Shown: positions 1-64,000, counted from the stretch's first letter. The stretch: 64,000 nucleotides of DNA from Thermoanaerobaculia bacterium (GCA_963666565.1 OY762911.1:864001-928000); one strand, 5' to 3'. Numbers and translations are program-made. The notes: a model not told the origin generated them from the sequence alone.

Positions 1-56
1 GGCGCCCGCCATGTCGTCGAACTCGAACCGGCGTTCCGGCCGATCGGCCTCGCCGG

Positions 57-1508
57 TCACGAGGCGTCGATCTCGGCGACGACGAAGCGCTCGCGGTGCA
101 GGCCCGGATCCGCCCGCAGCAGAATGGGCGCGTCGAACGCTCCCTGCATCCCGTCCAGGACCTCCGACTCGGAACCGTTCAGCCCGTCCAGGACCTCCGG
201 GTGAACCCGCACTGCCAACTGGCGGCAGCCGCGGCCGGCATGCGCCAGACAGGCCCGCCGCAACTCCAGACAGATCGTCGCGACCGACTTGATCCGCCCC
301 CTGCCCCGGCAGTACGGACAGGGTCCCGTGAGCGCCCGCTCCAGGTTCGCCCGGCGGCGCTGCCGGGTGACCTGCACCAGGCCGAACTCCGAGATCTCGA
401 GCGCCCGCTTCCGGGCGCGGTCCTTCCGCAGTTCCGCTTCGAGCCGCTCGAAGACGGCGCGGCGATCCTCCTCGCGCTCCATGTCGATCAGGTCGATGAC
501 GAGGATGCCGGACAGGTCCCGCAGCCGGATCTGGCGAACGGCCTCCTCGACCGCCTCGAGATTCGTCCGCAGCACCGTGTCGCGGAAGTTCCCCGGACCC
601 CCGACGGCGCCGGCGCCCACGTCGCGCCCCGAGTTGACGTCGATCGCCACCAGGGCCTCGGTCTGGTTGATGACCAGGTGGCCGCCGGACGGCAGCGGCG
701 TCCGGGGCTCGAGCGCGGCCTCGACGCCGGCGTCGATCCGGCGCCGGTCGAAGAGGCCGCGCCGGCTCCGGTGGAGCCGCTCGACGAGTTCCGGCTGCAC
801 CCGCCGGAGGTAGTCGCGGATCACGCGGTGAGCGTCGGCGCCATCGACCCGCAACGCGTCGAAATCCTCCCCGAAACGGTCGCGGATCACCCGTACCGCG
901 AGTTCCTCTTCGCGGTGGACCGGCGCCGGCGCCGCGAAGGAGGCCGCCCGCCCCTCGATCTCCCGCCAGAGGCCGGACAGGTACGCGCGGTCCCTCGCGA
1001 GGTCCTCCGCCGGGACGCCCGCCGCGGCGGTGCGCACGATGCACCCGGCCGCTTCGAGTTCGCCGGCGGCCGCCTCCCGCGCCGCGATTCTCAGCCGCTC
1101 GCGTTCCTCCGGATCCCCGATCCGCCTGGAAATCCCCACCCGTCCGGTCCCGGGCGTCAGCACCAGGTAGCGGCCGGGAAGCGCGATCCCGGTCGTGATC
1201 CGCGGTCCCTTGTCCGCCAGCCCCTCCCGCGCGATCTGGACGACGATCTCCTGGCCCCGGCGCGGGACGCAGGCGGGCTCGCCGTCCGCCGTCTCCTCCA
1301 GGTACAGGTAGCCGTCCCGTTGCAGCCCCAGGTCGACGAACGCGGCCCTCATGCCGGCGAGCACCCGACGGACCCGTCCCTTGTAGACGTTGCCGGCGAG
1401 GCCGCGGCCCCGGTGGCGCTCCACGAAGAACTCCACCAGCCGGCCGGCCTCCAGGACGGCGACGCGGGTCTGATGCGGGTCGCCTTCGACCAGAAGCTCC
1501 CTGTTCAT
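57..1508 (-). CDS. rng: Ribonuclease E/G family (RNase G)
   Basis: GNVYKGRV, AAFVDLG, TEALVAIDVNSG, LRDLSGILVIDLIDM and CPYCRGRG motifs; last gene of the mre-pbp2-rodA cluster. Confidence 0.93.
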   Translation of the reverse strand: MNRELLVEGDPHQTRVAVLEAGRLVEFFVERHRGRGLAGNVYKGRVRRVLAGMRAAFVDLGLQRDGYLYLEETADGEPACVPRRGQEIVVQIAREGLADKGPRITTGIALPGRYLVLTPGTGRVGISRRIGDPEERERLRIAAREAAAGELEAAGCIVRTAAAGVPAEDLARDRAYLSGLWREIEGRAASFAAPAPVHREEELAVRVIRDRFGEDFDALRVDGADAHRVIRDYLRRVQPELVERLHRSRRGLFDRRRIDAGVEAALEPRTPLPSGGHLVINQTEALVAIDVNSGRDVGAGAVGGPGNFRDTVLRTNLEAVEEAVRQIRLRDLSGILVIDLIDMEREEDRRAVFERLEAELRKDRARKRALEISEFGLVQVTRQRRRANLERALTGPCPYCRGRGRIKSVATICLELRRACLAHAGRGCRQLAVRVHPEVLDGLNGSESEVLDGMQGAFDAPILLRADPGLHRERFVVAEIDAS

Positions 1509-1539
1509 TGCCGTGCCGGAGGCCGTCCCGGACGGCGGC

Positions 1540-2655
1540 TCAGACGTTGACGAACCGCCGCGCGTCGAGGCCGATCATCAGCCCGGTGGCCGCGCAGCAG
1601 AAGAGCATGAAGGAGCCGCCGTAGCTCAGGAAGGGCAGCGGGATGCCGGTGATCGGAAGCAGGCCGACCACCATCGCCGTATTGTAGAGAACGTGGCCCG
1701 CGATGAAGGCGAGCAGGCCGGTGACGAGCAGCACGCCAGCCGGGTCTCGCGCCGCGAACGCGACGCGCGCGCCGTTCCACAGGTAGAGCGCGAACAGCCC
1801 CAGCACGACGGTGACGCCGGCGAACCCGTACTCCTCGGCCAGCACGGCGAACGCGAAGTCGGTGTGCGGCGTCGGCAGGAACTGGAGGTTCGACTGCGTG
1901 CCCTCGCCGTAGCCCTTGCCCAGCATCTGGCCCGACCCGACGGCGATGCGGCTCTGACGCACCTGGTAGCCGGACCCGAGAGGATCCGCGTCGGGCCGGA
2001 AGAAGCTCGACAGGCGCTCCTTCTGGTAGTCCTGCAGGGCGAAGATCCAGATGCCGCCCGCGATCAGGGCGGCGGCCGCCGCCGCCATCAGCACGGAGCG
2101 GCGCCTGACCCCGGCGACGAGCGCCATCGCGACGAGCATCGGCACGAACATCATCGCGCCGCCCATGTCCGGTTGCATGGCAATCAGCGCCACCGGCACG
2201 GCCACGAGCGCCGAGGCCGCCACCAGCCAGCCGCGAGGAGCGACCGGCGCCTGCGCTTCCGCCACGTATCGGGCCAGCAGGAGGACCGTCGCGATCTTGC
2301 AGAAGTCCGACGGCTGGCCGCCGAAGCCGCCGATTCCGATCCAGCTCCGGGCGCCGCCCGCCTCGTGGCCGAAGAACGTCACCGCGGCGACCGCGGCGAC
2401 CGCGGCCAGGTAGATCCAGAAGGCGTACCGGAGCAGCAGCGCGTAGTCGACCGCGGCCGCGGCCGCCATCGCCAGCAGACCCAGAGCGATCCACGCGGAC
2501 TGCCGCGAAACGTGGCCTGCGTCCAGCTCCGCCGAAGCGCTCGAGATGACGATCAGACCGATCGCCGACAGCGCCAGCGCGGAAGAGCCGAGCAGCCAGG
2601 AGACGGAGCGGACCCGGCGGACCAGGGGCCACGGATCAGGTCTCGCCGGAATCAC
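1540..2655 (-). CDS. rodA: Rod shape-determining SEDS protein RodA
   Basis: GARSWI, QPSDFCK, QPDMG, GYQVRQSRIAVGSG, PHTDFAF, GIPLPFLSYGGS; GTG start at 2655 chosen by eye. Confidence 0.93.
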   Translation of the reverse strand: MIPARPDPWPLVRRVRSVSWLLGSSALALSAIGLIVISSASAELDAGHVSRQSAWIALGLLAMAAAAAVDYALLLRYAFWIYLAAVAAVAAVTFFGHEAGGARSWIGIGGFGGQPSDFCKIATVLLLARYVAEAQAPVAPRGWLVAASALVAVPVALIAMQPDMGGAMMFVPMLVAMALVAGVRRRSVLMAAAAAALIAGGIWIFALQDYQKERLSSFFRPDADPLGSGYQVRQSRIAVGSGQMLGKGYGEGTQSNLQFLPTPHTDFAFAVLAEEYGFAGVTVVLGLFALYLWNGARVAFAARDPAGVLLVTGLLAFIAGHVLYNTAMVVGLLPITGIPLPFLSYGGSFMLFCCAATGLMIGLDARRFVNV

Positions 2656-4438
2656 CGAAGTACTCCTCGTGCAGGCGCCCGGCGAGCGGCGCCGCCGCTT
2701 CCGAGCCCCGGCCCCCGTGCTCGACGAACACGACGACGACGAGCTCCGGCGCCTCGACCGGCGCCCAGGAAGTGAACCAGGCGTGGTCGGCCTGGTCCGG
2801 CGGCAGATCCTCCGAGCGGGTCCACGTTTCCTGGGCGACCACCTGGGCCGTGCCCGTCTTGCCCGCCACGGCAACGACCGGCGTCCGGGCACTGGCGCCC
2901 GTTCCGTTCGCAACAACGTTGGCGAGAGCTTCGGCAACGAAGGAGACGACGGCGGGCGCCAGGCCCGTCGGCGCCGGCGGCGCGCCGCCGCCCTCCAGGA
3001 CGTGGGGTCGCACGAGGAGTCCCCCGTTCGCCACCGCGGCCGTCATCACCGCCACCTGCAGCGGCGAGGTCAGGAGCGGTCCCTGGCCGATCGCCACCGA
3101 CACCGTCTCGCCCGGGTACCACGGGTAGCCTCGCCGGTCCCTGCTCCATTGGGGATCGGGCACCAGGCCGGCGTTCTCGCCGGGGAGTTCGATGCCGGTC
3201 CGGCCGCCCAGCCCGAGCCGGCGGGCGGCGGCGGCGATCCTCTCGATTCCGATCCGGACGGCCTGCCGGTAGAAGTAGATGTCGCAGGAGTGCTGGAGGG
3301 CCGCGCGCAGGTCGACGCGGCCGTGCCCCCTCGGCTGCCAGCAGCGCCAGCGGCGGTCGTAGAGGCGGGTCGCGCCGCCGCAGTAGACGGTCTCCTCCGG
3401 GTCGATCGGGCCGCTCGCCAGGATCGCCGCCGCCGTCGCGATCTTGAACACCGAGCCGGGCGGGTAGACGTTCTGGATCGCGCGGTTCTGCAGCGGCTTG
3501 CCCGGCGCGTCGACGATCGATTCCCACTCCTCCTGGCTGAGCCCGCCGGCGAAGGCGTTCGGATCGAACGACGGGGAGGAAACCATGGCCCGGACCGCGC
3601 CGTCTCTCGGGTCGAGCGCCACGATCGCGCCGGCCTTGTCCGCCAGCAGGCTCTCCGCCAACTGCTGCAGCCGCAGGTCGATCGTCAGGACGACGGACTC
3701 GCCGGGCGCCGCGTCGATCCGCCGCACGTCCTCGACCGGCATCAGCCGGCCCAGACTGTCGATGACCACGGTTCGTTCTCCGTGCGTGCCCCGCAGCGCC
3801 CGGTCGCGCAGAAGCTCAACGCCGCTGCGGCCGATCAGGTCCCCCGCCGCCAGCGAATCGTCCCGAGCGTGCTCGGCGGGAGTGGGCTCGCCGAGGTAAC
3901 CCACCAGATGGGCGGTCTGGAAGCTGTGCCGGTAGAGGCGGCGCCGCGAGGTGGCGATCTCGAACTCCCGGTGCTCGGGTACCGAGACCTCGAACCGCGC
4001 GACCTGGTTCAGCTCCAGATCTTCGGCGAGCAGCACGGGCACCTCCCGGGGGACGCCCCGATGACGCTCCAGCGCACTCCGGAGCTCCCGCTCGTCCCGG
4101 CCGAGGATCTCGGCCGCCAAAGCCAGGCTGGCGCCTAGATCCGCGCTCCTGCTGCGGTCGATCATCAGCCGGAAGGTGGGCGTGTTCTCGACCAGTATCC
4201 GGCCCGAACGGTCGTGGATCGGACCTCTTGGCGCGTCCAGCCGGAGCACCCGCAGCCGGTTGTTCTCGGCCAGCCGCTCGTAGCGTTCGGCGCGGACGAT
4301 CTGGTGGTACCAGTAGGCGCCGAGCACGACCGCCAGACCCAGGCCCAGCGCTCCGCACAGCCATCTGAGCCGGACCGCCATGTCCAGCAGCAGCCGGTCC
4401 GAACCGTGCTCGCCCGCGGGGTTCCGCCGGCTCTTCAT
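2636..4438 (-). CDS. mrdA: Penicillin-binding protein 2
   Basis: APRGPIHDR, YPPGSVFK (SxxK), SCD, AGKTGTAQ. Confidence 0.95.
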   Translation of the reverse strand: MKSRRNPAGEHGSDRLLLDMAVRLRWLCGALGLGLAVVLGAYWYHQIVRAERYERLAENNRLRVLRLDAPRGPIHDRSGRILVENTPTFRLMIDRSRSADLGASLALAAEILGRDERELRSALERHRGVPREVPVLLAEDLELNQVARFEVSVPEHREFEIATSRRRLYRHSFQTAHLVGYLGEPTPAEHARDDSLAAGDLIGRSGVELLRDRALRGTHGERTVVIDSLGRLMPVEDVRRIDAAPGESVVLTIDLRLQQLAESLLADKAGAIVALDPRDGAVRAMVSSPSFDPNAFAGGLSQEEWESIVDAPGKPLQNRAIQNVYPPGSVFKIATAAAILASGPIDPEETVYCGGATRLYDRRWRCWQPRGHGRVDLRAALQHSCDIYFYRQAVRIGIERIAAAARRLGLGGRTGIELPGENAGLVPDPQWSRDRRGYPWYPGETVSVAIGQGPLLTSPLQVAVMTAAVANGGLLVRPHVLEGGGAPPAPTGLAPAVVSFVAEALANVVANGTGASARTPVVAVAGKTGTAQVVAQETWTRSEDLPPDQADHAWFTSWAPVEAPELVVVVFVEHGGRGSEAAAPLAGRLHEEYFGDSGET

Positions 4439-4451
4439 GTGGCCATCCCGG

Positions 4452-4967
4452 TCACCGCAGGCCCGTCCTCCCCTCCTTCAGTGTACGCCGTTCGTCCGCC
4501 CACGCCTTGAAGCGGTCGGCCAGCCACAGGCTCGGCACCCCGACCGCGGTCGTCGCGGCCACCCGCAGCGGCACGGCGGTCCCGCCGCCGAACTCGCCGA
4601 CCTCCAGAACCGCCAGCAGGCCGAGGACGATCGCCTGGTGAACGAGCGCGCCGACCGCCATCAGGAGCCACGCCACCGTCCGCTGGCTGGTCATGACGCG
4701 CTGCGACAGGCGCGCCGCGCCGTAGCCGACGACGCAGCACGCCAGGCCGTGGAGGCCGAACGGCGTCGTGGCCAGCGTGTCCTGAACCAGCCCGGCGGCC
4801 AGCCCGCCGGTCACTCCGTGCAGGGAGTTGCCGCTCAGGCCGGCCACCACGACGAGCACGACGAACAGGTCCACCATGTCGCCGGCCGCCGGCAGCACTT
4901 CGGCCAGCAGGAGTTCGACGAGCGAGACCGCGGCCAGTCCGGCGGCGAGCCTAGCGGGCCACGGCAT
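4452..4967 (-). CDS. mreD: Rod shape-determining protein MreD
   Basis: Hydrophobic membrane protein with GLVQD...FGLHGL, lying between mreC and mrdA. Confidence 0.85.
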   Translation of the reverse strand: MPWPARLAAGLAAVSLVELLLAEVLPAAGDMVDLFVVLVVVAGLSGNSLHGVTGGLAAGLVQDTLATTPFGLHGLACCVVGYGAARLSQRVMTSQRTVAWLLMAVGALVHQAIVLGLLAVLEVGEFGGGTAVPLRVAATTAVGVPSLWLADRFKAWADERRTLKEGRTGLR

Positions 4968-5790
4968 CCGCGCCGTCCATGAACGCCTCGGGCACCGGGT
5001 CGGTGCGCCAGACGAAGGCATGGCTGAGCGAGCCGAGATCCACGCTCGGAGCGACCTCGATCTCGTGAAAGGCGTCGCCGCTGGACTCGACGGACGTGAC
5101 CGTGCCGAGCGGGATGCCGCGGGGGAAGACGCCGTCGATGCCGGCCGTGATCACCCGGTCCCCCGGACGCACCTCGGCCTGCAGCGGCACGAACTCGAGC
5201 GAGAGCACGCCGGACCGCCTCGTGCCGCGGACGATGCCCTGGCGCCGGGTGCGCTCGATCATCGCGCCCACCGAGGACTCCCGGTCGGTGACCATCAGCA
5301 CCCGCGCGTAGGCGCCGCCGGCGAAGACGACCCGCCCCAGCACTCCATCGACCGTCGTCACCGGCCGCCGCGCCCACTCTTCCCGGCCGCTTCCGCGCGG
5401 CAGGCGCAGGATCGCGCTGCGGCGCAGCGACCGGTGGTCCACGGAGACGACGTCGGCCAGCACCAGTTCCGCGTCCGCCGGCCGCTCGTAGCCGAGCGGG
5501 GCCGACAGCAGGTCTACCTCCAGTTTCGCTCCCAGGGCCGCCGCGTGAGCGGCTTCGAGTTCCCGAACGCGGCTTCGAAGCTCCGCGTTGTCCCTCTCCA
5601 GGCGGGCCCGCGTCCGCCAACCCTCCCGCGTGCGCTCGACGGCGCCGACCGCGCCGGCGACGAGTCCCTTGACCGGCGCCTCCACCCACAGGGCTATGTC
5701 GCCGGCCCGTTCGGGCGACTGGGCGGTCAGCGAGGCGAGCAGAACGATCACCGCGACGGCGAACAGGATGGCGATCCGACGCTCGCTCAT
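4951..5790 (-). CDS. mreC: Rod shape-determining protein MreC
   Basis: N-terminal TM helix, coiled coil (LERDNAELR), GVLGRV, GDRVITAGIDGVFPRGIPLG. Confidence 0.92.
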   Translation of the reverse strand: MSERRIAILFAVAVIVLLASLTAQSPERAGDIALWVEAPVKGLVAGAVGAVERTREGWRTRARLERDNAELRSRVRELEAAHAAALGAKLEVDLLSAPLGYERPADAELVLADVVSVDHRSLRRSAILRLPRGSGREEWARRPVTTVDGVLGRVVFAGGAYARVLMVTDRESSVGAMIERTRRQGIVRGTRRSGVLSLEFVPLQAEVRPGDRVITAGIDGVFPRGIPLGTVTSVESSGDAFHEIEVAPSVDLGSLSHAFVWRTDPVPEAFMDGADAVAR

Positions 5791-5816
5791 CGTGGCGACC
5801 GCGTCCCCGGCGCTCC

Positions 5817-6833
<1,017 letters not shown>

Positions 6834-6935
6834 TCGTAAACGGACCTCGCGCCGCGATCATAGCGCCGAACGACCGCCCGATCCTGCTAGCATCCCGACC
6901 GCGCTGCGCCACCGCCGGGCGCCGGAGTCCAGATC

Positions 6936-8894
6936 ATGCTGAACGTCATCCGCAAGAACATCAAGAGCTTCTACCCGCTGGCCATCGGGCTCGCCGGTGT
7001 GTTCGTGCTCCTGGTCTTCACCGACTTCCGGTCGCTGGAGGGCACGCGCATCAACCCGGACGCCGCCACCGTGGGCAACGAGAGCATCACCTTCGCCGAG
7101 TTCGAGCGCAGCTACCGGAACGCGGAGAGCCGCTACCGGGAGATCTACGGCGATGCCTTCAACGCGGATCTCGCCGACCAGCTCCAGTTGCCGGTGCAGG
7201 CCCTGGAAGCCCTGATCAACGACCGTCTCCTCATCCGGGAAGCGGAACGGATGGGGCTGACCGTCAGCGACGAGGAGCTGCAGGAGGAAATCCTCGCCGT
7301 ACCCGGCCTGACCGACGGCGCCGGGAACTTCATCGGCGCCCGGCAGTACCAGGATCTCCTGCGCGCGAACCGGATGACGGTGGACGACTTCGAGTCCGAC
7401 CTGCGGGACGCCCTGCTGATCCGGAAGCTGCAACTGGCGCTCGCCGAAGTCGCCCACGTTTCCGACGCCGAGGTCGAGCTGCGGGGCCGCGAGGCGGCCG
7501 AACGCGCGGCGATCCGCTACTTCCAGGTCCCGGCGAGCCGCTACGCCGCCGAGGCCGAGCCCTCGGACGAGGCCGCCAGGGCGTACTTCGAGGAACACGG
7601 CGACGAGTTCGAGCTCCCCGAGCGCCGGCGGGTGGGCTATCTCCTGGTCAGCACGAACACGGTTCGGGCCGAGCTCGAGGTGACCGACGACGAGGCCCAG
7701 GCCTACTACGACGAGAACCCGGACCAGTTCGAGATCCCGGAACAGGTCCGCGCCAGCCACATCCTCCTGCTGGAGAGCAACGAACGGGACGCCGAACAGG
7801 CGCGGGCGTTGCTGGACCGGCTGCGCGGCCGCGTCGAGGCGGGAGAGGACTTCGCGGCGCTGGCCCGCGAGTACTCGGACGACGAAGCGACGAAGGAGGC
7901 GGGCGGCGACCTCGGCTACTTCGGCCGCGGCGCGATGACGCAAGCGTTCGAGGACGCGGCGTTCGGGGCGGCGAGCGGCGACCTGGTCGGACCGATCGAG
8001 AACCAGCTCGGCCCCCGCACCGGCCATCACCTGATCCTCGTCCACGAGCGCCGCGAGGGCGGCCGCCAGACCTTCGAGGAGGTCGGCAACCTGATCCGCG
8101 TTCAGCTCGAGGCCACCCGGGCCGAGGAAGAGTCGAAGAGCCGCATCGACGCCCTGCACGAGCGGCTGGCGGACGAGTCGTTCGCGGGCGAAGACGAGGC
8201 CCGGGAACTCGCCGCCGCCGAAGGGCTCGTTTACGCGAGCACGGAGCCCGTGGGAGAAGACGACGCCGTCGCCGGCATCGGACGGAACTTCAACTTCAGT
8301 TCCGCGGCGTTCGGACTCGAGACCGGCGCCTGGTCGGAACCGGTCCGCATCGCGGCGGGCTGGGCCCTGCTCACCGTGCTCGAGGTGCTGCCGCCGCGCG
8401 ACTCGGCGTTCGAGGAGGTCGAAACGGACGTCCGCGACGTCGTCCGCCGCCAGAAGGAAGGCGAGCTCCTGGCGTCGGCGCTCACGGAGGCGCGGGGACG
8501 GGTCGAGGACGGCCTGGGCATGGACGACGCGGCCGGGGAGTTCGAGGCCACGATCGAGGAGAGCGGCGCCTTCGGACTGCGCGAGGCGATCGGGACCCTG
8601 GGCGTCATGCCCGAGCTCTCGCGCGAGGTGTTCGCGCTCTCCGCCGGCCAGTTCGGCGGCCCGGTGGACACTCCGTTCGGCGCGGTGCTGTTCGAGGTGA
8701 CGGAGCGCGAGTCCTTCGATCCCGCACTGTTCGACCCGGAGGCGACCCGGAACGAGCTGCTGAACGAACGGAACCAGACGATGCTCCAGTCCCTGCTGCA
8801 GAACCTCCGCGAGGAGCTCGGCGTCCGCTACACGCAGGACTTCATCGAGAACTTCGGTCTGGCCGAGACCGAAGCCGAGGCGGCCGGCGCCTGA
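6936..8894 (+). CDS. ppiD: PpiD/SurA-type periplasmic chaperone, parvulin peptidyl-prolyl isomerase
   Basis: N-terminal TM, SurA-N domain, VRASHILL...FAALAREYSDD...GGDLGYFGRG parvulin motif. Confidence 0.88.
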   Translation: MLNVIRKNIKSFYPLAIGLAGVFVLLVFTDFRSLEGTRINPDAATVGNESITFAEFERSYRNAESRYREIYGDAFNADLADQLQLPVQALEALINDRLLIREAERMGLTVSDEELQEEILAVPGLTDGAGNFIGARQYQDLLRANRMTVDDFESDLRDALLIRKLQLALAEVAHVSDAEVELRGREAAERAAIRYFQVPASRYAAEAEPSDEAARAYFEEHGDEFELPERRRVGYLLVSTNTVRAELEVTDDEAQAYYDENPDQFEIPEQVRASHILLLESNERDAEQARALLDRLRGRVEAGEDFAALAREYSDDEATKEAGGDLGYFGRGAMTQAFEDAAFGAASGDLVGPIENQLGPRTGHHLILVHERREGGRQTFEEVGNLIRVQLEATRAEEESKSRIDALHERLADESFAGEDEARELAAAEGLVYASTEPVGEDDAVAGIGRNFNFSSAAFGLETGAWSEPVRIAAGWALLTVLEVLPPRDSAFEEVETDVRDVVRRQKEGELLASALTEARGRVEDGLGMDDAAGEFEATIEESGAFGLREAIGTLGVMPELSREVFALSAGQFGGPVDTPFGAVLFEVTERESFDPALFDPEATRNELLNERNQTMLQSLLQNLREELGVRYTQDFIENFGLAETEAEAAGA

Positions 8895-8919
8895 GCTCGG
8901 CGCGGCCATCCACACCGGC

Positions 8920-9537
8920 TTGATCGGCTACCTGCGCGGGCGCCGCCAGGCTCTCGAACCCGAGAGCCTGGTGCTCGACGTGAACGGCGTCGGCTACGCC
9001 GTGCGAATCCCCATGTCGACCTACTTCGAGCTGGAGAAGCTCGAGGCGGAGGACGAGATCGGCCTGTTCGTCCATACCCACGTCCGCGCCGACGCGATCG
9101 AGCTGTTCGGCTTCCGGACGGAGACCGAGCGGACCCTGTTCGAGCACCTGCTCGGCGTCGGCGGCGTCGGGCCGCGACTGGCCCAGGTCGTCCTGTCGGG
9201 CGGCTCCACCAGGGACCTGCTGAACGCCATCGGCGGCGGCAACGTCGCGTCCCTGACCCGCATCCCGGGCATCGGCCGCAAGACGGCCGAGCGGATGGTC
9301 CTGGAACTCCGGGAGAAGGCGAAGACGCTGCTCGCCGAGGCGGGCGCCGAACCGGAGCAGGCCGAGCCCGAGCCCGGCCGGGAGGACGAGCGGGAACAGG
9401 CGGTCGGCGCCCTCGTCAACCTCGGCTACCGCACCGCCGAAGCGCAGCGCGCCGTGTCGGCCGTGCTGGCGGAGACGCCCGAGATCGAGTTCGAGGACCT
9501 GCTGCGGATGAGCCTGCGGCGATTGTCGCGGCTCTGA
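8920..9537 (+). CDS. ruvA: Holliday junction branch migration protein RuvA
   Basis: MIGYLRG, DVNGVGY, HhH motifs GVGPR and IPGIGRKTAER, ALVNLGY. Confidence 0.96.
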   Translation: MIGYLRGRRQALEPESLVLDVNGVGYAVRIPMSTYFELEKLEAEDEIGLFVHTHVRADAIELFGFRTETERTLFEHLLGVGGVGPRLAQVVLSGGSTRDLLNAIGGGNVASLTRIPGIGRKTAERMVLELREKAKTLLAEAGAEPEQAEPEPGREDEREQAVGALVNLGYRTAEAQRAVSAVLAETPEIEFEDLLRMSLRRLSRL

Positions 9538-9623
9538 TGGCGGAGCGCGGAGCGGCAGAGCAGCGGAGCGGCAGAGGCCGGAGCGGCGGAGGCGGCCAGA
9601 GCGGCCGGAGCGGCGGTGGACGG

Positions 9624-9810
9624 ACCCGCCCGTCTTGGGTCGGGAGGGGTCGGCGCCCAGGTGACGCGCGCGCTCGAGAGGAGAAGGGCAGGGTTGCGCT
9701 TGCTCCGCTTCACTCGCTTCGGTTGGGCGTCGGTGAGTGCAACGTCGCCGGCAGTCGCTCGTTCAGAGGCACCTGGGCGCCGACCCCTCCTGACCCGACT
9801 GGGCTGGACG
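9624..9810 (+). repeat. Structured repeat family A, copy A1 (187 bp)
   Basis: ACCCG + long stem GGGTCGGGAGGGGTCGGCGCCCAGGTG / CACCTGGGCGCCGACCCCTCCTGACCC + TGGACG; near-identical inverted copy at 11317-11527. Confidence 0.9.
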
Positions 9811-9847
9811 TCGTTGCCGGCCGGGCTGACGGAGAGGGCTCGTGCCA

Positions 9848-10089
9848 CTGGCTGCGCGGGTCTGCCGGCCCGCATGCCGCCCCGCACTGGCTGCGCGGAT
9901 CTGCCGACCCGCGTGCCGCCCCGCGCTGGCTGCGCGGATCTGCTGACCCGCATGCCGCCCCGCGCTGGCTGCGCGGATCTGCTGACCCGCATGCCGCCCC
10001 ACGCTGGGTGCGCGGGTCTTCTGACCCGCATGCCGCCCCACGCTGGGTGCGCGGGTCTTCTGACCCGCATGCCGCCGGAGGCGGCCAGG
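9848..10089 (+). repeat. Tandem array of six 39-bp REP-like units (family B)
   Basis: Units CTGG(C/G)TGCGCGG..TCT.CTGACCCGCATGCCGCCCC.CG start at 9848, 9887, 9926, 9965, 10004 and 10043; no unique spacers. Confidence 0.9.
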
Positions 10090-10140
10090 AAACGCGCCGC
10101 GAAGCGGCGGCGACCCGGGCAGCGGGGTAGCATCGCCGCC

Positions 10141-11172
10141 ATGGCCGGGCCGGGCGCCGAGGAGATCGAACGGAACATCCTCTCGGGCGCGCCGGATCCG
10201 GACGACCGCCGCGTCGAGCCGTCGCTGCGACCGCGGCGTCTGGCCGACTACCTGGGCCAGAAGAAGATCGTCGATCTGCTCGACATCTACATGCAGGCGG
10301 CACGGGGCCGGGGCGAGCCGCTGGATCATGTCCTTCTGTTCGGGCCCCCGGGGCTGGGCAAGACGACGCTCGCGCACATCGTCGCCCGCGAGATGGGCGC
10401 GGTCCTGCGGTCCACGTCGGGCCCGGTGCTCGAGCGCGCCGGCGACCTGGCGGCCATCCTGACCAACCTGGAGCCGGGCGACGTCCTGTTCATCGACGAG
10501 ATCCACCGGCTCGGCCCGACCGTCGAGGAGATCCTCTACCCGGCGCTCGAGGACTTCCAGCTCGACCTGGTCATCGGCCAGGGGCCGATGGCGAAGACGG
10601 TGCGGATCGACCTGCCTCGCTTCACCCTGGTCGGCGCCACGACCCGCGCCGGCCTGATCACGCCGCCGCTGCAGGCGCGCTTCGGCATCGTCCATCGGCT
10701 CGACTTCTACAGTCCAGAGGTGCTGAGAGTCATCGTCCAGCGTTCCGGCGACCTGCTCGAGGTGCCGGTGGACGAGGGCGGCGCCAGCGAGATCGCCCGG
10801 CGCAGCCGCGGCACTCCGAGGATCGCCAACCGGCTGCTGCGCCGGGTGCGCGACTTCGCGCAGATCGAGGGCGACGGCCGGATCGACCGCGCGACCGCGA
10901 ACCGGGCCCTGGAGCAACTCGAAGTCGACGAGCACGGCCTGGACGAGATCGACCGCAAGATCATGGGCCTGCTGATCCGGCAGTACGACGGCGGCCCCGC
11001 CGGCATCAAGGCCCTGGCCGCCTCGGTCGGCGAAGACGAGGGCACGATCGAGGACATCTACGAGCCGTACCTCATCCAGGAGGGCTTCCTCCAGCGCACC
11101 CGCCGCGGCCGCGTCGCGACCCGACGCGCCTACGAGCATCTGAACCTGCCCGTCCACGGCACGCTCTTCTAA
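10141..11172 (+). CDS. ruvB: Holliday junction helicase RuvB
   Basis: [50 protein letters not shown]. Confidence 0.97.
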
Positions 11173-11219
11173 CTGGGTGCGCGGGTCTTCTGACCCGCTG
11201 CCGCCGAAGGCGGCCAGGA
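11173..11219 (+). repeat. REP-like double hairpin, family B
   Basis: CTGGGTGCGCGGGTCTTCTGACCCGCTGCCGCCGAAGGCGGCCAGGA immediately after the ruvB stop; matches 10043-10089. Confidence 0.85.
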
Positions 11220-11237
11220 GCCCCGCCAGTTCCACGC

Positions 11238-11289
11238 AAGCCTGCGCCGCAGAACGCCGCGAGGCAAGTCCGGGCGCAGGCGCCGCCGT
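11238..11289 (+). repeat. Hairpin repeat, family C
   Basis: AAGCCTGCGCCGCAGAACGCCGCGAGGCAAGTCCGGGCGCAGGCGCCGCCGT; inverted homolog at 46455-46506. Confidence 0.75.
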
Positions 11290-11316
11290 AGCCCCCGCAG
11301 ACTCCGTGTCTGGCCC

Positions 11317-11527
11317 CCGGCAACGACGCCCAGCCCAGTCGGGTCAGGAGGGGTCGGCGCCCAGGTGCCTCTGAACGAGCGACTGCCGGCGACGTTGCAC
11401 TCACCGACGCCCAACCGAAGCGAGTGAAGCGGAGCAAGCGCAACCCTGCCCTTCTCCTCTCGAGCGCGCGCGTCACCTGGGCGCCGACCCCTCCCGACCC
11501 AAGACGGGCGGGTCCGTCCACCGCCGC
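11317..11527 (-). repeat. Structured repeat family A, copy A2 (inverted copy of 9610-9820)
   Basis: Reverse complement of 9610-9820, one mismatch seen by eye over 211 bp. Confidence 0.92.
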
Positions 11528-11609
11528 ATGGCGCCGGCCCGCGCTCGCGTGTACGCTATTGCGCCCTTGGCGCTCTCCCGCCACGACGTGACCTCCGACC
11601 CACCCGACC

Positions 11610-14153
11610 ATGAAGGTACTCAAGTTCGGCGGCTCCTCCGTGGCCGATGCCAGCCGCCTGCGAGCGGCGGCGCGCATCGTGGAGCGGCGGCTCGATGGCC
11701 GTCCCGGCGACGGCGCGGTGGTGGTGTCCGCCCTCGGCGGCGTCACGGACCGCCTCCTCGCCCTGGCCGCAGCCGCGCGGGAGGGCAACGGAAGCCCTGA
11801 AACGGCGCGCGAGGCCGCCGCGCTTCGCGACCATCACATGAAGATCGCGGCCGAGGTCGCCGCCGCGGCCGATCTGCCCGCCCTCGCCGAGGACCTGGAC
11901 GGCCTCTGCGACGGTCTGGACCGGGAACTCGGCGACTGCGCCGAGGCCGGGGCCACCGCCGAGCAACCGCGCGAATCCTGGCTCGACCGGATCGTCTGCC
12001 ACGGCGAGCTCCTGTCGACCCGGCTCCTCGCCGCCGCGTTGCGCGCCCGGGGCCTGCCGGCGGAAGCCTGCGACGCGCGCCCGCTGGTGCGGACGGACCG
12101 TTCCTTCCAGGCGGCGCTCGTCGCGCTCGAACCGACGTTCGCCGCGCTCGCCGCCCACTTCGGGCGTCTCGGCCCGGACGGACCGCTGCAGGTCGTCACC
12201 GGCTTCCTCGGCAGCACGCCGGAGGGCGAGACGACGACCCTGGGCCGTAGCGGTTCGGACCTGACGGCCTCGCTCGTCGGCGCCGCGCTCGACGCCGAGC
12301 GGATCGAGATCTGGACCGACGTGCCGGGCGTGATGACGGCCGACCCGAAGCGGGTCGAGGACGCGCTGCCGATCCCGCGGCTGAGCTACGAGGAGATGCT
12401 CGAGCTCTCCCACTTCGGCGCCCGGGTCGTCTACCCGCCGACCGTCACGCCCGCCCGACGCAAGGGCATTCCCCTTCTCGTCCGCAGCACGCTCGATCCC
12501 GAGCACCCCGGAACCCTGGTCGACGCGGGCAGGGACCGGGAGCGCGCCCGCGGCACCGCGGTCACCGGCATCTCCTCCATCGACGACGTCCACCTCATGC
12601 TGCTGGTCGGCGACAACCTGGTCGGCACCCCGGGCGTCGCGGCGCGCCTGTTCGACGCGCTGGCGGCGAGCGGCGCCAGCGCCATTCTGATCTCCCAGGC
12701 GTCGAGCGAGCACTCGATCTGCTTCGCGGTCGAGCCCGGCGTTTCCGACGCGGCGCGCCAGGCGGTCGAGGCCGAGTTCCAGTCCGAGATCGAGGCCGGA
12801 TCGGTCCGGCCGCCGATCGTCGAGCGCGACCAGTCGATCGTCGCAGTGGTCGGCGACGGCATGCGGGAGCGCCCGGGCATCGCCGGCCGGGTGTTCGGGA
12901 TCCTCGGCCGGCGCGCGGTCAACGTGCGGGCCGTGGCCCAGGGCTCGTCCGAGCGGAACATCTCGATGGTGGTCGCCAGGGCCGACCAGGGCCGGGCGGT
13001 GCGCTGGATCCACAAGGAGTTCTTCCATCGCGCCGCCTCCGGCCGACTCGCGGTCTACGTGCTGGGCGTCGGCGGCGTCGGATCGGCGCTGCTCCGGCAG
13101 CTCGCCGCCGAGCGGGACGCGCTGGAGCGGCGGGGCATCGATCTGCAGTTGCGCGGGCTGGCGAGCTCGCGCTTCATGGAACTCGCGGTGCGCCGCGGCG
13201 GCCGGCGCCTCGACCTCGGCGCCGCCGCGGACCCGGACGGCTGGCGGACCGCGCTGGAGCAGGGCGGCGAAGCGGCCGACCTCGACCGCCTGCTGGAGCA
13301 CCTCGCCGGAACCGCGGCCGGCGGCGGCCGCACGGTGCTGGTCGACGTCACGGCGAGCGGCGCCATGACAGCCGTCTACCATCGCGCGCTCGCGGCCGGC
13401 GCCGCCGTGGTCAGCGCCAACAAGCTCCCCTTCGCCGGGCCGGTCGCGGACTTCCGCGCGTTCCACGCCGACGGCGAAGCGACCGTGTTCCACGAAGCGA
13501 CCGTGGGCGCCGGCCTGCCGGTCCTCCACACGGTCGACATGCTGCTCGGCGCGGGCGACCCGATCGCGTCCGTCTCGGGCGTGTTCTCCGGCACGCTGGC
13601 CTACCTCACCGGCGAACTCGGCGCCGGCCAGGTGTGGAGCGACTCCGTGCGCCGGGCCCACCGCCTGGGGTACACGGAGCCGGACCCGCGCGACGATCTC
13701 GGCGGCCTCGACGTGGCCCGCAAGCTGCTCATCCTGGCCCGGCTGTGCGGCGCCGACCTCGAGATGGACGACGTCGACGTGACGCCCATGCTCGACCGGC
13801 CCGACCTCGCCGGCCTGCCGCTCGAGGAGTACTGGCGGCGCCTGCCCTCCGCCGACGACGAGATGGCGGCCCGCTTCGCCGAGGCGAGGTCGGCCGGACT
13901 CGAACTTGCCTATCTCGCCGAACTCAAGACGGGCGGCGAGGGGGCGACGGCCCGGGTCGGGCTCCGGGCGGTTCCGCCCGACCATCCCGTCGCCGGAATG
14001 CCGGCCTCGGACAACATGTTCGTCTTCCGCAGCCAGCGCTACGACGCCCGGCCGCTGATCGTCCAGGGCCCCGGCGCCGGGGCCGACCTGACCGCCGGCG
14101 GCGTCTTCGCCGACATCCTCCGCGCCTGGGCGGAGCGAGGAGCTTCACCATGA
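11610..14153 (+). CDS. thrA: Bifunctional aspartokinase/homoserine dehydrogenase
   Basis: [31 protein letters not shown], two ACT domains, [26 protein letters not shown]. Confidence 0.95.
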
Positions 14154-15241
14154 CGACTCCGCGCGAACCCCTCCGGGCCGCCGTCCTCGGCGCCACCGGC
14201 ACCGTGGGCCAGCGCTTCGTCACCCTGCTGGCGGAGCACCCGTGGTTCCAATTGACGGCGCTCGCCGCCTCCGAGCGTTCCGCCGGCAAGGCATACCGCG
14301 ACGCGGCAACCTGGATTCAGACCCGGCCGATCGACGACGCGGTCGCCGCCATGACGGTCCAGACGATCGACGAGTTGATGGACGGCGCCAAACTTCCCGG
14401 CGGCGAACTGGACATCGTCTTCTCGGCCCTGGACGCCGGCGTCGCACGGGACGTCGAGCCCGCGTTCGCCCGCCGCTGCCTGGTCGTCACGAACGCCAGC
14501 GCGCACCGGATGGACGCCGGCGTTCCCCTGATCGTGCCCGAAGTCAACCCGGACCACCTCGACCTGCTGCCGCCGCCCGAACGCGGCAAGGCGCTTCCGG
14601 CCGGGATCGTCGCCAACCCGAACTGCTCGACGATCGGCCTGGTGCTGGCGCTCAAGCCGCTGGCCGACGCCTTCGGCTTCGAGCGGATCTCCGTCGTCAC
14701 CCTGCAGGCGGTGTCCGGCGCCGGCCTGCCGGGCATCTCCAGTTACCAGATCCTGGACAACGTGATTCCCTGGATCTCCAGCGAGGAGGAGAAGCTGGAG
14801 ATCGAGACCGGGAAGATCCTCGGCCGCGTCCGCGGCGGAACGATCGAGCCGGCCGAGTTCGCCGTGTCGGCCCAGTGCAACCGCGTTCCCGTCGTCGACG
14901 GGCACACGCTCTGCGTGTCCGTCGACCTCCAGGGCGCACCGGCGCTGGAGGACGTCCGGGAGGCGTGGCGGACCTTCCGCGCCGAGCCGCAGGAGCGCGG
15001 GCTGCCGTCGGCCCCGGCGCTGCCGACCGTCTACCTCGGCGACGACGAACCGCCCCAGGCGCGCGTCCACCGGGACCTGGGCAACGGGATGACCACCTCG
15101 ATCGGCCGGCTGCGGGAATGCCCGATCCTCGGCTACCGGTTCGTCGCCCTCTCGCACAACACCCTGCGGGGCGCGGCCGGCGGAGCGCTGCTCGCCGCGG
15201 AACTTGCCGTCGCCCGCCATCGGCGGCGGGACGGCGCATGA
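14150..15241 (+). CDS. asd: Aspartate-semialdehyde dehydrogenase
   Basis: [41 protein letters not shown]; ATGA overlap with thrA. Confidence 0.95.
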
Positions 15242-16221
15242 CGAAGATGGCGAGGGCGTTCGCCCCGGCGTCCGTCTCGAACATCGCCTGCGGCTTCGAC
15301 ATCCTGGGCTTCGCCCTGCAGTCGGAGAGCGAGGACGGGCCGGGCCCGGGAGACGTCGTCACGGCCAGCGAACGCGGCGGGGGCGGTCCGGTCCGGATCA
15401 CCGCGATAGCCGGCGACGAAGGCCGGCTGCCGCTCGAAGCGGAGCGCAACACGGCCGCCGTCGCCGCCCGGGCCCTGCTGGACGGCGAGGCGCCGGGAGC
15501 GGCCGTCGACCTGGAGATCGAGAAGCGCATGCCGCTGGAGAGCGGCCTCGGTTCCAGCGCCGCCAGCGCGGTGGCGGCGGTGGTCGCCGTCGACGCGCTG
15601 CTCGGCCTGGAGTTGCCACCGGCGGCCCTGCTCCGCTACGCCCTCGCCGGCGAGGTCCTGGCCAGCGGCGGCGCACACGCCGACAACCTGGCGCCGTCGC
15701 TGCTCGGCGGGATCGTGCTGGTGCGCTCGCTCGAACCCGAGCCGGACGTCGTCGAACTGCCGGCGCCGGAGGGGCTGACCTGCGCCCTGGTGCGCCCCCA
15801 TGCCGATGTGAACACGAAGGAGTCGCGGGCAAGCCTCGGGCGCGACCTGCCTCTCGAACGCGCCGTGACCCAGTGGGGCAACGCCGCGGCGCTGGTGGCG
15901 GCGCTCTACCGTTCCGACCTGGAACTCCTGTCCCGCGCCCTGGTCGACGTCGTTGCCGAACCGGTCCGCGCTCCCGGCGTGCCGGGCTTCCACGAGGCGA
16001 AGGCGGCCGCGATCGAGGCCGGCGCGCTGGGATGCAGCCTGTCGGGCAGCGGCCCGGCGCTGTTCGCCCTGTGCGACGGCCCGGCCCGCGCCGGGCGCGC
16101 GGCGGCGGCCATGGCCGGCGCGATCGAGTCTGCGGCCGGCGTCGGCTGCGACCGGCTCGTCTCGCGCCTGCCGGCGCCGGGCGCGCGGCTGATCGACGGC
16201 GGTTCGGAAGGCGGGGCGTAA
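15238..16221 (+). CDS. thrB: Homoserine kinase
   Basis: APASVSNIACGFD, GHMP motif PLESGLGSSAAS, HADN, SGSGP. Confidence 0.95.
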   Translation: MTKMARAFAPASVSNIACGFDILGFALQSESEDGPGPGDVVTASERGGGGPVRITAIAGDEGRLPLEAERNTAAVAARALLDGEAPGAAVDLEIEKRMPLESGLGSSAASAVAAVVAVDALLGLELPPAALLRYALAGEVLASGGAHADNLAPSLLGGIVLVRSLEPEPDVVELPAPEGLTCALVRPHADVNTKESRASLGRDLPLERAVTQWGNAAALVAALYRSDLELLSRALVDVVAEPVRAPGVPGFHEAKAAAIEAGALGCSLSGSGPALFALCDGPARAGRAAAAMAGAIESAAGVGCDRLVSRLPAPGARLIDGGSEGGA

Positions 16222-16265
16222 CGTGCGCCTCGTCAGCGACGCCGGTTCGGAAAGCAAGGCGTAGC

Positions 16266-17603
16266 GTGCGCTTCGTCAGCACCGCCGGCAAGGCCCGGCC
16301 GGTCAGCCTCGCCGAGGCGCTGCTCGAAGGGCCGGCCCCGGACGGGGGACTGTACGTGCCCGAGTGCCTGGCGCCGCTGAGCGCGGACGAACTGGCGCGG
16401 CTGCGGACGTTGCCCCTGGCCGGCCTTTCCGCCGTCCTCGGCCGCCGCCTGTTCGGGCCGGAGGTGCCGGAGGAGCAACTCGCGGCGCTGCTCGAGGATG
16501 CGCTCGACTTCCCGATCCCGCTCGCCCCGATCGAACCCGGCATCCACTGCCTGGAGCTGTTCCACGGGCCGACGCTCGCCTTCAAGGACGTCGCCTCGCG
16601 GGTCATGGCCCGTCTGATGGCGCGGTTCGCGGCCGCCGGCGGCGAGGAGACCACCGTCATCGTCGCGACGAGCGGCGACACCGGCAGCGCCGTGGCCCAC
16701 GCCTTCGCCGGCGTTCCCGGGTTCCGGGTCTGCGTGCTGTACCCGGACGGACTGGTGACCGAGGCGCAGCGGCGCCTGTTCACGACGCTGGGCGGCAACG
16801 TCACCGCCGTGGCCGTCGAAGGCGCGTTCGACGACTGCCAGAGCCTGGCCCGGGCCGCGTTCGCCGACGGCGAGTTGAGGCGCCGGCGGCCGCTCGCCTC
16901 GGCGAACTCGATCAACATCGGCCGGTTGCTGCCGCAGGTCTTCTACTACTTCCACGCCTGGGCGCAGCTCCCGTCGCCGCCGGACGGCGGCCCGGGCGAA
17001 CCGGTCGTGTTCTCCACCCCGAGCGGCAACTTCGGCAACCTGACCGCCGGGCTCATCGCGAAGAAGATCGGCCTGCCGGCGGCCCGCTTCGTCGCCGCGA
17101 CGAACGCGAACGACGTCGTGCCGGCGTACCTCCGGAGCGGCGACTACCTGCCGCGCGGTTCGGTCGCCACGATCTCGAACGCGATGGACGTCGGCAACCC
17201 GAGCAACTTCACCCGCATCCTCCACCTCTACTCCAGCGCCCCAGACGCCAGCGAGGCCGCGCCGCTCGACCGCATCCGCCGGGATCTTTCGGGCCGCGCC
17301 TTCGACGACGACGAGACCCGCCGCGCCATGCGCGACGTCCACGAGCGCACCGGCTACCTCCTCGACCCGCACACCGCCGTCGGCTACCTGGGCCTCAAGG
17401 CGGAACTCGAAGCCCGCGACGGCGGAACGGGCATCGTGCTGGCCACCGCCCACGCCGCCAAGTTCGCCGAAACCGTCCAGGCCGCCGTCGGCATCGACCC
17501 GCCGCCGCCGCCCGCCCTCGAACGCTGCGCCGACCTGCCCGAACGCATCGTCGAGATCCCGGCCGACTACGCGGCCCTCCGCGACGTGCTGCTGGGCGGC
17601 TGA
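16266..17603 (+). CDS. thrC: Threonine synthase
   Basis: DGGLYVP, LELFHGPTLAFKD, ATSGDTG, SANSINIGRL, PSGNFGN, DPHTAVG. Confidence 0.95.
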   Translation: MRFVSTAGKARPVSLAEALLEGPAPDGGLYVPECLAPLSADELARLRTLPLAGLSAVLGRRLFGPEVPEEQLAALLEDALDFPIPLAPIEPGIHCLELFHGPTLAFKDVASRVMARLMARFAAAGGEETTVIVATSGDTGSAVAHAFAGVPGFRVCVLYPDGLVTEAQRRLFTTLGGNVTAVAVEGAFDDCQSLARAAFADGELRRRRPLASANSINIGRLLPQVFYYFHAWAQLPSPPDGGPGEPVVFSTPSGNFGNLTAGLIAKKIGLPAARFVAATNANDVVPAYLRSGDYLPRGSVATISNAMDVGNPSNFTRILHLYSSAPDASEAAPLDRIRRDLSGRAFDDDETRRAMRDVHERTGYLLDPHTAVGYLGLKAELEARDGGTGIVLATAHAAKFAETVQAAVGIDPPPPPALERCADLPERIVEIPADYAALRDVLLGG

Positions 17604-17610
17604 GGCGGGT

Positions 17611-17796
17611 ACCTGTCCGGGTCCGGGCCGACGGGAGGGTCCCAGGGGCACGCTCGCGCTCTCCCGGCAGGAGGGAAGCTGGCGCTCGCTGTTGTCGGCT
17701 GCGCTTCACGTCGGCGACGGACGACGTGGCCACGCGGGCAGGCGCTTGCCTCCGACGCCCTGGAACCCTCCCCTCGGCCCGGACCCGGACTGGACG
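17611..17796 (+). repeat. Structured repeat family A, copy A3 (186 bp)
   Basis: Stem GTCCGGGTCCGGGCCGACGGGAGGGTCCCAGGG / CCCTGGAACCCTCCCCTCGGCCCGGACCCGGAC enclosing ACGCTCGCGCT...GGCGCTCGCT...CGCTTGCCTCC. Confidence 0.88.
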
Positions 17797-17821
17797 ACGT
17801 CGGCCGCTGGTGTGGCCCGGT

Positions 17822-18871
17822 CTACCGCCCGCGCATCGGGGTGTGGATCAACCCGTCCCGCTCCCTGCTCCCCTGGCCAAGGCCCCAGTCGGCCGGCGTC
17901 ACGAGTTGCCCCTCGATCCGGGCATCGTCGGGAACACGCACTCCCGGCGCAACGATCGTCTCCCGAAGTCTCGCTCCGGCGCCGACGCGGGCGCCGGGCA
18001 TCAGCAGGCCCCGCTCGACGACGGCGCCTTCGCCGACGCGGCTGCCGGTTTCGAGCACGCTGCGCTCCACCGTGGCGCTCCGGGCCAGCGAGACGCCGGG
18101 GGCGACGAAGCGGCGGCGGCGCTTGCGGCGGCCGGCGGTGCGGCCCCAGTCGAGGGCGCCTTCGAGGTAGCGGCGAGGGGTTCCCAGGTCGTGCCAGGGG
18201 CGGCGGCAGCGGAAGGCGGCGATCCGGGCGCCGGAGCGGAGGAGCGGCTGGTAGAGGCCCTCGACGATGTCGCTGGACGACGGCCGCGGCGGGATCCGCT
18301 CGACGACCCGGCGGGAGAGAACGTGGAGGCCCTGGAAGGTCCGGTTCCGGCCGCGGGCCGAGCCGACTCGCAGGTCGCGGAGGCCGACGACCAAGCCGCG
18401 CGGATCCACCTCCACGCCGCCGCCCAGGGCCGCGGCCGGCGCTTCGCGGCCGATCTGCAGGGTGACGTCGGCGCCGCTGCGGCGGTGGCGGGCGAGCGCC
18501 TCGCGGATCGGCCAGCGGCAGAGCGAGTCGCCATTGACGAGCACGATGTCGTCGGCGCCGGCGAGGAAGTCGCGCAGATTGACCACGGCGCCCAGGGTGC
18601 CGAGCAGGTCCGGTTCGACCGCGAAGCGGAGGTCGATGCCGCGGGCGGCGGCCTCGCTCCCGAGCCCGCGCCGCACCGCGTCGCCGAGGTGGAAGAGGTT
18701 CACCGCCGTCTCGCAGCCGGCGCGGTGGAGAATCTCGATCGTCCGCATGGCGACGGCTCGGCCGGCCACCGGCAGCAGGGGCTTCGGCAGGGCGCCGGTC
18801 AGCGGCCGCAGCCGTTCGCCCCGGCCCGCGCAGAGCACGAGCGCACGCACGCGCCGGGCGGCGCCTCTCAC
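17822..18871 (-). CDS. NDP-sugar pyrophosphorylase / nucleotidyltransferase family protein
   Basis: LCAGRGERLRPLT..LPKPLLPV, NGD, WHDLGT, C-terminal left-handed beta-helix repeats. Confidence 0.88.
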   Translation of the reverse strand: MRGAARRVRALVLCAGRGERLRPLTGALPKPLLPVAGRAVAMRTIEILHRAGCETAVNLFHLGDAVRRGLGSEAAARGIDLRFAVEPDLLGTLGAVVNLRDFLAGADDIVLVNGDSLCRWPIREALARHRRSGADVTLQIGREAPAAALGGGVEVDPRGLVVGLRDLRVGSARGRNRTFQGLHVLSRRVVERIPPRPSSSDIVEGLYQPLLRSGARIAAFRCRRPWHDLGTPRRYLEGALDWGRTAGRRKRRRRFVAPGVSLARSATVERSVLETGSRVGEGAVVERGLLMPGARVGAGARLRETIVAPGVRVPDDARIEGQLVTPADWGLGQGSRERDGLIHTPMRGR

Positions 18872-19542
18872 TGCTGGGTGACGCCGGGTACGCGGGTCTT
18901 CTGATCCGCCGCCGCCGCCGAAGGCGGCTTCGACGCGCCGGCCGAAGGCCGACCTAGCTCTGGAAACACCATGTCCCGGGGCAACCCCTCGCGCCCCGTC
19001 CGGTAGTCGCGGTAGATCGCAAGGTAGTCGCGCGGATCCGCCCGCTCCGGGTCGATGCCGCAGCGGCGGCAGACGCGCTCGATGCCGCCATCGTCCAGGT
19101 CCGGATCGACCCGCTCGACCTCCACGAAATCGCCGGCCGGGGTCCGGTCGAGGGCGACCTCGCAGCCGAGCAGCAGCCAGCGCTCGCGGACCTTCTCGTA
19201 GCGCGCCGCGACCTCGAAGCCGAGCGACTCCAGCAGCAGCCGAGCCGCCGCCGGGTCGTCGACGGCGAACTCGTGCTCTGTCCGCTCCTTGACGCCGCCG
19301 CGGATCTCCGGCGCCGACTTCCAGGTCAGCCGGCTGCCGCCGCCGTCCGTCCGCAGGCGAAGCAGCTCCCGCCGGGTCCGCAGCCGCTCCGAGACGGGCG
19401 CATCCGTCCGGTCGAAGACCTGGTTCGACTCCATCGCGGCTTCGCGTTCCAGCCGGCCGCCGGCGGCGCGGACGCGCTCGCGAACCCGGTCCAGGTCGGC
19501 GACCGCGACCTTGACCTCGCGCTCGCGCCGGGGAGCGGTCAA
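18868..19542 (-). CDS. CYTH family protein (class IV adenylate cyclase-like)
   Basis: EREVK, LLRLR, LTWK, YEKVRERW, VALD, FVEVE; TTG start overlaps the peptidase stop. Confidence 0.85.
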   Translation of the reverse strand: MTAPRREREVKVAVADLDRVRERVRAAGGRLEREAAMESNQVFDRTDAPVSERLRTRRELLRLRTDGGGSRLTWKSAPEIRGGVKERTEHEFAVDDPAAARLLLESLGFEVAARYEKVRERWLLLGCEVALDRTPAGDFVEVERVDPDLDDGGIERVCRRCGIDPERADPRDYLAIYRDYRTGREGLPRDMVFPELGRPSAGASKPPSAAAADQKTRVPGVTQQ

Positions 19543-20975
19543 GCGTTCGCGGCGCCCGCCGCGCAGCCCCCGAGACGGTCGAGCACGCGGACCACCGTGC
19601 GGATGCCCTGGTAGAAGTTGTCGAGGTCCATCTTCTCGTTCGGGGCGTGCAGGCGGTCGTCCGAGAGGCCGAAGCCGATCAGCAACACGGGCGCGTCCAG
19701 CACCTCGGCGAGGGTCGAGACGATGGGGATGGACCCGCCCTCGCGGACCCGCACCGGCTCGCGGCCCCATGCTTCGCGCACGCCCTCGAGCGCCGCGTCG
19801 ACGAGCGGGCCGTCGAGGTCGACGAGCACCGGCGGCGCTCCGTTCAGATTCACCACCTCGACCTCGATGCCCGGCGGCGCCAGCGAGCGCATGAAGTCCG
19901 CGAAGAGGCGGAACAGCCGCTCCGGGTCCTGGTCCGGCACCAGCCGCATGGACACCTTGGCGCCGGCCCGGTTCGCGATGACCGTCTTGGCGCCGGGACC
20001 CTGGTAGCCGCCCCACAGGCCGTTCACGTCGCAGGTCGGCCGCGCCCACACGCGTTCGAGGGTCGTGTAGCCGGCCTCGCCCCACAGCGCGGACGCGCCG
20101 ATCTCCTCGCCGTACTTCGCCTCGTCGAACGGCAGCGCCGCGAACGCCTCCCGTTCCGCCGCGCCCAGGGGACGCACGTCGTCGTAGAAGCCCGGCACGA
20201 GGATCCGGCCGTTCTCCGGGTCGCGGAGCGCCGCCAGCATGGTGCCCAAGACGTTCAAGGGGTTCGCCACGGCGCCGCCGAACGTGCCGGAATGCAGGTC
20301 GCGCCCCGCGCCGCGCACCCGGACCTCGGTGTAGAGCAGGCCCTTCAGGCCGTAGAGCACGGACGGCTGGCCCGGCCCGTACATCGAGGTGTCGGAGACG
20401 AGCGCCAGGTCGCAGCCCAGGCGTTCGGCCGCCGGGCTGCGGACGTAGGCCTCGATCGCCTCGCCGCCGCACTCCTCCTCGCCCTCGATCAGGAACTTCA
20501 CGTTGACCGGCAGGCTGCCGGTCTCGGCCATGATCGCCTCGACCGCCTTGATGTGGGTGAAGGACTGGCCCTTGTCGTCGGTGGCGCCGCGGGCGACGAT
20601 CCGCTCGCCGCGCGCGCCGGTCTCGATCGCCGGCTCGAACGGGTCGTTGCGCCACTCCTCCAGCGGATCGACCGGCTGCACGTCGTAGTGGCCGTAGAAC
20701 AGGACGGTCGGACGGCCCGGAGCGCCGAGCCACTCGCCGTAGACGAGCGGATGCCCCGCGGTCTCGACGATCTCCGCCTCAAGCCCCGCGGCCTCCAGCC
20801 GCTCCCTGACGAAGCCGGCGCAGCGGCGCACCTCGTCCGCGTAGGCCGGATCGGTCGAGACGGACGGGATCCTCAGGTACTCCTTCAACTGCTCCAGGCT
20901 GGCGCCGGTCTCCCGATCCACGCGCTCAAGGACTGCGTCGACGCTCGTCCCGGCGCCGCCCCGGCGGTCAGTCAT
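19539..20975 (-). CDS. M20 family dipeptidase
   Basis: [42 protein letters not shown]. Confidence 0.92.
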
Positions 20976-21624
20976 CGAAGCTGCGCCCGGTCTTCTCCCA
21001 GTCGGCAAGGAACTGGTTCAGACCGATGTCGGTCAACGGGTGCCGGTAGAGCTGGCCGAGGGTCTTGAACGGCAACGTGATGACGTCGGCGCCCATCTCC
21101 GCCGACAGCACGACGTGGACCGGATGGCGGGCCGAAGCGACCAGCACTTCGGTCTCGAAGTCGTAACGGGAGTAGATCCGGATCACCTGCCGGATCAGGT
21201 CCATGCCGTCCTGGGCGATGTCGTCTAGGCGGCCGACGAAGGGCGAGATGTAGGCGGCGCCCGCCTTCCCGGCCAGCAGCGCCTGGGCCGGCGAGAAGCA
21301 GAGGGTCACGTTGCACCGGATCCCCTCCTCGGCCAGCCGCCGCACCGCCGTCAGCCCGGGCGGGCCGAGCGGCACCTTGACGACGACGTTGTCGGCCAGG
21401 CCGGCGAGCCGCCGGCCTTGCTCGAGCATCCCGTCGAGATCCGTCGCCAGCACCTCGCCGCTGACCGGTCCCGGCACGAGTTCGGCGATCTCCTTGACGG
21501 TCGGCAGGTAGGGCTTGCCCTGCTTCGCGATGAGGCTCGGGTTCGTGGTGACGCCGTCGACCATGCCCCATTCCAGGCCGGTCTCGATCTCCCCCACGTC
21601 GGCGGTGTCGAGAAAGAACTTCAT
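20968..21624 (-). CDS. tal: Transaldolase / fructose-6-phosphate aldolase (short type)
   Basis: [45 protein letters not shown]. Confidence 0.92.
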
Positions 21625-21638
21625 CGTGGCGCTCCCCG

Positions 21639-24260
21639 CTAGTTGACTGGCTCCGCCTCGGCCGCTTCGGCGTCACCGTCCTCTTCTTCCTCGCCGCGAT
21701 CCGGGATGCGAGCCAGGGCGACGATGCGGTCGCCCTCGTCGAGGTCCATCACCTTGACGCCCTGCGTGGCGCGGCCGATCAACGACACGCTGCCGGCCCC
21801 GATGCGGATGATCTTGCCCTGGTGGGTGATCAGCATGAGGCCCGTGTCCTCGCTCACCTCGCGGACGCCGACCACGTCGCCGGTGCGATCGGACACCTTC
21901 AGATTGATGATGCCGAGGCCGCCCCGCGACTGCAGGCGGTACTCGTCGATCGCGGTGCGCTTGCCGAAGCCGTTCTCGCTCACCGTCAGGAGCGTCGTCT
22001 CCGGCGGTCCCGGTTCCGTCCGGGCGCTCGACGGGCGTTCGGACCGGTTCGCCACTGGCGCGGGTTCGCCCGGCCCGGGTTCCGCGGACTCGTCTCGCGG
22101 CAGCAGGCACTCCGCCGACACGACCCGGTCGCCGGGGCGCAGGCCGATCCCGCGCACGCCCCGGGTGGCGCGGCCGAGGGACCTCAGGTCGCTCTCCCGG
22201 AAGCGGATCGCGTTGCCCTTCCGCGTGGCCAGCACGAGTTCGCTGCCGCTGTCCGTCGCCTTGACGGCCAGCAGGCGGTCGCCCTCGTCGATCCGCAGCG
22301 CGATGATGCCGCTGGGGCGCGGCCGCGAGTACTCGGAGAGCGCGGTCTTCTTCACCACGCCGGCTTCGGTCGCGAAGGTCAGGAAGCGGTCCTCGGGAAA
22401 CTCGCGGACGGAGGCCGTGGCGGCGACCGTCTCGCCGCTGTCGAGGCGCAGCAGGTTGACGATCGCCTTGCCGCGCGCCGCCGGACCGAGCTGCGGGATC
22501 TGGTGCACCTTGAGCCAGTAGCAGTGGCCCCGATCGGTGAAGACCATGATGTAGCTGTGGGCGGACGCGACGTAGAGCTGCTCCACGAAGTCGCCGTCGC
22601 GAGTGCTCATGCCGGTCCGGCCCTTGCCGCCGCGGTGCTGCGCGCGGTAGAGGCTGAGCGGCGACCGCTTGATGTAGCCGGACCGGGTGACCGTGATCAC
22701 CATGTCCTCGTCGGCGATCATGTCCTCGATCGTGATGTCCGAGGAATGGGCCACGATCTCGGTGCGCCGCGGATCGCTGTAGCGCTTCTCGATCGCGTCG
22801 AGCTCCGAGCGGATCTCCCGCAGCAGCAACGCGTCGGACCCGAGAATCGCGCGCAGCCGTTCGATCTCGGCCATCAGTTCCCGGTGCTCCTGCTCGATCT
22901 TCTCGCGCTCGAGGCCGGTCAGCCGCTGCAGGCGCATGTCGAGGATCGCCTGGGCCTGGGGCTCGCTCAGGGAGAAGCCCTCGACCAGGCGCTCCTTCGC
23001 TTCCGGCGGCGTGCGGCTGGCGCGGATCGTGGCGATCACCGCGTCCAGGTGGTCCAGCGCGACGAGGAGTCCCTCCAGGATGTGGGCGCGCCGCTCGGCG
23101 CGGGCCAGGTCGTGGCGGCAGCGCCGGATGACGACGGTGCGCCGGTGGTCCAGGAAGTGGCGCAGCAGGTCGCGCAGGGTCAGCACCTGCGGCTGGCTGT
23201 CGACGATCGCCAGCATGTTCATGCCGTAGCTGACCTGCAGCTTGCTCATCTTGTAGAGGGTGTTCAGGACGACCTCCGCCACCTCGCCCCGCTTCAGGTC
23301 GATCACGATCCGGATGCCGTCGCGGTCGGACTCGTCGCGCAGGTCGCGAATGCCCTCCAGCTTCTTCTCGCGCACGAGTTCCGCGATCCGCTCGATCAAC
23401 CGCGCCTTGTTCACCTGGAACGGGATCTCGGTCACGACGATCGACTGCCGGTCCTGGCCGACCTCCACGATCTCGGCGCGGGCGCGCACCTGGATCGAGC
23501 CGCGGCCGGTGGCGTAGGCGCTGCGGATGCCGGCGCGGCCGTGGATGAAGCCGCCGGTCGGGAAGTCCGGCCCGGGCAGCTCCTCCATCAGCTCGTCCAG
23601 GGTCGCCTGGGGACGGTCGATCAGGAGCTTGACGGCGGCCAGCGCCTCGCCCAGGTTGTGGGGCGGGATGTTCGTCGCCATGCCGACCGCGATGCCGGCC
23701 GAGCCGTTGACCAGCAGGTTCGGAATCCGGGCCGGCAGCGGCGAGGGCTCCTGCTCGGAACCGTCGTAGTTCGGCACCCACTCGACGGTGTCCTTGTCGA
23801 TGTCCTCGCGCAGCAGCTCCTCGGCGATCCGGGTCAGCCGGACCTCGGTGTAGCGCATCGCGGCCGGGTTGTCGCCGTCGATCGAGCCGAAGTTGCCCTG
23901 GCCGTCCACCAGGGGATAGCGCATGGAGAAGTCCTGCGCCATGCGCACCACCGTGTCGTAGATCGGCCCGTCGCCGTGCGGGTGGTACTTGCCCATCACG
24001 TCGCCGACGATGCGCGCCGACTTCTTGTAGGCGCGGCCGGCGGTGTTGCCCGCCTCCCACATGCCGTAGAGGACGCGCCGGTGAACCGGCTTGAGACCGT
24101 CCCGCACGTCGGGCAGGGCGCGGCCGATGATCACGCTCATCGCGTAATCGAGGTAGCTCCGGCGCATCTCGCGCTCGAGCTGCACCGGCACGGTGTCCCG
24201 GCCCGGCGACGGAGGCTCGGGCGGCCCAGGCGGCCGGGTGGGATCTTCGCCGTTGCTCAC
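21639..24260 (-). CDS. gyrA: DNA gyrase subunit A
   Basis: [26 protein letters not shown], GyrA-box QHRGGKG. Confidence 0.97.
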
Positions 24261-24270
24261 GGTCGGCCCG

Positions 24271-26826
<2,556 letters not shown>

Positions 26827-26913
26827 CTATCTGAAAACAGGAGGTTTAGAAGAACGCCTCCGGCTTCCGCCCGCGGCGGGAGAACGCCAGGTCTTCGGCG
26901 GAGCTCCGGCGCC

Positions 26914-28026
26914 TCAGATCCGCATCGGCATGATCACGCACAGGTAGCGATGATCCTGCCCGCCGACCGGCTGCCCGAGGCACTGGCTGTTCTCGTCCTT
27001 GAGCGCGAATTCGACCTGATCCGTGTCCACCGCGGACAGGAAATCCCGCACGTAGGCGGGGTTCAGGCCGATGTCCAGCTTCTCCGCCTCGTAGTCGCAG
27101 GCGAGGTTCTCCTCCGCCTCGCCCAGGTCCGGATTCGACGACGACACCCGCAGCGATTGCGGCTCGAAACCGAGCCGGACCATGGGCGCCCGGTCGCCGG
27201 TCAGCAGGGAGACCCGGTGGACCACGTCGGAGAGCGCGTTGCGGTCGAAGGTGGCCTTGCGGTCGTTGTCCTTGGAGATGACCTTCTCGTAGTCCGGGAA
27301 GGTGCCCTCGAGGATGCGACAGGTGAGCTCGCGCCGGCCGATGACGAAGCCGAGGTGGTGCTCGCCGCGGCCGAACCGGATCGTCTCCTCGCTGTCGAAC
27401 CGCATCAGTTCGAGCAGCGCCTTGCGCGGCGCCAGAACGCCGTCCGCCTCGGCGACGCCGGGCATCTCGGCCTCGATCAGGGCCAGGCGATGGCCGTCCG
27501 TCGCCACCAGTTCGACCTTGCCGTCCTTCAGCTTCAGCAGGGCGCCGTTCAACTGGAACCGGGACTCTTCCGCCGAGACGGCGAAGATCACCTTGCCGAT
27601 CATCCGCTTGACGTCCGCGAACGGCGCCTCGAACGAGGAGGACGACGACTCCTGGTCGACAGTGGTCAGCGTCGGGAAGTCCTCGGCCGAGAGGCCGTTG
27701 ATGCGGAACTTCGACGACCCGGAGTCGATGTGGAGCGAGTTGGAGTCGCCGGTCGACAGTTCGATCGGCCCGTCGCCCAGGGCCCGGACGATCTCGAGGA
27801 ACTTGCGGGCCTGCACGGCCGTCGCGCCGGCTTCGCAACTGCCTTCCTCCGCGGCGCACCAGGAGGTGAGCGACACGTCCAGGTCGGTGGCGGCAAGCTC
27901 CAGGCGGTCGTCGCGGACGGTCAGGAGGAGATGGGAGAGGACCGGAATCGTCGATCTGCTCTCGACGATCCCCCGCATCGCCGCGAGTTCGGTCAGTAGT
28001 TCTCGTCGTTCAACTCGGGTCTTCAT
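26914..28026 (-). CDS. dnaN: DNA polymerase III beta clamp
   Basis: TIPVLS, ATDLD, ATDGHRLA, GTFPDY, C-terminal VIMPMRI; AGGAGG RBS. Confidence 0.97.
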   Translation of the reverse strand: MKTRVERRELLTELAAMRGIVESRSTIPVLSHLLLTVRDDRLELAATDLDVSLTSWCAAEEGSCEAGATAVQARKFLEIVRALGDGPIELSTGDSNSLHIDSGSSKFRINGLSAEDFPTLTTVDQESSSSSFEAPFADVKRMIGKVIFAVSAEESRFQLNGALLKLKDGKVELVATDGHRLALIEAEMPGVAEADGVLAPRKALLELMRFDSEETIRFGRGEHHLGFVIGRRELTCRILEGTFPDYEKVISKDNDRKATFDRNALSDVVHRVSLLTGDRAPMVRLGFEPQSLRVSSSNPDLGEAEENLACDYEAEKLDIGLNPAYVRDFLSAVDTDQVEFALKDENSQCLGQPVGGQDHRYLCVIMPMRI

Positions 28027-28029
28027 CTA

Positions 28030-28200
28030 TCTCCTCCTGGAAGAGAAATATACACCAACAGAACAGCCGTAGAAGGGGCCGGAAGGAAGCGCGGAAATCT
28101 GTCATAAATCCTTTACAATCAAACACTTGAGATAGCCGGTACGCGGTCGGCGGAGAGCGGACGGAGCGGCGGATGGATTGTGCATTCTGCGGACTTCGGG
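28030..28200. other. Probable oriC unwinding region (dnaA-dnaN intergenic)
   Basis: AT-rich island in GC-rich DNA; IHF consensus AATCAA-ACAC-TTG at 28117-28129; TAGAAG-GGGCC trio-like/GC-clamp motif next to dnaN; DnaA boxes only degenerate. Confidence 0.6.
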
Positions 28201-28375
28201 CGCCTGGCCGCGGCCGGCGGCGATTCTCTCCGCAGACCGGCCGAAACGGATGACCCGGAGATCCGCCGCCGCTTCGAGGATCCCTTCGCGGTTCATCCGC
28301 CGCAATTCCGCAGGCTCTGACGCGCGAGCGCGCCGGCCGGGTTCGTTTCCGGGCGCGGCGACGGCGGCTCTACGC

Positions 28376-29725
28376 TCAGCCGCCGAGCTGGCGGGTGAAG
28401 CGCTCCAGTTGAGCGGCCAGGCGTTCGTCCTCCGAGCGCCGGCGCTCGATCTGCTCGACGGAGTACATGACGGTCGAGTGGTGCTTGCCGTTGAAGATCC
28501 TCCCGATCTCCGGATAGGAGACCTCGGTCAGGCGCTTGCAGAGGTACATGGCGATCTGCCGCGGATAGGTGATCTGCCGGGAGTTGCTCTTGCTCTTGAT
28601 CTCGCGGACCTTCAGGCCGTAGTGGTGGGCCACCGTCTTGACGATCTGCGCGGGGGCGATCGGGCGGTCGGTTTCCGGCAGCACGTCGCGCAGCGCTTCC
28701 TTGGCGAATTCGAGGTCGAGAGGCACGCCGGACAGCGAGGCGAAGGCGGTGACGCGGTTGAGCAGGCCCTCGAGTTCCCGCACGTTCGAGTGAACCTGCC
28801 GGGCGATGAACATGGCGACGTCGGTGTCCAGGTCCAGGCCCTTCAACTGTCGCGCCTTGCGCTGGAGGATGGCGACCTTGGTCTCCAGGTCGGGCGGCTG
28901 GATGTCGGCGAGGAGACCGGAGCCGAAGCGGCTGCGCAGACGCTCTTCGATGTCCGCGAGGTCGCGCGGCTGCGCGTCCGAGGTGACGATGATCTGCTTC
29001 TGCCGCGTGTAGAGCACGTTGAAGGTGTGGAAGAACTCCTCCTGGGACCGCTCCTTCCTGGCCAGGAACTGGATGTCGTCCATCAGCAGCACGTCGATCG
29101 TCCGGTAGCGCTCCCGGAAGGCGGGCATGCGCTCGAACCGGATGGAGGTGATCAGGTCGTTCACGAAGTCCTCGGCGGCCAGATAGACGACCCGGGTGCC
29201 GGGCGCCGCGCGCTTGAGGCGGTTCCCGATCGCGTGCAGGAGGTGAGTCTTGCCCAGGCCGACGCCACCGTAGAGGAAGAGCGGGTTGTACGCGATGCCG
29301 GGCTTCTCGGCCACGGCTTCGGAGGCGGCGCTGGCGAACCGGTTCGAGTTGCCGACGACGAAGGAGTTGAATCGGTACTGGGGGTTGAGCGAGCTGCTCG
29401 GCGCAACTTCCGGTTCCGGCGCGGAACGGCCGGCGCGCGGCCGTTGCCGCGACGCGGCGGGCGCTTCGGCCCGGGCGGCCCGCGACTCGCCGCTCCTGAA
29501 GAGGACCTGGTAGGTCGGCCCCTTGAGATCGGCGATCGCCCAGTCGACGATGGGCCGGAAGCCCTCCTCGAGCGCCTCGACGAAGCGCGGATTCGGCGCT
29601 TCGAGAACGATATGTTCGGCGTCTTCGGACGCCACCCTCAGGGGGTGGAACCAGGTGCGGAAGTCCTCGGCGGGGAGGTCCGCCCGCAACTGCCGGCGTA
29701 GAGTCGGCCAGACGGAGCTAGGCAC
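28376..29725 (-). CDS. dnaA: Chromosomal replication initiator DnaA
   Basis: LNPQYRF, YNPLFLYGGVGLGKTHL, DDIQF, QEEFFHTFN, RLRSRF, NVRELEG; GTG start chosen by eye. Confidence 0.97.
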   Translation of the reverse strand: MPSSVWPTLRRQLRADLPAEDFRTWFHPLRVASEDAEHIVLEAPNPRFVEALEEGFRPIVDWAIADLKGPTYQVLFRSGESRAARAEAPAASRQRPRAGRSAPEPEVAPSSSLNPQYRFNSFVVGNSNRFASAASEAVAEKPGIAYNPLFLYGGVGLGKTHLLHAIGNRLKRAAPGTRVVYLAAEDFVNDLITSIRFERMPAFRERYRTIDVLLMDDIQFLARKERSQEEFFHTFNVLYTRQKQIIVTSDAQPRDLADIEERLRSRFGSGLLADIQPPDLETKVAILQRKARQLKGLDLDTDVAMFIARQVHSNVRELEGLLNRVTAFASLSGVPLDLEFAKEALRDVLPETDRPIAPAQIVKTVAHHYGLKVREIKSKSNSRQITYPRQIAMYLCKRLTEVSYPEIGRIFNGKHHSTVMYSVEQIERRRSEDERLAAQLERFTRQLGG

Positions 29726-29926
29726 GATCCCCGTTCCCGATGGCGCCGAGAAGACCCATGGTCCAACCGAGCACGGCGAGATCCGTGCCCGTTCGCTCCG
29801 CTGTGCCCGCTTGTTCTGTTGCTGTTCCGAACCGTCCGAACCGACGCACCTGTCCCCCGCATCCCACGCGCACCACCACCCACTCTCCGGGCAGGGAACC
29901 ACACCCCCGCGGAGCTACGTTCCGCA

Positions 29927-29951
29927 GCTTTTCCGCACAATGTGGAAAAGC
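29927..29951. promoter_or_regulatory. Inverted pair of DnaA-box-like sites upstream of dnaA
   Basis: GCTTTTCCGCA-CAA-TGTGGAAAAGC; TGTGGAAAA has one mismatch to TGTGGATAA. Confidence 0.55.
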
Positions 29952-30153
29952 CTTGGAAGACCAGCGAAGAGACTCGGGGCAGACAGCACCGGCGGGCTGC
30001 CTGTTGGCCTCACGCCGGGTGGCCTCCGTTGCGCGAGAAGCGCAGGATAGCAGCGGGATCCGGCTTCAACAAGGGGCGTCCAGGCACTTTCTTCACGTTT
30101 TCTCGAAGGGGCGCGCGGCGCCGCCGGCCGCGCGGACGCCAAGGTCCTGACCT

Positions 30154-31308
30154 GTGTTGCAGTTAGCCGAACCGGAGGGGTTGCGGGGCCCGCTGCTGGC
30201 CTGGTTCGACCGCTGCCGGCGCGATCTCGCCTGGCGGCGATCCGAGGATCCGTACGAGATTCTGGTCGCCGAGATCATGCTCCAGCAGACCCGGAGCGAG
30301 GTCGTGGCGACCCGCTACGAGGACTTCCTGGCGCGGTTCCCCAGTCTGGCCGCGCTGGCGGCGGCGCCGGTGGAGTCGGTCGAGGCCGCGTGGTCGGGGC
30401 TCGGCTACTACCGTCGCGCCCGCAATCTCCACCGCGCGGCCGGGATCCTGGCTGAGCGGGGAGCGTTGCCAGGTAGCGCCGCGGAGTGGGCGGAACTGCC
30501 GGGAATCGGCGCCTACACCTCCGCGCTGCTCGCGAGCCGCTGCTGCGGGGAGGCGTCGCCGGTGCTCGACGGCAACGTCGAACGGGTACTGAGCCGGTTC
30601 CTGGCGTCCGCGGCGCCGCCGAAGCGCGCGGCGGCCAGGCGCGGCCTGTTGGCAACGGCGGCCCGGCTGCTGGACCCGGTCCGGCCGGGGGACTCGAACC
30701 AGGCGCTGATGGAACTCGGTTCCCTGGTCTGCCGGCGCGGCGCGCCGGATTGCGTTGCGTGTCCGCTCGCGGCGGGTTGCCGGGCGTTCCGGTCGCCCGG
30801 TCTCGATCCGTTGGCCTTTCCCGTTTCCGGGCCGCGGCGCGCCCGGGAGACCCGCCACTGCTTCACGGCCGTCGTCCGGCGCGGCGAGGGCGTGCTGCTT
30901 CATCGACGGCCGGGCGGCGCGGAGTGGCTGGCCGGCCGCTGGCACCTGCCGACGGTGGAGCTTGCGAACGGCGACGAATCGAGCCGAGCCGCGGAGTTGC
31001 TGGGCCGGGAGTTCGGCGGCGCCTGGGAGTGCGGCGCGCGAGAGGTCGTCGTGCGCCACGCCGTGACCTACAGGGACTTCGTGGTGCGCGCGGCGCTCGC
31101 CCGCTGGCGCCCGCCGCGGGGGGCCGGCGATGGCGGTCGCCGCGGGGGGTCGGCGGATCGCGGGGTCCTGGCGTGGTTCGGTCCCGAGGAGATCGCCGGG
31201 TTGCCGACCTCTTCCCTGCTGCGGAAGACCCTCGACCGGCTGGCCGCGGCCGGCGTCGGCGCCGGAAGGGCACGAACTCCCGGCCCACCCATACACTCCG
31301 GGCCATGA
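30154..31308 (+). CDS. mutY: A/G-specific adenine glycosylase
   Basis: EIMLQQT, WSGLGYYRRARNLH, LPGIGAYT, DGNVERV, NQALMELG, 4Fe-4S CxxxxxxCxxCxxxxxC motif. Confidence 0.93.
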   Translation: MLQLAEPEGLRGPLLAWFDRCRRDLAWRRSEDPYEILVAEIMLQQTRSEVVATRYEDFLARFPSLAALAAAPVESVEAAWSGLGYYRRARNLHRAAGILAERGALPGSAAEWAELPGIGAYTSALLASRCCGEASPVLDGNVERVLSRFLASAAPPKRAAARRGLLATAARLLDPVRPGDSNQALMELGSLVCRRGAPDCVACPLAAGCRAFRSPGLDPLAFPVSGPRRARETRHCFTAVVRRGEGVLLHRRPGGAEWLAGRWHLPTVELANGDESSRAAELLGREFGGAWECGAREVVVRHAVTYRDFVVRAALARWRPPRGAGDGGRRGGSADRGVLAWFGPEEIAGLPTSSLLRKTLDRLAAAGVGAGRARTPGPPIHSGP

Positions 31309-32675
31309 CGACGACGGAGCGCCCGCCGAGGATCCCGTTCGTCGACCTGGCGGCGCAGTCGAGGCGGCTCCGGCCGGAGATCGACCGCCGGATCGGCGCG
31401 GTGCTCGACCACGGCCGCTACGTCATGGGGCCGGAGGTCGAGGAACTGGAGGCGGAGCTGGGCCGTTGGGGCGGAGGCGTGTCCGCGGTGGCGGTCTCGA
31501 GCGGCTCGGACGCCCTGCTGATCGCCCTGCTGGCTCTCGGCGTCGGCGCGGGCGGCAGCGGCCGGGAAGGTACGCGCGCCGCCGCCGCGCGGCAGCGCCG
31601 CGCCGAGCGCCGGCCGGACGCCGTGTTCGTGCCGGCCTTCACCTTCACGGCGACCGCCGAAGTCGTGCTGCTCGCGGGCGCCGTGCCGGTCTTCGTCGAC
31701 GTGCGCGAGGAGGACTTCCTGATCGACATGGAGTCGCTCGACCTCGAGTACGAACGCGTCCTGGCCGCGGGCGGCGCGACGCCGAAGGCCGTGATCCCGG
31801 TGGACCTGTTCGGCGTGCCGGTGGCCGAGGATCCGCTGGCGGAGTGGGCGGCCGCGAGGAACCTCGCGGTGATAGCGGACGCGGCCCAGAGTTTCGGCGC
31901 GCGCCTGGACGGGCGGCCGGTCGGCTCGCTGGCGGCGGTCACGACCACCAGCTTCTATCCCGCCAAGCCCCTCGGCTGCTACGGCGACGGCGGCGCGGTG
32001 CTCTGCACCGAAGAGGCGACCGCCGAGGTCGTCCGCTCCATCCGCGAGCACGGCCAGAGCGCCGGCCGCTACGACATCGTGCGGCTGGGCGTGAACGGCC
32101 GCCTGGACAGCATGCAGGCCGCCGTGCTGCTGGCGAAGCTGGGGATCTTCGAGCAGGAACTGGCGGCCCGTCGCGCCGTCGCGGCGGGATACGACGAGCG
32201 TCTGGCGGCGGCCGCGGCGTCGACGGCGGCGGCCTGGCGCGTCCGGACCCCGGCGCTCGGCGCCGGCGTCGAGTCGAGCTGGGCGCAGTACACGCTCCGC
32301 GTCGACGGCTCCGATGGCCCGGACGGCTCCGACGGCTCCCACGGCCGCGACGACTCCGACGGCCGCGATGGCGCCGATGGGCGCGACGGCGCCGATGGGC
32401 GCGACGGCGCCGATGGCCGCACGTGGTCGTCGTCGCGGGACGCCCTGAGGGCCCATCTGGATCGGGCCGGCATCCCGACCGCCGTCTACTACCCGCGCCC
32501 GATGCACCTGCAGCCCGCGTACGAGCGCCACGGCCGCGGCGCCGGCTCGCTGCCGGTCAGCGAGCGCCTGGCGGACCGCGTCGTCAGCCTGCCGATGCAC
32601 CCGTACCTCGACCAGATCGCCCTCGACCGCATCTGCGAGCGGATCGCGAGCTGGCATGGAACCGGCCGCTGGTAG
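31305..32675 (+). CDS. DegT/DnrJ/EryC1/StrS PLP-dependent sugar aminotransferase
   Basis: IPFVDL, PAFTFTATAE, DAAQSFGA, SFYPAKPLGCYGDGG, NGRLDSMQAA, SLPMHP. Confidence 0.92.
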   Translation: MTTTERPPRIPFVDLAAQSRRLRPEIDRRIGAVLDHGRYVMGPEVEELEAELGRWGGGVSAVAVSSGSDALLIALLALGVGAGGSGREGTRAAAARQRRAERRPDAVFVPAFTFTATAEVVLLAGAVPVFVDVREEDFLIDMESLDLEYERVLAAGGATPKAVIPVDLFGVPVAEDPLAEWAAARNLAVIADAAQSFGARLDGRPVGSLAAVTTTSFYPAKPLGCYGDGGAVLCTEEATAEVVRSIREHGQSAGRYDIVRLGVNGRLDSMQAAVLLAKLGIFEQELAARRAVAAGYDERLAAAAASTAAAWRVRTPALGAGVESSWAQYTLRVDGSDGPDGSDGSHGRDDSDGRDGADGRDGADGRDGADGRTWSSSRDALRAHLDRAGIPTAVYYPRPMHLQPAYERHGRGAGSLPVSERLADRVVSLPMHPYLDQIALDRICERIASWHGTGRW

Positions 32676-32716
32676 CTTGCGCCGCGGAACGCAGCGAAGC
32701 GGCGTCGGCTGACACG

Positions 32717-34003
32717 GTGAGCTCGCCCGGACTCGAGAACGGCCGCCTGTTGCCGGAGATACGGACGCCGCCGCCCGGTCCCCGCGCCCGGGCGATGGCC
32801 GGCCGCCTCGAGAAGTCCGAGGCGCCGGGGATCAACACCCTGGTGAGCGGGGCCACGGCGATCCTGTGGGCCGAAGCCGTGGGCAGCAACGTCCTCGACG
32901 TGGACGGCAACCGCTACGTCGACCTCACCGCCGGCTTCGGCGTGGCGGCCGTCGGCCATCGCCACCCGGCGGTCGTCTCGGCCGTCGAGCGGCAGGCCGG
33001 AAGGCTCGTCCACGGGCTGGGCGACGTCTACGCCCATCCGGTCCGCGTCGAGCTCGCCGAGCGCCTGTGCGCGCTCGCGCCGCTTCCGGACCCGAGGGTC
33101 TACTTCGCCGTGTCCGGCGCCGACGCCGTCGAGATAGCGCTCAAGACGGGCCGCCTGCACAGCGGCCGCCCGGGGGTGCTGGCGTTCGACCCCGCCTATC
33201 ACGGGACCACCCTCGGCGCCCTGGCCGCCGCCTCCAGGCCGGCCTTTCGCGAGCCCTTCGCCGAGCCCCTCGAAGGACTCGTTCATCGCCTGCCGTACGG
33301 CGCGCCGGCGGAACGGATCGAGGAAGCGCTCGACCGGCATCCCGCCATCGGGACCTGCCTGGTGGAACCGGTCGTCGGCCGCGAGGCGACCCGCTGGCCC
33401 CCGCCCGGCTGGCTCGCGGCCCTCGCCGAGCTCTGCCGCCGGCACGGCGTCGTCCTCGCCGTCGACGAGATTTTCACCGGCTTCGGCCGCTGCGGCGCCT
33501 GGTTCGTCTGCCGCGAAGCCGGCGTCGAGCCGGACCTCCTCTGCTGCGGCAAGGCCCTCGGCGGCGGCCTCCCCATCGCCGCCGTCCTCGGCAGGAAGGA
33601 CGTCATGGACGCCTGGCGAACCGACGGCGAAGCCCGCCACACCGCCACCTTCGTCGCCCACCCCCTCGCCTGCGCCGCCGCCCTGGCCACCCTTGAGACG
33701 ATCGAGACCGAAGGCCTCATCGACCGCGCCCGCATTCTGGGCGACCGCTTCGCCCGCGCCCTCGAACCCCTCCGGCGCCGCCCCGGCGTCGCCGACCTCC
33801 GCGGCCAGGGCCTCCTCCACGCCATCGAACTCGACTCCCCCGCCGCCGCCCGCGCCCTCAGCCGCAACCTCCTCCACCGAGGCCTCATCGGCCTCGCCGG
33901 CGGCGCCACCGGCGCCGTCCTCCAGATCGCACCGCCCCTCGCCATCACCGAACGGCAACTCGACCACGCCGCAGCTGTCCTGTGCGAAGTCGTTGGCAAG
34001 TAG
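32717..34003 (+). CDS. Class III PLP aminotransferase (GabT/ArgD-like)
   Basis: DVDGNRYVDL, GHRHP, SGADAVEIALK, DEIFTGFGRCG, GKALGGG, RGQGL. Confidence 0.9.
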   Translation: MSSPGLENGRLLPEIRTPPPGPRARAMAGRLEKSEAPGINTLVSGATAILWAEAVGSNVLDVDGNRYVDLTAGFGVAAVGHRHPAVVSAVERQAGRLVHGLGDVYAHPVRVELAERLCALAPLPDPRVYFAVSGADAVEIALKTGRLHSGRPGVLAFDPAYHGTTLGALAAASRPAFREPFAEPLEGLVHRLPYGAPAERIEEALDRHPAIGTCLVEPVVGREATRWPPPGWLAALAELCRRHGVVLAVDEIFTGFGRCGAWFVCREAGVEPDLLCCGKALGGGLPIAAVLGRKDVMDAWRTDGEARHTATFVAHPLACAAALATLETIETEGLIDRARILGDRFARALEPLRRRPGVADLRGQGLLHAIELDSPAAARALSRNLLHRGLIGLAGGATGAVLQIAPPLAITERQLDHAAAVLCEVVGK

Positions 34004-34091
34004 GCCGTCCAGATTGGGACTCTGGATCCCGTTAGTCCCTCATACGCCGCTTGCCTCCGAGGCCCAACTCAACGGCGCGCACCACCGAAAT

Positions 34092-34274
34092 CGTCCAGCC
34101 CGCGGAGGTGCGGGGGAGGGGCCCCAGCGGGCTGGAGGCAAGCGTCTCCCCGGACCGTCGCGTTGACCGACAACGCAGCGCAGCGCAGCCGACCGAAGCG
34201 AGCGCTGGCTCCCCATTCCCCGATCAAGCGCGAGCGTCCGCTGGGGCCCCTCCCCCGCACCTCCGCGGGCGGGT
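34092..34274 (-). repeat. Structured repeat family A, copy A4 (183 bp)
   Basis: Perfect stem GCCCGCGGAGGTGCGGGGGAGGGGCCCCAGCGG / CCGCTGGGGCCCCTCCCCCGCACCTCCGCGGGC; minus strand carries ACGCTCGCGCT, GCGCTCGCTTCGGTCGGCTGCGCT and CGCTTGCCTCC. Confidence 0.88.
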
Positions 34275-34279
34275 GCAAC

Positions 34280-34867
34280 TCAGAGATCGCGGCGCCCCGC
34301 CAGAGATCGGGCCAGAGTCACCTGGTCGGCGTAGTCGATGTCGCCGCCGACGGGGAGGCCGAAGGCGAGGCGGGTGACGCGGACGCCGCGGCGGGCGAGG
34401 AGGTTGGCGAGGTAAAGGGCGGTTGCTTCGCCTTCGACGTTGGGGTTCATCGCGAGGATGGCCTCTTCGACTCCTTCGAGGCGGTCGAGGAGGGAGGCTA
34501 CGGTCAGTTCGTCGGGGCCGACGCCTCGTTGGGGGGAGAGGGCGCCGAGGAGGGCGTGGTAGAGGCCGTGAAACTCGCCCGTGCGTTCGATCGGCTCGAT
34601 GTTGAAGGGTTCCTCGACGACGCAGAGCTTCGTCCGGTCGCGCTGCGGATCGCTGCAGATGGAGCACGGGTCCACCGCGGTGATCTGGTGACAGGTCGAG
34701 CAGTGGATCATCCGGTCCTTGACGTCGATGACCGCCTGGGCCAGGGCCTCGGCGCGGGCGCGGTCGGCGCGGAGGAGATGGTGAGCCAGCCGCCGCGCCG
34801 TCTTCGGGCCGATGCCCGGGAGCCGCGAGAGCTCCTCGACCAGGTTCGACAGCGGGTCGGCCGGCAT
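34280..34867 (-). CDS. recR: Recombination protein RecR
   Basis: LPGIGPKTARRLA, C4 zinc finger, CVVEE, NPNVEGEATA, GLPVGGDIDYAD. Confidence 0.96.
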   Translation of the reverse strand: MPADPLSNLVEELSRLPGIGPKTARRLAHHLLRADRARAEALAQAVIDVKDRMIHCSTCHQITAVDPCSICSDPQRDRTKLCVVEEPFNIEPIERTGEFHGLYHALLGALSPQRGVGPDELTVASLLDRLEGVEEAILAMNPNVEGEATALYLANLLARRGVRVTRLAFGLPVGGDIDYADQVTLARSLAGRRDL

Positions 34868-35160
34868 CAGGCGAGGCCGGGAATGCCGCCGGCCAGGTTG
34901 CCGATCCGTTGCCCCACGTAGTCGTTCACCTTGCGGCCGGCCTCGTTCACCGCGGCCAGGACGAGATCCTGCACCATCGCCGGATCCTCAGGGTCGAGGA
35001 CCTCCGGGTCGATGTTCACGGCCAGCACTTCCTTCTCGCCGTTCATTCGCACTTCCACCATGCCCCCGCCGACGCTGGCGGTGAACTCGGCGGACGTCAG
35101 GTCGCGCCGCATCTGCTCCTGCATCTCCTGGGCCTGGCGCATCAGCTTCTGGATGTTCAT
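34867..35160 (-). CDS. ybaB: YbaB/EbfC nucleoid-associated protein
   Basis: MNIQKLMRQAQEMQ, GGGMVEV, QDLVLAAVNEA; between dnaX and recR. Confidence 0.93.
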   Translation of the reverse strand: MNIQKLMRQAQEMQEQMRRDLTSAEFTASVGGGMVEVRMNGEKEVLAVNIDPEVLDPEDPAMVQDLVLAAVNEAGRKVNDYVGQRIGNLAGGIPGLA

Positions 35161-35191
35161 TCGTCGCGGTTCCTGTGCTCCACGGGAGCGG

Positions 35192-36706
35192 TCAAGGGTT
35201 CCTGGGTCGGACGTCGAGTACGCGGCCGCCGAAGACGTCGAGCACGGCGCGGACGCCGGGATCCGCCTCGGCGGCCCGCCGCGCCTCGGCGCCGGGGTCC
35301 GGCGCGCGGCGCGGGGGCTTGCGCCCGGGGGCCGGACGGTCCGGGTCGCGGCGGGGCGGCGCGTTGCTGGCAGGCGGCCCCGTGTTTGAGGCGGGCGGCC
35401 CCGCGTCGCGAGCGAGCGGCCGGTCGTCGCGGGCCGGCGCCTTCGCGTTGCGGGCCGGCGGCGAGCCGGCGCCCGTTCGTCGCGTCGCCGCCGTCGTCTT
35501 CCGGCCGGCGCCGGATGCGGGTTCGGGGCGCGCGGCCTCCGCGGTCCCGACCTTCCGGGCTTCGTCGGGGAGACCGGCCGCGAGCTGCTCGATCCGCACC
35601 AGTCGGGGCAGTTCCGCTGCGCGCAGCAAGGCCACCTCCAGCGCGAGACCGGGCGAATCGGCTCGCCGGACGACCGTTTCGCTGCTGAGGAGGAGATGCA
35701 GTAGCCGGAGCAGGTTCTCGTAACCCGCGTCGTCGGCGGTTGCCTTGAGCTCCGCGGCCGCTTCGGAGGGCAGGTCGATCTGCTCCGCGTCGAGACCCTG
35801 GGCGAGATGCAGGGCGCTGCGCAGGAACCCGAGGAAGTGGGTGAAGACCTGCCGTGGATCGGCGCCGCCGTCCTCGACCTCGCGGATCGTCGTCGACAGG
35901 CGGGCGCCGTCGCCGGCCAGGATCGCATCGAGCAGGGCGGAGAGCAGCCGCGTGTCCATGCCGCCGAGCAGGCGGCCGACGTCTTCGTCGACGAGTCTGC
36001 CGTTGCCGAAGGTGGCGATCTGGTCGAGCAGGGCGACGGCGTCCCGAACGCTGCCCTCGGAGGCGCGGGCGATCAGGCGCAGGGCGGGTCCGCCGGCCTC
36101 GAACTCCTCGGCCTCGCAGATGCGGCGCAGGTGGGCGATCATCGGTTCGGGCGGCACGCGCCGGAAGTGGAACTCCTGGCAGCGGGAAAGGATGGTCGCC
36201 GGCACCTTCTCGATCTCGGTCGTGGCGAAGATGAAGGTCAGGTGCGGCGGGGGTTCCTCGACGATCTTGAGCAGCGCGTCGAAGGCGGACGCCGACAGCC
36301 GGTGCACCTCGTCCAGCACGACGACCTTGTAGCGGTCGCGGGCGGGTCCGTATCTCAGGCTCTCCGTCAGTTCGCGGACTTGCTCCACCTTCGAGTAGGT
36401 CGCCGCGTCGATCTCCATCACGTCGAGATCGGCGGCCTCCCGGATCTCCTTGCAGGTCTGGCAGGCGTCGCACGGTTCGGGCGCCGGACCCTCGGCGTCG
36501 CCGCCGGCGCCGAGGCAGTTCAGCGCCTTGGCGAGCACCCGCGCCGCCGTCGTCTTGCCGACGCCGCGGATGCCGGAGAACAGGTAGGCCTGCGCGATCC
36601 GGCCGTCCGTGAGCGCGTTCCGCAGCGCCGTGACGATCGCCTCCTGGCCGACGAGGTCGGCGAACGTCTGGGGCCGCCACTTGCGGGCCAGCGGCTGGTA
36701 GGTCAT
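35192..36706 (-). CDS. dnaX: DNA polymerase III gamma/tau subunit
   Basis: YQPLARKWRPQTF, GIRGVGKTT, DEVH, LLKIVEEPP, TILSRC. Confidence 0.96.
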   Translation of the reverse strand: MTYQPLARKWRPQTFADLVGQEAIVTALRNALTDGRIAQAYLFSGIRGVGKTTAARVLAKALNCLGAGGDAEGPAPEPCDACQTCKEIREAADLDVMEIDAATYSKVEQVRELTESLRYGPARDRYKVVVLDEVHRLSASAFDALLKIVEEPPPHLTFIFATTEIEKVPATILSRCQEFHFRRVPPEPMIAHLRRICEAEEFEAGGPALRLIARASEGSVRDAVALLDQIATFGNGRLVDEDVGRLLGGMDTRLLSALLDAILAGDGARLSTTIREVEDGGADPRQVFTHFLGFLRSALHLAQGLDAEQIDLPSEAAAELKATADDAGYENLLRLLHLLLSSETVVRRADSPGLALEVALLRAAELPRLVRIEQLAAGLPDEARKVGTAEAARPEPASGAGRKTTAATRRTGAGSPPARNAKAPARDDRPLARDAGPPASNTGPPASNAPPRRDPDRPAPGRKPPRRAPDPGAEARRAAEADPGVRAVLDVFGGRVLDVRPRNP

Positions 36707-36793
36707 GGCGTCGGTGCGCCTTGCCGAACGGGCGCCCGGTCGTTCCCGGCGCCGCGCGGGATGGTGCCGCCGGCTGCCAGCGGGGCGCGTGGG

Positions 36794-36922
36794 GAAGAAG
36801 TCACTGAAGGGTTCCGGCTGAACTGCGCCCTCGAAACGAACACCCTATCGCTGCTCCCTTCCGGGCCTGACGAGGTTCGGGGCCGTTCGATACGCAGGGC
36901 CCGAACCCTTCGGTGACTCCTC
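36794..36922 (-). ncRNA. ffs: Signal recognition particle RNA
   Basis: Minus strand has the helix-8 motif TCAGGCCCGGAAGGGAGCAGC inside a long hairpin closed by GAGTCACCGAAGGGTTC / GAACCCTTCAGTGACTT; upstream of dnaX; TGC-TACCAT extended -10 at 36961-36969. Confidence 0.9.
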
Positions 36923-37003
36923 GATCCCGAGCCTGTGCGCCGGCGCGGGAACGGCCACGGATGGTAGCAGCCCATCCGGGCGTTGACTGCTAGCGTAGAC
37001 GGG

Positions 37004-37468
37004 TTGGACGATCGTACGGCCATGGGGCTGGCTCTCGAAGAGGCCCGTCTGGCGGCGGCGGCCGGCGAGGTTCCGGTGGGCGCCGTTGTGGTGCGCGAGG
37101 GCCGGGTGGTCGGCCGCGGCCACAACCGCAGGGAGTCCTGGGGAGACCCTCTGGCTCACGCCGAGACGATCGCGCTGGCGGAAGCCGCTGCCGGCCAGGA
37201 GGGGTGGCGGCTGTACGGCTGCACGGTGTACGTGACGCTGGAACCGTGCGCCATGTGCGCGGGGGCGATGGTGAACGCCCGCGTGGACCGCCTGGTGTTC
37301 GCGGCGCACGATCCGAAGGGGGGCTTCTGCGGCTCGCTCGGGAACCTCGTTCGCGAACCGAGACTGAATCACCAAATCACGGTATGCTCCGGCGTCCTGG
37401 CGGAGGAGAGCTCAGCCATGTTGCGCGCGTTCTTCCGGCGTCTACGGTCGAGCGGGCTTTCGGATTGA
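37004..37468 (+). CDS. tadA: tRNA adenosine(34) deaminase
   Basis: GEVPVGAVVV, AHAE, YVTLEPCAMCAGA, DPKGG. Confidence 0.94.
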   Translation: MDDRTAMGLALEEARLAAAAGEVPVGAVVVREGRVVGRGHNRRESWGDPLAHAETIALAEAAAGQEGWRLYGCTVYVTLEPCAMCAGAMVNARVDRLVFAAHDPKGGFCGSLGNLVREPRLNHQITVCSGVLAEESSAMLRAFFRRLRSSGLSD

Positions 37469-37558
<90 letters not shown>

Positions 37559-37605
37559 TGACCAGGGCGGCGGAGGACGACATGCGCCGGGCGGGTCAGA
37601 AACGG

Positions 37606-37695
37606 GGAGAGGTGCCAGAGTGGTCGAATGGGGCGGTCTCGAAAACCGTTGACCGTTTACGCGGTCCGTGGGTTCGAATCCCACCCTCTCCGCCA
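37606..37695 (+). tRNA. tRNA-Ser(CGA)
   Basis: GGAGAGG acceptor, anticodon arm GCGGT-CTCGAAA-ACCGT, long variable arm, encoded CCA. Confidence 0.96.
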
Positions 37696-37727
37696 CAGCC
37701 GCCACATGCCGCAGGGAAGGAAGGAAC

Positions 37728-37862
37728 GTGAAGAGGACATACCAGCCGAACAATCGCCGCCGCAAGAAGAAGCACGGCTTCCGTCTACGGATGAGGACCA
37801 GGCACGGTCGCGCGATCCTGTCGCGCCGCCGCCGCAAGGGCCGCAAGCGGCTGACGGTCTGA
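37728..37862 (+). CDS. rpmH: 50S ribosomal protein L34
   Basis: [22 protein letters not shown]...RRRKGRKRL; AAGGA RBS. Confidence 0.97.
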
Positions 37863-37864
37863 CG

Positions 37865-38284
37865 TTGAACCGATCGGGGAGCCCCGGTCGCGTTCCCGGC
37901 GCCGAGCGAGGGACCGGGCGGATGCGGTCGAGTCGCGACTACCGGCGGGCGTACCGCCGGGGCCGGCGCCTGCACGGCGAAGTCGCCGTGCTCCACGTGC
38001 GCCGCAACGGCCTCGACGGCCCGCGGCTCGGCCTGACCGCCGGTCGCCGGGTCGGCGGCGCGGTCGAGCGCAACCGGCTCCGCCGCCGCGTGCGCGAGCA
38101 CTACCGGCAGGCGGTGGCGCGGGACGGCCTGCCGGCGGTGGACGTGGTCGTCCACCTGAAGCCCGGGGCCGCCGGCGTCGAGCGCCGGGCGTTCTATCGC
38201 GAACTGGACCGCCTGTTCGGGGCCGTGGCGGAACTCGGCGCCCGCGGCGGCAGGTCCCGCCGCCGGCGGAGGTCGCGGCGGTGA
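37865..38284 (+). CDS. rnpA: Ribonuclease P protein component
   Basis: RLGLTAGRRVGGAVERNRLRRRVRE (RNR motif); follows rpmH; start may instead be ATG 37922. Confidence 0.92.
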   Translation: MNRSGSPGRVPGAERGTGRMRSSRDYRRAYRRGRRLHGEVAVLHVRRNGLDGPRLGLTAGRRVGGAVERNRLRRRVREHYRQAVARDGLPAVDVVVHLKPGAAGVERRAFYRELDRLFGAVAELGARGGRSRRRRRSRR

Positions 38285-38544
38285 ATCCGCTCGTCCGGCT
38301 CGCCGTCGCGCTTCTCCGCGCGTACAAGCGCTGGCTGTCGCCATTGCTCCCCCGGGCCTGCCGATTCAGTCCCACTTGCTCGGAGTACGCCCAGCTCGCG
38401 CTCAGGAGCCACGGCCCGATTGCCGGAAGCTGGCTGACCCTGGGCCGGCTCCTGCGTTGCCAGCCTCTGGGGCGCGGCGGGATCGACCTGCCGCCTGCCG
38501 CTCGGCGCCTTGGAACTCCGGGCGGCCAGGGGACGTTGGGCTAA
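38281..38544 (+). CDS. yidD: Membrane protein insertion efficiency factor
   Basis: LSPLLPRACRFSPTCSEYA, RLLRCQP..GGID. Confidence 0.95.
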   Translation: MNPLVRLAVALLRAYKRWLSPLLPRACRFSPTCSEYAQLALRSHGPIAGSWLTLGRLLRCQPLGRGGIDLPPAARRLGTPGGQGTLG

Positions 38545-38548
38545 CGCG

Positions 38549-40309
38549 ATGGACAACCGCAGACTCCTTCTGGCGGCGCTGCTGTCGCTGGGCGTCCTCC
38601 TGCTCTGGTCGACGTTCGTCGCTCCGCCTCCGCCGCCGGTGGAACGGACGCCGACCGGGGCCGCCGACGGAGGAGCGGGGCCGCAACGGGACGCCGCGGT
38701 CCCGGCGCCGGCGCCCGTCTCGGCGGCCCAGGCAGACGCCGTGCCGTCGCCGGTGGCGGTCTTCGAGCGGGTGGAGGCTCCGTCCGAGCAGCGCGTGGTG
38801 ATCGAGTCCGGCAACGCCAGGCTGGAGTTCACGAACCGGGGCGCCCAGTTGGTCTCGTTCGAACTGCAGCGGCCGGACGGCGGCGAGCCCGTCGAGCTGG
38901 TGCGGCGGCGCGAGCCCGGCCAGCCGTATCCCTTCGGACTGTCCGGCCCGCAGCGCGATTCGCCGCTCAACGACGCCCTCTTCGTGGTCGAACGGACCAG
39001 GCAGAACGGGAACGAGCGGGTCGCTTTCCGCTACAGCGGCGACCGCGGCACGGCGACGAAGACGTTTGGCATCCCGGCCGACAACGCGCAAAACGGCGGC
39101 CTGACCTTCCAGTACCAAGTCGAATCGCCCGGAGACGCCTGGGGCCTCGTGCTCGGTCCCGGCATCCGCAACCCGACCGTGGACGAACTGGAGAGCCGGC
39201 TGTCGAGCCAGCAACGGCGCGCGGCGACCTGGTTCGCCGGCGGCGAGATGGAATCCCTCGAGCCGCGCCGCGCGGCCGATCCGCAACGGCTGGGCGAAGG
39301 CGCGCGCTGGGTGGCGCTCGAAGACCGCTACTTCATCACCGCGCTCATTCCGGCCGGGGCGCGGGGCGGGGTGCAGGCGCTGCCGGTCGCGAACCTGGAC
39401 GAGGCCGACGGCAGCCTGCGCGGCTTCTCGCTGGTCGAGGCCGGCGACGTCACGACGGAGGACCTGACGCGCGACCTGATGCTGGTGGCGGAGGCGTCGG
39501 GCGGCCAGCTCGCCGGACGCGCCTACTTCGGCGACAAGCAGTACGACGCGCTGGCGGCCATGCGCGTGCGTCTCGAGAAAACGGTCCGCTACGGCTTCTT
39601 CGGTGTCATCTCGCGGCCGCTCCAGTTCGGTTTACGCTGGATTTACGAGAACGTCGTGGCGAACTACGGCTGGAGCATCGTCCTGATGACGGTGGTGATC
39701 CGGCTCGTTCTGTTCCCGCTGACCCACAAGAGCCAGGTCTCGATGCAGCGGATTCAGAAGCTGAATCCCCGCATGGAGGCGATCCGCGCCAAGTACCGGC
39801 CCAAGCTGAAGGACGGCAAGGGCCGGCCCCGCATGGACCAGCAGCGCAAGATGAACGAAGAGATCCAGGCGATGTTCCGGGAGGAGGGCGTGAACCCGGC
39901 CAGCGGCTGTCTGCCGATCCTGTTCCAGATGCCCGTCTTCTTCGGCTTCTTCCGTCTCCTGAGCGAGGCGGTGGAGCTCTGGGACGCGCAGTGGCTGGGG
40001 TGGATCGGCAACCTGGCGTTGCCGGATCCGATCTACGTGCTGCCCCTGGTGATGGGCGCGTCCCAGTTCCTCCAGCAGCGGATGTTGCCGCCGCCGGCGA
40101 ACCGGACCCAGAAGCTGATCATCAACACGATGCCGATCTGGTTCACGATCTTCTCGTTCAGCTTCCCCAGCGGCCTGGTCCTCTACTGGCTGACGAACAA
40201 CCTGCTGGGCATCGTCCAGACCGGGGTCTACAACAAGCTGAAGAAGAGGGGCTACCTGGGCGGCGAGGCGCCGGCGCAGACGACCGAGACGAAGAAGACG
40301 AAGAAGTAG
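38549..40309 (+). CDS. yidC: Membrane protein insertase YidC
   Basis: NYGWSIV, RLVLFPL, GVNPASGCLP, DPIYVLP, PSGLVLYW. Confidence 0.95.
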   Translation: MDNRRLLLAALLSLGVLLLWSTFVAPPPPPVERTPTGAADGGAGPQRDAAVPAPAPVSAAQADAVPSPVAVFERVEAPSEQRVVIESGNARLEFTNRGAQLVSFELQRPDGGEPVELVRRREPGQPYPFGLSGPQRDSPLNDALFVVERTRQNGNERVAFRYSGDRGTATKTFGIPADNAQNGGLTFQYQVESPGDAWGLVLGPGIRNPTVDELESRLSSQQRRAATWFAGGEMESLEPRRAADPQRLGEGARWVALEDRYFITALIPAGARGGVQALPVANLDEADGSLRGFSLVEAGDVTTEDLTRDLMLVAEASGGQLAGRAYFGDKQYDALAAMRVRLEKTVRYGFFGVISRPLQFGLRWIYENVVANYGWSIVLMTVVIRLVLFPLTHKSQVSMQRIQKLNPRMEAIRAKYRPKLKDGKGRPRMDQQRKMNEEIQAMFREEGVNPASGCLPILFQMPVFFGFFRLLSEAVELWDAQWLGWIGNLALPDPIYVLPLVMGASQFLQQRMLPPPANRTQKLIINTMPIWFTIFSFSFPSGLVLYWLTNNLLGIVQTGVYNKLKKRGYLGGEAPAQTTETKKTKK

Positions 40310-40319
40310 GACAGGAGCG

Positions 40320-41315
40320 ATGAGTGCGATGAACAGCATGTTCTTCTCGGGCGAGACGGAGGCCCGCGCCGTCCTGGCGGCCGCGAACCACTTCGGTGTG
40401 CCGCCGGAACAGGTCGAATTCGACCGGGTGGAGAAGCGGCACGGCTTCGTGAAGCACCGGCGGGTCGTGATTCGCGTCGATCCGGAGAGGGTCGGCGGCG
40501 GCGGCGAGAGTGCCGCTGCCGAGAGCGGCGGTCCGCTTGACGGTGCGGCAGGTGGCGCGAACGAGGCGGAAACGTCCTCTGCTCCTGCCGAGGGCGATGG
40601 CGCGGCCGAGGACGCGGTCGAGGCGGAGGCGCCGGCTGCCGCGTCGCCGGCGCGGGTCGAGCCCGAGCCGATCGAGGCGGAGGTTCCGGTTGGCGCGCCG
40701 CCGGCGCGGGTCGAGCCCGAGCCGATCGAGGCGGAGGCGCCCGCTGGCGGACCGCCGGCGCCGGTCGAGAGTGAGTCGGTCGAGGCGGAAGCTGCGGCTG
40801 CCGCTCCGCCGGCGGCGACGGAGAGTCCGGCGGTCGAGGCCGAGGATGCGAGACCCGAACGGGACTCCGAGGAGATCCTGGCGGTCGCGCGAGCCGCTCT
40901 GGATCAACTGCTGGAGCTCGCCGATCTCGAGGTGTCGGCCGAGATCGTGCTGGCTGGCGAGAGGCTGGAGGTGGAGATCGAAGGCGTGGACCAGGAGCTG
41001 CTCGTCGAGGACGAGGGCCAGGTGCTGCTGGCGCTCCAGCACCTGCTTCCCCGCGTGATGTACGGCCGGCTCGGACGGATCGTCCCTTGCCGGCTCGACA
41101 GCGGCGGCTACCAGCGCAAGAAGGAGGAACGCCTGAGAGGCCTCGCCCTCCGCGTGGCCGAAGAGGTCGTCCGCCGCGGCGGTACGCGCACCCTGCGCCC
41201 CATGAACCCGGCCGACCGCCGCATCGTCCACCTGGCCCTCGCCGACGACCCGGACGTCGAAACGGAGAGCCAGGGCAACGGCTACTTCAAGCGCGTCAGC
41301 ATCCGTTTGCAGTAG
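40320..41315 (+). CDS. jag: Jag/KhpB (EloR) RNA-binding protein
   Basis: Jag-N domain, acidic linker, KH-like domain, R3H motif PMNPADRRIVH; follows yidC. Confidence 0.88.
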   Translation: MSAMNSMFFSGETEARAVLAAANHFGVPPEQVEFDRVEKRHGFVKHRRVVIRVDPERVGGGGESAAAESGGPLDGAAGGANEAETSSAPAEGDGAAEDAVEAEAPAAASPARVEPEPIEAEVPVGAPPARVEPEPIEAEAPAGGPPAPVESESVEAEAAAAAPPAATESPAVEAEDARPERDSEEILAVARAALDQLLELADLEVSAEIVLAGERLEVEIEGVDQELLVEDEGQVLLALQHLLPRVMYGRLGRIVPCRLDSGGYQRKKEERLRGLALRVAEEVVRRGGTRTLRPMNPADRRIVHLALADDPDVETESQGNGYFKRVSIRLQ

Positions 41316-41347
41316 CGGCGGCGGTGGCGGCGCGACGGCGGCGTGGA

Positions 41348-41533
41348 ACCCGTCCGGGGCCGGACCGAGGGGAGGGTCCCAGGGGCACGCTCGCGCTCTC
41401 CTGGTGGAGGGGGAGCAGGCGCTCGCTGTTGTCGGCTGCGCTTCACGGCGGCGTCGGTCGACGTGGCGGCGCGGGGAGTCGCTTGCCTCCGACGCCCTGG
41501 GACCCTCCCCTCGGTCCGGCCCCGGACTGGCCG
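41348..41533 (+). repeat. Structured repeat family A, copy A5 (186 bp)
   Basis: Stem GTCCGGGGCCGGACCGAGGGGAGGGTCCCAGGG / CCCTGGGACCCTCCCCTCGGTCCGGCCCCGGAC; core close to copy A3. Confidence 0.9.
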
Positions 41534-41648
41534 GCGTCGTTGGGCTTGTCGGCGGCGGAGGGGCAGGACATGTGGTGGGAGCGGAGGGCGGCATTGGCTG
41601 CGGGTACGGTGGTGAGCCGGAGTTCGACTTACGCCTGGGCGGATCACA

Positions 41649-41691
41649 CTGGGTGCGGGGATCTTCTGACCCGCTGCCGCCGGAGGTGGCC
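41649..41691 (+). repeat. REP-like family B copy (degenerate)
   Basis: CTGGGTGCGGGGATCTTCTGACCCGCTGCCGCCGGAGGTGGCC. Confidence 0.75.
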
Positions 41692-41896
41692 GAGAACGCG
41701 CCGGCCGTGAGGCCGGCGACCGCATTGTCATGGACGGTGCGACTTCCACAGAGAGTCAGTCCAGGTTGAAGGCGGCGCGTCAGGTTCGCGGACGATAGCC
41801 TCGCCGGACTGGTGCGGCGGGAACGGTCAGACGTTGTGCGGGGTGTCTGCGCAAGAACGGTCGTCGGCGATGGAACCCGAGCAGGGAGGTTCCGGC

Positions 41897-41912
41897 TGTT
41901 TCACGTGAAACA
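41897..41912. promoter_or_regulatory. parS: parS centromere site 1
   Basis: Perfect palindrome TGTTTCACGTGAAACA upstream of rsmG-parA-parB. Confidence 0.95.
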
Positions 41913-41933
41913 CGGGCGCCTCGGGCCGTCAGG

Positions 41934-42581
41934 GTGTTTCACGTGAAACACCTTGACCTGTTCCGGCGTGCGTTCGGCGCGGATCTGCTGCCGGAGGCCG
42001 TCGACCGGCTCGCTCGTCATGCCGAACTCCTGGAGCGCTGGAACCGGGTGGTCCGGTTGGTCGGCGAGGCCGAGCCGGAGGACTGGATCCACCGCCACTA
42101 CGCGGAGTCGGTGGCGGCTCGCGTGTTCTGGCGGCCAGCGAAGACGGAATCCGGCCGCGAACCCGGGCTGCTGGACATCGGCAGCGGCGCCGGGTTTCCG
42201 GGCCTCGTGCTCGCGGCGCTGCATCCGGAACGGCCGGTGACTCTCGTGGAGGCGCGGGAGCGGAAGGCCGCGTTCCTGGCGGAGGCGGGGCGGGAGCTCG
42301 GTCTGCCCAGGGTCAGGATCGTCAGGGAGCGGTTGGACGACGGTCTCGCTGCACGGCTCGCGGGAACGGTAGAGTGCGCGACGATTCGTGGCGTCCGGCT
42401 CCCGGAGGACACGATGGCTCGCTTGGTCGAAGCGCTGCCGGATGAAGGTCGCCTCGTCGTGTGGGCCGGCCGGCGTCCCGCTACCGGCCTGCCGGATATC
42501 TGTGCCGTGGAACGAGAGATCAACCTGCCCGACAGCCAGCACCGGCGGATTCTCTGCCTCCGGCCGCTTCGCCGTGGCTGA
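41934..42581 (+). CDS. rsmG: 16S rRNA m7G527 methyltransferase
   Basis: LLERWNRVVRL, RHYAES, LDIGSGAGFPG, LVEARERKAAFL. Confidence 0.92.
   Translation: MFHVKHLDLFRRAFGADLLPEAVDRLARHAELLERWNRVVRLVGEAEPEDWIHRHYAESVAARVFWRPAKTESGREPGLLDIGSGAGFPGLVLAALHPERPVTLVEARERKAAFLAEAGRELGLPRVRIVRERLDDGLAARLAGTVECATIRGVRLPEDTMARLVEALPDEGRLVVWAGRRPATGLPDICAVEREINLPDSQHRRILCLRPLRRG
41935..41950. promoter_or_regulatory. parS: parS centromere site 2
   Basis: Perfect palindrome TGTTTCACGTGAAACA overlapping the predicted rsmG start. Confidence 0.95.
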
Positions 42582-43335
42582 CGTTCTCGCGGTCGCCAAT
42601 CAGAAGGGCGGCGTCGGCAAGACGACGTCGGCCATCAATCTGGCGGCGGCGTTCGGCGCGATGGAACGGCGGGTCCTGCTCGTCGACAGCGACCCGCAGG
42701 GCAACGCGAGCCGCGGCGTCGGCTGGTCGGGCCGGCCGCCGACGCTGTTCGACGTGCTGTCCGGCGAGGCGAGCGCCGGGGACGTGATCGTGGCCAGCGG
42801 CTTCCCGTATCTCGACCTGCTGCCGGCCAACCGCGACCTGGTCGGAGCGGAGTTCGGGCTGCATGGCGACGCGGACTGGATCCGCCGGCTCACGTCGTCG
42901 CTCGCGGAGCTGGACGGCCGGTACGAACGGATCCTCGTCGATTGCCCTCCCGCGCTTGGCCGGCTGACCCTGAACGCCCTGTACGCCGCCGACGCGGTCG
43001 TCGTGCCCCTGCAGTGCGAGTACTTCGCGCTGGAGGGGATCAGCGAGTTGCTGGCGACCGTGCAGCGCGTACGCGAACTGGGTAGGCCCGACCTGGAGAT
43101 CGCCGGCGTCGTCTTGACCATGCACGACGAGCGCACGAACCTGTCGCGCGACGTGGCGGAGGAGGTGCGCAAGCACTTCGGATCGATCGTCTGCGATACG
43201 CTCGTTCCGCGCAACGTTCGCCTCGCGGAGGCGCCGAGTCACGGCATGCCGGTCCTGCAGTACGACATCAAGAGCAAGGGTTCGCAGGCGTACCTGGGTC
43301 TGGCGCACGAGCTGGCGGCTCGCCGTCCGCGATGA
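42574..43335 (+). CDS. parA: Chromosome partitioning ATPase ParA/Soj
   Basis: NQKGGVGKTT, DSDPQGNA, DCPP, PLQCEYFALEG, PRNVRLAEAPSHG. Confidence 0.96.
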   Translation: MADVLAVANQKGGVGKTTSAINLAAAFGAMERRVLLVDSDPQGNASRGVGWSGRPPTLFDVLSGEASAGDVIVASGFPYLDLLPANRDLVGAEFGLHGDADWIRRLTSSLAELDGRYERILVDCPPALGRLTLNALYAADAVVVPLQCEYFALEGISELLATVQRVRELGRPDLEIAGVVLTMHDERTNLSRDVAEEVRKHFGSIVCDTLVPRNVRLAEAPSHGMPVLQYDIKSKGSQAYLGLAHELAARRPR

Positions 43336-44207
43336 GCAGCCGTCGCCCGGGCCTGGGCCGTGGACTGGATGTCCTGTTCGCGGATAGCGGCGCGCTTCCG
43401 CCGGCTGCCGGGCCGTCCGTCCGGGAGCTGCCGGTCGACCAGCTCGAGCCGAACGTCCGCCAGCCGCGCGACCGGTTCGACGATGCCGAGCTGAGGGCAC
43501 TTGCCGGGTCCATCGCAAAGCGGGGGGTAATCCAGCCCCTGGTCGTCACCGCGGACCCCGGCCGCGGCGGCGCCTACCGCATCGTCGCGGGCGAGCGCCG
43601 CTGGCGCGCGGCCCGCCAGGCCGGACTGAAGACGGTGCCCGTCGTCGTCCGCGAGGTGGGAAGCGACGTGGAACTCCTGGAACTCGCACTGGTCGAGAAC
43701 CTGCAGCGCTCCGACCTGAACGCGCTGGAAGAGGCCGAGGCGTTTCGCGCCCTGAGCGAGGAATTCGGGCTGTCGCAGCAGGAGATCGCGGATCGTCTGG
43801 GCCGCAGCAGGGCCGCGGTCGCGAACTCGCTGCGCCTGCTCCGCCTGCCTCAGGCCGTCCAGGACCGGATCCGGTCGGGAGCGCTGACCGCGGGTCAGGC
43901 GCGGCCGCTGCTTTCGCTGGGAGACGAGCGGCGCCAGATTGAACTGGCGGCTCGCGCCGAACGGGAGTCCCTCAGCGCACGGGCACTGGAGCGGATTGCG
44001 TCCACCGGGCGGCGCGGGAAGGCGTCCGAGAAGGCCCCCGCCCGGGAAAACGACCCCGACACGGCGGCCGCGGTCGAGCGGTTGACGCGTAAACTCCAGA
44101 CCCGAGTCGAAATCGCCCGCCGCGCGCGCGGCGGCGGCGTCCTGAAGATCCACTTCCACTCCGAACCGGAGCTGATTCGCCTGTACGAACGGCTGTCGGC
44201 GGAGTGA
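43332..44207 (+). CDS. parB: Chromosome partitioning protein ParB
   Basis: GLGRGLD, QPR, GVIQP, GERRWRAA, ENLQRSDL, HTH SRAAVANSLRLL. Confidence 0.96.
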   Translation: MSSRRPGLGRGLDVLFADSGALPPAAGPSVRELPVDQLEPNVRQPRDRFDDAELRALAGSIAKRGVIQPLVVTADPGRGGAYRIVAGERRWRAARQAGLKTVPVVVREVGSDVELLELALVENLQRSDLNALEEAEAFRALSEEFGLSQQEIADRLGRSRAAVANSLRLLRLPQAVQDRIRSGALTAGQARPLLSLGDERRQIELAARAERESLSARALERIASTGRRGKASEKAPARENDPDTAAAVERLTRKLQTRVEIARRARGGGVLKIHFHSEPELIRLYERLSAE

Positions 44208-44665
44208 CTCAACGTCGGAGCGTGCCAGCCATGTCGAAGAACTCAAGAACCGCCTCACACGGCGAACTGAACGGCTTCCTCGACGCCGGCTGCGAGGTCC
44301 AGGGGGACCTCCGGTTCGACAGCACCTTCCGGGTGCATGGCCGGTTCAAGGGCAACGTCCAATCGGACGGGCGGTTGATCGTCGGCGAAGGCGGCGTCGT
44401 CGAGGGAGTCGTCGCCGTGGGCGAGCTCAGTGTGTCGGGCCGTCTCGAGGGACGGGTCGACGCCGGCCGGCGGATCGAGATCGGCGCCAAGGGCCGGGTC
44501 GAGGGCGAGATCAACTCGCCGATCCTCGTCATCGAGAGCGGCGCCTTCTTCGAGGGCCAGTGCACGATGAACTCGAAGCCGGCCGCGCCCGTCGCTGCCG
44601 AGAAGCTCGCGGCCGTGGACCCGGCGTCCGGAGAAACGGGAACGGAACCGCCCGTCGCCCACTAG
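44204..44665 (+). CDS. Bactofilin (polymer-forming cytoskeletal protein)
   Basis: Beta-helix repeats FLDAGCEVQGDLRF...GRFKGNV...LIVGEGGVVEG...IESGAFFEG; alternative start ATG 44231. Confidence 0.9.
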   Translation: MTQRRSVPAMSKNSRTASHGELNGFLDAGCEVQGDLRFDSTFRVHGRFKGNVQSDGRLIVGEGGVVEGVVAVGELSVSGRLEGRVDAGRRIEIGAKGRVEGEINSPILVIESGAFFEGQCTMNSKPAAPVAAEKLAAVDPASGETGTEPPVAH

Positions 44666-44680
44666 GGCCGGCCTCGCTGT

Positions 44681-44721
44681 CGGGTGCGCGGGTCCGACCC
44701 GCCGCCGCCGGAGGCGGCCAG
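44681..44721 (+). repeat. REP-like family B copy
   Basis: CGGGTGCGCGGGTCCGACCCGCCGCCGCCGGAGGCGGCCAG between convergent genes. Confidence 0.75.
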
Positions 44722-44747
44722 AAGGTGTCTGCAGGTCCGCGCAGTCG

Positions 44748-46391
44748 CTACGGCTGGCCCGTTGCGCCAGTTTCATATGATGGCACGAAGGCGATCGGGC
44801 GGCGGGCCAGAGTGGCCGGCTCGAAGGCCTCCGTAACGACGCGTCCGTCGATGTCCCTGGCAACCGGCAGGTTGAGGGCGTACAGCAGCGTCGGCGCCAC
44901 GTCCTGAATCCCCAGTCCGGTCAGCAGGGAGTCCTCCCGGATGCCCTGGCCGCGAAGCAGGAGCAGGCCGTCGGGGGTCTGGAAGCCGCCGCCGGGGATG
45001 GCGGCCGCTTCTCGCCACTGGCCCAGCAGCCGCCGGACCGGTCCGGAGCGCCGAAATCCGTAGGCGCTGACCACGGCCAGCATGCGCGGCGGCGGCAGCC
45101 GTTCCCACGCCTCGGCGACCAGGCCGTCCAGGAAGGCGTAGTAGGCGGACAGCCACCGCGCCCGGTCGAGACGGACCTGGGCCTGGTCGCCATCGAACTG
45201 AACCGCTTCGTACGAGTCGTAGTAGAGCCGGGAGACGGCGGCCAGGCCGTCCATCAGCGCGAAGACCACCAGCCGCGCCCCCTCCTCGGAGCGGGAGTCG
45301 AGCGTCGCCAGCAACTGGCTCTGGGTCTCGAGATCGCGGAGCGCCGCCGTGTAGAGCGCCGAGGGCGGGCCGTCGCCGAGCCGGGCCAGGCGTTCGTCCT
45401 CCATCGCCGAGCCGAGAGCGGCGGCGCGCGCTCCCGAGGCGTCCGTGAGGCCGACGCCGAAGTCGAGAGCGACCGAGTCGACGCCGAAACCGAGGGCGAT
45501 CCGCCAGAGCGGGGGCGCGGACTTCTGGATCGCCGGCCCGCCCTCGGCGACGCCGCGGTCGCCCCAGATGCCGAAGCCGATCGCGCCTGGCGTCAGGTGG
45601 AAGCGCTCGCCGGGCAGGGACGGGGCGCCGCGCGTCCGCTCGGCCACCACGCCGTGCCGGAAGGGGTACTTTCCGGTAACCACGGTGGTCCACAGGGACA
45701 GCCGGACCGCCGGTTCGATCGACTCCGCCCGACCGTAGCCGCCCGCGCGCATGGTCTCCGAGAAGAAGGGCAGGAGGCCCTGCTCCGAGAGCGGCAGGAT
45801 GGCGTCGAGCGACGCGCCGTCGAGGCCGACGACCAGCAGGTTGGGCGGCGGCCCGGACTCGATGGCGGCGGCGCGCGGCGTGGTGGGCGCCGGCGGGTCG
45901 AAGGCTTCGCGCCGCTCGAAGACGGAGTAGACGGTCAGCACCGCCAGGCCGGCGATGCCGAAGCGGGAGCGGGCGCCGTAGGGGCGCTTTCGCCGGTACG
46001 CATGAGCGAAGGCGGTGTAGGCCGTGATCAGCGAAGCCAGGGCCAGCCAGAGGCCGGCCTTGATCAGGCGGTCGTGGATGCCCGGCGGCAGAAAGTGCTC
46101 GTAGCGGGCCGCGTGGGCGAGATCGAGGACCGACGCGGCGCCGAACACCGCGGCCAGCGACCACGGCAGGAGCCGCAGCGAACGCTCGGGCCGGCGCCAG
46201 GACACGGCGAGGAGAACGACGCAGGTGGCGGCGGCGCCCAGCGCGCCGTAGTAGGCGCCGGTGCGGATGACCGGCCCCGGATGGAACGGCAGGTGGGGGT
46301 TGAGAAAGAACAGCAGCCCGGTCAGGTGGATCCCGGCGAGGAGGCCGGGCGCCGCGCAGGCGGCGCCGGCGAGCAGGCGTTCCCGATTCAC
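44748..46391 (-). CDS. Membrane-anchored alkaline phosphatase / nucleotide pyrophosphatase superfamily protein
   Basis: About five N-terminal TM helices, LLVVGLDGA, WTTVVTGK..HGV, QDVAPTLLY..LP...DG. Confidence 0.75.
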   Translation of the reverse strand: MNRERLLAGAACAAPGLLAGIHLTGLLFFLNPHLPFHPGPVIRTGAYYGALGAAATCVVLLAVSWRRPERSLRLLPWSLAAVFGAASVLDLAHAARYEHFLPPGIHDRLIKAGLWLALASLITAYTAFAHAYRRKRPYGARSRFGIAGLAVLTVYSVFERREAFDPPAPTTPRAAAIESGPPPNLLVVGLDGASLDAILPLSEQGLLPFFSETMRAGGYGRAESIEPAVRLSLWTTVVTGKYPFRHGVVAERTRGAPSLPGERFHLTPGAIGFGIWGDRGVAEGGPAIQKSAPPLWRIALGFGVDSVALDFGVGLTDASGARAAALGSAMEDERLARLGDGPPSALYTAALRDLETQSQLLATLDSRSEEGARLVVFALMDGLAAVSRLYYDSYEAVQFDGDQAQVRLDRARWLSAYYAFLDGLVAEAWERLPPPRMLAVVSAYGFRRSGPVRRLLGQWREAAAIPGGGFQTPDGLLLLRGQGIREDSLLTGLGIQDVAPTLLYALNLPVARDIDGRVVTEAFEPATLARRPIAFVPSYETGATGQP

Positions 46392-46454
46392 TGGCAGGGA
46401 CTCTAGCGCCCCGAAACCCCTCGCGGACTCGGTGTTTCGGCCCATCCCGTCCGC

Positions 46455-46506
46455 ACGGCGGCGCCTGCGCCGCAGACTTGCTGCGCTGCGTTCTGCGGCG
46501 CAAGCT
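46455..46506 (-). repeat. Hairpin repeat, family C
   Basis: Reverse complement AGCTTGCGCCGCAGAACGCAGCGCAGCAAGTCTGCGGCGCAGGCGCCGCCGT resembles 11238-11289 and 32674-32700. Confidence 0.75.
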
Positions 46507-46626
46507 CCTGGCCGCGAGCTTCGCTTCGTGCCCCGCCGCGGCCGGGATCGGGTCGTCGCGCACTTCGCGGAGACAGGCGGGCCCGCCCGCGCCAGCCTGG
46601 CCGGGCGGTGCTACCCTCGCCGCGCC

Positions 46627-47442
46627 ATGGCGGCGGTGGACTCGAGAGGAGAGGTGCTCGATGTCCAGGCGTTGCCGCTGCCGTACTTCCTGCTCCGGGT
46701 CCGGGTGGCGGGCATGGCGGCCGCGGCGCCGGGCCAGTTCGTGATGGTGGCGGGCGCCGACCGGCCCGAGCCGTACCTCCGGCGGGCGTTCTCGGTGTAC
46801 GACCAGGAAGCGGCCGCCGACGGTTCCCTGGTCATCTCCCTGCTCGGGAAGGTGATCGGCCGCGGCACGGCCGCGCTCGCCGCCTGCGTCCCCGGCGAGC
46901 GGATCCCGGTCCTCGGCCCCCTGGGGACCGGGTTTCACAGTGTGGAGAGAGGTGGCCCCGGCATCGGGCGGGCGGCGCTGGTCGCGGGCGGCATCGGCTC
47001 GGCCGGCCTGGGTCTGCTCGCCCAGGCCCTGGAACGGGCCGGCCGGCCCTTCGACTTCTTCTATGGCGGCCGCAGCGCGGAGGACCTGGTCGAGGCGGAG
47101 ACTTTCCGGCGTCTCAGCGAGAGCGCGGCCGGCCGGCTGATCGCGACGACGGAAGACGGCAGCGCCGGCGAGCGCGGCCTGATCACCGCCCCGCTGGAGG
47201 CGGCGCTAGGCAACCGGGACGCCGGCTACACGACGGTCTGCACCTGCGGCCCGCACGGCCTGATGGCGGCGGTCGCGCGGATCGCGGCCGCCGGCGGAGT
47301 CGGCGGCGAGGCGGCGACCGAGACGCCGATGGGGTGCGGCTACGGCGCCTGCCTCGGCTGCGCGGTGACGCTGAGCGACGGCGGCTACGCGCTCTGCTGC
47401 CGCCAGGGGCCGGTCTTCGGCCTGGACGAGGTCGCGTGGTGA
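46627..47442 (+). CDS. pyrK: Dihydroorotate dehydrogenase electron transfer subunit
   Basis: PGQFVM, LRRAFSV, GPLGTGF, AGGIG, TEDGS, CGP, MGCGYGACLGC...C..GPVF. Confidence 0.92.
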   Translation: MAAVDSRGEVLDVQALPLPYFLLRVRVAGMAAAAPGQFVMVAGADRPEPYLRRAFSVYDQEAAADGSLVISLLGKVIGRGTAALAACVPGERIPVLGPLGTGFHSVERGGPGIGRAALVAGGIGSAGLGLLAQALERAGRPFDFFYGGRSAEDLVEAETFRRLSESAAGRLIATTEDGSAGERGLITAPLEAALGNRDAGYTTVCTCGPHGLMAAVARIAAAGGVGGEAATETPMGCGYGACLGCAVTLSDGGYALCCRQGPVFGLDEVAW

Positions 47443-48404
47443 GCGGCGTCGCCGCCGCCGACGTGCCCGGCGCGGCCGTCGCCGCCGCGCCGGACCTCTC
47501 GACCCGGGTCGGACCTCTGCGCCTCCGGAACCCGATCCTCACCGCGAGCGGCACGTTCGGCTACGGCCTGGAGTTCGCCGAGCGGGCCGATCTGCGCCGC
47601 CTGGGCGGCCTGGTCACGAAGGGTCTGTCGCTCGAGCCGCTGGCGGGCAACCCGCCGGTGCGGATCGCCGAGACCCGCGGCGGCATGCTGAACTCGATCG
47701 GGCTGCAGAACATCGGCGTCGACCGCTTCCTGGGCGACGTGCTGCCGGGACTGAAGGACCTGCCGCCGAAGGTGATCGTCAACCTCTTCGGCTACGCCCG
47801 CGACGACTACGTCCGTCTGGCGGAGCGCGTCGACCCTCACGAGGGCGTCGCCGCGGTCGAGCTGAACGTCTCCTGCCCGAACGTCAGCAAGGGCGGTATC
47901 GAGTTCGGCCACGACCCGGAGATCCTCTCCGGTCTGGTGAGGCGCGTGCGCTCGGCGACGGGCAAGCCGATCGTCGTCAAGCTCTCGCCCAACGTGACCT
48001 CGCCGCAGGCGCTCGGCGAGGCCGCGAAGGCGGGCGGCGCCGACGTTCTGTCGGCCGTCAACACCTTCGTCGGCATGGCGATCGACACGGCGACCAGGCG
48101 GCCCGTCCTGTCCACCGTTCGCGGCGGCCTGTCGGGGCCTGCGATCAAGCCGCTGGCGCTGCGCATCGTCTTCGACGTGGCGCGCGCGGTCGACCTGCCG
48201 GTCATCGGGATCGGCGGCATCGAGACGGTCGACGACGTGCTGGAGTTCCTGCTGGCGGGCGCTTCGGCGGTGCAGGTCGGCACGGCGCTGTTCCGCGACC
48301 CGCGCACGGCGGAACGGCTGGTCGACGGCCTGCGCGAGCGGATGGAGGCCGAGAGCATCCCCTCGATCGGTTCCCTGATCGGCGCGGCGGCGAGGCCGGA
48401 ATGA
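47439..48404 (+). CDS. pyrD: Dihydroorotate dehydrogenase, family 1B catalytic subunit
   Basis: ASGTFGYG, GMLNSIGLQN, ELNVSCPN, VKLSPNV, GGLSGPAIKP, AVQVGTA. Confidence 0.95.
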   Translation: MSGVAAADVPGAAVAAAPDLSTRVGPLRLRNPILTASGTFGYGLEFAERADLRRLGGLVTKGLSLEPLAGNPPVRIAETRGGMLNSIGLQNIGVDRFLGDVLPGLKDLPPKVIVNLFGYARDDYVRLAERVDPHEGVAAVELNVSCPNVSKGGIEFGHDPEILSGLVRRVRSATGKPIVVKLSPNVTSPQALGEAAKAGGADVLSAVNTFVGMAIDTATRRPVLSTVRGGLSGPAIKPLALRIVFDVARAVDLPVIGIGGIETVDDVLEFLLAGASAVQVGTALFRDPRTAERLVDGLRERMEAESIPSIGSLIGAAARPE

Positions 48405-48450
48405 CCGGAACCGGGCTCGAATCCCCGATCGGCGCGGCAAGGAGGCGGGA

Positions 48451-49173
48451 ATGAACGGAACGAGACTGGAGCGGATCGCGGTCGCTCTCGACACGGACGA
48501 TCGGGACACGTACAGCCGCTGGTGCCGGCTGTTCGGGCCGCGCGTCGGCGTACTGAAGGTGGGGCCGCGCGTCGTCCTGCGCTGGGGGCGCGACGCCGTG
48601 CGAGAGGCGGCCGCGACCGGCGCCGAGGTCTTCCTCGACATGAAGTTCCACGACATCCCCAGCACCGTGGCCGGCGCGGTGGGCGCCGCGAAGGAACTCG
48701 GCGTGAACTACCTGACGGTGCATGCCGGCGGCGGCAGGCGGATGCTGGAGGCGGCGGCGGAAGAGGCCGGCGACGAGGTCAAGGTCCTGGGGATCACGGT
48801 GCTGACTCACCTCGGCGCCGAGGATCTCCGCGACCTCGACCTTCCCGGCGCCGCGGGAAACCGCGTGCTGTCCTGGGCCGGGTCGGCCCAGGCCGCGGGT
48901 TGCGCCGGCGTCGTGTGCTCGCCGCTCGAGCTGGCGGCTCTGCGCGCGGAGCTCGGACCCCGGCTGCTCCTGGTGAGCCCCGGCATCCGCTTCGAGACCG
49001 GCGGCGGCTCGCCGAAGGGAGGCGCGGCCGCCGGCGCCGACGATCAGCGCCGGATCGCCTCGCCGTCGGCGGCGCTGCGCGCGGGCGCGGACCTGCTGGT
49101 GATCGGCCGCCCGCTGACGCAGGCGCCCGACCCGGAAGCCGCTCTCGCGGCCCTGGCCGAAGCCTGCGAGTAG
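48451..49173 (+). CDS. pyrF: Orotidine-5'-phosphate decarboxylase
   Basis: IAVALD, LKVG, FLDMKFHDIPSTV, LTVHA, SPGIR, DDQRR, VIGRP. Confidence 0.95.
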   Translation: MNGTRLERIAVALDTDDRDTYSRWCRLFGPRVGVLKVGPRVVLRWGRDAVREAAATGAEVFLDMKFHDIPSTVAGAVGAAKELGVNYLTVHAGGGRRMLEAAAEEAGDEVKVLGITVLTHLGAEDLRDLDLPGAAGNRVLSWAGSAQAAGCAGVVCSPLELAALRAELGPRLLLVSPGIRFETGGGSPKGGAAAGADDQRRIASPSAALRAGADLLVIGRPLTQAPDPEAALAALAEACE

Positions 49174-49263
49174 CGCCGCCGAAACCGGTGCGCCGGCTTC
49201 CGGGCGTGCCGCCCCGCTGACTGGTGCTGGGCGACCGGCGGCGCGCCGGTGCGGGTGCCGCGA

Positions 49264-49896
49264 TCAGCGGGGAACGTGCAGCGTGCGCCGCCAGCGGACG
49301 CCCCAGCCGCCTTCGCCGGTTCGCGACCAGTAGACGAGCAGCGGGCGGCCGCGCACCAGGTCCGTTCCCACCGGACCGAAGAACCGCGAGTCGCGCGAGA
49401 TGTCCCGGTTGTCTCCCAGGCAGAAGAGACCCCCCTCGGGCACTCGCTCCGGGCCGAAGGAATCCCGGCGCCACACCGTCTCGTGCAGGAAGTCGGACCG
49501 CGGGTAGACCAGTTCGTCCGAGTGGACGACGTACGCCGACTCGTCGACCGGCGCCCCGTCAACCCGGAGCCTCTTGGCGTCGATCTCCACTTCGTCGCCG
49601 GCCGTCGCCACGCAGCGCTTCAGCATCTCCTGGGTCGGTTCCTCGATGCCCCGGAACGTGACCAGGTCGCCCCGCCGGACCTCGCGCTGAGGGACCAGGG
49701 GACCCCAGCGGCCCGCGCCGGCGCCGAAGATGAACTTGTTGATCAGCAGGTGGTCGCCGACCAGGAGCGCCGGCGCCATCGACGCGGACGGGATGCGGTA
49801 GGCCTGCACCAGGAACGCCCTGGTGAAGAGCGCGAACACGGCGGCCACGAGAAGCGCCCCCGCGGCGTCGCTCAGCGCCTTGCGGCCCCAGGACAC
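49264..49896 (-). CDS. lepB: Signal peptidase I (second paralog)
   Basis: IPSASM..L.VGD, MLKRCVA, GDNRDISRDSR. Confidence 0.88.
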   Translation of the reverse strand: MSWGRKALSDAAGALLVAAVFALFTRAFLVQAYRIPSASMAPALLVGDHLLINKFIFGAGAGRWGPLVPQREVRRGDLVTFRGIEEPTQEMLKRCVATAGDEVEIDAKRLRVDGAPVDESAYVVHSDELVYPRSDFLHETVWRRDSFGPERVPEGGLFCLGDNRDISRDSRFFGPVGTDLVRGRPLLVYWSRTGEGGWGVRWRRTLHVPR

Positions 49897-49916
49897 GTTC
49901 GGCGGTCCCCGGCGTC

Positions 49917-50654
49917 CTACTGGATGAGCTTGAACGTCCGCTTCCAGCGGGTCTTGGTGACGAATCCGAGGGCCGTGTTGGCGACCTGCCGCAGACGGTG
50001 GCCGAACCCGTGCCAGGTGCCGTCGGACGTCTCGCCGCCGTACGACCAGTAGACCATCACCGCGCGCCCCTTGATGAGCTTCATCGGCACCGGCCCCCAC
50101 GCCCTCGAATCGAACGACTCGTCGCGGTTGTCGCCCATGCAGAAGACGTGGTCGGGGGGAACGATCATGGGACCCCAATTGTCGCGGCGCGTGCTGTACG
50201 GGCCGTAGGGACCGGCCGCGGGATACACCCTGGCGTCGCGGTGGATCGCGTAGGCGTCGTCGTCGACCGGCTGGCCGTTCAGGAAGAGCTGCTTGTTGAC
50301 CATCTTCAGCTCGTCGCCCGCCAGGCCGATGCAGCGCTTGACCAGGTCCAGCTTCGGCGTTTCGGGCGACCGGAAGATGACGATGTCGCCGCGTTCGACT
50401 TCCCGGCCGGGAAGGAGCTTCCGCTCGAGCTCCGAGGGGCGGGGTCCGTAGATGTAGCGGTTGACGAACAGGTGATCGCCGATGAGCAGCGTGTTCTCCA
50501 TCGAACCGCTGGGGATGTAGAAGGTCTTCAGCACGAAGTTGTTCGTGAAGCCCAGGAACACCGCGGCCACGATCAGCGCCTCCGCGTACTCGCGGATCAC
50601 CGAGCCGCGGCGCCCCGCGGGGCGCTCCGGCGCCTTCCTGCCGTCGCTCGCCAT
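49917..50654 (-). CDS. lepB: Signal peptidase I
   Basis: IPSGSMENTLLIGD, LVKRCIG, MGDNRDESFDSR. Confidence 0.93.
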   Translation of the reverse strand: MASDGRKAPERPAGRRGSVIREYAEALIVAAVFLGFTNNFVLKTFYIPSGSMENTLLIGDHLFVNRYIYGPRPSELERKLLPGREVERGDIVIFRSPETPKLDLVKRCIGLAGDELKMVNKQLFLNGQPVDDDAYAIHRDARVYPAAGPYGPYSTRRDNWGPMIVPPDHVFCMGDNRDESFDSRAWGPVPMKLIKGRAVMVYWSYGGETSDGTWHGFGHRLRQVANTALGFVTKTRWKRTFKLIQ

Positions 50655-50973
50655 CGGCCGGCTAATCTACAACGAGCGGCCGGTCGACGGGAGCGAACGG
50701 CGCCTCGCGTCGCGTCAGAGAACTTCGACGCCCGTCAAGCTGCCTTGATTCCCTCGCCCGCGCGCCGCAGATCGCGCGGAGTCAGCGAGATGCGTGCCGC
50801 CGGAGAAGGGAGCGGGTCAAGCTGCCTTGACCGGACGGCCCCGTCGCCGATGCGGGGCGTCTTCGCAACTCTCCTGTTCTCTGCAACTTGCGACGATGCG
50901 CAGAGTTGGCCGGAGACTTGAAAGAGGGAGCGGTTCCTCAGAATCCGGAGCAAGGAGGTGCCCAAGACACGAC

Positions 50974-50988
50974 TGGCACTCACATTGT
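50974..50988 (+). promoter_or_regulatory. Putative sigma54 (-24/-12) promoter for comEA-fimT
   Basis: TGGCAC-TCACA-TTGT versus consensus TGGCAC-N5-TTGC (one mismatch). Confidence 0.45.
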
Positions 50989-51110
50989 CGCAAGGGAGCA
51001 AGGGGGACGCCTCGGCGTCCCCCCTGACTTCCCTGCCGACTCGAACCTCGATCCGGGTCCTGCGGTCGCAGAAACCAACAACACCCGAATGGGGACGAAC
51101 GGAGATGGAC

Positions 51111-51479
51111 ATGACAAGACGAAAGAGGACCGCCCTTCTGGCGGTGACCGTGCTCAGCCTGCTGGCGGCGCTGCCGGCGGGAGCGTCGGACGGGGTGGTC
51201 AACATCAACACGGCCGAGGCTTCGGCTCTCGCCCTGCTGCCCGGCGTCGGACCGTCGACGGCGGGACGGATCGTGGAGTTCCGTACCGAGAACGGCAAGT
51301 TCGAGTCGGCGACCGATCTGATGCTCGTGCGCGGCATCGGCGAGCGCTCGTTCGAGCGAATGGCGCCCTACGTGACGATCGAGGGCGAGACGACGCTGAC
51401 CGAGAAGGTGCGGATCCCGCGGGCGCAGCCCGCCCCGGACGGCGAATCGGGGCCGGATGAACCCTCCGACGGCCCCTGA
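51111..51479 (+). CDS. comEA: ComEA family periplasmic DNA-binding (HhH) protein
   Basis: Signal peptide, VNINTA...LPGVGP..A.RIVEFR..NGKF...DL..VRGIG. Confidence 0.9.
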   Translation: MTRRKRTALLAVTVLSLLAALPAGASDGVVNINTAEASALALLPGVGPSTAGRIVEFRTENGKFESATDLMLVRGIGERSFERMAPYVTIEGETTLTEKVRIPRAQPAPDGESGPDEPSDGP

Positions 51480-52167
51480 CCGGAACCGGGCCCACGGATT
51501 CGGCGCCATGGGGGCGGGCGTGCCGGCGCCCGCCTCCATGTTTCCCGGGGCGGCGCGGCCAGGCGGCGGCTGGCGCGGTTTCACGCTCGTCGAGCTCCTG
51601 ATCGCCACCGCGATTCTCGCCCTGCTCGCGACGCTGGCGACGCCGCCGCTGCGCCAGCAGATCTCCCAGCACCGGGTGCGACTCGCCGCGGCCGAGGTCG
51701 CGGCGGCCTTCTGGACGGCACGCGCCGGCGCGGCCCGGCACGGCGTCGCCCTCGCGGTTCGGTTCGAGGTCGACGAGGCCGCGCCGGACGCGGGGACGTC
51801 CGTCTTCTCGCTCTACGCCGACGGCGACGGCGACGGCGTGCGCACCGCCGACCTGCGCAACGGCACGGATCCCCGGATCGGGCGGCCGGCCCGCCTGCTC
51901 CACGTCGGCGGCGGACTGCGCTTCGGCTTCCCGGAAGGCCTCGAACCCCGCAGCTTCACGGGCTCGGGCCGGATGGACCGGCTGGACGACCCGGTCCGGT
52001 TCGGCCGCAGCGACCTGGCCTCGTTCGGCCCGCTCGGCACGGCCAGCCCGGGCAGCGTCTTCCTCACGGACGGCTACCACCTGTTCGCGGTCCGGGTCTA
52101 CAACCGCACGGGGAAGATCCGGATCCTCCGCTACGTCCGGGAGCGGGAGGAGTGGAAGGGAATCTGA
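51457..52167 (+). CDS. GspH/FimT-type minor (pseudo)pilin
   Basis: Class III signal G/FTLVELL followed by a hydrophobic helix, ARAGAAR, C-terminal GKIRI; start uncertain. Confidence 0.82.
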   Translation: MNPPTAPDRNRAHGFGAMGAGVPAPASMFPGAARPGGGWRGFTLVELLIATAILALLATLATPPLRQQISQHRVRLAAAEVAAAFWTARAGAARHGVALAVRFEVDEAAPDAGTSVFSLYADGDGDGVRTADLRNGTDPRIGRPARLLHVGGGLRFGFPEGLEPRSFTGSGRMDRLDDPVRFGRSDLASFGPLGTASPGSVFLTDGYHLFAVRVYNRTGKIRILRYVREREEWKGI

Positions 52168-52194
52168 AAACGACGAACTCAGGGAGTTCGAGCG

Positions 52195-52497
52195 ATGAGT
52201 GCACAGCCCCAGTTCGATACGCTTGCCGCTGCCCGGGCCCTCCAGGGTGCAGGTATGGACTCGACGCAGGCGGAGACGGTGGCGGAGAAGATCAACGAGG
52301 CGGTTGCTGCGGCGGACATGCCGCACCGGTCCGAGATATCGGCGCTTCGTGCAGAGCTGCGCGCCGAGATGACCTCGCTCCGCTCGGAGTTGCGCGCCGA
52401 CATGGCCGCGCTGGAAACCCGCCTCACTTGGCGCATGTTCCTGGTTGTCGGCAGCCTGCTCGCGCTGGCGACGACGATCGAACGATTGCTCGGCTGA
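52195..52497 (+). CDS. Small coiled-coil protein with C-terminal TM helix (DUF1640/CCDC90-like)
   Basis: FDTLAAARALQGAGM..TQAE, heptad repeats LRAELRAEM/LRSELRADM, hydrophobic tail. Confidence 0.72.
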   Translation: MSAQPQFDTLAAARALQGAGMDSTQAETVAEKINEAVAAADMPHRSEISALRAELRAEMTSLRSELRADMAALETRLTWRMFLVVGSLLALATTIERLLG

Positions 52498-52538
52498 GCG
52501 CCGGCGACGGGTCTGCCCGGGCGCGCTACGCTCCGCGC

Positions 52539-53594
52539 ATGACGGTGGAGCAACCTGGCGCGGCGGAACAGCGCTTCTCGCCGATCCGGTGGAGCGGCGA
52601 CGAGCTTCTGCTGCTGGACCAGACCCGGCTGCCGGAGCGGGAGATCTGGCTTCACTGCCGGCGGCCGGAGGACGTCGCCGGCGCGATTCGCCGGCTCTCC
52701 GTGCGCGGCGCGCCGGCCATCGGCGTCGCCGCGGCCTATGGCCTGGTCCTCGGCGCCGGCGACTTCGACGCCGCCTGGGAGCTGCTGCTCTCCACCCGGC
52801 CGACCGCGGTCAACCTGCGCTGGGCGCTGGAACAGGGCCGCGCGGTCCGCGACCGCTGCGCCGTGGCCGGAGAGGAGGCCCGTCTGCGGGAACGCTTGCT
52901 CGACTGGGCCCGCGAACTGCACCGCCAGGACGTCGAGGCGAACCGCCGCATCGGCCGCTTCGGCCGCGAACTGTTCGAGCAGGGCGACCGGGTCCTGACC
53001 CACTGCAACACCGGCGCCCTCGCCACGGCGGGCTACGGCACCGCCATCGGCGTCGTCGAGGCGGCCTGGTCCGCCGGCCGGCTGGCCAGCGTCTGGGTCG
53101 ACGAGACGCGGCCGCTGCTCCAGGGCGCCCGGCTGACCACCTGGGAACTGGCACGGCTCGAGATCCCGCACCGGCTGATCACCGACAACAGCGCCGGCGC
53201 CGTCATCGCGCGCGGCTGGGTCCAGAAGATCGTCGTCGGCGCCGACCGGGTCGCCGCCAACGGCGACGTGGCGAACAAGGTCGGCACCTACACCGTGGCC
53301 GTGCTGGCGGCCCGGCACGGCGTGCCGTTCTACGTCGCGGCGCCCCTGTCGACGATCGACCGCGACACGGCGTCCGGCGCCAACATCCCGATCGAGGAGC
53401 GCGATCCGGACGAAGTCGTCCACGCCTTCGGCAAGCGGATCGCTCCGCGGGACACCGAGGCCCTCAACTTGGCCTTCGACGTGACGCCGGCCGAACTCGT
53501 CGCGGGCCTGATCACGGATGCCGGCGTGCTTCGGCCGCCCTACACGGAGTCGATCGCCTCGGCCTTCGGAAACCGGGAATCCGCCGGCCGTTGA
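52539..53594 (+). CDS. mtnA: S-methyl-5-thioribose-1-phosphate isomerase
   Basis: LLDQTRLP, VRGAPAIG, RPTAVNL, THCNTGALAT, ETRPLLQGARLT, NGDVANKVGTY. Confidence 0.95.
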   Translation: MTVEQPGAAEQRFSPIRWSGDELLLLDQTRLPEREIWLHCRRPEDVAGAIRRLSVRGAPAIGVAAAYGLVLGAGDFDAAWELLLSTRPTAVNLRWALEQGRAVRDRCAVAGEEARLRERLLDWARELHRQDVEANRRIGRFGRELFEQGDRVLTHCNTGALATAGYGTAIGVVEAAWSAGRLASVWVDETRPLLQGARLTTWELARLEIPHRLITDNSAGAVIARGWVQKIVVGADRVAANGDVANKVGTYTVAVLAARHGVPFYVAAPLSTIDRDTASGANIPIEERDPDEVVHAFGKRIAPRDTEALNLAFDVTPAELVAGLITDAGVLRPPYTESIASAFGNRESAGR

Positions 53595-53607
53595 CCTGCA
53601 GCCTGCG

Positions 53608-55317
53608 TTACCAGAGTCGTGAGACCTCGTCGTCGTACCCGGTCATTTCCCAACGCATGAGCGACCAGGGTATCTGGCCCGTGGCGTAGACCTCGTCCAG
53701 GAACTCCCGCAAGACGAAGTCGTCGCCGAGTTGATTGGCGCGGTCTCGCATCAGTTTCATGAACTGGACCTTCCCCAGGACCATGAGCATGTGATGCCCC
53801 ACGCCGCGCAGCGTCGTGTCCAGTTCGAACCAAAGGTGGTGGCTGCCCTCCAGCAGTTCCCCGTGCGGCGCATTGTCGATGCAGAACTGCGTCGCCTCTT
53901 CCAGGCTCCAGTCGCCGCTGTGCATGTAGATGTCGGAGAGTGCGCGCACGGTGCGGAAAGCCGCCTGTTCGTAGGTGACCTCCCTGCCGTGGGGATTGCG
54001 TCCGTCCAGGTACCCCGCATGCATCAGCAACTCCTCGAGGGCGAACGCAAGTCCCTCGTCCCGAGCCGTGGAGATCTTGTACGGCCGCTCGCCGCCGCGG
54101 ATCGGCCGCTCGTCTCGCTCGGCCCGGAGCATGTCGAAGTGATGGCCGACCAGCTCATGCGTATTCTCCATCACCGCCTCGCGGTGGGAGAAGTTGAAGA
54201 AGTAGTCGTGCGTCTCGGGCCAGGGATCCTCCAAGGAGTAGCCCTTTCCAAAGAGGCGCGAGTCGAAATAGTCATCCGGCACGAGGAAGTCGTGCACGGT
54301 GAAGATCTCCTCGTCGCGCAGAAAGTCCATGACATGATCGACGGCTTCCTCGATGCCCTCTCTGTACTCGACCTGTGACCCGACAGGTACAAGGGGTGGA
54401 ACGTCGCGATTGCGGTTTTCCTCCAGTCGCTGGAAGGTGATCACGCGATTGTCCTCGAGCTCGACGATCGTCCGAATGTCCTCCCAGGTGTAGGGAACCA
54501 GATACACGTTTCTGAGCAGCCAGTTGTAGTTCTCCTTGTCCACACCGGCAGTGCCCGTCATCCGGTGTTCGTTGGACCGAATCCAGTCTTCATAGTCGTC
54601 GATGGCGGTCAGCGCCGACTCGACGTCGGCTACGAGTTCCGGATGATGAGTCCTGAGACCCTGAGCGAGCGATCCATAGGACGATCTGGTATCTCCGATG
54701 GAGAGGATCGCCAGAGTGGCCAGGTCGGCGGCGACAAGCGAAAAGTCGTTGAGATTCTCTTTCGCCTGCTGCACCAGATCCGGTACCGACCTGAGCCTCG
54801 ATTGCAGATCCGCGACCTCGTTCCCCTGGAGCGGCGGTTCAGCTACCCAGGCGAACGTGGCGATCACGTCGTTGTAGAAGCCGGGATCCGTCGACCAGGG
54901 ACTGAGAACCCGGTGCTGGAACTCATAGCCGTTCATCTCCGCCCGGACGAGGTGGTAGTCGACCTGTTCCGGGATCGTCCAGCCCGCGGGATCGATCGAC
55001 TTCAACCGCTCCTGGAACGTGCTCAGTTCGCGGTACTTCTCCGCCATCGCATCGGCGGAGAAGTCCGGTTCGGCGTCCAGGTTCGAGAGGATCCAGCCGC
55101 TCTGCGAATAGGACTGCATGTTGCCGGCGCCAGCTTGCTGGAACGAACGAAACTCTCCGAACAGGGAGACCAGGTCCGCGTAGTCGGCGCTTGCGATAGG
55201 CGGAGTCGTGTCGCTGTCGGCGGCATCGCCTCCCGAGTCGTTCGGCAGCAACAGGTACAGGACGAGGCCGGCGAGGACGACCACCAGTGCGACGAGAAGA
55301 TTGCGGTTGGTTATCAT
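53608..55317 (-). CDS. DUF885-family exported protein
   Basis: N-terminal TM helix, DYHLVRAEMNG, PW..DPGFY, HELVGH, EGLA..LEE; visibly less GC-biased than its neighbours. Confidence 0.7.
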   Translation of the reverse strand: MITNRNLLVALVVVLAGLVLYLLLPNDSGGDAADSDTTPPIASADYADLVSLFGEFRSFQQAGAGNMQSYSQSGWILSNLDAEPDFSADAMAEKYRELSTFQERLKSIDPAGWTIPEQVDYHLVRAEMNGYEFQHRVLSPWSTDPGFYNDVIATFAWVAEPPLQGNEVADLQSRLRSVPDLVQQAKENLNDFSLVAADLATLAILSIGDTRSSYGSLAQGLRTHHPELVADVESALTAIDDYEDWIRSNEHRMTGTAGVDKENYNWLLRNVYLVPYTWEDIRTIVELEDNRVITFQRLEENRNRDVPPLVPVGSQVEYREGIEEAVDHVMDFLRDEEIFTVHDFLVPDDYFDSRLFGKGYSLEDPWPETHDYFFNFSHREAVMENTHELVGHHFDMLRAERDERPIRGGERPYKISTARDEGLAFALEELLMHAGYLDGRNPHGREVTYEQAAFRTVRALSDIYMHSGDWSLEEATQFCIDNAPHGELLEGSHHLWFELDTTLRGVGHHMLMVLGKVQFMKLMRDRANQLGDDFVLREFLDEVYATGQIPWSLMRWEMTGYDDEVSRLW

Positions 55318-55430
55318 GTTCCGCCCCCGAATGCTGCTTGCCGTTGTCTTGTCGTCCGCGAACTTCCTGTCCTGGCGCTCACCCGCCGAAGATGACCGCT
55401 GCCCCTCCGGGCGGCTGCGGACGCCCCACA

Positions 55431-55476
55431 CGGGGTGCGCCGGCGTCTCCGCCGGCAGCCGCCGAAAGGCGGCCAG
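55431..55476 (+). repeat. REP-like family B variant with covaried stem
   Basis: GGGGTGC-GCCGGCG-TCTC-CGCCGGC-A-GCCGCC-GAAA-GGCGGC-CAG. Confidence 0.7.
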
Positions 55477-55588
55477 AGGATGAGGGCGACGAACGTCGCT
55501 CGGTCAATCATATGGGCACGTCCATCCATATGGGCATGTCCACCGAGCCGCTGACTGTGCCGCTGGCCGACCGGGGCGTTGCCGGCTG

Positions 55589-56761
55589 TTGAGCGGTCAT
55601 CAGGACCTCAGCGCCGCCTTCGAGCAATTCGCGCGCGTCGAGGCGCCGGACCTCGACTCGCCGACGTACGCGGAACTTGCGGCGGGCGTGGCCGGAGACG
55701 GCGAACTGCTGGCGCTGGCGGCGCGCCGGCAGGCGGGTCAGCCGGCGCCGAACATGCTGTTCGGGGCGGTGCAGTACCTGCTCCTGCAGGGAGTCGAGCA
55801 CCCGCTCGCGGCCCACTACCCGATCCTGGCCGGCGGTGAGCGTTCGGCGGGGCCGAGCCGGCCGGTCGCGCCCTCCGCCGGCGCCGGCGGTGGTTCGCCG
55901 GCGTCCGGGCCGGGCGCCGGGAACGAAGGCGTTCGGCCCGCCTTCCCGCTGTTCCGCGAGTTCTGCCTCGAACACCGGGAGAGGGTTGCCGAACTGATCG
56001 CGACCCGAAGCACCCAGACCCAGGTGGTGCGGCGCTGCACCTGCCTGCTGCCGGCCTTCGGCCTCGTCCACAGGGAAGCCCGCGCCCCGCTGGCGCTGGT
56101 CGACATCGGGGCCAGCGCCGGTCTCAACCTCCTCTTCGACCGCTACTCCTACCGGTACTGGAGAGTCGCGCGCGCGCCCCGCGAGCCTCGCGCACGGCGT
56201 GGCGACCCGCCTGCGCTCCTGCGCTGGGGACCGCCGGACGCAGCGGTCGCGCTCGACGCCGAGCTGCGGGGCGGCGAGCTGCCGCCGGCGCCGCCCGGCG
56301 AGATCCCGGTGGCTGGCCGCGACGGAATCGACCTCAACCCGATCGACCTTGACGACCCGGACCAGTTGCTCTGGCTGCGCGCGCTGATCTGGCCCGAGCA
56401 TGTGGAGCGGCACGCGCAACTAGTCGCCGCCGCGGCCGAGCTGAAGGAGCGCCCGGTACGGCTCCACCGAGGCGACGCGACGGCCATGCTCGGCGGCGTG
56501 CTCGACCGGGTTCCCGCCGGCGCCGCGCTCGTCGTCTACTCCACGATCGCGCTGTACCAGGTGCCCCCCGCAGGCCGCCGCCGGATCGCGCGAACCCTGG
56601 CCGAACGCAGCCGCTTGCGCCCCGTCTGGCAGGTCGCGCTCGAAGGCGTCCATCCTCCGAGGCTGACGCTGACGCGCTACCTCGACGGGTCGCGGCGCGG
56701 AACGGAGCTGCTCGCCCGCGCCTCGCCCCACGGCTGGTGGATGGAGTGGCGCGGCGCCTGA
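55589..56761 (+). CDS. DUF2332-family protein
   Basis: SPTY, PNMLFGAVQYL, TQT..VRRC, IGASAGLNL.FDRY, WLRALIWPEH, PHG.W.EW. Confidence 0.78.
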   Translation: MSGHQDLSAAFEQFARVEAPDLDSPTYAELAAGVAGDGELLALAARRQAGQPAPNMLFGAVQYLLLQGVEHPLAAHYPILAGGERSAGPSRPVAPSAGAGGGSPASGPGAGNEGVRPAFPLFREFCLEHRERVAELIATRSTQTQVVRRCTCLLPAFGLVHREARAPLALVDIGASAGLNLLFDRYSYRYWRVARAPREPRARRGDPPALLRWGPPDAAVALDAELRGGELPPAPPGEIPVAGRDGIDLNPIDLDDPDQLLWLRALIWPEHVERHAQLVAAAAELKERPVRLHRGDATAMLGGVLDRVPAGAALVVYSTIALYQVPPAGRRRIARTLAERSRLRPVWQVALEGVHPPRLTLTRYLDGSRRGTELLARASPHGWWMEWRGA

Positions 56762-56860
56762 GCCGCTCGGCGGCGCTTTCCCGCGCGGCGATTCAGTACC
56801 GGGCTTCGCGGGCGGGCCGACGAAGTCGGCCGTTGTCGTCTGTGCGGGCGAAGGAGGCGA

Positions 56861-57207
56861 TGGTGGAGGCGGTGGGAATCGAACCCACGTCCGCGAGACT
56901 CGGCGCGAGGGATCTACGTGCGTAGCCTTCACTCGAAGTGTCGCCGCCGGCTTGGGTAGAAGGCCACCACGGCCAACGGCCTAGCCCCGAGAGAATCCGG
57001 CCTGGGTTCGGAGCAGCATCCAGGCGTTCGATCCACTTTGTCGTCGCTCCTGCCGGCGCCGTGAATCAAGGCCCCGGCAGGACCGTGACGGCTTCTAAGC
57101 CGCCAGTGCCAATTCGTCGTTGGCGAGTGTGAAAGGTCCGGTTAGCGAGTCGGACTCGGCACGCAACCCCCGAACCGCATGATCTCCCGTCGAAGCCATG
57201 CGCCCCC
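56861..57207 (-). ncRNA. ssrA: tmRNA (SsrA), tag peptide ANDELALAA
   Basis: 5' GGGGGCGCATGGCTTCGAC and 3' GGTTCGATTCCCACCGCCTCCACCA form an acceptor stem with G3-U; internal frame reads ANDELALAA-stop; TAGAAT -10 at 57219-57224. Confidence 0.95.
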
Positions 57208-57273
57208 AGGGACCGGCGATTCTACACGAGTCGCGACGGCGTGCGCGTCGGTTCGCGTGCCGGCGGTGGTGGC

Positions 57274-57456
57274 ACCCGCCCGGCGTGTGGCTGAAGGAGG
57301 GGTCCCAGGGGCCGCTCGCGCTTTCCTGGTGGACGAGGGGTCGGCGCTCGCTTCGGTCGCCTGCGCTCCACGTCGGCATGGGCGTGTGTGACGGCGTGGC
57401 CGTCGCTTGGCTCCAGCCCCCTGGGACCCCTCCTTCAGCCCGCGCCGGGCTGGACG
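57274..57456 (+). repeat. Structured repeat family A, copy A6 (183 bp)
   Basis: Stem GCCCGGCGTGTGGCTGAAGGAGGGGTCCCAGGGG / CCCCTGGGACCCCTCCTTCAGCCCGCGCCGGGC; core CGCTCGCGCT, GGCGCTCGCTTCGGTCG, CGCTTGGCTCC. Confidence 0.88.
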
Positions 57457-57858
57457 TCGTCGGGTAAGGGGACGCAGAGCGGAGCTTCGGTCTAGAGCTG
57501 GCGCGGGTATGGCTGCGCGGTCCGAGTGCACCGTCCTGCCGGTCTGGTGGGACGGCCTACGCTGGCGGCGGGTGTTTCCCGTGCTGCGCGAACTGGGAGC
57601 TTCGCCGGCCAAAAGTTCCTCCTGAGCCGCGCCTACGAGAAGACCGCGACCACGCCAGTTCGACCTCGACTTCGAACAGAAGCCGCAGCGCGATCTACCG
57701 GGCCTCTGACCGGCTCCGCTTAGCTGCTACGCTGAATCCGTCGTACCAAGGCGTGTGGGCTGGCCCAAGAGTCGGGTCGCCCGCCGAATACGAGAGCCGC
57801 TTACGGTCCGGGGTAGCTCCCCGGACTCGGTGAATAGACGGGACTCCAGAGCCGGCAC

Positions 57859-58056
57859 TTACCCGAGCTTCCTCTTCCGCTCCGGCTCTCCGCCATCGCC
57901 CGTCCCGGCGACCTCGATACTCCGGTTGACGCTCGAGATCGTTTTCTGCACTCGCTTGCTCGCGAGGAAGTCGTCGACGTTCTCTACGTAGAGAGCCCCG
58001 GATCCGGTGACCCTGAGCCGGTCGCCGTTCGCCCTCTTGCTGCTGTCGCTCTTCAC
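57859..58056 (-). CDS. Small hypothetical protein (65 aa)
   Basis: GTGA overlap with the acylase stop; non-low-complexity sequence LRVTGSGALYVENVDDFLASKRVQKTI. Confidence 0.5.
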   Translation of the reverse strand: MKSDSSKRANGDRLRVTGSGALYVENVDDFLASKRVQKTISSVNRSIEVAGTGDGGEPERKRKLG

Positions 58057-60278
58057 CGGTAGTCGCTGGGCCGGTAGGACCGGACCGTGTTCGCTTCCAC
58101 GTCCTCCCAGTAGAGCCACGCCGGCTTGAAGCGCCGTTCCGAGAGCAGCGTGGCCTGGTCGAAGAAGTGGGGCGACGCTGGCCGGTGGCTCTGGCCGTAG
58201 TGGAGGTAGCTCGCTCCGCGGGTTCTCTCGCCGAACTCGTAGACGGCCATGTAGGAGGCGCCGGTCGCGGCGTAGCGGAGCTTGCGTTCTTCGCCGTTCG
58301 GGAGGGTGGTGGGTGGCGAGTGGTACAGGGTGAAGGCGACGCCGAGGGGGCCGCGGACGCCGGCCAGCGGCAGGCTCGGCTCGTCGTCGGAGAAGGGAAC
58401 ACTGCCGGCTGAGGGTTGGTTCGCGTGGCGCTGGATGCGGTGGATGTCGCCGTAGGGGACGCGCCAGTCGCCGTAGAGATCCGCGAGCTTCTCCGCCGCC
58501 CGCTCCAGGGCGATGAACCGGGCGGCCATGTCGTTCACGTACTCGGGCTTGAGCGTCTCGACGGGGTAGCCGCGGCCGTAGAGCTCCTCGTACCAGCCGA
58601 CGGCCAGGGTGGCCTGGGTCGACGTGAGCGAACTCTCGTAGTCCCAGTCGAGCAGGTGCTCCAGGTAGGGGCGGACGCGGGCGGCGAGGTCCGGGTCGGT
58701 TCGTTCGAGGGTCTCCAGGCGGCGGGCGTAGACAGGGATCTCCGTCATCGGCCAGTAGAGAGTCGTGTCGTAGGCGAGGTCCTGGAAGTCCTCGAAGGTG
58801 AGGTCGCTGGCGTTGCGGAGCAGGTAGCGGGCCATCTTGGCGCGGCGCTTGTCGTCGTGCTTGTCCTCGACCATGTAGGGCGGGAAGTCGAGCAGCGAGG
58901 GGTTGCCGTCGTCGGTGGTCGTGAAGGGCGTCGAGTTGCAGTTCTGGACGTAGCCGGACGGCGGGTTGAGTACCTGCGGCAGCTCTTCGATGGGGTGGAA
59001 GGGGCCCCACTCGTTGTTCGGGTCGGCGCCGTCGACGGGCTTCGTCCAGTCGACCGACGGGTCGCGGCGGGCGATCGTGCCGTTGTAGAGGTAGAAGATG
59101 TTGCCGTCGGCGTCGGCGTAGGTCGTGTTGAAGGTCTGGAGAAGCTGCATCGAGACGGCGGCGTACCACTCGTCGAAATTCGTGGCCTTGGCCTGCGCCA
59201 GCGACTGGACGATGCGGCTGCCTTCGTAGAGGCGGGGCACGCGGACGGCCAGGTAGTGCGTGTCGTCTTCCCTGGCGACGATCGGGCCGTAGTGCGAGCG
59301 CCGGAGCGCGACCTCGCGCGGTTCGAGATTGCCGTCGCCGCCCAGGACGTGGATCGTGGCGCGCCATTCCTCCGCGTCGCGCCAGCCATGGCCGTAGCGG
59401 TACTTCAGCGGGTCGCTCGGGTGGTCGAACGTCAGGCGGTAGGTGTCCGAGATGTCGGCGGCGTTGACGGTGTAGGCCCAGCCGAGCCGCTCGTTGAAGC
59501 CGGCGGTCGGGAACGGGCTGCCGGGGAACATGGCGCCGGAGAAGTTCAGCCCTTCGTCGCTCACGACGTGCATCTCCGTGAACATCCCCGAGCCGTACCA
59601 GGGCTGGTGGGGATTGATGAAGAGCATGGCGGCGCCGTCGCGCGTCTTCGACGGCGCGACGGCCCACTGGTTCGAGCCGAGCGACGCGGCCAATTCCTCC
59701 GCCAGCCGCGGCAGCCGGCCACGCGGCGCGTGGGCGGCGCCGAGCAGCCGGCCGAGCATCATGTAGCGCTCGAATGCCAGTACGTGGAACGGTTCCATCC
59801 GGTCGAGCAGGCGCGGCTTCTCTTCCGGGTGCTTCTCCAGGTAGTCGTTGTAGCCGGCCGCGAAGCCCTCGGCGATGCCCTGAATGTGCTCGGGCAACGT
59901 CGCAAAGTCGCGGCGCGACGTCTCGACCAGGTCGAACAGGGCCACCTCCAAGTCGCTGCGGAACCCCGACTCGCCGACCACTTCGGCGTAGCGGCCGAGC
60001 GCCTTGATGTAGGTGTCCTCGAGCTGGAAGAAGTGGTCCTCGCACTGCGCCCAAGCCGAGCCGAAGGCGACTGCGGCGTCGGTCGACGCCTTGACGTGGG
60101 GCACGCCCCAGTGGTCGCGGTGGATGACGACGTCGGCCGCCCAGGAGGCTGCGTCCCGCGGGCCGCCAGCGGCTGCCGGGGTACTTCGCCCGGTTTCCGT
60201 GTCGGCGGCGCAGCCGACGACTGCGAGCGCAAGGACGGCCGGTGCGACCCGCTTCCTCAAGGGGTGGCTCGAATTCAT
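58053..60278 (-). CDS. Penicillin acylase / AHL-acylase family Ntn hydrolase (lipoprotein)
   Basis: Lipobox VVGC, IHRDHWGVPHV, GSNQWAV (Ser nucleophile), NPH.PW, QNCNS, SPHFFDQA. Confidence 0.92.
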   Translation of the reverse strand: MNSSHPLRKRVAPAVLALAVVGCAADTETGRSTPAAAGGPRDAASWAADVVIHRDHWGVPHVKASTDAAVAFGSAWAQCEDHFFQLEDTYIKALGRYAEVVGESGFRSDLEVALFDLVETSRRDFATLPEHIQGIAEGFAAGYNDYLEKHPEEKPRLLDRMEPFHVLAFERYMMLGRLLGAAHAPRGRLPRLAEELAASLGSNQWAVAPSKTRDGAAMLFINPHQPWYGSGMFTEMHVVSDEGLNFSGAMFPGSPFPTAGFNERLGWAYTVNAADISDTYRLTFDHPSDPLKYRYGHGWRDAEEWRATIHVLGGDGNLEPREVALRRSHYGPIVAREDDTHYLAVRVPRLYEGSRIVQSLAQAKATNFDEWYAAVSMQLLQTFNTTYADADGNIFYLYNGTIARRDPSVDWTKPVDGADPNNEWGPFHPIEELPQVLNPPSGYVQNCNSTPFTTTDDGNPSLLDFPPYMVEDKHDDKRRAKMARYLLRNASDLTFEDFQDLAYDTTLYWPMTEIPVYARRLETLERTDPDLAARVRPYLEHLLDWDYESSLTSTQATLAVGWYEELYGRGYPVETLKPEYVNDMAARFIALERAAEKLADLYGDWRVPYGDIHRIQRHANQPSAGSVPFSDDEPSLPLAGVRGPLGVAFTLYHSPPTTLPNGEERKLRYAATGASYMAVYEFGERTRGASYLHYGQSHRPASPHFFDQATLLSERRFKPAWLYWEDVEANTVRSYRPSDYR

Positions 60279-60294
60279 CGGGCGGGGCGAGCGG

Positions 60295-60693
60295 TCAGTC
60301 GGTTGCTCGGAGCCGCTGAATCCGACCCGGCCACGCCAGTAGCTCGCGGTCCGCGGTTACCAGCCGGTGACCCTCCAGTGCCGTGGAGGCGATGATTCTG
60401 TCGGCTGGGTCGCCGTGGATGTCGTCGAGCAAGCCCGCTCGCAGCGCGATGTCGCCGGTCACCGGGATTTCGGTGATGCCTTGGTCCAGCAGAGATCGAC
60501 GCAACGCTTCCACGGCCAGGTCAAGCTGCACGCGGCCCTTTCTGACCAGCATCCCCATTTCCCAGAACGAGATCGCGGACACCGCGGCGTTGCCGGCAAC
60601 AACCGCCTCGTTGACCGCGTGGCGAGCGCGGCTGCCAAAGCGCCGGTCGTCGCGGATCATCCAGAGAAGGACCACCGTGTCGAGGAGCAGCAA
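60295..60693 (-). CDS. vapC: VapC PIN-domain toxin
   Basis: LLLDT, SAISFWE, HGDPADRIIAST, LVTAD. Confidence 0.9.
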   Translation of the reverse strand: MLLLDTVVLLWMIRDDRRFGSRARHAVNEAVVAGNAAVSAISFWEMGMLVRKGRVQLDLAVEALRRSLLDQGITEIPVTGDIALRAGLLDDIHGDPADRIIASTALEGHRLVTADRELLAWPGRIQRLRATD

Positions 60694-60706
60694 AGGAGCC
60701 TCCTGC

Positions 60707-60970
60707 TCAGTCGGGGTCCTCGCCCAGGATGAGGGCTACTTTCCGCTCTTCATCCCACTCGCAGTCCAGGGGCGCCATGATGTCGCCGGTGATCTTGATC
60801 TGGTCCCGAAAGCAACCGAACAGGCTCTTGGGCTTCTCCCGGTAGGGCACCAGTCGCGACACCGGGCTGCCGTTCTTCGTGATGACCACCTCGTCGCCGG
60901 ATTCGGCGACCTCGTCCATCAGCTTGAGACAGGTCGCCTTGAACTCCGAGGCCTTGATCGTTCGTTCCAT
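60707..60970 (-). CDS. Phd/YefM family antitoxin
   Basis: IKASEFKATCLKLMDEV...EVVITKNG.PV.RLVP, directly upstream of the PIN toxin. Confidence 0.92.
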   Translation of the reverse strand: MERTIKASEFKATCLKLMDEVAESGDEVVITKNGSPVSRLVPYREKPKSLFGCFRDQIKITGDIMAPLDCEWDEERKVALILGEDPD

Positions 60971-61000
60971 GGCACCGCCGACGGTATCACGCCTCCGGCC

Positions 61001-61016
61001 CATGGTCACGACCATG
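61001..61016. promoter_or_regulatory. Putative TA operator palindrome
   Basis: CATGGTC-AC-GACCATG about 30 bp upstream of the antitoxin start, near a TACCGT -10-like hexamer. Confidence 0.6.
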
Positions 61017-61017
61017 G

Positions 61018-61494
61018 TCACGTTCGCCGCGGAGCCAGCGGACCGCCGGGAGTCTCGCCCGGCCGCGGCCCCAGGCTGGCCAGGAAGTCCGCCGCGCCGC
61101 GGTGCCTCAGCCTCGATCCGACGACCAGCCAGGCCAGCAGGATGAGGATGAAGCCGCTCCCGGCCAGGTTCGGCGACGTTCCGGGCAGCAGCGGCCAAGC
61201 CAGCATGGCGAGGACGCCCAGGGCGCCCAGGGCCAGGATGCCGACGGCGGCGGCGTTCGTGGAGTACTCCGAGCGGTCGACGTGGAAGACGACGCGGACA
61301 CCCTCGGCGCTCGGCTGGACCGAGACGGCGCCGTGGAGCACGCCGTAGCGGACGCCGGCCGCCACCGGGAGGGTCAACTGGCCGCCCGTGCCCTGCCGGT
61401 GCCAGGTTCCGTTCCAGGCATCGGCGCCGTCGGCCAGAGCCTCCAGGGCCTCGTCCGGCGTCAGGTCGAGGTCGATCTCATACTGCGGAAGCAC
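61018..61494 (-). CDS. Hypothetical membrane protein
   Basis: Two C-terminal TM helices, GC3-biased codons, co-directional with dusB. Confidence 0.7.
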   Translation of the reverse strand: MLPQYEIDLDLTPDEALEALADGADAWNGTWHRQGTGGQLTLPVAAGVRYGVLHGAVSVQPSAEGVRVVFHVDRSEYSTNAAAVGILALGALGVLAMLAWPLLPGTSPNLAGSGFILILLAWLVVGSRLRHRGAADFLASLGPRPGETPGGPLAPRRT

Positions 61495-61515
61495 GATCGG
61501 CAGGGCCGGCGCGGC

Positions 61516-62547
61516 TCAGGCCGCCAGCTCGTCGAGCTGCCGGTCGAAGAAGTCCTCGACGGCGACGAGGAACTTCTCCACCGTGTCGAGCTGCTGGATC
61601 CGCTGGCGCAGGCGCTTGCCGTTCGGCAGGCCGTAGGTGTACCAGCCGGTGAACTTGCGCAGCTTGTGCAGGGCGAAGCGGCTCGCTTCGCGCTCCGCCA
61701 CCATGTGGAAGTGGCCCAGGATCAGGTCGCGCCGGTCGAGCAGGGTCGGCTGCGGCGCCTCCGTGCCGAGCAGGTGGCTCCGGATCTGGTGGAAGATCCA
61801 CGGGTTGCGGGTGGCGCCGCGGCCCACCATGACGCCGTCGCAGCCGGTCTGCCGGAGCAGCCGCTCGGCGTCCTCGGGCGCAACGATGTCGCCGTTGCCG
61901 ATAACCGGAATGGACAGGGCCTCCTTCAGCCGGGCCAGGTGGGACCAGTCCGCCTCGCCGCGGAACATCTGCTTCGCGGTCCGGGCGTGCATCGTGACGG
62001 CGTCGACGCCGAGGTCTTCGCACAGGCGCCCCAGGTCCAGGTAGTTGGTTCGCTCGTGGTTCAGGCCGAGACGGAACTTCACGGTCAGCGGAATCCGGAT
62101 TCGGTTCCGCACCTCGCGGACGATGCTTCCGGCCAGGTCGAGGTCGCCCATCAGCGCGGCGCCGGCGCAGCCCTTCAGCACCTTGTTGGCCGGACAGCCC
62201 ATGTTGATGTCGCAGACGTCCGGGCCGAGCTCCTCGACGATCTCGGCGGCTTCGGCCATCGTCTCCACGTCCGAGCCGTAGATCTGGATCGCCAGCGGCC
62301 GCTCCTCCTCGGCGAAGTACATGAGGTCCCGCGTGTGGCGGTTGCCGTCGACGATCGCCCGCGACGAGATGAACTCCATCGACACCAGGCCGACGCCGCC
62401 GATGCGGCGGACGATCAGCCGGAAGTCCCGGTCCGTCACCCCGGCCATCGGCGCCAGGAACAGGGGCGGATCGATCGTCACGGCGCGGTCGCCCCCGCCG
62501 AGGACCATCGGCTCGAGCGCGGGCATCGCTGGCGCGGACGCGGTCAT
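61516..62547 (-). CDS. dusB: tRNA dihydrouridine synthase
   Basis: LAPMAGVTD, QIYG, DINMGCP, TVKFRLG, HART, IGNGDI, GVMVGRG. Confidence 0.93.
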   Translation of the reverse strand: MTASAPAMPALEPMVLGGGDRAVTIDPPLFLAPMAGVTDRDFRLIVRRIGGVGLVSMEFISSRAIVDGNRHTRDLMYFAEEERPLAIQIYGSDVETMAEAAEIVEELGPDVCDINMGCPANKVLKGCAGAALMGDLDLAGSIVREVRNRIRIPLTVKFRLGLNHERTNYLDLGRLCEDLGVDAVTMHARTAKQMFRGEADWSHLARLKEALSIPVIGNGDIVAPEDAERLLRQTGCDGVMVGRGATRNPWIFHQIRSHLLGTEAPQPTLLDRRDLILGHFHMVAEREASRFALHKLRKFTGWYTYGLPNGKRLRQRIQQLDTVEKFLVAVEDFFDRQLDELAA

Positions 62548-62597
62548 GCCGCCGATTCTACGCCTCGAACGCCCAAGGCGGGCTAGGATCTCCCGCC

Positions 62598-64000
62598 GTG
62601 CCGAAACGCCCCGCGAGCGCCGTGTCCAGCGGCCCCGACCTCTGCGCCTGCGGGCTGCTCGGCGATCTGCCGAGGCGGTTCCTCGACGGCCGGGACCTCG
62701 ACCTGCTCGATCCTCTGCGGTTCGTGCTGCCCGGCGACGAGGACCGGGTGGCGGCGCCGCCGGGCCCGGCGCCCGACCGCGCGCCCGTCGCCGCCGCCCT
62801 TGCCGAGGCGAACGAGCGCTACGGCCACCCGGATGCCGCCGCCCTGGCCGAGGCCCTCGCGGACCCCGAGACCCTGGTCGTCATCACGGGCCAGCAGTGC
62901 GGCCTGGGCGCCGGACCGCTGTTCACGCTGACGAAGGCCGCGGCCTGCGTCCGGTGGGCCGAGGAACTGACGCGCCGGGGCCGCCGCGCCGTGCCCCTGT
63001 TCTGGATGGCGTCCGAGGACCACGACTACGCCGAGGTGGCTCGCGGCCATTTCCCGCCCGCCGGCGCCGAGGCGCTCACCCTGGGCGAGGATCCGGCGCC
63101 ACTCGTGCCGGTCGGCGGTCGGAATCTCGGCCCGGAGGCCGCGGACCTGCTGGCCAGGGTCCGGGACGCGGCGCCGAACGACGACTACCGCCGGCGCCTG
63201 GACGACTGCCGCGACGATCTGCGCCCCGAGCGCTGCTTCACGGAGTCCTTCGCGCGGCTCATGGCGCGCTTTCTCGGCGAGCGCTGCCCGCTGCTCGTCG
63301 ACTCCCAGTTGCCGGCGCTCAAGGCCGCTTCCGCGCCGGCGCTGCGCCGGCTGATCGAACGCCGCCGCGAAGTCGACGAGGCGCTCGCGGCGGCGGCGGC
63401 GGAACTCGAGCGGCGCGGCGTGCGGCTGCAGGTCCGGTCGCGCCGGGGGGAAGCGCCGCTGTTCCTGATCGACGATGCCGGCGAACGCCGCCGGGTGGTG
63501 TGGACCGGAAACGGCGGCTTCGAGCTGCGCGGCGGCGCCGCCGGTGACGTCGACGCGCTGCTCGACGGCCTCGACCGGCATCCGGCGTCCCTGAGTCCGG
63601 GTGTCCTGGCTCGCCCCGTGGTCCAGGACGCCGCGTTCGGCACCGCGCTGATGATCCTCGGTCCCGGCGAACTCGCCTACATGACCCAGGCGCGCGCCCT
63701 CTACGACGAACTCGGCGTGGCGGCGCCGGCGATCGTCCTCCGGCCCCAGGTCCTCCTGCTCGGCGCCCGCGAGCGCCGTTGGCTGGACGGGCTGGAGGCG
63801 GAGGGAGTCGACCTGGCCGCCGTGCTCTCGGGACCGGACGAACTCGACCGCCTCCTCGCCTCGCGCCAGGGTCTCGACTTCCTCGGCGCCGCCAGCGAGA
63901 AGATCGACGCGGCGATCGACGATCTGGCGGCGGGTCCCGCCGCGGTCGACCGGACCCTGGGGTCCGCGTTGGAGAAGACCGGGGCGAACCTCAAGCGGAC
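62598..64000 (+). CDS. bshC: Bacillithiol biosynthesis cysteine-adding enzyme BshC (partial, runs off the window)
   Basis: Open frame absent from the ORF track because its stop is outside the window: VITGQQ.GL..GPLFTL.KA, PLFWMASEDHD..E, SPGVLARPVVQD, GPGELAY..Q. Confidence 0.9.
   Translation, partial: MPKRPASAVSSGPDLCACGLLGDLPRRFLDGRDLDLLDPLRFVLPGDEDRVAAPPGPAPDRAPVAAALAEANERYGHPDAAALAEALADPETLVVITGQQCGLGAGPLFTLTKAAACVRWAEELTRRGRRAVPLFWMASEDHDYAEVARGHFPPAGAEALTLGEDPAPLVPVGGRNLGPEAADLLARVRDAAPNDDYRRRLDDCRDDLRPERCFTESFARLMARFLGERCPLLVDSQLPALKAASAPALRRLIERRREVDEALAAAAAELERRGVRLQVRSRRGEAPLFLIDDAGERRRVVWTGNGGFELRGGAAGDVDALLDGLDRHPASLSPGVLARPVVQDAAFGTALMILGPGELAYMTQARALYDELGVAAPAIVLRPQVLLLGARERRWLDGLEAEGVDLAAVLSGPDELDRLLASRQGLDFLGAASEKIDAAIDDLAAGPAAVDRTLGSALEKTGANLKR

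Follow-up and report, generated by a model that had tools for sequence, protein, structure and literature searches.

Family A is a real, non-coding family of ~190-base repeats, with about 90 copies to the genome, in a single genus of sponge-type Acidobacteriota, and it is apparently undescribed so far. On balance, it is probably an old, genus-specific, structure-dependent and non-autonomous interspersed repeat of the same broad kind as the REPIN/BIME and ERIC elements, differently built and co-transcribed into 3' UTRs. A profile made from the six copies in the window (the whole 64,000-nt stretch of DNA analyzed here) gives 94 matches in the 4.79-Mb genome (nhmmer, E<=1e-3; best E 1e-40), 86 of which are near full length, and the copies are spread over the chromosome on both strands. 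Of the 41 other genomes of the genus, 39 carry Family A, versus none of 15 genomes from 12 sister genera; two members of the genus lack any copy and four hold 2-10 copies. All six of the named Acidobacteriota loci tested match the model over its full length. The initial annotation had suggested that the element could be an unannotated structured ncRNA, and no family in Rfam 15 matches it: a search of the whole window at the gathering threshold recovered only tmRNA, SRP RNA and two tRNAs, and a search of 10 loci at E<=1 recovered a genuine tRNA-Sec adjoining one copy, together with three chance-level miRNA/snoRNA matches that fall far under the thresholds.

The six copies claimed for the window are all present, with the coordinates and strands given in Table 1, and they can be aligned end to end (231 columns including 20-nt flanks) with a mean column identity of 75%. 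The layout is also as originally described, with an ACC(C/T)G start, a long G-rich 5' arm, CGCT boxes, a complementary C-rich 3' arm and a CTGG(A/C)CG end. Other details had to be revised. The arm of the closing stem, estimated at ~33 bp, measures ~38-40 bp, and copies A1 and A2, which had been regarded as carrying more diverged inner motifs, are not degraded copies but belong to a distinct subfamily (n=21 copies). The bounds were drawn too short: the ~14 nt upstream, GCGGCG(T/G)(C/T)GGNNGC, are conserved as well, as are the 10 nt or more downstream, ACG(T/G)CGTCGG. Each of these short flanks holds a CGTCGG motif, located ~5-10 nt outside the stem (-10 to -5 and +5 to +10). Upstream of many copies there are G-rich, GGCG-type leaders of variable length.

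Table 1. Family A copies and a tandem leader in the window, with their gene context.
Feature	Position	Strand	Description and context
Leader	9539..9616	+	G-rich leader of tandem 8-bp units, GGCGGAGC, 9.6 copies; follows ruvA stop and precedes copy A1
Copy A1	9624..9810	+	between ruvA and ruvB, sense to both; CTTCACTCGCT...GTTCAGAGGC subfamily
Copy A2	11327..11513	-	between ruvB and thrA, antisense to both; 99.5% identity to A1
Copy A3	17611..17796	+	start 10 nt past first base of thrC stop codon, sense; convergent gene downstream
Copy A4	34092..34274	-	5' end 6 nt from end of recR (34280-34867, minus strand), sense to recR
Copy A5	41348..41533	+	start 35 nt past stop of R3H (jag-like) gene, sense; rsmG downstream
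Copy A6	57274..57456	+	67 nt from 5' end of tmRNA gene (56861-57207, minus strand); no co-oriented gene directly ahead

Each element consists of a ~38-bp, near-perfect closing stem around an asymmetric ~110-nt core that makes a junction with two inner helices; the middle of the stem varies from copy to copy and the core is conserved. Across 41 pairs, 93.3% of cells are paired, compared with 72.6% in shuffles (0/500 reach the observed value) and 42-50% when the pairing is slid, the structure having been derived from the same sequences. Double changes occur at 36 of the 41 pairs, with swaps from G-C to C-G being very common, and the two compensatory swaps first noted between A3 and A5 are correct in the alignment. 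The inner helices are short (2-6 pairs, 28-40 nt apart) and 92-100% paired, and they are kept, together with the unpaired core motifs, across copies that are only 55-70% identical overall. Copy A5 folds with a z of -7.6 as RNA and -7.55 as DNA (0/200 shuffles fold as well), and the model is strand-specific, scoring ~140-160 bits on one strand versus 32-48 bits on the other. That the fold rather than the sequence is kept, as the initial annotation proposed, is true of both the inner helices and the closing stem. Its further claim, that selection acts on a folded single strand, is not supported as the sole route to such covariation, since template switching between inverted repeats is also reported to homogenize and perfect their arms (PMC7202029, PMC8604942).

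The same process could account for functionless palindromic DNA, in which the copies would be neutral relics of an old burst and the arms would be kept complementary by replication template switching or intramolecular conversion instead of selection. Cells with G·U are not favored over cells with A·C (89 vs 67 overall; 36 vs 47 within the arms), which argues against a purely RNA-level constraint, and this pattern is in keeping with neutral palindromes, as are the abundance of transversion swaps, the decay of copies by deletion in several lineages and the homogenization of the inverted copies around ruvB described below. Such an origin is nevertheless improbable given the conservation of unpaired core motifs and short inner helices among divergent copies, a rate of divergence slower than that of synonymous sites, and a strong bias in orientation and position, which spacer inversion by template switching should erase.

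The intergenic position claimed for the copies holds, but their placement is non-random and mostly straight after a stop codon. Seventy of the 86 copies lie in the sense direction behind a co-oriented upstream gene, whichever way that gene faces replication, and the other 16 are not behind a co-oriented gene. A stop codon is found 3-52 nt upstream of 44 of the 86 copies, and gaps between divergent genes hold just 8 of the 81 copies with both neighbors callable. With regard to replication, 50 copies are co-oriented and 36 are not (p=0.16). Among 75 loci examined in other genomes, the upstream coding sequence is sense at 30 and antisense at 4. Placement and orientation track transcription, not replication, which favors RNA over ssDNA; the failure of G·U to be better tolerated than A·C points the other way.

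These biases could also arise if Family A were a host-selected, cis-acting RNA module, i.e., a 3'-UTR fold that a protein or RNase would recognize in trans at ~90 genes (to control, e.g., where the mRNA ends, how stable it is or where it is localized), with any mobile origin being secondary. A strand-specific conserved core, covarying inner helices, change slower than at fourfold sites and an orientation that is fixed at both ruv sites across genomes all agree with this possibility, which is considerably less likely than the preferred reading. Against it stand the lack of preference for G·U over A·C, unusual for RNA under selection, the very common G-C to C-G swaps, and the existence of genus members with no copies (two) or 2-10 copies (four). 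Additionally, copies of the A2 type are maintained antisense to both neighbors, the 16 copies mentioned above do not follow a co-oriented gene, and the module has no known partner protein.

A canonical intrinsic (Rho-independent) terminator is ruled out by the absence of a T-run after the hairpin (see the downstream consensus given above). The terminator scan called no site at A1-A3, but it considers loops of 3-8 nt only, so Family A lies outside its reach. A scan that does not cover the types of promoter used in this phylum found no promoter-like site in positions 9000-19000 (A1-A3 only). A likeness to 6S RNA genes, which had been suggested on the basis of size, is not supported in view of the ~90 copies, the result of the promoter scan at A1-A3 and the placement inside operons and 3' UTRs.

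The absence of target-site duplication, part of the original description, holds in two permutation tests: the longest common substring of a copy's own flanks averages 5.02 versus 5.02 in permuted flanks (248/500 permutations reach it), and 6.78 versus 6.63 in wider windows (52/300 permutations reach it). Comparison of the filled and empty states of site 1 likewise shows no clear duplication, and indicates that the leader belongs to the inserted block. In favor of a mobile origin, flanks of similar copies are unrelated (0.61/0.60 identity versus 0.60/0.59 for random pairs). Position 1440817 of the genome containing the window (G000) is empty, and a block of ~300 nt is present at 6 loci fetched from other genomes (two of them G018 and G007). 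Three 'empty' sites retain the leader and the first 9 nt of Family A; these are probably deletion remnants, so the exact ends of the element rest mainly on one locus. No transposase was found among the 48 window ORFs scanned, and to that extent the initial annotation was right about the window. A classical MITE (an IS deletion derivative moved by a DDE transposase via its terminal inverted repeats) would share with Family A the long terminal inverted repeats, the many dispersed copies and a copy number that is variable between species. This origin is extremely unlikely, however, because the build is the reverse of that of a MITE, as originally recognized: the arms differ among copies where a transposase-binding site should be conserved, the conserved part is the interior, and target-site duplication was not found. 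Furthermore, of the eight profile matches covering fewer than 120 positions, the five inspected are truncated copies that adjoin ordinary genes and do not represent the ends of anything longer.

The majority of copies are old by now and are inherited vertically at fixed loci, where they decay by internal deletion. The nearest neighbor is less than 80% identical for 51 of the 86 copies, and of 23 loci that could be matched between G000 and other genomes, 14 are occupied in both. Among 31 genus genomes, the A1 site is filled in 16, in the sense orientation every time, and the A2 site in 12, in the antisense orientation every time; the orthologous site of A4 is filled as well in two named Acidobacteriota genomes. 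Between species, the identity of Family A is 0.81 versus 0.71-0.73 at ruvB fourfold sites, i.e., the element diverges less rapidly than synonymous positions. Some copies are nested or carry internal deletions, which also fits a mobile origin. The inverted pair around ruvB is homogenized within species (99.5% identity in G000, 96% in G009 and G014, 91.5% in G022), compared with ~78-81% between species. In G014, the ruvB segment is apparently inverted between its two flanking copies.

Inverted pairs could also bracket acquired genes, in which case Family A would act as a recombination or boundary site for gene cassettes, like attC or MITE-flanked mobile cassettes. All 7 pairs of copies in G000 that are <=2 kb apart are convergent (+ then -), and several pairs bracket segments of lower GC3, e.g., a restriction-modification pair at 208228-212300 (GC3 0.80-0.82 versus 0.85-0.96 for window genes), a cassette that G043 carries but G013 lacks at that locus; the apparent inversion at ruvB would fit as well. 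This role is nonetheless very unlikely, given that copies mostly stand alone, that ruvB, a core gene, is among the genes bracketed, that the scan of 48 window ORFs turned up neither an integrase nor a recombinase, and that two of the seven pairs are merely the 3' ends of convergent genes 60-100 bp apart.

As for the enzyme that might have moved the copies, the genome has just one RAYT-like Y1 gene; the inverted repeats on its two sides are a different small REP (23-28 nt, GGTGCGCGGGTCTTCYGACCCGC), which does not occur in the Family A consensus. A copy abutting an HUH gene, for which the initial annotation had proposed to look, was not seen: no Family A match lies within ~1.5 kb of 7 RAYT genes. 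A RAYT match is found in 0 of 6 genomes with <=10 copies versus 24 of 35 with more copies (these are related genomes, with kinship ignored), a link that may just reflect repeat-poor small genomes, and 11 genomes without a RAYT match hold from 14 to at least 46 copies. A Y1/HUH transposase of the RAYT type would thus be the best, but a weak, candidate mover of Family A.

Several known systems share single properties with Family A. Integron attC sites conserve their fold while their sequence varies and act as ssDNA in one orientation; they measure 57-141 bp, carry R/L boxes and form arrays next to an integrase. Family A likewise keeps its fold while its sequence varies, but it is dispersed and, among the window ORFs scanned, unaccompanied by an integrase. 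Non-autonomous IS200/IS605 derivatives (PATEs) are ORF-less copies with structured ends that are moved as single strands, without target-site duplication or conserved terminal inverted repeats. Family A resembles them in lacking ORFs, target-site duplication and conserved terminal inverted repeats, in being structured and, presumably, in having been moved as a single strand, and differs in having no replication-strand bias. The genome has no match to the TnpB zinc-ribbon domain (PF07282; the search covered the TnpB domain), and unlike TnpB/IscB guide-RNA scaffolds, Family A does not match the Rfam families of such RNAs. ERIC/IRU elements, which lie in intergenic DNA that is transcribed, are imperfect palindromes (100-170 bp) whose copy number varies across related species, and no dedicated transposase is known for them. 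Family A has the same palindromic character, transcribed-intergenic setting, variable copy number across related species and lack of a known dedicated transposase, but its sequence and host phylum are unrelated, its core is three-way with inner helices that covary, and its closing stem is near-perfect and much longer. ERIC/IRU have been described as enterobacterial intergenic repeat units (RU-1, 127 bp; PMC2759123).

REPINs are symmetric: two highly conserved REP 16-mers in inverted orientation enclose a variable spacer, and the whole flanks the RAYT gene (PMC3116915, PMC8266576). REPIN doublets were reported to be randomly distributed in extragenic space (PMC3116915). Like REPINs and REP-BIMEs, Family A is non-coding and extragenic, with tens to hundreds of copies; like REPINs, it is predicted to form a long hairpin in ssDNA or RNA and carries compensatory changes on both sides, persists vertically over long periods and coexists with a single-copy RAYT-like gene. 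Unlike REPINs, it has variable arms and a conserved, asymmetric core with its own helices, is not built from inverted copies of the REP that flanks the RAYT gene, is absent beside the RAYT genes inspected, persists in genomes without a RAYT match, and shows a strong preference for the sense side of stop codons rather than a random distribution. The GTAG- and CGTC-tagged REPs are 20-40 bp stem-loops with 8-9-bp stems and the tag immediately at one end; they follow coding regions, in gaps where the ORFs are unidirectional or convergent, and are plausibly transcribed, and the CGTC repeats are without a dedicated transposase (Di Nocera et al. 2013, PMC3733652). Family A also lies behind coding regions, is plausibly transcribed, has no known dedicated transposase and shows a CGTC-containing motif (CGTCGG) on both sides, but it is 183-190 nt long and its CGTC motifs stand 5-10 nt outside the stem.

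For the preferred reading of Family A as an old, structure-dependent interspersed repeat, dispersal would have been the work of a trans-acting, structure-recognizing enzyme that handles the element as a folded single strand and inserts it at unrelated sites without target duplication. Constraint would since have maintained part of the pairing, and template switching, or conversion between the arms inside the inverted repeat, the rest. The sense position straight after stop codons implies that the copies would be transcribed into 3' UTRs, where a long hairpin would most likely serve as a transcript-end barrier or processing site. A hairpin function by itself leaves both the 80% orientation bias and the conservation of the asymmetric core unexplained. 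A mobile RNA structural module, i.e., a three-way-junction domain spread by DNA transposition, kept by the host and read by a dedicated protein in the 3' UTRs of ~90 genes, is rather unlikely; if true, it would constitute a genus-specific post-transcriptional regulon.

Structured interspersed repeats of the REP, REPIN and ERIC types have been studied mostly in Proteobacteria. Family A offers a data-rich case of unusual build in an uncultured Acidobacteriota genus, with thousands of copies in ~40 species and common loci across species at which gain, loss and compensatory change can be traced in place. These repeats promote homogenization of flanking copies and, apparently, inversion (ruvB in G014); they also break assemblies, and masking or modeling them is advised when annotating these genomes. 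Family A can help to tell apart three sources of covariation, namely selection on RNA, recognition of ssDNA in its folded form, and repair by template switching.

All six copies of family A, a non-coding structured repeat of ~190 nt, that the initial annotation had placed in the window (A1-A6; A1 lies between ruvA and ruvB, and A2 between ruvB and thrA) align with each other from end to end at those places, and a search with a profile built from the six found no seventh copy in the window. In the source genome (G000; a single contig of 4,786,144 bases with a G+C content of ~72%, the window being G000:C1:864001-928000), the same profile gives 94 matches at E<=1e-3, of which 86 span at least 120 model positions and are found on both strands all round the chromosome. 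The conserved unit extends past the ends originally given on both sides, with the consensus GCGGCG(T/G)(C/T)GGNNGC upstream and ACG(T/G)CGTCGG beyond the terminal CTGG. Many copies also carry a leader, a G-rich stretch of variable length 5' of the hairpin. A1 and A2, initially described as carrying more diverged inner motifs, are not degraded copies but members of a 21-copy subfamily. The 5' flank motif was rejected as a general gene-end signal, as the windows of 63 nt behind other genes contain it in only 3% of cases, which is the coding background.

Folding of each of the six copies yields a near-perfect closing stem of ~38 bp with a branched interior inside it. The folding z-scores of copy A5 are -7.6 (RNA) and -7.55 (DNA), and its opposite strand, folded as RNA, gives -8.7; in each of these three forms, 0 of 200 shuffles fold as well. 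The covarying stem described from sequence alone is borne out by an alignment of all 86 copies (213 columns, mean column identity 65%), in which RNAalifold finds 37 pairs, 33 of them changed on both sides. A scan of complementary covarying columns contributed the pairs 101/165, 103/163, and 45/172, and pair 106/160, which extends the 101/165-103/163 helix and never varies on both sides, was added as well, for a tested structure of 41 pairs in total. Standard pairs occupy 93.3% of the cells over these 41 pairs, compared with 72.6% after shuffling (0 of 500 shuffles reach the observed value) and 42-50% with the partner slid; the covariation score is 0.517, versus 0.163 for shuffled columns and <=0.13 with the partner slid, and double changes are present in 36 of the 41 pairs, all of these being statistics for a structure derived from the same sequences and for copies that are mutually related. 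The inner helices covary too (e.g., pair 61/92 with GC 67, CG 16, and AU 3; pair 107/159 with GC 46, AU 29, and CG 7; pair 113/154 with CG 73 and UA 13). Two variable inner hairpin segments lack a consensus fold in RNAalifold, and their single-sequence folds are no better than those of shuffles. The core is asymmetric, as scores of the family's covariance model are ~140-160 bits for one strand and 32-48 bits for its complement.

Functional RNA is normally far more tolerant of G·U than of A·C mismatches. The stem cells of family A contain 89 G·U and 67 A·C combinations, and arm-by-arm alignments contain 36 and 47, respectively. Swaps from G-C to C-G are very frequent among the pairs, and one-step correction of the inverted repeat fits them better than stepwise compensation in RNA. 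Template switching has been described as perfecting quasipalindromes and homogenising their arms (PMC7202029, PMC8604942). A purely mutational upkeep of the pairing is nevertheless argued against by the conserved unpaired core and by the short inner helices that covary.

The bias in orientation relative to genes also counts against pairing maintained by mutation alone. A co-oriented coding region lies upstream of 70 of the 86 copies, independently of replication (41 of 48 where the gene runs with replication and 29 of 38 where it runs against it), and family A itself has no replication-strand bias (50 versus 36, p=0.16). The window is the replication-origin region, and in G000 the cumulative GC skew reaches its minimum near 0.88 Mb, with the origin near that position and the terminus near 3.2 Mb. 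For 60 of the 86 copies a co-oriented ORF ends at -200 to +80 (at -52 to -3 for 44 copies), and the stop codon is TAG in 33 of those 60 ORFs, compared with 34% genome-wide (p about 0.0009). Among the 81 copies for which both neighbours were callable, 39 have convergent, 34 tandem (26 sense, 8 antisense), and 8 divergent neighbours; coding sequence lies at a median of 30 nt from the element at its 5' end and 240 nt at its 3' end. If the element had to fold on both strands, e.g., where convergent transcripts meet, as would be the case for the 39 copies of 81, the parity of G·U and A·C in the stems would likewise be expected. At 75 loci from other genomes, a check that is not independent since many of the sites are orthologous to G000 sites, the upstream 180 nt are coding in the sense direction in 30 and antisense in 4, and the downstream 180 nt are coding in 1.

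All seven pairs of family A copies less than 2 kb apart in G000 are convergent. A convergent pair also brackets a 3.7-kb two-gene cassette (G000:C1:208228-212300) that looks like a restriction-modification pair by sequence; its third-position GC is lower (0.80-0.82), and among the relatives it is found in G043 at 78% identity and is missing at the same locus of G013. A tRNA-Sec gene (Rfam, 74.1 bits; positions 498-592 of the fetched locus L036, near 685,800 in G000) adjoins the minus-strand copy c685886-. Towards the far end of the window, a gene of the Phd/YefM antitoxin type and the ORF that follows it may be a toxin-antitoxin pair.

Pairwise identity among family A copies centres on 55-70%; the nearest neighbour is less than 80% identical for 51 of the 86 copies and at least 90% identical for only 16, and the majority of copies are old. 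Between copies with an identity of 93% or more, the flanks are unrelated (0.61/0.60, versus 0.60/0.59 for random pairs), indicating spread by insertion rather than by segmental duplication. Loci of other genomes were matched to G000 in 23 cases, and in 14 of these both genomes have the site filled. Among 31 genomes, 16 have a copy at the ruvA-ruvB site, in the sense orientation every time, and 12 have one at the site after ruvB, antisense every time. Same-site copies are 0.81 identical between species, compared with 0.71-0.73 at fourfold sites of ruvB, and in 82-86% of species pairs conservation is higher for the element than for these sites, with a weak correlation between the two divergences (r about 0.3); this divergence, slower than synonymous, again counts against mutational upkeep of the pairing as the sole explanation. 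The two inverted copies around ruvB are often homogenised within a species, being 99.5% identical in G000, 96% in G009 and G014, and 91.5% in G022; those of G045 and G048 are only about 80% identical. In G014 (locus L234), the sequence that precedes ruvB is the thrA start in reverse complement (compared with window 9500-11700), and the ruvB segment appears to have been inverted by recombination between its two flanking copies. Beside the normal ruvB, the genus members G051 and G054 have extra diverged RuvB-like matches (68-77% identity), which lie within long open frames of 615-710 aa.

Comparison of filled and empty sites gives a view of both gain and loss. At position 1440817 of G000 the flanks abut, and six loci of other genomes (including G018 and G007) hold a block of ~300 nt in which the G-rich leader and the hairpin element are joined by a trailer TCGGTGCC(G/T)G, with no clear duplication at this site. 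The "empty" site at 3724429 of G000 keeps the leader and ACCCGCC-TGG, i.e., the two stem feet joined, and like remnants are present in G013 (where its sequence corresponds to G000 208228) and in G016 (between ruvA and ruvB); all three are probably remnants of hairpin deletion. Shortened copies occur at the 208228 locus in G047, G049, and G009, and nested and internally deleted copies are present in G000. A third repeat with two short hairpins (GTCCGCCAGCGGAC and CATGTGGCGC...GCGCCACATG) stands in for the 5' arm of some copies, and through such replacement several repeat families are mixed, mosaic-like, within the intergenic regions.

Comparison with known classes agrees with the initial annotation in several respects. 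No Rfam family matches family A, either in the window at the gathering threshold or in ten loci at E<=1, and no target-site duplication is detectable, the longest string common to the two flanks of a copy being 5.02 versus 5.02 for permuted pairs in 24-nt windows, and 6.78 versus 6.63 in 100/50-nt windows. The window was also said to have no transposase, which holds for the 48 window ORFs scanned: no transposase, HUH protein, reverse transcriptase, or integrase is among them. Genome-wide, G000 has two RVT_1 matches, one Y1 gene, and no match to the TnpB zinc-ribbon, and a T-run after the stem is absent from the family A consensus. Family A fails the defining tests of a classical MITE, a REPIN, a CGTC REP, a TnpB-linked element, and an intrinsic terminator. 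CGTC-tagged REPs, too, are reported to be without a dedicated transposase (PMC3733652), and REPINs resemble family A in having a hairpin, compensatory changes, and long persistence, but differ from it as symmetric REP doublets that flank their own RAYT (REP-associated Y1/HUH tyrosine transposase) and are random in extragenic space (PMC3116915).

The best match of the Y1 gene is the NCBIfam "REP-associated tyrosine transposase" (76.3 bits; cut-off 80). Inverted copies of a 23-nt REP hairpin, GGTGCGCGGGTCTTCYGACCCGC, flank this RAYT-like gene, and the two together form a classic REP-RAYT system. Arrays of this REP adjoin family A (e.g., beside A1), and family A copies are absent from the seven RAYT loci examined. 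The REP has 92 matches in G013 and none in G021, G044, or G002. Of the 41 genomes of the genus, 24 have a RAYT homologue; it is absent from all six in which family A has no more than 10 matches, the REP being absent as well from all four of those six that were tested; 11 genomes without a RAYT match hold from 14 to at least 46 family A copies. A link between RAYT presence and family A copy number is suggestive only (hypergeometric p ~0.003, relatedness ignored).

Coordinates of features in the window and in related sequence
Feature	Location	Details
A1 leader	window 9539-9616	8-bp tandem
GGTGCGCGGGTCTTCYGACCCGC REP array	window 9848-10076	39-bp period, 5.9 units; between A1 and ruvB
GGTGCGCGGGTCTTCYGACCCGC REP copies	window 11179-11198, 18890-18909, 41655-41674	
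Origin region	window about 16000-30000	dnaA 28376-29725, dnaN, gyrB, gyrA; rnpA, yidC, rsmG, parA, parB further on
Phd/YefM-type antitoxin gene and following ORF	window 60707-61494	104 aa, then 158 aa without Pfam match
RAYT-like Y1 gene	G000 749057-749932	291 aa, HIHALL motif; single Y1 gene of genome
Third repeat	G000:C1:2085944-2086050, 4638048-4638200; L226 (locus of G006) 2498-2683	

The covariance model finds family A in 23 of 24 same-genus genomes of a first draw and, at E<=1e-5, in 39 of 41 genomes of the genus in a family-wide draw, which gave no match in 15 genomes of 12 other genera at the same threshold. Counts range from 0 to at least 46 per genome, and the two genomes without a match (G021 and G044) are both 3.7 Mb in size. 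Among the named genomes listed, matches to the core pattern fall in records titled Candidatus Multivorans, Thermoanaerobaculia, Holophagales, and Acidobacteria, and the model confirms all six loci tested from these acidobacterial records. Six single pattern matches in other phyla include one weak partial model match (L104, 18.6 bits), consistent with the ~35 chance matches estimated. A phage origin was rejected, as the core pattern occurs in three viral contigs and the model confirms none of the three. A search of the literature, with supplements outside its scope, found no published description of family A. ERIC-type units (PMC2759123) are like it in size and habitat. With its means of spreading and any influence on transcripts only inferred, family A is judged to be a genuine and undescribed variant among structured interspersed repeats.
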